A stretch of DNA of 53,425 nucleotides, filler included, from Catajapyx aquilonaris (lineage: Eukaryota): the NCBI GenBank assembly GCA_000934665.2. It is 2 parts of 2 records of this genome, joined end to end, with 100 filler letters (N's around TTAATTAATTAA, not from the genome) between each part and the next. Parts side by side here need not be neighbours in the genome. Positions count along the whole stretch, not along the records: positions 26,773 to 53,425 come from KZ539300.1; 1 more part is not named here. One strand, written 5' to 3'. Position 1 is the stretch's first letter, and every line of letters starts with the position of its first letter. The translations under genes and the position numbers were made by a program. Positions 1 through 53,425 of this stretch are shown here, one piece after another. The notes below the pieces were generated by a model that saw nothing but the letters and a program-made list of their open reading frames with translations, was not told where the DNA came from and made no database searches.

Positions 1-69
1 GGGGGGGGGGGGGGGGGGGCGGCAGATAAGGTTATGCCTAGGGGCGGCAAAAGGCTAAATACGTCACTG

Positions 70-878
70 CCTAAGTCGAAGTTCTCTATAAGTTGAAGAA
101 AATGATGAGCTTGGTTGGTCACAATGTAAAATAATAGGAAATAAACTTCCCTAAATCGAATTTCTATAACTCGAAGTGCTGGCAGGGCCTTACGATGGGA
201 TATCACTGCATTTTCAGTCTCCCTAAGTCGAAGTTCATGTTGCAAGTCCGGAAAATGTTCTCATTTCCCAGCCGAAAGGTCGAGAGGAGGCCACATGTAC
301 AGAAAGGCTCAATTTCCTGATCTCCGTCTACCAGACGTAACCAAAGAAGTGTTTGAATTGATTGTGACAAGTGAATCCTTGAAATGAGGGGCTCTGTGCA
401 ACATAGTCCTATGCCACATCTGGTTCATTTCGAGATAATGAAGGATTTAGATTTAGATTTCTGCAGCTAGACAGCAGATCCGATAAGACTACTTCCCGTA
501 TACCCACACCATCTGTTGATGGACCGGGACAATTTTAACTCAGATGCTGCAGCATGTCCTTGGGGATCTATATATGGCCTTAACTCATTTCGTCAGAAAA
601 TGTGGCATAGGACTATGTTGCACAGAGCCCCTCAAATTAAGAGTAGCCAAATGTCCATAACTGAGATTTTTTTTTACAACAAAACAATGAGAAACAATGT
701 TAAGTGTGATAGTGACAATAATTTGAACGTTTTGAAGACCTTTCGTCGCTGGGTATAAAGGTAGGCTTCCTTATAGAGTTCTGTGCTCAAAAAAATCCAA
801 ACTTCTCTAACTCGAATCTTCTATAACTCGAAGATTTTTCCTGGTCCCATGGAGATTCGACTTATGGAAGTTTTACTG
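70..878. mobile_element. Degenerate pogo/Tc1-mariner-type non-autonomous element (right terminus visible)
   Basis: Ends ...GGAAGTTTTACTG|TA at 878 (CAGTAAAAC terminus on minus, TA flank). Repeated CTAAGTCGAAGTT/CTATAACTCGAAG sub-repeats at 70-235 and 803-835. Left terminus not seen. Confidence 0.45.
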
Positions 879-2805
879 TATTCCTTTCCTGTTATGGTTT
901 GGCTTCTACATGTAGTCCTCTGCCATAATCAGTTTAAGTTAGTATCAAATGTCAAAATTTGTCCAGCTCCACACTGAGCAAAATGAGGTTAGCAAAAGGT
1001 CTTACTGTCATTTTCAGAATTTTAACAATTTCTGACACTGTTTGGCCCATTACAATTTCAAAAATTTAAGCGCATGTACCAATTGGAATAGCTGTTAGTG
1101 TATACCTACAGCATGTATATCAAGAGGTTTCTGTAAAAAGGGATGTAGGGACATCAACAATGCTGAGTATTTTGCATACTTGCTGTATTTTATCTTTATA
1201 AAAACTTCCCAAAGCACTATCAGAAATACCTACAATCATTACCTTTCATGTGACGCACAGGCACACCTCACTTTACAGCGCTTTGCTTTCCAGGTCTTCG
1301 CTAATAAGACTCTTTGCAATTATGTTCCTTTTTATTATTGTCAGTGCTTGCCTTGCTTTTGCAACACACACACATCAGCTGAGCCCAAGCTAAATCAATC
1401 AACCTGAACCATTTTTAAATTTATAATTTTCACTTTCACGTTGTTTTCAGGCTCGAGCTATTTCATACTTGCAAAGGTCAGTCGGAAAATAAGTTTCGCT
1501 GGGCTACAAATAAGATGCCATGTAGGTTGTAGTAACGGATAGGGTAAGGTTCCCAATGAAGCCATCAAAACAATGGCAACAAAACAGGCAATTTGAACTT
1601 AAAAAACCATACCATTCATTATTTGCAGATTGACAATCTTTTTAGTGGTCCCCACAAGACCAAAACTCCACTTTCCATAACTGCTCTCTGCTAGCTATTT
1701 ACCTATGTCAAAGCAGCAGCTGGAGCAGGTATCAGTGGCAGTATTGAACTGGGAAGAATAAGAAAAATAATGAAGAAGTGCATATACGCACACAAAGTCT
1801 GGCAGGGGTAAAGGTGAGGATGCAGAGCAAAAGGGGAGGGGTGACTTTTGTCTTCTCCGTTCCTACTCTGAAGCACAACCTTCAACACAACTTTTCTCAA
1901 ATACCCAATAAACCAGAAAAATTCACCTAATCTAAAATGAGTTCAACATTGTTCATATCCTCAGTTACCCTACAAGACAATTTATTTCCCTGTTGGGGCC
2001 CTTATAACATTAAAAAAAATAATTAAAATACACATGCTCCATAAGCTTGTATGGAAAAAAACAAACAGATCCAACCATGAGTCAAACCTAAGCGCAACAA
2101 AGGGGTAGGAGATCCTGTTAACAATTTGGCGGATGTCCTTTGGTTTAAAAAGAGAAGTGAAAGTTGTTGGAAGGTGGTGGGGTCACACTGGGACAAATTA
2201 TTCAATAATTCCTATCAGTTGTTGTCATTGCTCAAAGCACTTCATAATGCTATGTGCCATTAAATCGTAACAGCATGTACGAGTTTGTATTATCCAAACT
2301 CTCTGGATTGTCTGGGCATCCACATAATATGCGATCTACTGCTGATAAAGTTTGGCTCTATGTCGAGCCATAATTCAACTTTTAACTGTCATTTCCACAT
2401 GTGATTTGTCTGTCACTGACACACAAAGCAGGACAGGTGCAGACCCGTCTCCTTTGCTGATTATAAAAGCTGATTTTAAATTAGTACTGCACTGCTATTT
2501 CCTGTAGCATGCCATTATTGTTTTCCCATCTTATTCCTCCCTGCTTCCATATTATCAGAACTGTCGATCATCCAGACACTGTACTATGAACAGACACAAT
2601 AATAATGAAATGCTATTGTACATATTGTACATGTCATTGCACTGAAAGACATGTTTCAGACATTATTTTGATATTATCAAGAACAATCTGAAAGAAAATA
2701 GTGTGTTCCGTGGTGCACATCTGTTCTAGAACATCTCTTTGCATCCCTAAACGGAACTCCTCTTGCTCCAAGCAGAAAAATTAAGTGCCCCATTATTTTT
2801 CTCAG

Positions 2806-5800
2806 TCACTTCCGGAGTGGGGCAGGTGGAGGTCCCATGGGGACTTGCGATCCTGATGAAGATGGTCTTACAGGTGCCCCACTCTTTGAGGGAAGTGCGG
2901 CTGGTGGCTTTTTCCACCTGTTATTGTCAATAAAATCCAGCAACATATCCTGTGTGACAGGATGACGTATTGAATTGCAGACTGCCATAGCTGTGGTGTA
3001 GCTATTTGGGAAGGATTTGTCTGTCCGCTGGCGCATAAACTTCCAATTCCTGCCATCAAACATGCACTCCACAATTTTGTTGTCCATACCTGACACAGAC
3101 TTGGTCACACGCATCTCTGCAAAAGGAGACTCCATTGACCCAACATAGAGATGGCCCACTTTGGTGTTTGGCATCCCTTGACGTGTCTCCTTCACTATCT
3201 TGAGTCGAAAGTCAACTGAGTTCATGCTTGCTGGCTTCCACTTCAAGACAATGTCACAACGTCCAGCTTTGTATGGCTAGTAAAAGAAGAGTAGAGTAAA
3301 ATTCAACAACTGCAACATACATACGTATAATACATGATAAAAATGACTGACAGAGTCATTTCAAAACACAGGCTAAAGGCTCTTTCACAAATTCAGCGGA
3401 TGAGTGATCAAGCAACAATTGAGTAGCTGGTGGGCACAGGCAGAGAACCAGCAAATGAGACACTAGCTCCAGAATGGCTCTGGCAGGAACAAAGCGGGTT
3501 GCAGGTCACACCTCTTTTTTTTAAAAAAAAATAATTGGGTGATAGGCGTACCCCTAGGGGTTTTCAGCCAAACCTTTATTTTAACGTTGGTACAACTTTG
3601 GGAATCCTATTATCGAAGCGCCCGGGCCCACGGGCAGGATGACAGGAGGGGATGTGCAAGTGCAATGCCTTGTCTGAAAGGTCACACCTATTCAGCAGAT
3701 GGCCTGCTGGTTAGCAAAAAAATACGGTAACAATCGGTAACAATGCGAGCCCTTGGCGACCACGTAAACAAACTCGCGTATGCATGGACAGCATATGGGG
3801 ATTCGACATGTCTACGCTTCTGCGGCCGTACGGCCGCAAAAATGGAGCAATGGACACAAGAGTTACACCAAAAAATAGGACATGATCTGGCGCAGGACAC
3901 CTTCGTCGTCATTTTACCATTTTCGGCCTAGAAGTGACCTTTTCATCGAGTTGAAGTGAAAGGAAAATGGCGTTTCCGAGAAGCCCATTTGAATAACATG
4001 GCGACAGGAACGCGACAAAGTCGGGAACGGCTCTGCACCCGTATGTCCACAATTGTAATGCAATCATATCGAGTATGGTACCATAGTAAAGGCCAAACCT
4101 TTGCGCAGGGCACCTTCGTCGCGATTTTTCCGATTAACGGTGCGTTTCGCCACAAAAAATATAATTCCCTCAAAAATGCGCCTACCGTATTTTTACTAAT
4201 GTGCCCCCTTAATACAAATGACAGGCCGACACGAAGGAGCTAGTCTTTCAAAGAAAGGGGCTGCTTTGTCTTTGTTGGGGGAGAAATGTCACAGTGTACC
4301 TGATGTACCGCCTGCTGAAGCAACTGCAGGCCAAGAGCAAGTAAATAAGCTTCTATGTATTCCTTCACTTAATATACTTTTTCTTGTGCCTGAGCACAGC
4401 AATCTGGCCTCCTCCAACCATTCACTTCCCATCTGCCAAAAGTCAATTGGGATGGACTTCCAGCAATTCCCGGTGCTCAGTTTCCACCAGCAGTGCCATT
4501 GCCAAATTTGTGAATTGCCACCACTCACATGCTGAACCCAAATACCTTTTTCCACCTGCTAAGCCATCCACCAAATTTGCCTTTAGGCATGTACTCATGA
4601 GATAACTTACATCCATGACTGGCTGAAAAACTAGGCCATCTGGTTCATGTAGCAGCTGCTGCTTGAACTTCTCTCCTAAAAGGCTCCTGGCTTGTAAAAC
4701 ATCCCAAAACTCCTTTTCTCTTACTCCAAATGGCTCTAAGCTCTTATCAATGCGCCCATCCTGGATTGCTTGTCTCCGAGGACCTATTATCTCCTTCTAA
4801 AAAGGAAGCTAGCATTAGTACTTCTCACCAAAATCCCATCAATCCCCCCACAAACAAATCCTTACTTTAATGCACAGCATCCGCCTGGAAAAATCTGTGG
4901 CTCCAACATTCAGTCCCTGGTACTGGATTATGTCGTAGACAAGATACCTGGGAAATTTTTCTTCTCCGACTTTATCAATCACCATCTCCTGAAATGTAAG
5001 CACAGTTATTTAAATGCTTTACATTCAATAAGTTTGTGAAATTTGCAGAAGTTGCAACACATTTGCAATTGTTGCTTGAGCATTTCTTGTCATCTCTGTA
5101 CATACTATACGTGGTGGACAGGTGATGAACATGCATAGGACATCACATGAAATTAAGTTTTCAAACACTGAATTCTTTCGCCTCTCACTTCAACAGCACA
5201 AATAACATGTGGTATACTACGAGGTGCAGCAGTCCACCTCTACTCACACGTGAAGCACTTGATTCATCAATGCCTTATTTTATTTAAAAGACTCAGGCTA
5301 TTTACGTTAACCTGGTTCTTGCATCACTAAAATCTCTGTACATACACAGCTTGATCAGCATGTGTTGCCCATTCAAAAACACCACAATGCATATTCATGG
5401 CAGCAAAGTCACTGAAGAAAATATTACCCTATGTAAAGCTACCCATATCCTGTGAGGTTAACTTGAAGACAAAGAAATTCAAGTAATTTAGCAAGCTAAA
5501 AGAGCTTGTCTGAAACTTACACCATCCAACAGTGTATCAGCGATGCACTTGCTGGGGTCAGATCTGCATGGGAAGGAGAGTCCCGAGACCTGAAACACAC
5601 ACTCATCCCTGTCAACAAAGAACACGCCACCAAGAGGTCCAGATTCAGATGGTTTTTCAGCTTTAGGGTCCCTCAGGTCAATAAGCATCATGTATCTAGT
5701 ACCATCTGCCTTCCATGAGACCTGGTATGGTCTTTCGGCCAGCAAGTTCAGATTCTGTTGGTCCATGGAGACAGGCTGACTTCCTGGGAAACCCCGCTTT

Positions 5801-8800
5801 TGCCCCTTTTCTCTGCCCCATCCACAAGGTTCACACATGCGTCGAATCTTCTGCTGAACCCTGAGAACTAGGTCACCCTCTAAGGGTAGGACTCCAGGAA
5901 CTCCTTCCATAAAGTTTCCCTTCTTCATTTTCTTCCTCCCTTGAGGAGCACCCAGCCCTTTCTTTCGTTTGAGACCATGGTTGTTTGGCCCACCATTGGG
6001 TTCATCTTCATCTTCCTCCCCATCATTTCCATCATCATCACCATCTGCATCAACACTGTCATCGGATTCACGGTGCCAGTCAGGCAACTCTGGACCATGT
6101 GTAGGTCCTGTACCTTCATTGTACCTTTAAAAATTTGCATAAATAAGAACCTACATACAAGGTGCACACGAAGGGCAAGTCCCCTTTTAAAAACACGTTA
6201 TCTTGGCGGCAGTCATCATATATACAAGGGGTATTTTAAAATTACATTCCAATGAGCTGTGAAAGAAAAAGATGAGGAATGAAAAAAAATTTGTAATACA
6301 GTAGGCCTACTCACAAAAGTGAGATACATTATTCTGCCACTTCTCCACATAGTCACCTTCCTGATTAAGGCACTTGTCATTATACAGCACCATCTTTTGT
6401 AACCCTAACACAATTGATGCTCCTGCCAAATGGGAAGTTCGCTTTGCAATTAGATGCAATATCTCCAAGTAGCAGGACACAACACAGCTGAAATTCATAG
6501 GTGACTGTTTAACATGTATGGAGAATGAGTGCTGTGTAAAAATGGTGTCTGGATTTTCAAAAAGGATGAATTGATGTGTATGATGAGGAAGGACAGGGGA
6601 GAACATCAGTGGCGACTGACGATGTTGAACAAGTTGATAGTAGTTTTAGAGCCCATTGGTTCACAAAATTCTGACCTGGCTGAGTATTTCCCCCGAATTT
6701 CGCAGTCAGCTCTTTATGACATTGTGATAGGAAACCTGAGTTATCACAAATGTTGTGCACAGTGAGTTCGAGAACAACAATGAGCTGAAAAAGAGTGTCA
6801 TAGGTTGGCACAATACCCAGGCGGCAACCTTCTATAAGGAAGGCATACAAAAGGCGGTGCTGTGTTATGACATGTGATTCAATCAAGATGCTGACTGTGG
6901 AAAAGTAACAAGAATGCATCTTGTTTTTGTGAGTGTGAAAATTCTTTTCAGCACTCTTGTTTTTCATTCACAACTCTTTGGAACATAGTTTTAAAATAGT
7001 CCTTGAAATTTGCTCTTGTGAAACCAAAATGGCCAAAATACATGCAGTACGTAACACATTGTGTGAATTACGTCTAACATGTTCCATTTGGCAACCTCCA
7101 GTGGCTGGAAAAGGGGACCTGGTTGTTACACAGCACAATGACTTTTTCATCTAGTCTTTCTTCACATCCATTTTGGCCCTTTTTTCAGCTATTTCCCTGC
7201 AGTAATTTACATACAAAGTATGCAGTCTATTTATTCAGTTATTCAGAATGCGGTGATTCACACACATCACATGTATTCCCACATTTTGTACTGTGATTTA
7301 ATATACTTTTCCTTCTAGTAAGTACCAAGAACAGCTGGATGCATATTACAAGGCTTCCACTTTTTTTTCACAAGAATTAGAAAATCCACGAACATGGAAC
7401 ATGCAAATAGTGAGAATTTGACTGTATTGAAAGAACATTTATAGTGGCATACCTCCGATATAACTCTTGTATGTAGTGCAGCTTGTAAATTCCTGGAGGC
7501 CGAAGCTGTGCAAAATGAGTTAAGGACATTTCCACACTCCAACAAAGTTCCTCCACCAGGTAGCAAGTCAGAAGGAAGCCAGTGCGATTAAATCCATGAG
7601 TGCAGTGCACACCAATCGCAGCAGTTGGATGCAAGGAGACAAATCTCTGGCATAGGCCAACAAATGCACGGCTCTGGTCCTCACTTGGGCATTCACTATG
7701 GCCAAGCATTGGCAGCTTCACATACCTGCAAAACATTTATACCATTACAGAAAAGGGCATGGAAAAATGACCACCATGCTGTTGCTCATGTTCTTTGGCC
7801 CGACTACTGTATATGGTAAAGCAGCCATCCTTTCTTTACATTGCTGGATCTTCATCCTTCATTCACAAGGCATGATGCATTGCATGAGTTCATAGTAATG
7901 TTCCTGTTTGGTATAGATACAGATTCAGACATGCCTACGAGGTCCAGAATTGAAGATAAGCAATATCTCACTTGAGCAAGTTTAGCATACTTCCCTGCAA
8001 GGGTTGTATGGCATACAGAGAAGCAACAGGAAGTCACAACCAAAAACAAGCAACACAGAATAATCTCAAGGAAATATTTATTGGCTTAAAAATTCCTAGA
8101 ACTACAATAAAAATTGTCACTAGTGCAATTGGTCTATTCTAGTTATTCCATGATAATTTTTCTTATCTCGGATGTCTATTAAATGTGAAAGAAATATGGA
8201 TATATACCGTATTCCTGTATATTGAAACTTGTCCACCAAAAAGGGGCATTTGGCTACTGGACAATTTTCTGCTGTTCAGAGTTTGTGATAAAGTGTTGGA
8301 CATTAATCAAGGCATACTGCTAGCGACATTTTCCATAGCGGCAGAAGAAGGAATCGAAGATAAGGATACTGCAAGCCGGGCGAGCAAGATTCCTTCTTCT
8401 GCCTCTTCGGAAAATGTCGCTAGCAGTATGCCTCGATTAATACACTGTACACAGGTTTCCCTATATTTCAAATTGATTTTAGTCAGATGAAAATTCAAAC
8501 ATGATCAGACCTGTGGGCCTCACAAACCTAGATGAAGACTGCATTAAGAGTTGCAATAATTGCACAGTGGTGAGAATAAAATAAAGCAGTGCGTAACCTG
8601 GCACACTTACTTGCAATCCTTGGACTCGACTTCTGTACGGTCGTAGAACCTGCTGGTATTGGTGAGGTCAATCCACATTCCAATCTGCACCTTGTAGCTC
8701 TTCATGGAGTCAAAGATCATGGACGGTGGGAACCTGTTCTCGATGGGCACCTGTGAGTCGAACTGTGGTCCAAGGGGAGTCTTGAAGGCCAGGAAGCGTC

Positions 8801-8894
8801 CCTCCAACAGGCCCTGTGCCTTCCTGGGGCAGTGGAGCCATCGGGGCGGGATGGGCCCTGGCCCTCGTCTCCCTCCGTCTGAGCCGTGGTTCAT
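2806..8894 (-). CDS. RNGTT: mRNA capping enzyme (RNA triphosphatase + guanylyltransferase), 6 coding exons, ~646 aa
   Basis: Exons 8894-8611, 7725-7453, 6124-5521, 4988-4866, 4796-4611, 3276-2806, all GT-AG and phase-consistent (1941 nt). Motifs: [24 protein letters not shown], catalytic [25 protein letters not shown] (motif I), [25 protein letters not shown]. Confidence 0.96.
6225..7005. mobile_element. Decayed mariner element with 3' end duplicated in inverted orientation (RNGTT intron 2)
   Basis: Termini TA|CAAGGGGTATTTTAAAA ... TTTTAAAATAGTCCTTG. Mariner transposase C-terminus ([21 protein letters not shown]) on minus at ~6335-6405, with a decayed copy on plus at ~6840-6907. Plus-strand remnant [16 protein letters not shown] at ~6710-6760. 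Confidence 0.7.
8303..8440. mobile_element. Palindromic MITE / hairpin in RNGTT intron 1
   Basis: TTAATCAAGGCATACTGCTAGCGACATTTTCC...GGAAAATGTCGCTAGCAGTATGCCTCGATTAA, ~50-bp near-perfect stem, TTAA at both ends. Confidence 0.7.
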
Positions 8895-9285
8895 GCCTCC
8901 TGCCTCAGATGCATCTGAGAGGATGTTGCGCGATGGAGCCCTGGTGTTCCAGTCCGTCTCTGCCCCCTTCGCAACGCCAACAGGAACTGCCACTCACCAC
9001 TTTTGTAATAGCAGCGGGCAGAGCAACTGCTTGGCAACTGGATGCTGGATGCAACACACTTGGTCCAGCCACCCACCCACCAGATGCTGGTCAGGCAGGA
9101 GCACGTGTACCCACCACCACCAGCCCACCTCACGACTCCATGGCCAGCTCCAGGCCAGCACGCGGGACTGGAGGTCAAGAGATGAGGATGGTTTCGTGAA
9201 GGGCAGAAAGGCTATAAAACCAGGACTTGTCCAAGGAAGGGTGGGGGGGAAGATCAGGCCAGGGAGGGAGGGGTGAATGTGCACA

Positions 9286-9357
9286 CATCGATATTAAGAA
9301 CGGGATATCGATACTTGCGGGCAATCCCATCAACACTGGATTTTGGTCATATCGATA
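9286..9357. promoter_or_regulatory. DRE (DREF-type) elements upstream of RNGTT
   Basis: TATCGATA at 9306-9313 and 9350-9357, CATCGATA at 9286-9293, about 400 bp 5' of the RNGTT ATG. Typical insect housekeeping promoter motif. Confidence 0.6.
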
Positions 9358-10337
9358 GTGCTGGCGGAGGAAGAAAGTGAAAGGGTTGGGGGTTGGAAGG
9401 GGAAGGGGGAAAGAGGAGAAATGTGCGTTCAGCAATTATTACGACGATGGGGCTCGTTCAGATATCTCTCCATGAACACTAGTGACATCTGGCGGGAGAT
9501 GGAGGCGGCGAGGCGCAGAGGTTTGAAAATAAAGCCAGTTGTACAGTACCATGACAAATATGCATCCTTTTATGGCACTAGACTGACTAGAGTCAGTAGA
9601 GTGTGATAATTCATACCTAGTCACACTATCCTGCCAGGGCCCTTTGTCTAAAAGGGTTCATGATCTCTTCCACTGACTGAAAAATAAAGGTCCATGGGAT
9701 ACCTCGCATGAGGACCATACCACCCTGATTATATTTAAAATGTTAAATCATAATACATAATACAAAAAATTACATGCTTTTGAATAGGTATTTCAAAAGT
9801 AATTGAATGTCCTCATTCCACAATTCCTGTCCTTGTCAGCTGTTATGCGCTTGAAGAAAGAGAAAAGTGCATTTCAGTAGCATTTCCATCAACATGCATC
9901 AAAGCTTACTTTTGAAATCCACATGATTATTACACAAAAAAGTGGAATTACTTGTCATTCATATTGGTACTCACCAAAATAGTTGAAATTAATATATGCC
10001 TTTTTTCTCCAAATTATTGACAGAAAACTGGCTTTTCTTCCAAATAGGTATTAATTTCCTTATTTTAAGAAATGAACAGGATCTTTGCACCAATAAACTA
10101 ATGCAAGTAAATCAACAATGACATCCAATAGTAACAAGTTTTTATGGTCAACTTCACAAAGTCTTTTGCCTAGCAACAGTAGAGAACAATTCTCTCCTTC
10201 AAAAAAACATAAGTTTACTCAAAATTCCAGTCTAAATTTATGTACCCAAATTCCCACCATTTCGGCCCATCTAAATTTACTGTCACTATTCCGCCTCCAA
10301 ACATCATCTCACACCTCTCCGGACAAAATTTTTTGTG

Positions 10338-11866
10338 ATGGCCCCACCACTGAGTCCCCGCAACTCCGAGCTGAGCGCTTTAGAGAAACGTGGCTACCAC
10401 ATTGGTAAGAGGATTGGGCAAGGTTCGTATGCCACAGTACATGTAGCAGAGTATGTGGAAGGAGTGAAGCGCATCCGCCTAGCCTGCAAAATCTTTGACA
10501 AGGAAAGAGCCCCGAGGGATTTCCTGGAAAAATTCTTCCCCCGGGAGCTGGAGATCCTCACCCGAGTGGACAACTCCCATGTTGTCCAGGTGCACTCCAT
10601 CTTGCAGCGGAGCATGCGAGTATTCATCTTCATGCGGCATGCTGAGAATGGAGATCTTCTTGACTTCATCAAAGAGAAGGGGCTGGTGACTGAGAGGCAG
10701 GCTAAGTACTGGTTCAGGCAGATGGTTATGGGACTGCAATACCTGCATGGACTCAATGTTGCCCACAGGTATGATTTACTCTCATAATATCACACTCCCA
10801 TGTTGGAATCAATTGTGCGACCTATCACAATTAGATCTCTCAAGCTAGCAGCTCTACTTGGAGAGATCTAAGCAAGTGACGACAATCCATTACTCTCCAA
10901 TCCACACAACCGTGTATTTTGTTTAATCCTGGAAATGCTCTGTTGAAAACATTGATTTGTGTGTGTGAACATCAATCTGTATGCCCCACTTCAAAAAAAC
11001 GTACACCTAATTTTGCCGCCTGCACCTTCCCACCTAGGCAGAGTAAGATTTGCAGGCTTGAAGTTAAATAAATTCGAGTGTAGCTGACATACTAATTACC
11101 TTGAGGTAGGTAAGCCACCAGGCATGCTCAAGTTATAATACTAAGAAGCATCATGATGGATATTGTTTAATGCTAGTAATATTTTCTCCCAAGCCAAATT
11201 ATTTCAGTGACATTCAACTTCATCGGTCATTCTTTTCTTCCTTCTAGGGACATTAAGTGTGAGAACATCCTACTATCAAAGCACTGGAACATCAAACTGG
11301 CTGACTTCGGGTTTGCTCGTTACTGTGTGGATAAGGATGGACGCCGAGTCCTAAGCCAGACCTTCTGTGGGTCAGCAGCCTATGCCGCTCCTGAGGTGGT
11401 GAGTGGTACCCCCTACAACCCGAAGCTGGCAGATGTCTGGTCCCTGGGCATAGTCCTCTTCATCATGGTCAACGCCACCATGCCCTTTGACGACTCCAAC
11501 CTAAAGAAATTGCTACGTGACCAACTAGCTCGCAAGTGGTCTTTCCGATCCAGGGTCCGTGACCTGCTCAGCCCCGCCTTGAAGCAAGTGGTGTCCATGG
11601 TCCTTGAGCCAGACGTAACCCAGCGCCTTACCCTTGATCGTGTGGGAATGACAGAATGGCTGAGGAGGGAACCTGAAGTACAGTCCACCACTGCAACCGT
11701 CATCTCGGCAACTTCTGCCAACTCCTCCACGGCATCTGGGTCAACTGCATCCTCAGTAGTGCCACCTGCCACAATCAAGGTTGCTTGTGTGACCACCAGC
11801 CAGTCCTCAGTCGCTCCACCCCCATGCATGACCGAGAAGCATGATGACCTACTTAAATTGAAGTAA
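10338..11866 (+). CDS. Testis-specific serine/threonine kinase (TSSK family), 2 exons, ~349 aa
   Basis: Exons 10338-10768 and 11248-11866 (CAC AG|GT ... TAG|G GAC). IGQGSYATV, ACKI, DFLEKFFPREL, HRDIKCENILL, DFGFAR, TFCGSAAYAAPE, DVWSLG are TSSK-type kinase motifs. Ser/Thr-rich tail. Confidence 0.92.
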
Positions 11867-11968
11867 CAGCAGCCTAATATTCTCAAAACAAAATCCAGAA
11901 GGAGAGTTACATAAATAAATAAAAATACACCACAAATCACAAAGGAATGGCCATTTTTATTAGCCGTT

Positions 11969-14085
11969 TTAGGCCTGGTCTTCTGCCTTGGTGGTACGTG
12001 TGTAAATGAGCTGAGCATGGTGCTTGACCACTTGCTTGATGAGGCCCTTCTGCTGAAGCTCTTGAAGGGCACGCTTGGCAAGGGATCCTCGGACCTTCAA
12101 CCTTTCACTCACTATTGATGGTGTGATCAGCTTGTAGGCAGGAACCTCCTTGAGGAGCTTGTCGTATGTCGCCTTATCAAACAAGACCATGTTGTTCAGC
12201 TTGTCCCTGACCTTTCCCTTGGACCACTTCTGCAAAGAACAGGTGTGTATGAGTACAAGGCACCATCAATAGGTCATATTACATTCAGCTCTTAAACATG
12301 TCAAACCCTACAAGCACTCACATTTTATTGGCAGAGTAACATAGCATGTAATCTAACAAAACAATGCAAAACCTGAAACATGCCATGGTGGAAAAAGGAC
12401 ATCAAAATCCTCTTCTAAGTTCACTCAATCCAACATGAAAAATTGTAAATATGTAACATTCTGACCCTTGTATCTTAGGGTGGCACATGGTTTTGTAATA
12501 ATTATACTTCATATTGGAGGTCCAATGAATACAAAAAAAGAAATGTGTGTTACGAGAAAAACCACATACTCGACATAGGGACATTTTCGGGGAGAAAAAT
12601 CTAACTGAAGTGGTATTTGAAGCTGATTCACACATTGCTTTTCTGTTCAGAAACCACAGGATTTCTCTGGGTCCTGAAGCACTTTGTGTTGGTGTATCTG
12701 TGAGGTGGTGTTGTGGTTGCACCAGTTCTGTCCGTCTCATGGCCCTGCCAAGCAAGGTCCATGGCATTGCCTGATGATTTTAGTCAGAAGCAAGCCTGTC
12801 CTTGGTCTGCGGTGCACAAGGTGGACAGTAATGTTGTGCAAAGAAACCCGAGTTAAGGACCACCTTGCTATGCTCGCATTTAACTAAAATCATATAGCAA
12901 TGTAATTGACACCCAGAAAATCGAAGGTGGCGCCATTGGCGCCCACATTCATAAGTTTTTGAGTGATTCGGCCCTCTCCGGCCGTATACCAGCACGTAGT
13001 TCAAGCCGCGTTAAAAGAGCAAAATCTTGGCCCAGAAGTGCGATTTTTTAAATGTTACTGCGCCCCTTGACCTCCGGAAAACGACTCTTATGAAAGGAAA
13101 AGATATTTTGAAGAGTGGGCATGTGCAAAGGGTGAAATAAGTGGGTTAAGATAATCCTGCCCTTCAAATTGACCCGCTTTTGGGGAGGACCCGGCCCGGG
13201 GCAGCCCACCGCTGGAGGGACTTGTGAGTGCTCATCAACATCTCTCATGAAGCAAACTTGATTATTTTCACTGCCTGAATCCAATAGCCGCGCTACTCCT
13301 TTTCTCAGGGCTTTCCTGGAAGCGTGAAGTGTGTAGACTGTAGAGCATAGTTCCAGGCACACCTCAGTATGACTGGTGGCACCTGGCCATGCAACAATTC
13401 GTATTAGACTTTTTCCGAGCGTCGTTTCCTCATTGCCTGGCATAGCCAACAGCCATTCCAGCACTCAAGAACTTACAATGCCTACTGCTAGGTGGAGATA
13501 CCTCCGCGTTTTCTGGGTGTCAATAGACCTTGCCTGGCATGGCCACAAGATGGACATTACTGTGCAGTCATGCCATTGTCACACAGATACACCAACATAG
13601 TGGGTCAGTCGTGGTCAGCTAACCAAACACATTTATGCAATAAAATAACAAGCAGGTGACACACTTCGTTTTCCATAAACTATGAGTGGTACAACCTGGC
13701 CTAAAACAATTAACCTCTAGGTCAGCAAGTGTCAAGTGTGGAATGAAGAAATCCTTACCTTCTTCTTGGCCTTTCCTCCGCCTCCCCCTTCCTTTTTCTT
13801 GGGGGCCTTCTGCACCTGCTTACCACCTCCCTTCTGGTCCTTCTTCGGCGCCTGAAACGAAACACATCAGGCTGAGCAAGTTCCATTTCTGGCCAACAAC
13901 CGCCCAAAATGGCCGTCTTGTGCACCGTCGCAAGAAGGCCAAACACCGGCCCCTCACCCTGCCCACCCGATGGGCACGAGCCCTCTGAGCGAGAGCGTGC
14001 TCAGAGTTGGCATCCCGCGCGGTGCACTGGACCCGTGGGGTATCCCGAACAGGGCAATATTAGGAAGAGAGAGCAAACTCACCAT
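11969..14085 (-). CDS. RPS25: 40S ribosomal protein S25, 3 coding exons, 118 aa
   Basis: ATG|GTGAGT at 14085-14083. Exon 13851-13759 ([31 protein letters not shown]). Exon 12229-11969 ([25 protein letters not shown]...LIYTR). AATAAA on minus at ~11954-11960. Confidence 0.97.
12684..13600. mobile_element. Nested inverted-repeat TE remnants in RPS25 intron 2
   Basis: Outer inverted pair 12684-12755 / 13530-13600 is homologous to the end of the 312-bp repeat unit at 21.5 kb (CCACAAGA(C/T)GGACA..CACAGATACACCAACA). Inner pair ATTGACACCCAGAAAA (12905) / TTTTCTGGGTGTCAAT (13509). Confidence 0.5.
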
Positions 14086-14089
14086 GCTG

Positions 14090-14460
14090 CTAGCGGTGAA
14101 GCTCCTGCACGCCGATTCAGCCTACCGGAAGTGAGGCACAGGGAGGCAAGTTTCGCGTCACGTCCACAAATCACGGCTACTCACAAATCGCTGCTACCCG
14201 AGACAACCACACTGGTACTCCCCAGCTTTTTGCAATAACGCTCAGTCCCTACACAGCTAACCAGAAGTGACGTCATCAACTCACGCTGGCATAAAGAGTA
14301 CTCAGGCCACTCAGGCGCACAGATTTACCACATATGCACTTCGGTGCTACAGAAACACATGTAATGCAATAATTAAGACCCAATTGTGTGTTCGTATTAG
14401 TAAATGAATGTCCATCCTCGAGGTTAACATGTACTTGGGGAATGTTGCCACGTCAGGTGC
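14090..14460. promoter_or_regulatory. Probable bidirectional promoter between RPS25 and ZnT7
   Basis: Head-to-head genes in a CpG-rich region. CCGGAAGT (ETS-type) 14125-14132 inside a pyrimidine-rich RPS25 leader, CRE TGACGTCA 14268-14275, CCACGTCA 14448-14455. Confidence 0.55.
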
Positions 14461-15549
14461 GGTTAACTTCAGCCTGATCCTGGGCAGCTGGATGGGCTGG
14501 GGTGCGGCTGCATTGAGGTGGAAAGATTTCTCCTCGGAGGGAAGCTGTGCAGGTGGTCCCAGCATCGGAGGCAGCAGCAGAAAAGAGCGGGGGTGGGATT
14601 GGCTGCTGTGGGGTTGGCTGCCTGGGAGGGGACCAGAGGGAGACAGATTGATATAAAAAAACAGGTTGTGGTTGTGGCAGCAGTACCACCAGCAGCTGGG
14701 GGGTCCGTCCTCGAAAGACTCAGCGCCGGTTGTGCACCTTGCATCCTTCCGACAGAAGGACATGCCTCACTCCCTTTTAATCATTGGCAGCAGGTCAGTT
14801 GGGTGGCGATCATCTCTCTGTGCTTCTGCTCTTCATGTGGCAGGGCAGCAGTCACTCTGATTTGATGCTGCCAACACTTGCCAAAACATGTTTTCCACTT
14901 GGATATCATGTCCTTGGGTGGAAACTATCATATATGTACCTGCCATTTGTTATGCACAGACTGGTGTAACATCTTGTGCAACTAATGCCTGTGCATGTGT
15001 TTTAAACATATGGTCGTACAAGCTCTACTGGAGCCTGCACCTGTTCAGATTTTGTAATTGGTGTCATGTGTCCATGCAGCTTGTTGCAATACAATATTTG
15101 GATAAAAGAAACTTTCCTGCACAGTTCATTAAAATGATATACAAATGATCAAAAGAGCATAGTTAACCTTACTGTACTTTGAAAATAAATTTCCATATGA
15201 TTATTGACATTCTTAGGGCAGGGGGTACCAAACCTTATGAAACTTGTCTGCCTGGATGTGGTCATATTTATTTTATTGACACGTCCCTAGCCTACACTTG
15301 TCCGTAACTTCAGTATTATTACTATTGCAATTGGCACACAAAGTAGTGAACATTGTCAAAGTTAGTGTACCATAATTAGTTTTCTCATAGGAACAGGTTC
15401 TTAGTGATATCTCCTCATGTTTGGATTACACTGCGAAACTGATCCCGAGTCCTAATCAATATGCCATCTTACCTTCCCAGATGGTGATAACTTTTCCAGA
15501 AACTATGCCTGCACAGCAGCACTTGTAACTGAGGAAAAGACAAATCACA

Positions 15550-16863
15550 ATGCTTCCACTAAGCCATAAGGACCAATGCCCCCCACCCACTCGCCTGTGG
15601 GCCAGATTGGGCGAGAAGCTTGCTGGATGGCTCCGACTGGTGTTGTCCGACCACAACTCTCGCAACCTCTTCCTTTTCCTCCTGCTCAATCTGAGCTTTG
15701 CCTTTGTGGAGCTGCTGTATGGTGTGTGGACCAACAGCCTTGGTCTCATATCAGACTCCTTCCACATGTTCTTTGACTGCACAGGCCTCTTGGCAGGGGT
15801 GATAGCCGCAGTCATCACCAAGTGGAGGGCCAATGACCGATACTCTTATGGTTATGTGAGGGCAGAAGTGTTAGCTGGGTTCACCAATGGACTCTTTCTT
15901 CTTTTTATTGCCTTCTTCATCTTCTCGGAAGCAGTTGAGCGGGCCATTGAACCACCAGAAGTCAAGCATGAACGGCTGTTTGTTGTGTCTGTATTGGGCC
16001 TTCTTGTCAACCTGGTGGGGATCTATGCCTTCCATCATGGACACGGTAAGAATGCAGTGTGGTTCTTAAAACATCTCACAGCCATTTAGTTAATCATGAT
16101 GAACACTCTACATTTGTTTGTTGTTCACTATGGATTGAACTTTGCATGTGAACTTGGTGAAAATTTTACTGTTTAAAAAATCCAAGTACGGCAATCGTTT
16201 GCATGCAATTTTCAGCAACAAGTTTAATTGTACACAATAATAAGTCATAATTCAACTTGTGTATGTTTTTAAAGACGTGCTCAATAATTTTTGCTGCCTA
16301 TTCTAGGACATGGACATTCCCACGGTGGTGGTAGCAGCAGCCACGGCCACACTCATAACCACAACCATAACCATGCCCATGGGCACAGCCACCATTCCGA
16401 AGAGACAATGGAAGGATCTAGTTCCCAGATAATGCAGGGTGTGTTTCTACACATCCTAGCTGATACTTTGGGCTCAGTAGGTGTAATAGTGTCAGCCATC
16501 TTGATGCAGGCATTTGGATGGATGATAGCAGATCCAATTTGTTCCATGTTTATTTCCACGTTGATTGCCATCTCAGTCCTCTCCCTGGTCAAAGACTCAG
16601 TCTTGATTCTAATGCAACGACAACCCAAGGCGCTAGATACTGCCCTACCCCAGTGCTACCAGAAGGTAATGTCACTGGAGGGTGTGTATAGCGTGCAGGA
16701 ACCCCACTTCTGGACTCTCTGCTCTGATGTGTATGTGGGCGCCCTCAAACTAGAGGTTGCCCCTGATGCAGATACACGCTACATTGTGAGCCACACACAC
16801 CTTATATTTTCTTCGGTTGGGGTCAGACAACTGTATGTGCAAGTTGACTTTCCTCCCATCTGA
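15550..16863 (+). CDS. SLC30A7: Zinc transporter ZnT7 (SLC30A7, CDF family), 2 coding exons, ~350 aa
   Basis: Exons 15550-16045 and 16307-16863 (CAC G|GTAAG ... TAG|GA CAT). MLPLS start, SRNLFLFLLLNLSFAFVELLYG, LISDSFHMFFD, YGYVRAEVLAGF, His-rich loop, FLHILADTLGSVGVI, EPHFWTLCSD. Confidence 0.95.
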
Positions 16864-17490
16864 CCCCTGGCTCTCAATAGCAACTTGCCGTCACCCTCTC
16901 CGTCTGTCTCATCTGTTGGTGCAATCATCACACCCCCACCCACCTACTACACTCGACCCATTCCGGTACCACAGCGTAGAACACAGTCGCAGAGGGACAG
17001 CAGCAGTAGTGGGAGTAGCAGGGGGATGGGAGGTGGCGAAGCTTCTGTGAGGAACTGCAGGCATTATTCGGTCAACAACAACAACCATCGCGCCAGTGGG
17101 CGATCACGCAACAGTGGCCCCACCAGGAAAGGGTCTGTCACCTGCCCTGGAACCAAAGGGCTTCAGAGGTTTCCAATGTAACGTAACATGCAAAAGAGTG
17201 CTTAAAGAGTGGGAAACATTATCCACATGGGGACTGAACTAATGTTAACATATGTTTGTGCTTCCAAGGTAGCAACTTGAGCAACTTAGAGATTGCAATC
17301 GTGTTGGTGCTGTAAACTGTGAAGCCTTGTTGCCTCGAATCCATTTGTCTACCTCTGTATGTTGTATCACTCACAGCTGTCTTTGAGAGAATTGAGGAAA
17401 TAATTATTCCCTTCTTGCCCATTTATTGAATAATAAATTAGAGCATGCAATAACCCTCTTGTGACAATTAGCAACCCTTATCACCATTGG

Positions 17491-17569
17491 GCGGAATTTT
17501 CGTCATACTACTAGTTACGTACTTCTAACTTAGCAGTACCAGTAACTAGTAATATGACGAAAATTACCG
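17491..17569. repeat. Short palindrome (MITE-like) downstream of ZnT7
   Basis: CGGAATTTTCGTCATACTACTAGTTAC...GTAACTAGTAATATGACGAAAATTACCG. Confidence 0.55.
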
Positions 17570-17652
17570 AGTTCACTTGCAAAACCCGGGGATTTTTACA
17601 CCCTGCACAGAAGTTATGATATCCATATACATACTTTGTCATGTAGTCGATG

Positions 17653-17823
17653 GACGTCTGAGAATGCTCTTCTGGAACCTCCCACTTTTCAAATTACCGT
17701 GATGATTCCCTCATAGTGCAACAAAAGGATTAAACAGTGTTCTTTTGTTGACACTGTTTACTTCTTTTGGTGCGTGGGGGCATCTTGAAGAGTGGGAGGT
17801 TCCGGAAGTGAATTCTCAGATGT
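17653..17823. mobile_element. MITE-like inverted repeat
   Basis: ACGTCTGAGAATGCTCTTCTGGAACCTCCCACTTTTCAA ... TTGAAGAGTGGGAGGTTCCGGAAGTGAATTCTCAGATGT. Confidence 0.5.
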
Positions 17824-19213
17824 ATGTTAAATATAATCAGATCAATTCATTATCTTTTAAAAGGGACTTACTTGAGTTTAATATCCTTAATACTGATACT
17901 CTGATTAGTTTGAAATCACATCACCTTGTTGTCTTTGTAAGAGTGACTTGCCTATAAGTGACAATAATGGTGATGAAACATTTCACTTAAAATAATAATT
18001 GTAAATGTAGTTCACTTATTTACATGTGATGCCAATGTTGTTCATATGCCATTGTATGCCAAAATATTAATTTTCCTTGCAATTTATGTACAATACCTCT
18101 TGTCTCCAACCGAATTATCAGGCATGTGCAATTATGCATACAGTGCAATGTGAAATAATACTTAAAGCCACAGCCAATGCCACCTCTGGGTCCCTAGTTC
18201 TATCCCTGGGATTTCCTTGTGCAGGAGGGGTTATTTATGTACCCAATTTGGGTTTTCCCTGATGGGGTTGGGTGGGAAGAGTTTTGATAGGCTCTCTTAG
18301 TGTTCAGATGGGCCAGTGACTGGATTGTGAACAAGGAATGGGGAAATTGGAAGGGGTGATATTATATTTTCTTTAAGTGCAATCCTTCAAATTTTCAAGC
18401 AAAATTACTGGGACATTAACAAGCATAAAAGAATGGAATTCACATGAATGGAGAGGAAGACCAAACAATAATAACAATTTGAGATAACAAGCTTTCACTA
18501 ACACATGATGGTTGTGTTTGTGTTAAAATTATTTATGCAGAAGATGCCAGTGTGTTATTACCTTGGAAGTGCAAGTGCTATAAAGTTGCAATGAGTACAC
18601 AATTTTACAGAGAAAGAAGTCTTCCTTCCTTGACTTTTTGTAGGTTCTTACCTAGACATTCCAACAACTCTCAGTGTACCCCCCTTTCCAAAATATGCGT
18701 GTTACTGTATGTTAACAGATACCTTGGCGAGGACCAGTAGTTGATTGGATATCTTCAGGAATGATGAGGTGATAGCATAATAATAAAAGTATTCAGACCT
18801 CCCTTCCCATCCTCTTGCCTTATGAAATCAGCATGCTTTTGTACATTTTTCTAATCATTCCAACTGGGTGCTGCCTCTTTTTCCTTTTTTACATGTTCTT
18901 ATGCTCCTCCTGGTATATACAGTACTTTTTCATGACTGTGATCTGCATGGTGCCGTCAAATATTGTACATGTAAACACGGTTGTAAAGGACTCGAAACAA
19001 TTCCTCAAGTTATGTCTTCTCATTTCAAATGCCTCCAGCTCCACCCAAATGTGATACAGAGACATTTTGTGTGCATTCAGAGAACACAATGAATGCCCCT
19101 TAATTATTGATACATTATTTAAGTGTCACTCATATTTGAAATATTCAGATATCAATTTGTAATAATAATTAATGTATTCTTGTAAACCCTTCACTCCTTT
19201 GTGCAAATTATAA

Positions 19214-19371
19214 AGGTGTGTTACATGTGAGCGATTTGACAAGCGAAATCTTTGCCAAGGCTAAAATTAACAATCGATTTTCGCCTCAAACAATATTGGT
19301 TAAGTACTTGGGTTACATAGCCTCTGAGGTGAAGATTTCGCTCATCAAATCGCTAACATGTAAACACACCT
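19214..19371. mobile_element. PIF/Harbinger (Tourist-like) MITE
   Basis: TAA|AGGTGTGTTACATGTGAGCGATTTGA ... TCAAATCGCTAACATGTAAACACACCT|TAA, 3-bp TAA duplication. Confidence 0.65.
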
Positions 19372-20659
19372 TAATGCACATTAGGGAAAATTGTTGCCAC
19401 AAAATGTACATGTTAAATTTAATTTTTGCTAACTTAATAACTTAATGATATGGAATGAGCCAGGCATGTCACTTTTTGCTGGCCCACATAAAGCAGTAAA
19501 ACCCCGAGACAAAACATCTATTGTAGCCTTGAAGGATCAAGAATGAATAATTGTCATACCTTTCTTTCATGCTATCAAGAAACATGTTGCGCCATAATTT
19601 ATTACTCATTGTTACTTGTATGCTAGAGTTGATATGGCACTAAAGTGCCGATATCTGCAAGGCAAACCAAGCTTTTCCGCTCCCTACATGTGGAATGTTA
19701 CATTTTATGACAAAGCAAGACTTCTGCCTCAATTTTTGCACCTTGGCAATAGGGCAATATGTAAGGAAATTACCACAATGATGCTCCAATTTTTAAAATG
19801 CAGTTAGCCCACAACCATAAAGGCAAAAATCTAACATATCTCATTTCCACTTGGCCCTGTCGCCTTCAGGTATGAGTGGAATCATTCGTAGTACCTTGTA
19901 GAGGACATTTTTATGGTTCTTAGGATGATGTATCTCATGGCCAAAACTGTAGTTGAGGCTGCAGGAGCATGTGAAAATGAACATCTGCAGTTTTTTTTAC
20001 TAATGTGGATGGCAGTTAACTTATGGAGCATGCTGTATATTGGCAAACATTAAATGGTGAGCTAGAAGGGAGCATCATAATTAACCAAATGTTACCTGCC
20101 AAACAATATTTAAACCAGGATCTTATTTTGGGTATACAGGAGAAATCCATTAAGTACAAAAAACCAGTTTTGAGATAATCCACCGCAAAGATTTGACATC
20201 GCACTCGCTTACATCCTTATAGCATAAACGAGAGTGGATGTAAGTATATATAATTATCATGCCTACTTGTCCCACTTCCTGGGTACCGAGAGCACTGAAA
20301 TTTTCCACACCCATGTCTTATGCTTCCCTGAGTCCAGGAAAAGTCCAAAATCCGCAATTCCGCGTTTTTCCGTTTCCATATTGTTGACAACAACATGACA
20401 GTTGCATAGTAATAGATGTACGGTAAATAACATGTTCTGAAAGTGTTCAAGCGATTGAAGGACGCCGTTTTCCTTCACTGGTCATATTCCAGTAGAACCA
20501 GCCCAAATGCATTGGGGGCTGAGAATACAACACTGGCCATCCTGTCAGCCCCACCAGCAGCAAACCTGTGCTTCGCGAGGGTCTTCCCGGGTCTTCCACT
20601 ACAATTGCAGAAGGAAATGGTGTCGGTCGTGCAGTACTTCCTGCAGTACAGGTAGTACC

Positions 20660-22120
20660 TGTTTTACGCCGTTAATTGGTTCCAGCAAAATGCGGTGGAA
20701 AGTGAAACGGTAAGGGTGCAGTTTAGAGCCGCAAAAGTCTTCCAGGTTTCTATATATTTTCTGAATCTACTTCATGAGATGAGTCGAATGACACTATTCC
20801 TAGTGTGCGGAAATGCTTGGTGCAAGAGTAATTGAATTTTGAAATTGCAAGTAATAACAATGAATAAATGAAAATAAACAAGTGTTCCTTTGTTGAAACA
20901 GTTTACTCCCATTGTTGAGTGAATGAATAATTATCCATGGTAATTTTAAACGTAGTTTGGGGGTTGTGTGTTCTCAGAAATACTGTCCGCCTTGTGATGG
21001 CGTAGATGTTGGTGTTGCGGATGTGGATGTGGCAAAGCCACAATAACGTTCGTTGGCCTGCGGCACCACAAGACGGACAGTAAATGTTGCGGATACAGAA
21101 ACCCACAATAAGCGCCCAGCTCCGCTATCGCTCCGCAAAAACTAAAAATATCACGCACAGGCGACGTACCGTGCCTGGCGGGGCCACAAGACGGACAGTA
21201 CTGGTTGCGGTCACTCCAACGCCTCACAGATAACACCAACACAATAAGCGGTGGAATATAAACGTAATTTGGGGGTTGTATGTTCTAGCATCACTGTCTG
21301 CATTGTGGCGGCGTAGATGTGGGTGTTGCGTGATGTGGGTGTGGCAAAGCCACAATAACGTTCGTTGGCCTGCGGCGCCACAAGACGGACAGTAAATGTT
21401 GCGGATACAGAAACCCACAATAAGCGCCCAGCTCCGCTGTCGCTCCGCAAAAACTAAAAATATCACGCACAGGCGACGTACCGTGCCTGGCAGGGCCACA
21501 AGACGGACAGTACTGGTGCGGTCACACCTATACCTCACAGATAACACCAACACAATCAGAGTGGGGCATGCCTTGAGTAAAAGCTTAGGATTCCTTTTAC
21601 GGCAACACTTGTTGGCGGGCAAGAGGCCTCGAGCAGTGGCCCAGGAGATACCAAGCAACCAACAAGCAACCTCCCTCATTATTTCCAGGAAGGCTTGCCC
21701 AATAAATTATTCCTGATAAGCACCGATGCAATGCCTCGGCCATGGACGCTCCTGAATGATGTTAAATTAAACTCCTACACTCTCGTTCTATGTCCAACGA
21801 ACCAAGAACAACCGTTTATTTACATCATTCAGCATCACTCACAGCACGTTTCCATGAAATCTCTCACGTTTCCACGGAGAATCACCTGACCGCAACAATG
21901 GGAGTGAAGAGTCTCAACAAAGGAACACTTGTTTACTTTCATTTTACTCATTGTTATTACATGCAATTTCAAAATTCAATTACTCTTGAACCAAACATTT
22001 CCGCATACTAGGAATAGTGTCATTCGACTCAGCTCATCGAGTAGATTCAGAAAATGTATAGAAACCTGCAAGATTTTTGCGGCTCTAAACTGCACCCAAG
22101 CCAGTGAAACGGCGTAAAAT
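20660..22120. mobile_element. Large inverted-repeat element (~200-bp arms) enclosing a tandem repeat
   Basis: Arm 20718-20916 (GGGTGCAGTTTAGAGCCGCAAAA...ACTCCCATTGTT) is the reverse complement of 21894-22098. TTTTACGCCGTT / AACGGCGTAAAA lie further out. Confidence 0.65.
20947..21556. repeat. Two-copy tandem repeat, unit ~312 bp
   Basis: TAAACGTA(G/A)TTTGGGGGTTG...CCTCACAGATAACACCAACACAAT starting at 20947 and 21259, high identity. Confidence 0.85.
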
Positions 22121-22408
22121 GAGACAATATTATAATATGGACTAGAAAAACCCTCGCTTCGCTCACACTTTTCTATGACGCAGGCCAAGAAAACCACTCA
22201 CTTCACTCGTATGGAAGTACATGAGATAGGTTCCAAAAAATTTCCTCAGACAGTACTTAATTTTTAACAATACGGTACAACTGTCTTCATCAATAGACCC
22301 CGCCACAAGGCACCACAAAAAACAAAAGAGCCTTTACCGTCGTGTGTTTGGACCCAGAAGTGTTGCAGTGATGTGTTTATGATCAGATTGTATTGTTATC
22401 GTCAAATT

Positions 22409-22712
22409 GCGGGGTGACACGGTGGCGGAGTGGTTAGCGCCGTAGCCTTCCACCATTAAGGTCCCGAGTTCGATCCCTACATTGGACAGAGGATACTTAT
22501 GTGGATAGAGTTTCGATGGGTTCTGTCCTTGTTTGCGTGGGTTTTCTCGGGGCTCTCCCATTTCCTCCCACTTTCAAAATCCATCACAGCAAAAAGGCAA
22601 TGATCAAAGTCGGTTAATTAAAAAGATGATCCCCTAAAATGCCCAAGGAGGCTCATCACGCCCCGTATACATTATTATTATTATTATTAATTATTATTAT
22701 TATTATTATATT
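22409..22712 (+). mobile_element. tRNA-derived SINE with V-domain-like core and (ATT)n tail
   Basis: A box TGGCGGAGTGG, B box AGTTCGATCCC, core GTTTGCGTGGGTTTTCTCGGGGCTCTCCCATTTCCTCCCAC, (ATT)n tail, 13-bp TSD TTATCG(T/A)CAAATT at 22396-22408 / 22713-22725. Confidence 0.85.
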
Positions 22713-24381
22713 TTATCGACAAATTTTTAACAATTTTTCATTTGAAATTTTAAAAAATGTCATTTTCAAATCTCTGTTAATATGAAACAGGTAGTTACTG
22801 TACTAAATTAGTAGGTCATTATCACAACCAGTCTATCTTCGAAAATATCGAAAAATTAGTTAGCAACGGAATTGGATAGTCCAGGCTAAATACCATCATT
22901 CCACATAAGTGCGATTTTAATTGTCTGCCTATTTATAAATGCGAAATTTGTATGGACATAGCAAAATCACTCAGAGTGTCTGACCCTGCCTTAAGTAACT
23001 TCTGAAAACCAGTTGATTGAAAGATAAATTAGATAGTTATATGGAAATAAACCAATAATGTAATGAAGACGACTTTGGACGACAAATTATCCCTTTTCAT
23101 ACCATAACGACTTTCATTATAAGCGTCACTTATGCTATTAAAATTTGCGTTTTGTACAGCTTTTCGTATTGACCTGCATTATCAGCCTGGCTTGAACAAA
23201 GTATATGAAATCATCCTTGGCAGTTTCAAAACCAAGGTATCGTAATATATTTTCAATTTATCATTGTGATTTTGTTTATACAGTATATCATGATTTCCAT
23301 GCTCTGGATTAGGAGACATGGCAGAACATATAAATATAATGAACATGTTACTTTTACCCTGGGCAGTAAAAAAACCCGCAAAATCATAAATTAGCGTTTC
23401 CTGGAAATTTGGTTCTGAAATAGGTAGCCTGGTTTTGATACTGCCCTACTGACTTATTGCAGTATGATTTACTAAAATCTGTATTTACGAATGGGCTCCC
23501 AAGGCTCCCCATAAGGATATTTGATATATTATCCCCCTGCTTTCAATCACTTCTGCATACGTACATTGACTGACACCAAGTTCAACATAATTATGTAGGT
23601 TACCCGACACTACACATGAGCTTGCTGCTTTAAATTAATAAATAGCATATTTTCAAAATCTGTGTATGTAAGACAAAGTTTCTTTATTTTTTTGGTTGCC
23701 TATGGCAACAGGATTTTGTTGGTATGATTACCATGAAAATAGGCTGTGCGAAGAAACAGGATCCGCGGCATGCTAGTGGTAAATAAGACCAAGTCATGGC
23801 TGGCTGGCTCATTATCAATCCTTAAGACTAAATGGACTTTACCAGTTGATAGGGAAGAAAAATTCTATTAATGGTATAAATAACTCGATACTACCGCATT
23901 TGGACTTCATGGATTTCTCCTGTATGTTGACAATATAACCCCAAAAGAAGGCAGTAGAAGATCTGGGTTTGTTTTCGATTCAAAATGCAGAAGTAGGGCC
24001 CCTTCTGCAGGTACAGGTACAGTACAGTCTTGATTATCCAGACTAACAAGGTGTGTTCTGATAACAAAAAATGTGGATGACACAAAAACCAGGCATGGAA
24101 GGGAAATGCAACTTAAATATATCATCATATTTATTTATCTGAACAGGGGCTACGTCCCCAACATCAGTGCTTATCTGTGTGACTGATTGACAGATAGAAC
24201 ACATAATTATGAGAGTTGGGAAAAAGCTACAGTTTGTGATTATGGCACAACTCGAAGTAGCAGTGAATAACTACTTCTCTATACAGTATAATATGGAAGT
24301 CCAGATAATTGAGACTTTATTGTACCTTCTTCTATGCCTTCATGATGTTACTTGGATCCTGATATTGAGATGATACATATC

Positions 24382-25886
24382 TCACTCTATGCTGACAAGA
24401 TGAGCAGCCTCCATAGGCTCCAGGTCCCACCTCCCTTCCCGTGCTGCACCATGCAAGGTGAGAATCCACCTGTGGTATGGTCTCAAGCTATTCCTGTGGC
24501 TTGTGCTGATCAGTGTGGTCCCCTGCACCACACAAGCTTGGTACAAACACTGCTCCACGTCCATTGAAATTGCACTTGTAGCCTCATCCAGTACGGCAAA
24601 CACAGGCCGATGGTAAAGGACACGCAAGAAGCAGAGTCGTTGCTGCTCCCCAGGAGAAAGGATTTCATACCAGTTCCAGTCCCCTGGGCAGTGTAGTCCA
24701 CCACAGCGGTTGACAAGTGACTCCATTCCAACCAGGCCCAGCAGGTGTAGCAAGGTGGCATCATCATCTGCAGGACTTGTGACTGCGCATCTTTTTGTAG
24801 GTGGTAGGGGGCGTAATGGAAAGATAATTTGGTCCCGGAGGCTTCCGTCAGTGAAGAGGGGCTTCTGGGAGAGGAAAAGGGATCCACTGGGTCCTGGTGG
24901 AAGGTGACACTGAATAGATCCACGATCTGGAGTCCATATACCACGGATGATGCGGAGGAGGGAAGTTTTTCCAGAAGAACTTGGACCACGGATCAAGATA
25001 GATTCACCTTGACTGATGCTAAGGTTTAAGTCTGGAAAAGCATATTTGTTATTTATATGGCAAGTTATCTGCCATGAAGAATGCTTTGTTAGGTCTCCAG
25101 TCAATTATGACTCACCTTGAACCAAGAAGCAGCTCTTATCCTGCCTAGGTGGACCAAATGTTACCTTCTTGAGCTCCCATCCCAACTCGGGAACAATAAT
25201 TTCTCCCGGAATATCAACATAGCCATTTGCTGAAGGAAATGGATGCTCCTTGGCCCCAGTCAAATGGGAAGACTTGTCATCAAGGGCTAGCAACTGCTCA
25301 ATAAGTTGCGCCACTCGATGAGCCACACCTGCCAATGAGCTAGCTTTGACTGATACATCCACCAGGGAGCTGAATGTGGAAATCAGATAGATGCACACAA
25401 ATCCATTCTAAAAAACAAAAGAAGTTATCAATCTGGGTCCCTTAAAAGCATGAGCAAACTTCATGAAATGAGCATATACACACCTTGCTAATAAGAGCAC
25501 TGAGATCAGGCGCTGAAAGATGGTCATAAGTTCCAGCAAAAATAGGAATAGCGATGAGAAGGTAGCTGAGTACACTTCCCAGGTAGTCAAATGTATTGAT
25601 CGACATTCCTAGTAGAAACTGTCTAGCAAAGAGCTTTCCCTGAGCACGTAAGAGGCGACCCAACTTGGCATCTGTGCGGTTTCGTTCTGCTTCAGCAGCT
25701 CCTGGACCAAGTACCATTGCTAATGACTCTGAATTGATCCGCACCTGCATGTGCTTGAAGCGGAAGTCACCCTCCAGACGCTCCTGGGCCACCACATACC
25801 GAACTACTGGAGACATCAGGAGCTTGTTGATGGCAGTGCCCAGCAAGAAGAAGCCAAACACACCTGTAGGGCCCAACCAGCCAACA
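24382..25886 (-). CDS. ABCD4: ABCD4 (lysosomal cobalamin exporter-like), last three exons only, 5' exons absent
   Basis: Exons 25886-25484, 25407-25116, 25031-24382 (GT-AG, phase-consistent). GWLGP..F..GT.INKLLM, QERLEGDFRFKHMQVR, NTFDYLGSVLSY, Walker A GPSSSGKT, WNWYEILSPGEQQRLCF, VLDEATSA. N-terminal ~170 aa not found before the spacer. Confidence 0.92.
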
Positions 25887-26672
25887 CTGCAAAAGTAGTG
25901 ACAGTAAAATACCTGCTACTAGGGTACCATTGACACACTGATATATACTGTACAGGGGTGTTTCAGAAAGATGGTGAGTTGGTGATCTTGTGCAATCCAG
26001 AGGATCACCTGATGTTGGGAGTCATTTGGTCTCCTCAGCCTATGGCAGTTAATGAGATAATGAGCTTGACACCACAGAGTATAACAGAAGGTTTACATCC
26101 AAACATGCACCAGGTACATCCAAAACTAGTCCTTTGACGCCGGCTTGTGCAAGTGTGGTATCCGCAATGTAGTCAGAAGGGCCTCATACACTAAATTTTT
26201 ACATCCCCCCCGATACACACACACCAAATCAAGTGCTGCATATCACCAGTGGCACATTCTGCAGCAGCTCTGGTAATGTGCCAACCTGGACACTATGCAC
26301 TATCCCAACCCACGCAATTGCTTCACTTGCTGGCACGAGTGACAACCAGTACATCATTATCAATCCAATTGAAATGCATTTCAGCAGGTGACTATTAAAT
26401 ACACCCAACATAGCTGATGCATATACAGATCCCACCAAAAACCTTTCTGTAAAAAAAGGCCAAGTTCTCCTGACTGCTTGGCCGTCAAAAGTGGTGAGAT
26501 CTGAAATACGGCCAAGTTCAACGTCGTTGTCAATTACTGGCATTCTCAACTTCTTCAACCTAAACCACTGACTTTGTTTTTCCAGGTCGACCTTAAGTTT
26601 AATCATCAAAAAAATTTTATGGAATTTCTCTTGCTGTAACTTGGCCATTGCTCATATCCGGGGTATTGTTGA

Positions 26673-26772
26673 NNNNNNNNNNNNNNNNNNNNNNNNNNNN
26701 NNNNNNNNNNNNNNNNTTAATTAATTAANNNNNNNNNNNNNNNNNNNNNNNNNNNNNNNNNNNNNNNNNNNN
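26673..26772. other. Artificial contig-join spacer
   Basis: 44 N + TTAATTAATTAA (26717-26728, stops in all six frames) + 44 N = exactly 100 bp. Confidence 0.95.
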
Positions 26773-27146
26773 TATGATAGCTTGCTGGTTGTGAAGTGGC
26801 CAAGAAAGATTTCCATGCGGGAAGTACCCGTTTTACGCCGCTCCATTTTACGCCGTTTCGCATTAACCCTGGTTTTAAAATTACATTTGAAATTTTTTTA
26901 TCAGAATTTTAAAAATATATATTTGATGATAAGACAATCTGAACATGAAGGCATCACTCCAACACTTCTGAGACCAAACACACGAACGTATCTACCCGCT
27001 CTTCTTTCCTCTGTGTTTCCTGGTGCCTTGTGGCTGGTTCTATCGATATGCACTGTGCAGTACTGTATTGTTCGGTATTGTTGATCTCGGCACTCCCCGA
27101 AGTACACTACTCCAACCGTTAATTATTGTTACAATACCCTACGTGT

Positions 27147-27293
27147 CACGGGGGTAATCACTCGACTGAAAAGTGTACACTGGAGTACCAAATTCAAGGA
27201 GTACCAAGGAGTAATAAAGAGTGAGGTGCCTGAGGAGTACCAGGGAGTACCACTCCCAGGTGTACACCGGAGTACCGAAGTGATTACCCCATT
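27147..27293. mobile_element. Small MITE with GAGTAC internal repeats
   Basis: GGGGTAATCACTCG ... CGAAGTGATTACCCC inverted ends, multiple GGAGTACC. Confidence 0.5.
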
Positions 27294-28596
27294 GCTATTA
27301 CGTGTACTGCAATTATTATTCTTGCCAACCTGCCCGTTGCTCTATTGTTTTCATTGTTGAATATTCAATGTTAATTATTGTTGTAGAACATGAGTGAGAG
27401 AGGCAGATCCATCATTTGGGCTTGAATTATTGAATTATTTGGGACAAAAAGGGGACAAATCGAAACTCACTTCACACAAACTCGGGCCACACTCAAAAAT
27501 ATTCACTCCAAACACACATCAATACCAATGTCGGACTATAACTAAGAACCAACTATGACGAAAGCCCGAGTGAGCCGGCAGGTAATGCACGGAGTGAATT
27601 GAGGATGAGTAGCTAGGGGGGGTGTCCTTTGGCAACACACCTGTGCCGACCCCAAGCAGAGACCTGCACCAGTTATGGAAGCGAACTGCTCTTGTCTGTG
27701 CCCTGGAACCAACGGGCCATTCGAATGAGGATGTTTGTTGACCCTGCTGTTGACTACTCCTTGGTTGTCCTGGGCAACCTGCCAGAAGTTCAATTGTTTC
27801 ACTTTGGGAGGGGGGATTCGATTCAGAACGCGAGGGACGAAGGAGAATCCTTACCTCTGGTTGTTTACAGCTCTGCAGGGTCATGGAAACAGATGGAACA
27901 ACAATGGGAAAGGGAAAAACCCGAATTTTTGGGGGGAGGGCTTTTTATACTCGACGAAATGCGGTGTTTGGACTTTTCCCGGGGTCAGTGATATATAAGA
28001 CATGGCTGTGAGAAATCTGAGCGCTCTCCGTACCCGGGAAGTGGCTTAATTAGGCGTGATAAATAAATGTACAAATTTTGAGCTTTATATATATGGGGAT
28101 AAATGAGCTTCTTTTTATTAGCTGTTGAGTCAAGACACAAGTGACGCTGGCCGCACAGATTTTGCTTGAAATATCTACTAGGGTCATCTTATAGTATGTT
28201 CAAAAATAAATGTCTGATTCGTGCCACAAAATTAAACCAGACTATACATCTAACGTTACGTTCATGAAAATGTCCATAAGGTGGATTTGTATGCAGCTTA
28301 GGATCACTGAGGAACACAGGACAATACATATACCCATACAGAGTGTGAAGATGCTGCTCCAACGATCTGCTTACCTCACATGTGTTTGCTTACATGCGCA
28401 GCAGAAAGTAATCTCCCAATTAATCATATTTCTGTTGAACTTGGTGTCAGTCTACGTTTACAGAAGAGTCAGAAGTGACTGATCATGGAGGAATAATAAT
28501 TATAAATTATCCTTATAGAGAGCCTTGGGAGCCCCGTTCGTAGGTCAGTCGGGTCGTTCGTAAACCGAGGGCTTCTTGTATTACATTCTGTGTTAA

Positions 28597-29687
28597 GGTA
28601 GTTCTTGCGCTAAGTCCATTTATTGACAATTTCGTGAAAATCACACCATCCATTCCTGGGCATGTCGCACATACTCCTGTGAAGTTTCAAGAGGTTCGTC
28701 TATCTCGTTTGTGAGATATTAATTTTCAAAGTTGGGCTTCTGGCGGCGCCTTATGCATGGAGCCTTATGGGAGCCGGTCTGCGGGCCTCGAGAAAAGTGT
28801 CCCTAGCTTCATGTTAACAAAAAACCATATTCATGTGGGGGCAAGTCGGGAGATTAATTTAGTGGCGATTTTCATAGGGGTCACCATGGTCCTTCCCCCG
28901 CATCTCGTCATTTTGTGAGGAGCCGACTCTACAGTTGGCGTCGAAGTGGCAACGCTGTAAGCGACGGTCGTCATGGCGGCCTTCGCTCGGGATTTGAAAA
29001 TCCCGAGCCGCCTAGGTATCAGAATGGCATGTAACTGACAAGGGAAGTGCAAGTGTTGTCCGTGGAGTTTCTGAATGAAACGCAGGTCCGGTACTGTATG
29101 AGTGTGTATGATTGTGTATGATTGTGTATGTGAGATTGGTCTCTGGTCTCAAGTTATTGATCGACTAGACAGTTATTACCTAAGTTACCAGCAAAGTTCG
29201 AATGGGGCGGGGGAGATGGGACTATCGATGTATTGATATCGATATATCGATGGTTTACTTATAAAATATCGATGTCTGATAAGCTCTAATCACTGTAATT
29301 TTATTAAAATATCGATGTAATAATCGGGGTCGAGAACTCGATATATCGCTGGGGGGAAATATCGATATATCGAAACATCGATACGTTGTTGATCAGGCCT
29401 GCCAACGTATGCAACGTTGCCGGATTTCCTGCACTTTTTCCGGTATTTGGAACAGCCATATTTCTGCTCTTCTCCGGGACAAAAGTGCACGAGGGAATTA
29501 TCATCCCCTAAATAAATGTTCACGTAACGTAACCGACGCGAAACACGTACTCAAAACTCTGTTTCAGAGAAATACTAGCAGAAATGTCTTACAATTGCAG
29601 AAGTTGGTATTGGCCAGCTCGCCCCATGTATAAACATAGGCTCAACACCCCTCCCCCTTCCCTCCGTTTCCAAGCACAAGAACTACC
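28597..29687. mobile_element. Non-autonomous Kolobok-like DNA transposon (1091 bp) inserted in the 3' end of ZNF copy 1
   Basis: TTAA|GGTAGTTCTTGCGCT ... AGCACAAGAACTACC|TTAA (15-bp TIR, 1 mismatch, TTAA TSD, GG...CC termini). The empty site ACATTCTGTGTTAAAGAAT is present in paralogues at ~38475-38495 and ~43416-43435. Confidence 0.85.
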
Positions 29688-30755
29688 TTAATGAATGAAT
29701 TCGCATGTGACTTTTCAAGGAGTTTGACTGACTAAAACCTTTCTGGCACATCTCACAAATGAATGGCTTTTCTCCTGTATGAGTTCCCATGTGCACTTTC
29801 AATTTGTCTGAACGATTAAATCCTTTCTGGCACACCTCACAAATGAATGGCTTTTCTCCTGTATGAGTTCGCCTGTGCAGTTTCAAGGCCATTGAATCCC
29901 TGAAACCTCTCTGGCACACATCACAAATGAATGGCTTTTCTCCCGTATGAGTTCGCATGTGCACTTTCAATCTGTCTGAACGAGTAAATCCTTTCTGGCA
30001 CACATCACAAATGAATGGCTTTTCTCCTGTATGAGTTCGCCTGTGCAGTTTCAAGGCCATTGAATCCCTGAAACCTCTCTGGCACACATCACAAATGAAC
30101 GGCTTTTCTCCTGTATGAGTTCGCCTGTGCAGTTTCAAGGCCATTGAATCCCTGAAACCTTTCTGGCACACATCACAAATGAATGGCTTTTCTCCTGTAT
30201 GAATTCGCATGTGCCGTTTCAAACAACTTTGAGTAAGAAACTTGTTCTTGCACACCTCACAGTGAAATGGTCTCTCTCCTGTATGAGTTAACATGTGAAT
30301 TTCCAATTTATGCAGAGTACCAAACAATTTCTCGCATACTCTGCATGCATGTGGATTTCCCGGATTTCCTGTAGTGCTTCTTTCCTCCTGGGTTCTGCCC
30401 TTTCCTGCTGCGTCTTCAGCTGTCTCTAGCACGATCTGAAACGTGCGAATCAAGTTTAGTGCAATATTTATATCGCAATTTCTGCATGATTACTTACGGC
30501 GCTAATCCGTCCGGACCCAAGTGCTAATGGGTCGTCTTCATCTTCGACACCACTGGACGTGGCCACCACCATCTCTTCCTCCTCCTCCGCTGGCTCCTCC
30601 TTGATCTCACGCAGCGTGTCTTCTGTGAAGAGCGTGGCGTCGCCTTCGAAGCATTCTGGTGCCTCCTCCTTGAGACGCAGCCGCCATGTCTCCTCCACCG
30701 TCACGTCTCCTTCCTCCAGCTCCTCCTCCTCCTCCTTGACCCCCAACGAGGTCAT
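29683..30755 (-). CDS. C2H2 zinc-finger protein, cluster copy 1 (8 fingers, ~336 aa)
   Basis: Exons 30755-30498 (MTSLGVKEE...DPLALGSGRISA|GTAAGT) and 30435-29683 (CAG|IVLETAED...). TGEKP linkers, near-identical 84-bp finger repeats. Confidence 0.9.
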
Positions 30756-31009
30756 GGCCCTGCAGGTCACCCAATGACCTCAATCCACGTCCCAACCTTG
30801 GAGGGTCTGCCAAGAGGAACATTCGGATGTGCCTGCCGCACACTTCACAACAAAAGGCCTGCCCTTCCACCCTCACACCTGAGCCCTCCTTCCCTGCACT
30901 GAGCATGCCCTGCACATCAAACCCTAGTTACCTGCACTCCTCCCAGTGTAATTACGCGTCTAATTAAACGTCATACACTTGGAAAGTTGACTCTTCGGAA
31001 CAGAATGTG

Positions 31010-31060
31010 GGCGCCATCTTGGATTCCGAACAAGTGACAGTCGCCCAATGGTGCCAACAT
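31010..31060 (-). promoter_or_regulatory. Conserved ZNF-cluster core promoter module (representative copy)
   Basis: GGCGCCATCTTGGATTCCGAACAAGTGACAGTCGCCCAATGGTGCCAACA. Related copies at ~35951, 39943, 42967, 45073, 46810, 51395. Contains YY1/PHO-type AAGATGGCG on minus. Confidence 0.6.
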
Positions 31061-31559
31061 GAGTTATATGGAAACTGGAACTCCATCATTCTAGATGGCG
31101 GGCATTTCGAAGCTTAAAAAAATCGTAAATCAGCCATTACTGATTGCGGAGACATAATGGAAACTGATCTGAAATCCTCAAAACAAGGGCTACTACTTAA
31201 TATATGAACATTAGGAATAGGCCATCTTGATTCGAGATGCCAGCTTCTTAATAACTTTAAAGAGCCATTATTGATCAGGAGAGACAAAATGGAACCGTAT
31301 GGAAATCTCCAACCGAGGGGAACAACTCCACAAATAAAAATTATTAGACAACTTATTACAGGTATTAGAAAGAGAGAGAAAAAAAACATTGCATATAGGC
31401 CATTGTTGATTGATTGTTGATGCACTAACAATCGATCTGATTATTAGCATTGTTGATCGATTGCTGATCGATTGTCGATGAACTAACAATAAAATAATAT
31501 GAGACAGCAAAATAATAGTGAATTTGTGATTTACCATGTACGCTTGGGAATAATTTCCA

Positions 31560-32330
31560 ATAACGATATCCAGGTACTTGCTGAGAGACTCGTGAATATC
31601 ACGTCGACTGATCCTGCTGTCTGATTCGATAAACTTACGAGTCAATTATCCAGCCTTCCAGACGATGCAGTATTTTTTGTTTGCTACCAACCAACCACAT
31701 TGTGCAAAGCCTTACATAAAGCCATACTTGAAGCTATAAACTCTCCTGAGATCATCCTGGAAGCTGAGGACTCGTTGGACTGTCCCAGATCTATGCTCCA
31801 GTCAATAAGCTATACTCAAAAAGTACGAAGAGGATTGTTCTAATCTAATACGGCTGGTTTGGAGAAAAAAAACATTACTATATTAAACTTGGCACAAAGA
31901 TTACGTTAAGAAGAAACATTGATGTTACTCTTGGGTTGGTTAACGGTGCAGTGGATACCATACTGAGTGTTATGTACGACCCAGACACTCCAAAAAAAAG
32001 TAAGCTCCATAAAAATTCAACTTTCTTTCGGATTGGAATACGATTTAGGGCCTGTTAAGAGCATATTTGAAGTTACAACTAAAGCATTCGTCTATAGAAA
32101 ACAGTTCCCTATAACGATAGCGTATACGGCATCACAATTCACAAGAGTCACGGCTTGAGCTTAGACACTGCCCTAATCGACATCGGCTCATCACTTTTCT
32201 GTTGCGGCCAAACCTACGTAGCCTTGGCTCGTGTCACAACAATTGACGGAATCTATATAATCAACTTTGATCATACCCAGGTAAAAGCTTACCCAATAGA
32301 AACTCCTTATACTGGAATACAACAGACTCG
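31560..32330 (+). pseudogene. Frameshifted PIF1-like helicase remnant (Helitron/Helentron-type)
   Basis: Pieces across frames: IKLGTKITLRRNIDVTLGLVNG, VYRKQFPITIAY, ITIHKSHGLSLDTALIDIG..F.CGQTYVALARVTTIDGI, matching the PIF1 C-terminal motifs. Confidence 0.8.
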
Positions 32331-32597
32331 CACATAATATTAGACAAATCCCAAAGTAGCCCTCCTAATGTCACGGAAACAAGGTAGATGTGTATGATGG
32401 GGGGAGTTGTTGGTTTGGGGTGTTGGAATACTGTTTGGAAGAGCATGGCATGGGCGGCCCTCTTACAAACATGTTATGTGTGTCCTCTGACACTTTGAAA
32501 ATAAAAACCCATCAATTCCACACTTATATCGCATTCTCCTGTGTACCGAAGAAAATATCATTCCTTATTTACTGCAACTGCACAAAAAGTCTTGAGA

Positions 32598-33346
32598 TCT
32601 AACCAAAAACGGACTCATAAAAAAACCGCCAAGTCCTTAGCCACTCCGCCTAAAAAAGTCGTGAGATCATGGGTGGACACCAAGCCTCTTTGTGAGACTA
32701 TAGATTAAGTCAAGTTACTTGGCTCACGATTGGAGAATATAGACTTACAACTCGTAGACTTGGCGCATGGTTCCAGACTATATAGACTAAGGTTGAGCCA
32801 CTTGGTTCACCGGGCATGAAGAGCAATGGACGACCTAATGATAAAATTTAGTAGTTTCTGATCAACCAATGACTAATACACGCCTTCCATTTACTGCTGT
32901 AATATCCAGACCGCAATTCCTTAATTACCGTATACTCATATAGTAACAAATTCCCCCTTCAAACCATACAGGGTGTTTCTCAACTCGCATCCAAAACTTC
33001 TAGGGTGAACTCCTGAGCACCAGTGAATCGCTTCACCTGCTCTATGTAAAGTGATCCACTTGGTGCACACGAGTTCAACCTCAAAGTTTTGGACACGAGT
33101 TGTGAAACACCTTGTACCGGTATAATTCCCCGTGAGCCAAGGGGCTCAACCTGAGTCTATCTAGTCTCGAACCATGCGCCAAGTCTACGAGTTGTAAGTC
33201 TATAGTTTCCAATCGTGAGCCAAGCAACTTGACTTAATCTGTAGTCTCACAAAGAGGCTTGGTGTCCACCCATGATCTCAAGACTTTTTTAGGCGGAGTG
33301 GCTAAGGACTTGGCGGGTTTTTTTACGAGTCCGTTTTTGGTTAGAT
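32598..33346. mobile_element. Inverted-repeat element with ~215-bp arms
   Basis: 32598-32811 (ATCTAACCAAAAACGGACTC...CACTTGGTTCAC) is the reverse complement of 33131-33346. Arms carry ~40-bp sub-repeats. Confidence 0.8.
32969..33114. mobile_element. Tc1/mariner-type MITE nested in the inverted-repeat element
   Basis: TA|CAGGGTGTTTCTCAACTCG ... CGAGTTGTGAAACACCTTG|TA, palindromic. Confidence 0.75.
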
Positions 33347-33849
33347 TATTTTTTTCAAAGGATCTTTTTGCTCATTTTTAATTTTAGTGTCTAGTGATCT
33401 CCTTTTTCATTAGATGTTAATTTTTTTAAGTGAAGAAAGAAATACTTAGTCCTCCCCGATCCCACAGAAGTGAAAGTTTTTGCGGGTCATGAAGACATTG
33501 CAAGAAACGAAGAAAAAAATATGTATGACCTTCCAAGTTGTATTTGAGATTATTTTTTTTGTACAAAATAGTTGATAAAATATTAATAATTCTGGAAAAT
33601 GAAGAATTCCTGGTATTTTTTAACTGCGTGTATTTTATTTTGTGAATATTAATTTGCAGATAAATGGTGGTGACTTTGGCAAGGCATATATGGCCGGTTT
33701 GTTTTTTCCTAATTTATTGTAATGTGCTCAATGATTCAATTAATCTTTAAAAAAAAACCTGTCATTATATCATGAGCATTAGACGGCCCAGATGAACTTA
33801 TTATCTGACTTTATATGGAATGTGCAGTACATTCATTTGAAGGGTACAA

Positions 33850-33925
33850 CACACAGTTAGTGTGTGGGTGAAGTGGTTAGGGCGTCATGCTCCTAATCTG
33901 AAGGTAGTAGGATCAAATCTTCTTC
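33850..33925 (+). mobile_element. Degraded tRNA-like SINE head
   Basis: GGTGAAGTGGTTAGGGCG...GGTAGTAGGATCAAATC resembles A/B boxes, no intact cloverleaf. Confidence 0.35.
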
Positions 33926-34397
33926 AGCTTTTGTTTATTCTTTTTCGCTATTCCCATTTAAAAAAATAAGGATGGGCAGCATGTCGATGCGATTTTAGAT
34001 AGACAAAATTTCGTATTACAAGGCTGCTATGCCATCATTACGTGAATTCAAAACTGATGCAATGAGCAGAGAGAAATTAATGTCGATTTTAGTGCACATT
34101 TATATATCGGGTTCGAAACTTGTTATAGGGGGCAATGCATACATACACCAAAATTATTTTCCTGAGGAAAGATGCAGCTAGAGTAACATAGTCCTGCACA
34201 TGTTAACTTTTGCTCTTTAAAAACAAATAATTTAAGTGTCATTTACCTGTTGGCAACATATTAAACGTGCCTGGGATGGATACGATGCAACGTAATGTTT
34301 AATTCGACATCCAAATGAGCTTGTTTATTAGAGTTAGAGTCAAAACAAGTCAGTGGACACTGATAGTTCATTACGAAATGTTTAATGTCATGGATCA

Positions 34398-35695
34398 TTA
34401 ATTATTAGGTGTTACATTCTGTGGCGTATGAATTCGCATGTGACATTTGAAAATACTTGGACTGAGAAAGTTTTTCTGGCACACTTCACAATGTAATATC
34501 TCTTTCCTACAAAAAGGCGTGTGCCTTTTCAATCTATCTGCATTACCAAATTTTTTCTTGCACAAGTCACATTGAACCGGACTCTTTCCCGTATGAATTA
34601 ACATGTGACATTTCAAATTACGTGCGCTAGGAAAATGTTTCTGGCACACCTCACAATAAAACCGTGTCACTCCGTTATGAACTTGCATGTGATATTCCAA
34701 ACGATGTGCCTCAGAAAATTTTGTCTGGCACACTTCACACTGAAATGGTTTGACTTCTTCATGAATTTGCATGTGAACTTTCAAACGAATTGATTGATGA
34801 AATATTTTCTGGCAGTACTCACAAATGAATGGTTTTACCTTTATCATGTGCTGTTTCAAACTGTCTGGATCACGAAATCTTTTCTGACACACTTCACAAA
34901 TGAATCGTTTTACTATTGTATGAATTTCCATGTGCTGTTTCATACTATCTGAATCACGAAATCTCCTCTGACACATCTCACAAATGAATGGGTATTCTTC
35001 TCGCATGTGCAGTTTCAAACTGTCTGAATCACGAAATCTTCTGTGACACAGCTTACAAACGAATGGGTATACGTCAGTATGAATTCGCATGTGCTGTTTC
35101 AAACTACCTGAACTGACATATTTGTTCTTGCACACCTCGCAAGTAAACGGTCTCTCTCCCGTATGAATTCGCATGTGCGTTTTCAAACTCCTTTCATTAC
35201 ACAATTTCTTCTGGCAAATTTGGCAGCGACTTTTTTCACCATGAGCTATCATATGAATTTCCAACTTATGCAGACTACCAAACAATTCCTGGCATATTCT
35301 GCATGCATGTGGATTTCTTCTAGTACTTGTTTCCTCCTGGATCCCGCCATTTTCTCCTCCATCTTCAGCGGTATCTTGCACGATCTGAAATGTGGATCAA
35401 GTTTAGCACAAATTTACATCGCAATTTCTGCATGATTACTTACGGCGCTAATCCTTCCGGAGCCAAGTGCTAATGGGTCTTCTTCATCTTTGACCGCACT
35501 GGACGTGGCCACCACCATCTCTTCCTCCTCCTCCGCTGCCTCCTCCTTGATCTCACGCAGCGTGTCTTCCACGAAGAGCGTGGCGTCCCCTTCGAAGCAT
35601 CCCGATGCTTCCTCCTTGAGCCGCAGCCTCCACGTCTCCTCCACCTTGAGGTCTTCTCCTTCCTCCAGCTCCTCCTTGACCCCCAACGAGGTCAT
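34398..35695 (-). CDS. C2H2 zinc-finger protein, cluster copy 2 (11 finger units, several degenerate, ~412 aa)
   Basis: Exons 35695-35444 and 35384-34398. Most diverged finger array: linkers eroded, two units lack the last His, one is CCHC. Confidence 0.88.
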
Positions 35696-36733
35696 GGCCC
35701 TGCAGGTCACCCAATGACCTCAATCCACGTCCCAACCCTGGAGGGTCTGCCAAGAGGAACATTCGGATGTGCCTGCCGCACACTTCACAACAAAAGGCCT
35801 GCCCTTCCACCCTCACACCTGAGCCCTCCTTCCCTGCACTGAGCATGCCCTGCACGTCAACCCTAGTTACCTGCACTCCTCCCAGCGTAATTACACGTCT
35901 AATTAAACGTCATTCACTTGAAAAGTTCCAGAGCATGTTCCATAATTTGGACGCCATCTTGGAATCCGAACAAGTAACAGTCGCCCAATCCAATGGTGCC
36001 AATACACAAATGTTCCTATAATGACCGTATAAACTTTTAATTGGGCAATTAAATGCATCATACTTAACCATCTACTGCAATTATCGACGTTTCTGCATTA
36101 AAATAATCGAATCTTTATTATCTGTCAAATACATTTCGACCCCGGGGAATTCAAACAAGTTGTGGTTCTCAACTGTTCCATTGATCTTTATTTATTATTT
36201 ACACAAAATATGTTAATGAGACTGTTAAAGTTAATTGTGTTTGTGGGCGGGAGGGGGGGGGGGGAAAGAATTTAAGTATCCCGACTGGCTGCTGCTAACC
36301 ACGTCTAAGAGGTTCCCCCAGGCTCCCACTACAATATTATTAGAAGTGGCATGGAATTTTTGTGCTGCTGCTAACTAGAAGTACTATTTGAGTTAGGAGA
36401 TGCACCAGGGTATCTCTAAAATACTGCTAAAAATGTGTTTTATTTATACTGTACATTTGTGTGTTTCCTAGTTAATAAGTGAACCTCCACTTGTTCTTCA
36501 CTGACTACATATGGACAATGCAGTGAAGATGTTGCTGACAGGGAATCAATCATGCAAGCTGGCCACATAAATTCTCCTTCAAGTATTTATTAGCGTCACT
36601 AAATATGTCTGATTCGTCCCACAAAATACAAACAGGGTACATCTAAGAAAGAACAAAGTAATATCAGTCCCAGCGCACATTATAAAAAGTTGATCCCTAT
36701 ATGCGCAACATGCATACCTAAATGTGCACTGTA

Positions 36734-37598
36734 CAGTGCCGTGCACAATAGCATATAACAAGTGTAAACAACGACTTTGGCGTTACCTGGCAACTGGGCG
36801 TGTTCGGACATCGGCATGTGGAGAGTGCTTAGCATTCTTTCCGTCGTTGCCACTGTTTATAGGTAGCGATTGATTGGGAGCGGATGACATTCAATGTGGA
36901 CCTTATATTAAATTGGCAGATAAGAGCATGTACCGGACTCCTTCCCGATCATTCAGTAACTCCATGCATCCTGACTCATACTGGAAAGTGACGATAGCGT
37001 GATAATAACGAAGCGCCTTCTCCAAATAATATCCCCCTCAGTGGGGAGGTGAAGTGGCGCAGCGGTAACGCTATTAATATTATTATTAATATTAATATTA
37101 AGGTCCCGGGTTCGATCCCCACCCGGTGTCCCCACCTTTATCCGTGCAGAGTTGGGCCATCTCTAGCTTCATTTCGGGTGGCAATTTCCGATAGACTAAG
37201 CCACCCGGGTGAGTTCACAAAATGACCGTTAGAGACATTGCACTTGCACTTTGCACATCCCCTCCTACCTACCCTGGAGTAATTAAATAAGATCTTATAT
37301 GGCTCCAATTTCCGATGGTGGTAATCCACCCCCCTAAAGGATATGGTAAATCCCAATGGGGTAATAAAATAATAATAATAATATCCCCCTCAGCCCGCTC
37401 ATTCCGATGCCATGCATTGGTAAGCATGCACACACCCTTCGCTATAGGTCGCCCAGCATCAATCGCTACCTGTAAACAGTGGAAACGACAGAAAGAGCGC
37501 TAAGAACTCTCCGCATGCCGATGTCCGAACACGCCCAGTTGCCAGGTAACGCCAAAGTCGTTGTTTACACTTGTTATATGCTATTGTGCACGACACTG
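36734..37598. mobile_element. Tc1/mariner-type MITE with ~140-bp TIRs
   Basis: TA|CAGTGCCGTGCACAATAGCATATAACAAG ... CTTGTTATATGCTATTGTGCACGACACTG|TA. Confidence 0.85.
37042..37380 (+). mobile_element. tRNA-derived SINE nested in the MITE
   Basis: A box TGGCGCAGCGG, B box GGTTCGATCCC, (AAT)n tail, TSD ATATCCCCCTCAG at 37029-37041 / 37381-37393. Confidence 0.85.
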
Positions 37599-38152
37599 TA
37601 CAAGACAATATGCAGCTGTAAGTGTTATGCACGACAAAATGCTTCCAATCACATGTGCAAGTTTGTCGTATCATTGTAAATATTATAGCAAACTATGATT
37701 GGAAAATCTGACATTATCTTGCACAGAAACATTATGCTCTTGCATTTTTTAGCATGGTCAGGAAAGAATGTCACCAAAGCCAGCATGAGTTACATTGATA
37801 TTTTCAGGCTGAGGTCATGCTTGCCTAATTATTTTGAGAGGAAATCCTCAGTCTACGAACAGGGTCATGTTCCTGAAAATGTCCATAAGTTGGATTTGTA
37901 GGATCATTGAGGAACACAGGACAATACATATACCCATACAGAGTGTGAAGATGCTGCTCCAACTATCTGCTTACCTCACATGTGTTTGTTTACATGTGCG
38001 GCAGAAAGTAATCCCCCAATTCTGTTGAACTTGGTGTCAGTCTACGTATACAGAAATGACTGAACATGGAGGAATAATTAGTGGAAATTATTCTTATACA
38101 GAGCCTTGGGAGCCCGTTTGCAAGTCAGTCGCATCGTTTGTAAACCTGGGGC

Positions 38153-38454
38153 ATATTTATTTTTATTATATTTTTTATTTTTTACCCCGTGATAGAGCCA
38201 GCTTGGCTCTCTTAGGGGGGAAGGGGGAGGTTCCCTAGGGAAGGCGCTGTAATTTTCGAGTCATTTCTGGCTTGTGAAAAACACCAGGCCTTTTCTACTG
38301 GCCCCGGGCAGATAGGGAGTGCAATTCAGCCCCGGCATGTCAGGTGAAAAGCAGAAAAAGACCCGGCCAAGCAGAAGTGACGGGGACAGGATTTGAACCC
38401 CGGCCTCCCGCTTGGCTGGCCAGCGGCGTGGCCGCTAGACCATCCATGCCGCCT
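38153..38454 (-). mobile_element. tRNA-Gly(GCC)-derived SINE in the 3' region of ZNF copy 3
   Basis: Minus head GCATGGATGGTCTAGCGG...GCCAAGCGGGAGGCCGGGGTTCAAATCC, A-rich tail, TSD AACCTGGGGC 38143-38152 / 38455-38464. Confidence 0.85.
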
Positions 38455-38511
38455 AACCTGGGGCTTCCTGTATTACATTCTGTGTTAAAGAATTAATTCG
38501 CATGTGACTTT

Positions 38512-39698
38512 TCAAATAGTTTGACTAAAACGTTTCAGGGACAACTCACAAATGAATGGCTTTTCTTTCGAATGAGTTTGCATGTGCAGTTTCAAATTGC
38601 TTGACTGACTAAAACTTCTCTGGCACACCTCACAAATGAATGGCTTTTCTCCCGTATGAGTTCGCATGTGCAATTTCAAAGGGCCTGAATACCTGAAACC
38701 TTTCTGGCACACCTCACAAATGAATGGCTTTTCTCCTGTATGAGTTCGCATGTGGTTTTTCAAAGTCCATGAAGTACTCAAATATGTCTGGCATATCTCG
38801 CAAATGAATGGCTTTTCTCCTGTATGAGTTCGCATGTGCTTTTTCAAATTGGCTGAATTCCCGAAACCGTTCTGGCATACCTCACAAATGAATGGCTTTT
38901 CTCCGGTATGAGTTCGCATGTGCTTTTTCAAATTGGCTGAATTCCTGAAACCTTTCTGACACATCTCACAAATGAATGGCTTTTCTCCCGTATGAGTTCG
39001 CATGTGGGTTTTCAAACTGCCTGAATCCCTGAAACCTTTCTGGCATACCTCACAAATGAATGGCTTTTCTCCCGTATGAGTTAGCATATGCAATTTCAAA
39101 CTACTTGCATTAGGGAATTTTTTCTGGCATAGATCACAAACAAATGGTCTCTTTTGTGAATGAATTCGCATGTGCCTTTTCAAATGCTTCTCATCACTGT
39201 ATGTCTTCAGGCAAGTAAGGCAACGATTTTCTTCACTAGTATGAGTTAACATGTGAATTTCCAATTCATGCAGAGTACCAATCAATTTCTGGCATATTCT
39301 GCATGCATGTGGATTTCCTCGAGAGATTATTTCCTCCTGGATTCCGCCCTTTCCTGCTCCATCTTCAGCGGTATCTTGCACAATCTGAAACGTGTGAATC
39401 AAGTTTAGTGCAAATTTATATCGGAACATGCCAGCAGATTACGTACCGCATTAGTCCTTCCGGACCCAAGTGCTAATGGGTCCTCTTCATCTTCGACCGC
39501 ACTGGACGTGGCCACCACCATCTCTTCCTCCTCCTCCGCTGCCTCCTCCTTGATCTCACGCAGCGTGTCTTCCACGAAGAGCGTGGCGTCCCCTTCGAGG
39601 CATTCCGGTGTCTCCTCCTTGAGACGCAGCCTCCATGTCTCCTCCACGGTCACGTCTCCTTCCTCCAGCTCCTCCTCCTTGACCCCCAACGAGGTCAT
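38512..39698 (-). CDS. C2H2 zinc-finger protein, cluster copy 3 (9 fingers + broken 10th, ~374 aa)
   Basis: Exons 39698-39447 (donor GTACGT) and 39384-38512. Confidence 0.9.
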
Positions 39699-40132
39699 GG
39701 AGGTCACCCAATGACCTCAATCCACGTCCCAACCTTGGAGGGTCTGCCAAGAGGAACATTCGGATGTGCCTGCCGCACACTTCAAAAGGCCTGCCCTTCC
39801 ACCCTCACACCTGAGCCCTCCTTCCCCGTACTGAGCATGCCCTGCACATCAAACCCTAGTTACCTGCACTCACCCTAGTGTAATTACACGTCTAATTAAA
39901 CGTCATACACTTCAAAAGTTCCATAGCTTGTTCCACAATTTGGACGCCATCTTGGCCCAATGGTGCCAACACCAAAATATCTTATCGTATATTAGCTTGT
40001 TATCTAATAATTAATAATGTAAGTAAATGATTCGGCTTTAATTACATGCTGCGAATGTGAACGTCTGCTGTTTAAGTAAATTGAATGTTAATTTTTAATT
40101 TTATCTCAATGTTCCCAACCCAACTGGGCAAA

Positions 40133-40432
40133 ATGGCCACGCTTCTCTCTGGCCCACGAAGGGCTGAACTTTTGGAACCAAAAAAAGACCATGAAGAGTG
40201 CCCTCGTCTGCCACGTTATGGTAATCTCCGATGGAGACTTGATGTTGCAGTTTCATCCAGTTCTTTATCCAGGGTCATGGAGCCAGCTATTGCTTTTGAG
40301 ATGACCTTGAGCGATGGACATGTAGAAGTGTTTGAAGTTCCAAATTCCCAATTTCATCAAATGCGATATGGCGTGGCCACTATTTTAAAGGACATGGGTG
40401 ACCTTGAGAAGAGAAGGATACTCAAGATATGA
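40133..40432 (+). CDS. COMMD5: COMMD5 C-terminal (COMM domain) intronless fragment, 99-aa ORF; retrocopy, captured fragment or pseudogene
   Basis: LPRYGNLRWRLDVAVSSSSLSRVMEPAIAFEMTLSDGHVEVFEVPNSQFHQMRYGVATILKDMGDLEKR matches the recalled COMMD5 COMM domain. AAAATGG start, no AG acceptor immediately upstream, N-terminal half absent. Confidence 0.75.
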   Translation: MATLLSGPRRAELLEPKKDHEECPRLPRYGNLRWRLDVAVSSSSLSRVMEPAIAFEMTLSDGHVEVFEVPNSQFHQMRYGVATILKDMGDLEKRRILKI

Positions 40433-41006
40433 AAATGACCCACCCTGTGGCCTTGCGGGCATAATTTTGAGCAAGTTTCCTGATCATTTCTGTTTACATC
40501 GCCCATGGAAACACATCAGTCTGAGGCTAGCTGTGGACGGGGTGGACGCAAGTCCGGTGGCTCCTGACTATTTACATCATGGGGTCAACACCATCGCATG
40601 GTGACGATTGTCAACTAGCACCTTCGGGCGAGATGTCGTCTTACATCGCCCATCGAACACACCATTTCGTGCTGGACAGCTTACATTGTTTTTGCATAGT
40701 TTAAATATGAATTTTTGTATGTTTATATGTGTACAACATTATGCTTGTGTTATGAGCAAGGATTTGAAATCAGGTCATGTACCAATGAGTCACTTTGATA
40801 TTTTCACGCTAAGATCATCCTTGCCTGAGGGTTCATTAAACTATATTTTTCATAGCATGGACCAATGATTATTATTACAGCAATTCCCTGGTCTATGAAC
40901 GAGGAAATGTCCGTAAGTCGCATTTGTACGTAACTCGGATCCCTGACGACCAGAGCACATATCGGGGGTCGAATTATTCGGATGCAAAGGTTCAATTTGC
41001 ACTCCA

Positions 41007-41270
41007 CACTCTGAAGATTTACGAGTGAAAATTTCACTCAAAAAAATGAGCACATTTGAAAAATGCTACTTTTGACTGAATTTCCCTTGGGAAATAGATT
41101 TACTTTAACTCAAATCAAGTGGAATATTACTCGAAACAAGAGTGAAAATAAGTGAAACGCTACTCTTTCTGCGATTGAAAAGATTACTCATTCTGAGTGA
41201 TAATCACTCAGGAGATGAAAGTGATTTTCACTCAAAACGAGTGGGAAAATACTCGAAATTTCTTAGAGTG
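41007..41270. mobile_element. MITE with CACTC termini (CACTA/EnSpm-like)
   Basis: CA|CACTCTGAAGATTT ... AAATTTCTTAGAGTG|CA, internal GAGTG/CACTC sub-repeats, apparent 2-bp TSD. Confidence 0.55.
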
Positions 41271-41532
41271 CACAGTTAGTCCTGCTTTTAAACATTGATA
41301 GACACAGTAATTAACAATTACACACTCCAAGTAAGTAATTTTGCACAAGGAGAAAAAATTTAATCTTCAACCCATGATATATACAGCGTAATGAAGAGCT
41401 TATGTCGTGTGTGTTGGTTTACATGCGCAGAAGAACATGGTTTCCCAATTATTTATTAATTATACAGTGTTCTTGTTTAACATTGGGTGTTGGTCAACGT
41501 GCGCATAAGGGATTGAAAATGAAGAGGAATAA

Positions 41533-42703
41533 TTATGAATTATCCTTATGGAGAGCCTTTGGAGCCCGTTCATAAGTACGGATAGCCGTATGTCGCGTCA
41601 CTTGTAAATCTGGGACTTCCTGTTTTACTGGTACATTCTGTTTTAAAGTATGAATTCGCATGTGAATTTTCAAAGTCTCTGAACGAATAAAACTTTTCTG
41701 GCACACCTCACAATGAAATGGTCTCTCTCGTCTATGAACTCGCACATGCTGTTTCAAATTGCTTGAATTACAAAATCCTTTCTGGCACAACTCACATATG
41801 AATGGCTTTTCTCCTGTATGAGTTCGCATGTGAACTTTCAAAGTACTTGCAACACGACATTTTTTCTGGCACACCTCACAAACAAATGGTCTTTCTCCTG
41901 TATGAATGCGCATGTGAGTTTTCAAAGTCTTCGAACAGCTGAAATTTTTCTGGCACACATCACAAGTAAATGGTCTCTCCCCGGTATGAATTCGCATGTG
42001 CAGTTTCAAATTACCTGAAGCACGAAATCTTTTCTGGCATACCTCACAAATGAACGGCTTTTCTCCCGTATGAGTGGGCATATGCAATTTCAAACTACTT
42101 GGATTAGGGAATATTTTCTGGCATAGATCACAAACGAATGGTCTCTTTCGTGAATGAATTAGCATGTGTGTTTTCAAATGCTTCCCATCACTAAATGTCT
42201 CCCGGCAAATGCGACAGCGATTTTTCCCACTAGTATGAGTTAATATGCGAGTTTCCAATTCATGCAGAGTACCACACAATTTCAGGCATACTCTGCATGC
42301 ATGTGGATTTCCTGTCGTGCTTCTTTCCTTCAGGATCCCACCCTTTTCCATTCCATCTTCAGCTGTTTCTTGCACGATCTGAAACGTGAATCAAGAGTTT
42401 AATCCAAAATTTATATCGCAATTTCAGCAAATTACGTACGGCGCGAATCCGTCCGGACCCAAGTGCTAATGGGTCTTCTTCATCTTCGACCGCACTGGAC
42501 GTGGCCACCACCATCTCTTCCTCCTCCTCCGCCGCCTCCTCCTTGATCTCACGCAGCGTGTCTTCCACGAAGAGCGTGGCGTCCCCTTCGAGGCATCCCG
42601 GTGCCTCCTCCTTGAGCCGCAGCCTCCACGTCTCCTCCACCTTGACGTCTTCTCCTTCCTCCAGCTCCTCCTCCTCCTCCTCCTTGACCCCCAACGAGGT
42701 CAT
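41533..42703 (-). CDS. C2H2 zinc-finger protein, cluster copy 4 (8 units, first degenerate, ~369 aa)
   Basis: Exons 42703-42440 and 42378-41533. Retains an extended C-terminal tail (QNVPVKQEVPD...YERAPKALHKDNS). Confidence 0.88.
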
Positions 42704-43506
42704 GGCCCTGCAGGTCACCCAATGACCTCAATCCACGTCCCAACCCTGGAGGGTCTGCAAAGTAGCACCCTGTGCTGGCAGCATGTTCCATGATGACTTA
42801 CACTTTCATTCTTACATGATGCAATGAGAATAGACCTTGAGCCCTCCTTCCCTGCACTGGGCATGCCCTGCACATCAAACCCTAGTTACCTGCACTCGTT
42901 CCAGTGTAATTACACGTCTAATTAAACGTCATGCACTTAGAAAGTTGAAGCTTCGGAACAGAACTTGGCCGCCATCTTGGATTCCGAACAAGTGACAGTC
43001 GCCCAATGGTGCCAACAGAAAATTGTTCCTATAATTACCGAATAAACTTTTAATTAGGTAATTAAATGCATCATACTTAACCATCTACTGCAATTATCTA
43101 CGTTTCAGCATTAAACTAATTGAATCTTAATTATCTGTCGATAACATAACCCGGGGTATTCAAAAGACAACTGGTGGTTCTCAACTGTTCCATTGATCTT
43201 TATTAATTATTTACATAAATGTTAAAGAGTTACAAGTGCGGCAGAAAGTAATCTCCCAATTATTTTTGGTTCTGTCGAAGTTGGTGTCAGTCTACGTACA
43301 TACAGAAGTGACAGAACGTGGAGGAATAATTTATTATAAATTATCCTTATAGAGAGCCTTGGGAGCCCGTTCGTAAGTCAGTCGAGTCGCTTGTAATCCA
43401 GGGACTTCCCGTATAACATTCTGTGTTAAAGAATGAATTCGCATGTGAATTTTCAAATAGTTTGACTAAAACCTTTCTGGGACAGCTCACAAATGAACGG
43501 CTTTTC

Positions 43507-44388
43507 TTACGAATGAGTTTGCATGTGTTTCTTCAAAGTCCATGAACGTCGAAAACTTTTCTGGCACACCTTACAAATGAATGACTTTTCTCCCGTATGA
43601 ATTCGCATGTGCTTTTTCAAAGTCCCTGAATAACTAAAACTTGTCTGGCACACCTCACAACTATATGGCTTTTCTCCCGTATGAATTCGCATGTGCAGTT
43701 TCAAAATCCATGAATCCCTGAAACCTTTGTGGCACATCTCGCAAATGCATGGCTTTTCACCTGTATGAGTTCGCATGTGCCTTTTTAAGCAACTTTGAGT
43801 ATGAAACTTGTTCTTGCACACCTCACAGTGAATTAATGGTCTCTCTCCTGCATGAGTTAGCATGTGCCTTTTCAAATACTTAGCAGTACGCAATGTCTTC
43901 AGGCAAATATGGCAGTGATGCTTTTCACCATGAGTTAGCATGTGGATTTCCAATTCATGCAGAGTACCAAACAATTTCTGGCATATTCTGCATGCATGTG
44001 GATTTCTTCTAGCGCCTCTTTCCACCTGGATACCGCCCTTTCTTGCTCCATCTTCAGGTGTCTCTTGCACGATCTGAAATGTGAATCAAGTTTAGTCCAA
44101 AAAATTTATCAAAATTACAGTATGGTTACGAACCGTATTAGTCCTTCCGGACCCAAGTGCTAATGGGTCTTCATCATCTTCGACCGTGCTGGACGTGGCC
44201 ACCACCATCTCTTCCTCCTCCTCCGCTGCCTCCTCCTTGATCCCACGCAGCGTGTCTTCTATGAAGAGCGTGGCATCCCCTTCGAAGCATTCCGGTGCCT
44301 CCTCCTTGAGACGCAGCCTCCATGTCTCCTCCACGGTCACGTCTCCTTCCTCCAGCTCCGCCTCCTTCTTGACCCCCAACGAGGTCAT
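43507..44388 (-). CDS. C2H2 zinc-finger protein, cluster copy 5 (6 fingers, ~273 aa)
   Basis: Exons 44388-44134 (donor GTTCGT) and 44073-43507. Dead finger after the stop. Confidence 0.82.
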
Positions 44389-44504
44389 GGCCCTGCAGGT
44401 CACCCAATCACCTCAATCCATGCCCCAACCTTGGACGGTCTGCAAAGAGGAACATTCAGATGTGCCGCACACTTCAAAACAAAAGGTCTACTACACATTC
44501 TCAC

Positions 44505-44955
44505 ACCTGAAGATCTATTCTCATATCTACGAGTAGTCGAAATATCGTTGCGATTTTGGCTTTTCAAGCACGTGCGAGTACTAGCTACTCGCAACGGGTG
44601 TTTTCATTTATCGTTGCGAATTTGGCTTTTCACGCACGTGCGAATCATGGCCTAATCGAGTAGTGCGCGGGTGGGAGATTCGAATTCGAACGTGAACTAG
44701 CGGAAAATAATTAGTCCCCCACAGCTGTAGTGCTGTACAAAGGATTTTTCGTCGCTATTTTGGACTGGGACAAAGTCCCTGATCACTGGAGAATCATAAG
44801 TTGGGTGAAGCAGTTCCGTGACACTTGGACACAGCATCGTGTCTGGACCAGAGAATCACTGGACATCTAAGGACATGTGGCACGCAATGTGCCACTCCGA
44901 AGTCCACGACGATTGTCCATTAGGCAATCCTTGGCACTAGGAATGTCCCATGTTC
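44505..44955. mobile_element. Foreign ~450-bp insertion in the 5' leader of ZNF copy 5
   Basis: Alignment to paralogous leaders breaks after CTCACACCTGA and resumes at TGCACTGGGCATGCCCTGCAC. Insert has an internal repeat TATCGTTGCGA.TTTGGCTTTTCA.GCACGTGCGA. Confidence 0.6.
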
Positions 44956-45499
44956 CATGCACTGGGCATGCCCTGCACATCAAACCCTAGTTACCTGCAC
45001 TCCTCCCAGTGTAATTACGCGTCTAATTAAATGTCATACACTTGGAAAGTTGACTCTTCGGAACAGAATGTGGGCGCCATCTTGGATTCCGAACAAGTGA
45101 CAGTCGCCCAATGGGTGCCAACAGAAAATTGTTCCTATAATATTACCGAATAAACTTTTAATTATGTAATTAAATGCATCATACTTAACCATCTACTGCA
45201 CTTTTCAACGTTTTAGCATTAAAATAATCGAATCTTAATTATCTGTCGATAACATTTCGAACCCGGGGAATTCAAACTACTGGTGGTTCTCAACTGTTCC
45301 ATTGATCTTTATTTATTATTTACATAAATGTTAAAGAGACTATTAAAGTTAAGTGTGTTTGTGGGCGNNNNNNNNNNNGGGGGGGGGGGGGAATTTAAGT
45401 ATCCCGACTGGCTGCTGCTAACCACGTCTAAGAGGTCTACGAACAGCGTCATGTTCCTGGAAGTTGGATTTGTATGTAACTTTTCTTACAAAGCTTTTC

Positions 45500-46547
45500 T
45501 TACGAATGAGTTTGCATGTGTTTCTTCAAAGTCTTTGAATGACTATAACCTTTCTGGCACACCTCACAAATGAATGACTTTTCTCCGGTATGAGTTCGCA
45601 TGTGCTTTTTCAAACTGCTTGGATCACTAAAACTTTTGTGGCACACCTCACAAAAGAGTGGCTTTTCTCCTGTATGAGTTCGCATGTGCAGTTTCAAATT
45701 GCCTGACTGACAAAAACTTTTCTGGCACACCTCACAAATGAATGGCTTTTCTCCCGTATGAATTTGCATGTGCATTTTCAAATTGCTTGAACTCCTGAAA
45801 CCTTTCTGGCACACCTCACAAATGAATGGCTTTTCTCCCGTATGAATTCGCATGTGCTTTTTCAAAATCCATGAATCCCTGAAACCTTTCTGGCACATCT
45901 CGTATTTGAATGGCTTTTCACCTGTATGAGTTCGCATGTGCCTTTTCAAACAACTTTGAGTATGAAACTTGTTCTTGCACACCTCACAGTGAAATGGTCT
46001 CTCTCCCGTATGAATTCGCATGTGCCTTTTCAAAGACTTTGCAGTACGCAATGTCTTCTGGCAAATTTGGCAGCGACTCTTTTCACCATGAGTTATCATA
46101 TGAATTTCCAACTTATGCAGACTACCAAACAATTTCTGGCATATTCTGCATGCATGTGGATTTCTTCTAGCGCCTCTTTCCACCTGGTTTCCGCCCTTTC
46201 CTGCTCCATCTCCTGTGGTATCGTGCACCATCTGAAATGTGTGAATCAAGTTTAGCACAAATTTATATCGCAATTACAGCATGATTACTTACGGCGCTAA
46301 TCCTTCCGGCCCCAAGTGCTAGTGGGTCTTCTTCATCTTGGACTGCACTGGACGTGGCCAGCACCATCTCTTCCTCCTCCTCCGCTGCCTCCTCCTTGAT
46401 CTCACACAGCGTGTCTTCCATGAAGAGCGTGGTGTCCCCTTCGAAGCATCCCGGTGCCTCCTCCTTGAGCCGCAGCCTCCACGTCCCCTCCACCTTGAAG
46501 TCTTCTCCTTCCTCCTCCTCCTCCTCCTTGACCCCCAACGAGGTCAT
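45500..46547 (-). CDS. C2H2 zinc-finger protein, cluster copy 6 (8 units, one Cys->Tyr, ~328 aa)
   Basis: Exons 46547-46293 and 46231-45500. Confidence 0.88.
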
Positions 46548-47089
46548 GGCCCTGCAGGTCACCCAATGACCTCAATCCACGTCCCAACCTTGGAGGGTCT
46601 GCCAAGAGGAACATTCGGATGTGCCTGCCGCACACTTCACAACAAAAGGCCTGCCCTTCCACCCTCACACCTGAGCCCTCCTTCCCTGTACTGAGCATGC
46701 CCTGCACACCAACCCTAGTTACCTGCACTCCTCCCAGTGTAATATTATACGTCTGTCGTCTCATACACTTGGAAAGTTGAAGATTCCAGATCTTCCAGAA
46801 CAAAACTTGCGCGCCATCTTGGAAAACGAACTGTCGTCAATGATGCCAACACGAAACCTGTTTGCATAATTCCCATACGAATTAACTATTAATTAGGTAA
46901 TTACATGCCGCGCATTTAACCACATACTGAGAGTATGTGATCATCTGTCCCTTAAAAAATAATGTTAATTACCTGTTGCACGGTCTGTTGGCATCATGTT
47001 GTGAACCCGGCATATTCAAACAAGGGTGGTTGGCATGGAATTCTTAGTGTCGCTGCTAAGAACAGCCACTGCTTAAACTAGCAGGACCA

Positions 47090-47570
47090 GATTTAGAGAT
47101 GCCCCTCCCTGAGTATCTCTAAAATACTGCTAAGGCAGTCTACATCAGGCTGATGTGAAGAAAAAAAAGCCCTGCAGTTGCTGGAGTCTCTGGGAGGTTC
47201 ACAGCTGCGCAACGTCAAAAGATGATGGATGAAATACAAACTAGGAAACGAAAAGAATGGACAAATATGATGTATTGTGATTTCCTCTTTGGTGTTACGT
47301 AAGGAGCAATAATATTCTAAATCCATTTGTATTTTGAAGTCATTTAAATGTAAAAACAAGTGGATTCATTTCGAAGGTTGGCCGCCAGCCTAATTAAATG
47401 TAAAGGTAAGTTGCAAGTTAAATAAGTTTCCAGGAACGGGGAATTATTTGTCAATGCATAATTAGAATATCTCTTCGAATCATTTAAACCTAGGTGATCT
47501 TGTTGAATTGTTGCATCTATGCATGTAATTAGCATGCTTTTAGTCGAAAAATCGTTTGTATTTTGCAACC
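47090..47570 (-). mobile_element. Non-LTR retrotransposon ORF2 3' remnant
   Basis: Broken reading ETYLTCNLPLHLIRLAANLR...YCSLRNTKEEITIHHICP resembles the Cys/His-containing LINE C-terminus. Confidence 0.45.
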
Positions 47571-47689
47571 ATTTGTGTATACGGACATTCCCATTTTATT
47601 ATATTCTCTATTTAACCATGCCCAGCTTTTAATTGGGTGATGCAGCGCAGTAGTGGAGTGTGGCGGGGTTGAGCCCTGATGAGTGCATT

Positions 47690-48480
47690 AGTGATATTAG
47701 TTAGTTGTTGGGTGACGTCAATGTGGTGGGCCTATAGTGGAAACCTGGAAGGATTATGAGTTATGTGTTTCGTACTTATCAGAGTGGTATGTTATTCAAT
47801 CGCCAGCTACGAGAGAGGTGTCAGTGGGCCGACCTTCCGGATGCTTGTTAGTATTTGTTAGCAAGAAGTGGAAGATTTTGAGCAGTAGAGTCCTCGATTC
47901 TGGCGAAGAGGTTAACCAAGTGGTCGGACAGCCATATAACCTTTTACCAAATAGCCAAGGTCGTCAATTTTGATAAGACCAAAGTCTTGATATTTACTAA
48001 AACAGGAAGACTGCAGGTCGGGCATACGTACTATATGGATGGGCACCAGTTGGAACAAGTGCAAAGTTACACATATCTGGGTGTTCCCTTTCAGGCAAGC
48101 GCTAGCTTTTACAAAACAGCACTTTATTTTTCTGCTAAAGCCAAGCAGGCAGTAAACATACTTTGGCCGGTATTGATTAAGTTAAAAATCCGCAGCCTGA
48201 AAACGGCGTTGAAGCTGTTCCATGCCAAAGTAGTCCCAATCTTGACGTTTGCGTTATTCATATGGGGTCCACAGTATATTGATGAATTTAAAAAAGTACG
48301 AAAAAAAAAAAAATTCTGAGGCGATTTTTTGCACTTCCAAAGAGTACAGCTGGATTTTTTTTTGAGACTCGAGTTAAACTTGACACCCCTCTCAGTACGA
48401 CTGATAACGATTATGATAAGAGGACTGGAAGGCTTACCTGTGCACTCGCTAGCCCGTAGAGCCTGGCTGTATCTCTGAAA
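47690..48480 (+). mobile_element. Internally deleted LINE (endonuclease start + RT C-terminal part)
   Basis: VETW...PATREVSVGRPSGCLLVFV (AP-endonuclease N-terminus), then KTKVLIF...LEQVQSYTYLGVPF...LKLFHAKVVPILTFALFIWG (post-RT region of L2/CR1-group LINEs). Confidence 0.75.
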
Positions 48481-48492
48481 ATAAGGACTCTA

Positions 48493-49052
48493 CGTAGAAA
48501 AGGTACTTCATACTTTTTGTGGAGTACATGCTTCTCTACAACCTTTGTTTGGCACATATCCGCCAGAGAGGCATAGTTCGTTCAGAAAATACTTTCAACT
48601 CGCTTCAAGGTAGCCAACCCACAATTATGGCCCTCCAGGTCAAAAAGGGCCGTGGCGCCATATCTGGATTGGAAGAGTATGGTCTCAGATAGAGACATGC
48701 TTACCAAATTTCACCAATGCACGGCTGACTTTTTTTTCGTCCATTAATTTGGTTCAAGTCGCAGTAGCTCCGAAAATACGGTCCGTAAGTGGAAAGGTTA
48801 CTATATACTTTTTGTAGCATACATGTTTCTCCACAACATTTGTTTGGCACATATCCGCCTAAGAAGCATAGTTCGCTCAGAAAAAGACTTGTCACTCGCT
48901 TCAGTGTAGCCAACCCGCCTCCTGGGCGAAAACGGGTGTGGCGCAATATCTGAATTTGAAGAGTATGCTCTCAGGGACATTTGTACCAAATTTCATGCTT
49001 TTTTCACCAAATGCACGGTTGAGACTTTATTCGTCCCTTAACGTCCGGACCA
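48493..49052. repeat. Two diverged direct copies (~290 bp) of a DNA-transposon-like end
   Basis: ATACTTTTTGT...TTTGTTTGGCACATATCCGCC...GTAGCCAACCC...ACCAAATTTCA...TGCACGG at ~48493-48750 and ~48785-49052. Confidence 0.65.
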
Positions 49053-49844
49053 TATCCCAATTTGTACTTGAGACATTTAACGCACTTATTGTACACCCAC
49101 CTCACTTGTACTGAATTGTTTGAATAATTTAGATTTTTTCAAGCTGTATGTAAGAAGGCTAAATTGTGAGTAAGATACTTAAGTGGCCAAATTGAACAAA
49201 CTTGTGTTAACACTAGACAAACATCACCAGTGGAAATCATGGAGGACTACGTAATTTAACTCAAGTACCGTTCTTCTTTTTGTTCTTTTTCTCCAGGAGT
49301 ACTATTCAATACTGCATAGTTCTCAGGTTCCTGAGTCTAGTGATAACATAATATACTCCTACTGCTATTTTTAAGGCTGGTGAACATAACATGGAACTGT
49401 CCAGACTAAGGCGACTGTGATGTACATACTGAACGAGACTACACAAATTAAGTTCTGTATGACTGCTGTTGTCTCCCCTCCTACAGGCCATTGGCCTCGC
49501 AGGGTATAATAAATAAATAAATAAAAAATAATAATAATCCTTCTGGATCCAAGTGACAGTGGGCTCATAATAGATTACATACCGCACAGTGGGCTCAGTA
49601 ATGTCATTGCATAATATTACTAAGCACAACATTTGTCGAGACAAAATGTTACCAATCACATATGCAAGTATGATGGATCACTATAAATTAAATAACGTTT
49701 TCTTGCACAGAAACATTACGCTCTTGTATTCTACATGATTTTAAAGCATTAATTTGAAATAATGTCACCACAGCATGCACCACTTTCATTATTTATTATG
49801 ATAATATTATCATGTAGAGGACATGCTTCCCTGATTCATAGGAT

Positions 49845-51137
49845 TTAAAACCCAGATGGTTCATCCGACATTTTCTTATGGCACGGATCGGTAATTATTA
49901 CAGTCTGTGGTGTATGAATTCGCATGTGACATTTAAAAATCACCGGGTTGCGAAATGCTTTTTGGCATACCTCACAATATAGTCTCTCTCTTGTATGAGT
50001 TTGCATGTGCCATTTCAAACTACTTCGATTAGAATATTTGCTTTGGCACACCTCACAAATGAATGGCTTTTCTCCTGTATGGGTTCGCACGTGCAGTTTC
50101 AAAGTTTCTGAACAAATAAAACCTTTCTGACATACCTCACAAATGAATGGCTTTTCTCCCGTATGAAGTCGCATGTGTCTCTTCAAAGTCTCTGAACGAC
50201 TGAAACTTTTCTGACACACTTCACAAATGAATGGCTTTTCTCCTGTATGGGTTCGCATGTGCAGTTTCAAAGTCCACGAAGAACTAAAACTTTTGTGGCA
50301 CACCTCACAAATGAACGACTTTTCTCCCGTATGTGTTCGCATGTGGGCTTTCAAATTGCCTGAATGGCTCAATTTTTTCTGGCATACTTCACAAATAAAT
50401 GGTCTCTCTCCGGAATGACTACCCATATGAAATCTCAAATGGTCTGCCTTCCTAAAACATTTCTGGCACACATTACAAACGAAGGGCTTTTCTCCTGTAT
50501 GAATTTGCATCTGCTGTTTCAAACAACTTTGAGTAAGAAACTTGTTCTTGCACACCTCACAGTGAATTGGTCTCTCTCCTGCATGAATTAGTACCATATG
50601 AATTTTCAAACCCTTTGCAGAACGCAATGTCTTCAGGCAAATATGGCAGCGATGCTTTTCACCATGAGTTAACATGTGGATTTCCAATTCATGCAGAGTA
50701 CCAAACAATTTCTGGCATATTCTGCATGCATGTGGATTTCTTCTAGCGCCGCTTTCTTCCTGGATTCTGCCCTTTCCTGCTCCATCTTCAGGGGTATCTT
50801 GCACGATCTGAAATGTTAATCAAGTTTAGTCCAAAAAATTTATTAAAATTACAGTATGGTTACAAACCGTATTAGTCCTTCCGGACCCAAGTGCTAATGG
50901 GTCGTCTTCATCTTCGACTGCAGTGGGCATGGCCACCACCATCTCTTCCTCCTCCTCCTCCGCTGCCTCCTCTTTGATCTCACGCAGCGTGTCTTCCACG
51001 AAGAGCATGGCGTCCCCTTCGAAGCATCCCGGTGCCTCCTCCTTGAGACGCAGCCTCCACGTCTCCTCCACCTTGAGGTCTTCTCCTTCCTCCAGCTCCT
51101 CCTCCTCCTCCTCCTCCTTGACCCCCAACGAGGTCAT
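49845..51137 (-). CDS. C2H2 zinc-finger protein, cluster copy 7 (10 units, one degenerate, ~410 aa)
   Basis: Exons 51137-50868 (donor GTTTGT) and 50807-49845. Confidence 0.85.
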
Positions 51138-51638
51138 GGCCCTGCAGGTCACCCAATGACCTCAATCCACGTCCCAACCTTGGAGGGTCTGCCAAGAGGA
51201 ACATTCGGATGTGCCTGCCGCCCACTTCGAAACAAAAGGCCTGCCCTTCCACCCTCACACCTGAGCCCTCCTTCCCTGGACTGAGCATGCCCTGCACACC
51301 AACCCTAGTTACCTGCACTCACCCGACTGTAATTACACGTCTAATTAAACGTCATTCACTTGGAAAGTTGACTCTTCTTCTGAACATGAACTTGGCCGCC
51401 ATCTTGGATTCCGAACAGGTGACAATCGCCCAATGGGTGCCAACAGAAAATTGTTCCTATAATTACCATATAAACTTTTAATTAGGCAATTAAATGCATC
51501 ATACTTAACTCTCTATTGCAATTATCAACGTTTCCTCATTAAAATAATTGAATCTTAAATATCTGCTAATAACGTTTCGAACCCGGGGAATTCAAACTAC
51601 TGGTGGTTCTCAACTGTTCCATTGATCTTTATTTATTA

Positions 51639-53425
51639 CTAGCAGGATACCCGGCGTTGCTCGGGTTATGAAAGACTTTTCCACAGGAGTAACTTATATT
51701 ACTTTATTATTGATTTGGTAGTTACCTTTGTAATAATTATGGCTATACCATGTTGGCATACCTGTAACATGGAGCCTGTAACATGCATGTGCATGAGGTC
51801 AAAACAACGCACTGCGGATGTCGGATTGTAAGAAAATACACAATATACACCTTCAAAATCCAGCAAAAGTATGTCATGAAAAATTGAAGGTTGTGCAGTA
51901 AATGTAGAAGTAAATGTATGTGTAGAAGCTCCAACATAGCAGAGCTTAGAATCTGGCATCCGTATAATGTGTTGTTTGGATTGATGCACATGCAATATTT
52001 GGTATGGCCAATTTTACGTTCATAATTGCATAGATGCAGCGTGTTGTCGTGAAGCTTCAACACAATATCCCTCTGACCACTCATGATCACAGCAGCATGC
52101 AGTCTCATTGCAAGAAGGTTGAGTGAGTCGACCACGATGCTCACCTTGTGGTCGCTTGTCTGCATCTATAACCAACTCAAATTCCAGAGAAGGAGGACTC
52201 TCATTTCTCTCAAGTGCAAGTTTGATGCTTTTGACGTAAACGTGTGAGTGGAATGGATCATCTCCTGAAGTTGCAATATGATGTCGAGGCGTGTGCCGTT
52301 TAAGTAGGTGCAACGGTATTCCGCCTGCTGTTGCATGTTCCCCACGAAGTAAAGCTGCAGAAACCGTGGAATCTCATTTTCTGAAGGAAGGAGTGATCCC
52401 ATGCGATGGTAAATTTGCCCTTGCACTTTGAATGTAGGCATGAAGCCCTCTTCTCTAACAACGTTGGCCCCAAAAGATGTCATCTGGAAGGCCGAGTTGT
52501 AATAAATTTCCGATGGTCTTCAGGAAATGTTCTGAATTATTAGGTGATGTACTATTGGGTTCAAATACTTTTGGCCACTTTCTCCTGGTCTTGAAGCAAC
52601 CCTTCGCACAGCCCGACGTTAAGGAGGTGTGTGTATGTGAAGGGTTGCTTCTAGACCAGGATAAAGTGGCCAAAAGTATTGGAACCCGATAGTACCTAAG
52701 AGGAGCATTTTAAGTAGCTGTGGAGGCTCAGCCAGGAGAGGAAGGAAGGCTAACCTTTATTCCATTGGAGCAATAACAGATCGATTTTGTTTCACCCTTC
52801 CACTTCTTTGCCTGACATTGTTGGCATACCCCTGACATAGAACCAATTGCAACAACATTGACAGAAGAATAGTCCATGTCTGTTGTGGAGTAGTTGGAAA
52901 GCGGCATTTAGGAGGCGGGTTGATGAAAATGGAGCAAATCTCCGGCTGATGGCCGCGTTTCTCAAAGAGTGGAGTCTTGCTGGCTTGGTTTTCTTCAGCA
53001 GACTCATTTTGTCTGCAGGCGGAGTGTCTGGCGACATCAGCACTGAGACGGGCCTGACGTTCCACCTCACTCTCCTGCTCTCTTTTTCTCGAATAGCTGG
53101 TAGCTTTATCACTCAGACGTTCCTGATGGTGTTCTATCACTGTTCTATTCCTCAGTCTCCCGGTCCCTCCTTTGCCGAACTCTGCGTGTATCCGATGAGC
53201 TTCATCTGCCAATGGCTGCTACTACCTTTTTTGTTTGGCCCATCTTAAAGTGGGTGGGTTGATGATATTGATAATGCACACAGGTAGGGTGCAGGGACAA
53301 AACCCCCGTTTATTTCGAAGGAACGCTGTTGCCGTGGCAAAGGTATTTTTTTTAAAAATGTGTTTGTATAAAATGAAATGTCGAAAGTTTAATGAAGGGG
53401 GGATGGTGGCAGGGAGGGAGTGGGT
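51639..53425 (-). mobile_element. Helitron (internally deleted, disrupted Rep/Hel N-terminal region); 5' end not located in the window
   Basis: FQMTSFGANVVREEGFMPTFKVQGQIYHRMGSLLP..PRFLQLYF (52166-52490) and VIDADKRPQGEHRGR are Helitron helicase-associated N-terminal motifs. 3' hairpin CCCGAGCAACGCCGGG then CTAG|T at 51639. Confidence 0.9.

Follow-up and report, generated by a model that had tools for sequence, protein, structure and literature searches.

The minus strand of the analysed stretch of Catajapyx aquilonaris DNA (53,425 nt; hereafter the window) carries seven co-oriented C2H2 zinc finger (ZNF) genes, g1 to g7, which very probably represent a real and expressed ZNF subfamily bearing an uncatalogued effector-type head. 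Taken as a whole, with the repression mechanism included, our best explanation of the cluster is a young, tandemly duplicated C2H2 ZNF subfamily with a SUMO-acceptor head, to which we give a probability of roughly 0.4. In every gene, an acidic exon 1 of 84–90 codons is followed by an intron of 59–62 nt and by a single exon with all the fingers. These gene models bear out the two-coding-exon design of seven co-oriented genes given in a preliminary description of the window. All seven introns are in phase 0 with GT..AG ends, and the exon-1 lengths from g1 to g7 are 270, 255, 255, 264, 252, 252 and 258 nt. Every length is divisible by 3, in agreement with the earlier claim that exon 1 has only in-frame indels; the intron lengths vary freely within their range, which points to coding constraint on exon 1. 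Within the window, BLAST located exon 1 and the cassette upstream of it exactly seven times each, and detected no additional remnant copies.

The upstream cassette is about 300 nt long and contains an invariant CCAAGATGGCG, which occurs seven times versus 0.65 expected, once at each gene and on the strand of that gene. In g1, the cassette (51138..51434, a putative promoter/5′UTR, with CCAAGATGGCG at 51397-51407) is followed by coding exon 1 (50868..51137; ATG at 51137), which encodes an acidic head of 90 aa, by a phase 0 intron of 60 nt (50808..50867), and by coding exon 2 with the stop codon (49845..50807; 320 aa; nine canonical fingers and one degenerate finger). The features of the other genes are given in the same order. 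In g2, they are the cassette at 46548..46831 (motif at 46812-46822), exon 1 at 46293..46547 (ATG at 46547; 85 aa), an intron of 61 nt at 46232..46292, and exon 2 at 45500..46231 (243 aa), with seven canonical fingers, one degenerate finger, and a stop within a finger linker. The cassette of g3 is split by a 442-nt insertion (44511..44952), located within a putative 5′UTR intron, into a distal part (44953..45112; motif at 45075-45085) and a proximal part (44389..44510); exon 1 (44134..44388; ATG at 44388; 85 aa), an intron of 60 nt (44074..44133) and exon 2 (43507..44073; 188 aa; six fingers, stop within a linker) follow. Downstream of the g3 stop, remnants of another finger and a tail extend as far as ~43433. 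The cassette of g4 lies at 42704..43015 (motif at 42970-42980), its exon 1 at 42440..42703 (ATG at 42703; 88 aa), its 61-nt intron at 42379..42439 and its exon 2 at 41533..42378 (281 aa; seven canonical fingers, one degenerate finger and a C-terminal tail). For g5, the positions are 39699..39955 (cassette; motif at 39945-39955), 39447..39698 (exon 1; ATG at 39698; 84 aa), 39385..39446 (intron; 62 nt) and 38512..39384 (exon 2; 290 aa; nine fingers, the last of which is decayed and frameshifted). A COMM-domain ORF is arranged head-to-head with g5 at the g5 upstream cassette. In g6, the cassette at 35696..36005 (motif at 35952-35962) precedes exon 1 at 35444..35695 (ATG at 35695; 84 aa; five ψ-K-x-E sites), a 59-nt intron at 35385..35443, and exon 2 at 34398..35384 (328 aa), which has nine canonical and two degenerate fingers and many non-canonical linkers. 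Finally, g7 comprises a cassette at 30756..31057 (motif at 31012-31022), exon 1 at 30498..30755 (ATG at 30755; 86 aa), a 62-nt intron at 30436..30497, and exon 2 at 29683..30435 (250 aa; eight fingers), whose finger units are recently duplicated internally.

Contigs of run X5 contain the joints 35384>35444, 42378>42440 and 44073>44134, in which exactly the introns modelled for g6, g4 and g3, respectively, are removed. The comparison covered six genes (g1 lies outside the compared stretch), three of which thus showed exact intron removal as modelled, versus no intron-skipping contigs for these genes in DNA run X1. Run X5 is taken as RNA solely because its contigs skip introns.

In the alignment of the seven exon-1 heads, 56 out of the 90 columns are invariant and identity averages 88% per column. 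The heads have net charges between −17 and −25 (Asp/Glu 31–37%) and contain one Trp, one to three Phe, eight or nine Leu, one or two Cys and no His. Invariant Trp, Leu and Phe positions are interspersed among the acidic residues, and DPLALG is invariant in all seven heads. The PLAL within it had been likened to the CtBP-binding motif PxDLS; however, PLALG does not fit the CtBP-binding pattern, and this reading is not supported. The SUMO consensus sites that had been pointed out are real and much stronger than stated. Almost all exon-1 lysines (26/27) occur in a [VILFM]KxE context, compared with 2/190 exon-2 lysines, and each exon 1 has three to five such sites (three or four in the preliminary description) versus 0.2–0.3 expected from 20,000 composition-preserving shuffles. 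The excess has P ≤ 8e-4 in every gene, although the paralogues are not independent. K7, K32 and K55 are invariant in 7/7 heads, and the VKEE and IKEE sites each precede an acidic run. The ψ-K-E-E pattern could partly be an internal repeat instead of the product of selection for modification.

Since exon 1 is very acidic and nearly every lysine lies in a SUMO motif, the head is probably a lineage-specific regulatory module, most likely repressive, carried on fast-changing DNA-binding arrays. Human tiling screens are reported to have shown that at least 149 of 166 repression domains with SUMOylation motifs need these motifs to repress, that a 10-residue IKEE tile of MGA was enough for repression, and that activation was rarely lowered when such motifs were deleted from activation domains (preprint 10.1101/2022.08.26.505496). 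Counting against the repressive reading, a Drosophila screen of repressive domains reported no enrichment of SUMOylation sites in repressive fragments (PMC9890238). The composition of the head also matches the look of acidic activation domains, which counts in the same direction. The head might then be an acidic transactivation domain, possibly SUMO-switchable, and the family might consist of activators or bifunctional proteins rather than dedicated repressors. Its Asp/Glu content and net charge are typical of acidic activation domains, and the conserved bulky hydrophobics among the acidic residues, as well as helix-prone segments in a low-confidence structure model, point the same way. Domains with both activation and repression activity are reported to exist (preprint 10.1101/2022.08.26.505496), and the ATF7 activation domain is described as containing an IKEE SUMO site that inhibits its activity (PMC1851647). 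However, activation does not require 26 of 27 lysines to lie in ψ-K-x-E, and the human screens tie such motifs to repression, with rare importance for activation (preprint 10.1101/2022.08.26.505496). We consider an activating head possible but unlikely. The SUMO-dependent repression step, taken by itself, is proposed tentatively.

The comparison with Pfam that the preliminary description had suggested matched none of the seven heads at E ≤ 10, zf-AD, SCAN, BTB and KRAB included. In NCBIfam, no match to exon 1 fell below E = 0.06, and the best E-value of a profile search against the PDB was 0.55. The exon-1 profile gave two matches among 1.84 billion representative proteins, both spurious and to unrelated repeat proteins; a word-index search among longer proteins retained 0/1203 candidates for exon 1, and an Atlas search gave no usable match. 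A ZAD-type Cys4 site is impossible in the head because of its Cys and His content. Exon 1 is thus, as originally described, not recognisable as KRAB, SCAN, BTB or ZAD. It might still be a self-association (dimerisation) module analogous to the latter three, and two long helices (residues 5–34 and 42–69) in the structure model speak for this. However, the confidence of that model is low (pLDDT 63.5, pTM 0.28), zf-AD, SCAN and BTB are not matched in Pfam, a Cys4 site is absent, and homotypic packing is unfavourable for chains whose net charge lies between −17 and −25, making a dimerisation module highly improbable. According to the model, the head would be helix-prone or disordered, with no compact fold. 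Alternatively, exon 1 might be homologous, though diverged, to the cyprinid FiNZ domain or to the KRAB-like lineage, and act via a TRIM-type cofactor. A motif-level likeness to FiNZ, which the preliminary description also suggested, may be a lead in this direction. The gene design is also alike, with one Glu-rich N-terminal exon and one all-finger exon (PMC10547256), and co-immunoprecipitation is reported to suggest an interaction of FiNZ proteins with TRIM33 (PMC11603059). However, FiNZ is described as a domain of 28 residues unique to cyprinids (PMC10547256), in contrast to the 84–90 residues and three to five ψ-K-x-E sites of the Catajapyx head. The search of the 1.84 billion proteins with the exon-1 profile (E ≤ 0.001), which has low power for a motif of ~20 residues, retrieved no ZNF from fish, and Glu-rich low-complexity sequence converges easily. 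We consider common descent with FiNZ or the KRAB-like lineage very unlikely.

The strong conservation of exon 1 noted at the outset is owed to purifying selection only partly and moderately. This part of the claim stands on an ω of ~0.44–0.5 and on the distinct changes in exon 1, which are 35 nonsynonymous at 201 sites and 20 synonymous at 57 sites (ω ~0.49; binomial P = 0.011). On the other hand, dS in exon 1 (0.15) is roughly a third of the finger-array value (0.50) and lies below the intron distance (0.31), and the upstream divergence is low (~0.13 without g3). Of the 1596 informative-site pairs in the 5′ cassette, 850 are incompatible under the four-gamete test; between neighbours, the incompatibility is 0.364 versus 0.533, a value that 0/5000 permutations reached. 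The cassette from promoter to first finger is a gene-conversion/recombination mosaic with low dS. Therefore, concerted evolution accounts for much of the exon-1 conservation. The low divergence of exon 1 and the upstream part relative to the finger array, the mosaic cassette, an exon-1 ω of only ~0.45–0.5, and a structure model without a compact fold would also fit a disordered acidic tail that recruits no cofactor, bends back over the basic finger array (for auto-inhibition or tuning of specificity or solubility) and is kept uniform mainly by gene conversion. However, an unspecific tail needs neither invariant Trp, Leu, Phe and DPLALG nor all its lysines in one motif, and nonsynonymous changes are in significant deficit, so that we regard such a tail as rather improbable.

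Canonical fingers detected by regular expression number 9, 7, 6, 7, 9, 9 and 8 from g1 to g7, and 10, 8, 6, 8, 9, 11 and 8 fingers are counted when degenerate ones are read from the proteins. The latter counts reproduce, from low to high coordinates, the finger numbers first described (8, 11, 9, 8, 6, 8 and 10). C2H2 fingers were confirmed in all three of the seven exons 2 that were scanned. The entropy of the fingers has its maxima at positions −1, +2, +3 and +6 (3.2–3.3 bits). A dN/dS comparison of finger positions showed the fastest change at these DNA-contact positions. Calculated from 39 nearest-neighbour finger pairs of 50 units, ω is 1.72 there and 0.49 at the remaining positions, a difference with a Fisher P of 5e-5, although the pairs are not independent. 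Several copies are also decaying, as seen in the degenerate fingers of g6, the linker stops of g2 and g3 and the frameshifted last finger of g5.

Under the preferred reading of a SUMO-acceptor head, the subfamily would be restricted to one animal lineage and would have originated by tandem duplication. Each gene combines a conserved 5′ cassette (~300 nt upstream with CCAAGATGGCG, the head exon, the intron, a short leader and the first finger, itself conserved) with a variable array of 6–11 fingers. The array would tether the protein to DNA, the head would be SUMOylated at three to five lysines, and the SUMO moieties would recruit co-repressors with SUMO-interaction motifs, leading to local repression. 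On this view, the cluster evolves by birth and death: fingers are duplicated, 3′ ends acquire stops and frameshifts, contact residues change fast, and gene conversion keeps the 5′ cassette uniform across the cluster. We infer SUMOylation of the head, repression, the DNA targets and any targeting of transposable elements.

ZAD is a Cys4 zinc-binding dimerisation fold. Arthropod ZAD-ZNF genes likewise have lineage-specific N-terminal modules on C2H2 arrays and form large, dynamic families; the present head differs in its one or two Cys, its lack of His and its lack of a zf-AD match. Tetrapod KRAB-ZNF genes also occur in tandem clusters with one or more effector exons before a single finger exon, and in both systems the 5′ part is conserved, the arrays diversify at contact residues, and copies turn over by birth and death. 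However, exon 1 does not match KRAB, and the present head is proposed to accept SUMO directly rather than to dock KAP1/TRIM28. A direct orthologue of KAP-1 is reported to be absent from insects (PMC6444547). The IKEE acceptor of the present head, here within acidic sequence, is common to the Sp3 site and the MGA tile (preprint 10.1101/2022.08.26.505496), and SUMO at Sp3 is reported to silence Sp3 target genes (PMC2978682). Sp3 and MGA are unrelated proteins with single sites, in contrast to the three to five sites in a dedicated, duplicated ZNF-family exon, and the link is a functional analogy only, not homology. Clustering and rapid diversification are shared with the FiNZ-ZNFs of cyprinid fish, for which adaptive evolution and derepression of transposable elements upon knock-down have been reported (Wells et al. 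2023, PMC10547256). The ZF271-like/APEZ expansions of Hemiptera, with a proposed repressive role, likewise form tandem clusters of four to eight young C2H2 genes and share variable finger numbers and pseudogenes with the present cluster; fingers are reportedly their sole domain (PMC6444547), whereas all the present genes have a conserved non-finger exon.

The stop-to-stop ORF list for positions 29000-52000 contained seven minus-strand ORF pairs, in each of which an ORF of about 100 residues with MTSLGVKEE is followed downstream by a zinc finger ORF of 190-330 residues. The corresponding genes are numbered in order of descending coordinate, from g1 (ATG at 51137) to g7 (stop codon at 29683). 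ATGs, splice donors and the acceptor were positioned by script in all seven. The exon-1 donors were GCC/GTAAGT, GCG/GTACGT and ACG/GTT[TC]GT (slash, exon-intron junction), and the acceptor TTTCAG/AT was common to g1-g7. The resulting genes have two coding exons, namely an exon 1 of 84-90 codons (hereafter the head) and a finger exon, separated by a phase-0 intron of 59-62 nt, and they encode proteins of 273-412 residues. Exon-1 lengths were divisible by three in every gene, and intron lengths showed no such constraint. In a BLAST search within the window, exon 1 and its upstream sequence were each recovered exactly seven times, and additional remnants of either were absent. The preliminary description of seven co-oriented ZNF genes with two coding exons, in which exon-1 indels are only in-frame, was therefore correct.

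Five public sequencing runs cover the stretch, of which four are DNA-type and one (X5) is of unrecorded kind. X5 was compared with a DNA run (X1) over 29600-49599, an interval that includes g2-g7 and leaves g1 outside. Contig joints of X5 at 35384>35444 (g6), 42378>42440 (g4) and 44073>44134 (g3) were the exact predicted introns, with CT..AC ends on the plus strand, that is, GT..AG on the gene strand. In the same interval, X1 yielded no intron-skipping contigs, and no such joints were listed in X5 for g2, g5 and g7. Several intergenic bins (31601-33601 and 46942-49599) had zero depth in X5, which we therefore read as probably RNA-derived. Splicing proceeds as predicted in three of the six genes covered (g3, g4 and g6). 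One X5 contig within the g4 array lacks 84 nt (41716-41801), the precise length of a single finger unit; this could be an assembly collapse of similar fingers or a variant lacking one finger.

The second exons encode tandem C-x2-C-x12-H-x3-H fingers with TGEKP-type linkers, which places the genes among the C2H2 ZNFs. All three exon-2 translations scanned, of the seven, matched Pfam zf-C2H2 (PF00096; E = 1.9e-35 to 2.2e-39) and zf-H2C2_2 (PF13465; E down to 1.4e-56). The head, on the other hand, matched no catalogued family. No Pfam family was found in any of the seven exon-1 peptides at E <= 10, the best NCBIfam match had only E = 0.06, and the best match in a PDB sequence profile search had E = 0.55. 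Two matches at E <= 0.001 were obtained with an exon-1 profile against 1.84 billion representative proteins; both are long, internally repetitive proteins with no relation to ZNFs and were rejected. A word-index search provided no exon-1 homologue among 1203 candidates of longer proteins, none of three candidates was a homologue of the exon-2 leader (residues 1-75), and an ESM Atlas look-up with exon 1 gave no usable match. The KRAB A/B box (PF01352) is thus missing from all seven peptides in Pfam at the same threshold, and the genes are not KRAB-ZNFs. Nor are they ZAD-ZNFs, as no zf-AD match was present and each exon 1 contains one or two Cys and no His, which excludes a ZAD-type Cys4 site. 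SCAN-ZNF and BTB-ZNF membership was likewise rejected, as exon 1 had no Pfam match. These results agree with the first assessment that exon 1 resembles none of the four domains. No additional conserved coding exon was found upstream of exon 1 in the seven genes within the window, and an acidic psi-K-x-E (SUMO-acceptor consensus) N-terminal exon on arthropod ZNFs was undescribed in the titles and abstract beginnings searched in an incomplete library. We conclude that the cluster consists of real, lineage-restricted ZNF genes with an uncatalogued acidic head, which are expressed according to X5, RNA-derived as read here. They represent a known kind of system, an effector exon combined with a diversifying finger exon, and involve no new principle.

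Asp and Glu make up 31-37% of the head, whose net charge ranges from -17 to -25 across the seven genes, and it contains one invariant Trp, 1-3 Phe and 8-9 Leu. In the peptide alignment of the seven genes, 56 of 90 columns are invariant. AlphaFold2, run on this seven-sequence alignment, predicted two long helices (residues 5-34 and 42-69) at low to moderate confidence (mean pLDDT 63.5, pTM 0.28), a model that fits a helix-prone or disordered acidic region and not a compact fold. A two-copy complex prediction of the head gave a score of 0.02 and a mark of 0.32, values that speak neither for nor against self-association. We consider a dimerisation module very unlikely.

The seven heads contain 27 lysines, of which 26 occur in the context [VILFM]-K-x-E. 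Each head has 3-5 such sites, compared with an expectation of 0.2-0.3 when the residues of a head were shuffled 20,000 times (P <= 8e-4 in every head, the paralogues not being independent), in line with the 3-4 sites per exon claimed initially. In the seven finger exons only two of 190 lysines have this context. The VKEE, LKEE and IKEE sites are invariant in all seven heads, four genes have a fourth site, [LVF]KVE, where the other three have Thr, and g6 has gained a fifth, VKDE. As read from sequence, all but one of the head lysines thus conform to the SUMO-acceptor rule. In all seven genes, 3-5 of the six residues after VKEE and after IKEE are acidic, an arrangement which we take to be the acidic-patch form of this consensus. 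The hexapeptide DPLALG is also invariant in the seven genes. CtBP-recruiting motifs have the consensus PxDLS, and the PLAL motif had been compared with it. This reading was rejected, since Ala and Gly occupy the acidic/polar and Ser-like positions of the consensus.

The most likely function of the head is SUMO-dependent repression, to which we assign a probability of roughly 0.4. With nearly all its lysines in SUMO consensus, the exon would provide SUMO as a built-in adaptor. Results of a tiling study of human effector domains favour, by analogy, a repressive function. In that study, SUMOylation motifs were required for repression in at least 149 of the 166 human repression domains containing them, a 10-residue IKEE tile of MGA was a repressor by itself, and the IKEE site of SP3 falls within the essential part of the SP3 repression domain (10.1101/2022.08.26.505496). 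The composition of the head could also suggest an acidic activation domain or a bifunctional domain. However, the same study describes activation as seldom reduced in human activation domains from which SUMOylation motifs were deleted (10.1101/2022.08.26.505496), and activation appears doubtful. A Drosophila repressive-domain screen found SUMO sites to be no more common in repressive fragments than in others (PMC9890238), which counts against an easy transfer of the repressive reading to arthropods.

The degree of conservation differed along the genes. Mean pairwise distance was about 0.13 in the upstream 310 nt (g3 excluded, as an insertion disrupts its alignment) and 0.31 in the intron. Mean pairwise dN, dS and omega were 0.064, 0.148 and 0.44 in exon 1, 0.144, 0.20 and 0.72 in the exon-2 leader and first finger, and 0.27, 0.50 and 0.55 in the remaining finger array. 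Synonymous and nonsynonymous divergence therefore both fall three- to four-fold across the 5' cassette, which extends from about 300 nt upstream of the ATG to the first finger. This cassette is a mosaic: of 1596 pairs among 57 informative sites (-130 to +531), 850 failed the four-gamete test, and the incompatibilities were clustered (0.364 between neighbours against 0.533 when permuted, the observed 0.364 being reached in none of 5000 permutations). For instance, the 5' half of exon 1 is common to g3, g5 and g7, and its 3' end and the intron are common to g1, g3 and g5 and then to g1 and g3. Low divergence together with mosaicism indicates that gene conversion or unequal exchange homogenises the promoter, head, intron, leader and first finger. 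Such homogenisation could keep uniform even a non-recruiting, auto-regulatory tail, and we regard this explanation of the head as unlikely. The head is additionally under moderate purifying selection. Relative to the consensus, 35 distinct nonsynonymous changes at 201 sites and 20 synonymous changes at 57 sites were counted in exon 1, giving an omega of about 0.49 (binomial P = 0.011 for the nonsynonymous deficit). The strong conservation of exon 1 noted in the preliminary description is thus only in part the result of selection on the protein.

The finger arrays are more variable. A regular expression counted 9, 7, 6, 7, 9, 9 and 8 canonical fingers in g1 to g7, and protein translations gave 10, 8, 6, 8, 9, 11 and 8 when degenerate fingers were included, which from g7 to g1 are the 8, 11, 9, 8, 6, 8 and 10 counted originally. 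In 50 canonical 28-residue units, entropy peaked at -1, +2, +3 and +6 (3.2-3.3 bits) and was zero at the Cys and His positions. Thirty-nine nearest-neighbour pairs of units, which are not independent, were chosen on non-contact codons. Omega at the contact positions was 1.72 in these pairs (143 nonsynonymous and 25 synonymous differences; binomial P = 0.034), compared with 0.49 at non-contact finger positions (Fisher P = 5e-5 over the 39 non-independent pairs). The pattern is compatible with diversifying or relaxed selection on predicted DNA specificity. In g7 (exon 2, 30435-29683), three fingers with identical contact residues alternate with two near-identical ones, a pattern suggesting that a two-finger unit was duplicated within this array very recently. 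Homology between finger exons continues past the stop codons in g3 (43433-43506), g5 (38471-38511) and g2 (45493-45499). In g2 and g3, the stop codon replaces a residue in a finger linker, and in g3 and g5 the last finger survives in decayed, frameshifted form, together with a tail similar to the intact C-terminal tail of g4. Degenerate fingers and linkers were also found in g6. Such turnover of arrays is typical of the birth-and-death evolution seen in clustered ZNF genes.

Clustering and turnover of this kind are also described for the ZF271-like expansions of hemipterans, although these proteins are reported in the milkweed-bug genome paper without a non-finger domain, unlike g1-g7 (PMC6444547). 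The same paper, noting that KAP-1 is absent from insects, argues that other partners should be sought (PMC6444547). FiNZ genes are reported to have a 28-residue Glu-rich N-terminal sequence, otherwise unmatched, in its own exon before a single finger exon; they are unique to cyprinids, with about 700 genes in zebrafish, and their knock-down derepresses transposable elements (PMC10547256). Co-immunoprecipitation suggested TRIM33 as a FiNZ partner (PMC11603059). The seven genes have the same design, a Glu-rich N-terminal exon plus a single finger exon. No fish ZNF was retrieved at E <= 0.001 by the exon-1 profile from the 1.84 billion proteins, a search of low power for FiNZ because its motif is so short. 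Homology of the head with FiNZ seems very unlikely. Among the large, fast-evolving ZNF families outside tetrapods, few have a known effector domain. The acidic poly-psi-K-x-E head might mark a large ZNF system of the arthropod lineage in which several SUMO moieties, offered directly to SUMO-dependent heterochromatin machinery, would bring about silencing of transposable elements, a proposal we hold to be improbable. If true, it would be an independently evolved, cofactor-free counterpart to KRAB/KAP1 and FiNZ and, if the family is large, the third independent coupling of diversifying fingers to silencing after these two. Should the SUMO hypothesis fail, the locus would be just another small, lineage-specific cluster of ZNF genes.

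Sequence conservation in g1-g7 extends about 300 nt upstream of the start codons. An invariant CCAAGATGGCG lies about 260 nt upstream of the ATG, and its seven occurrences in the window, one per gene and on the gene strand, compare with 0.65 expected. Conserved CAG/GTAACT and TTGGCAG/ACC sequences, about 185 and 52 nt upstream of the ATG, look like the ends of a putative 5'UTR intron; no X5 joint for it was listed in 29600-49599. In g3, a 442-nt insertion (44511-44952) splits the upstream cassette inside this putative intron, and the g3 coding intron is spliced in X5 despite the insertion. An X5 contig (44671-44951) falls within the inserted sequence. Runs of N at about 26725-26775 and 45340-45350 (99 N in total) were read as assembly gaps, the second of which separates the g3 promoter from the 3' end of g2.

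Beside the cluster, the window carries ordinary, single-copy-looking genes. Named by eye from ORF translations, these are an mRNA-capping enzyme-like gene (2806-9000, minus strand), a TSSK-like kinase (10275-11866, plus) and a ZnT-type zinc transporter-like gene (15529-16863, plus); ABCD4 (24382-26651, minus) was confirmed by protein search, with at most 52-55% identity to any database protein. Rfam and tRNA scans detected no RNA genes in the window. The intergenic spacers include segments with a summed k-mer depth, in the DNA run, of 10-600 times that of unique contigs, a measure which is not copy number. Of ten intergenic ORFs scanned against Pfam, eight had no match, one had a COMM domain and one a weak helicase match. 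With so few matches, the term TE-rich, as used in the preliminary description, refers only to peaks of summed k-mer depth. The helicase match, a PIF1/Helitron-type helicase C-terminal-like ORF (32098-32337, plus; Herpes_Helicase, E = 0.0029), lies between g7 and g6 and probably represents a transposon fragment. The COMM-domain ORF (40085-40432, plus; PF07258, E = 2.1e-13) and g5 are arranged head-to-head, the ORF starting about 130 nt past the CCAAGATGGCG of g5, and X5 contigs cover it at 40122-40651. This ORF may represent a retrocopy or a short COMMD-like gene without introns, sharing a bidirectional promoter with g5. Two segments, 36937-37603 in the g6-g5 spacer and 38271-38937 at the 3' end of g5, had summed k-mer depths of about 30,000 and 15,000 in the DNA run, compared with about 40-50 for unique contigs. 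X5 depth was also high in both (145 and 113, respectively), and they are probably very abundant, transcribed short repeats.
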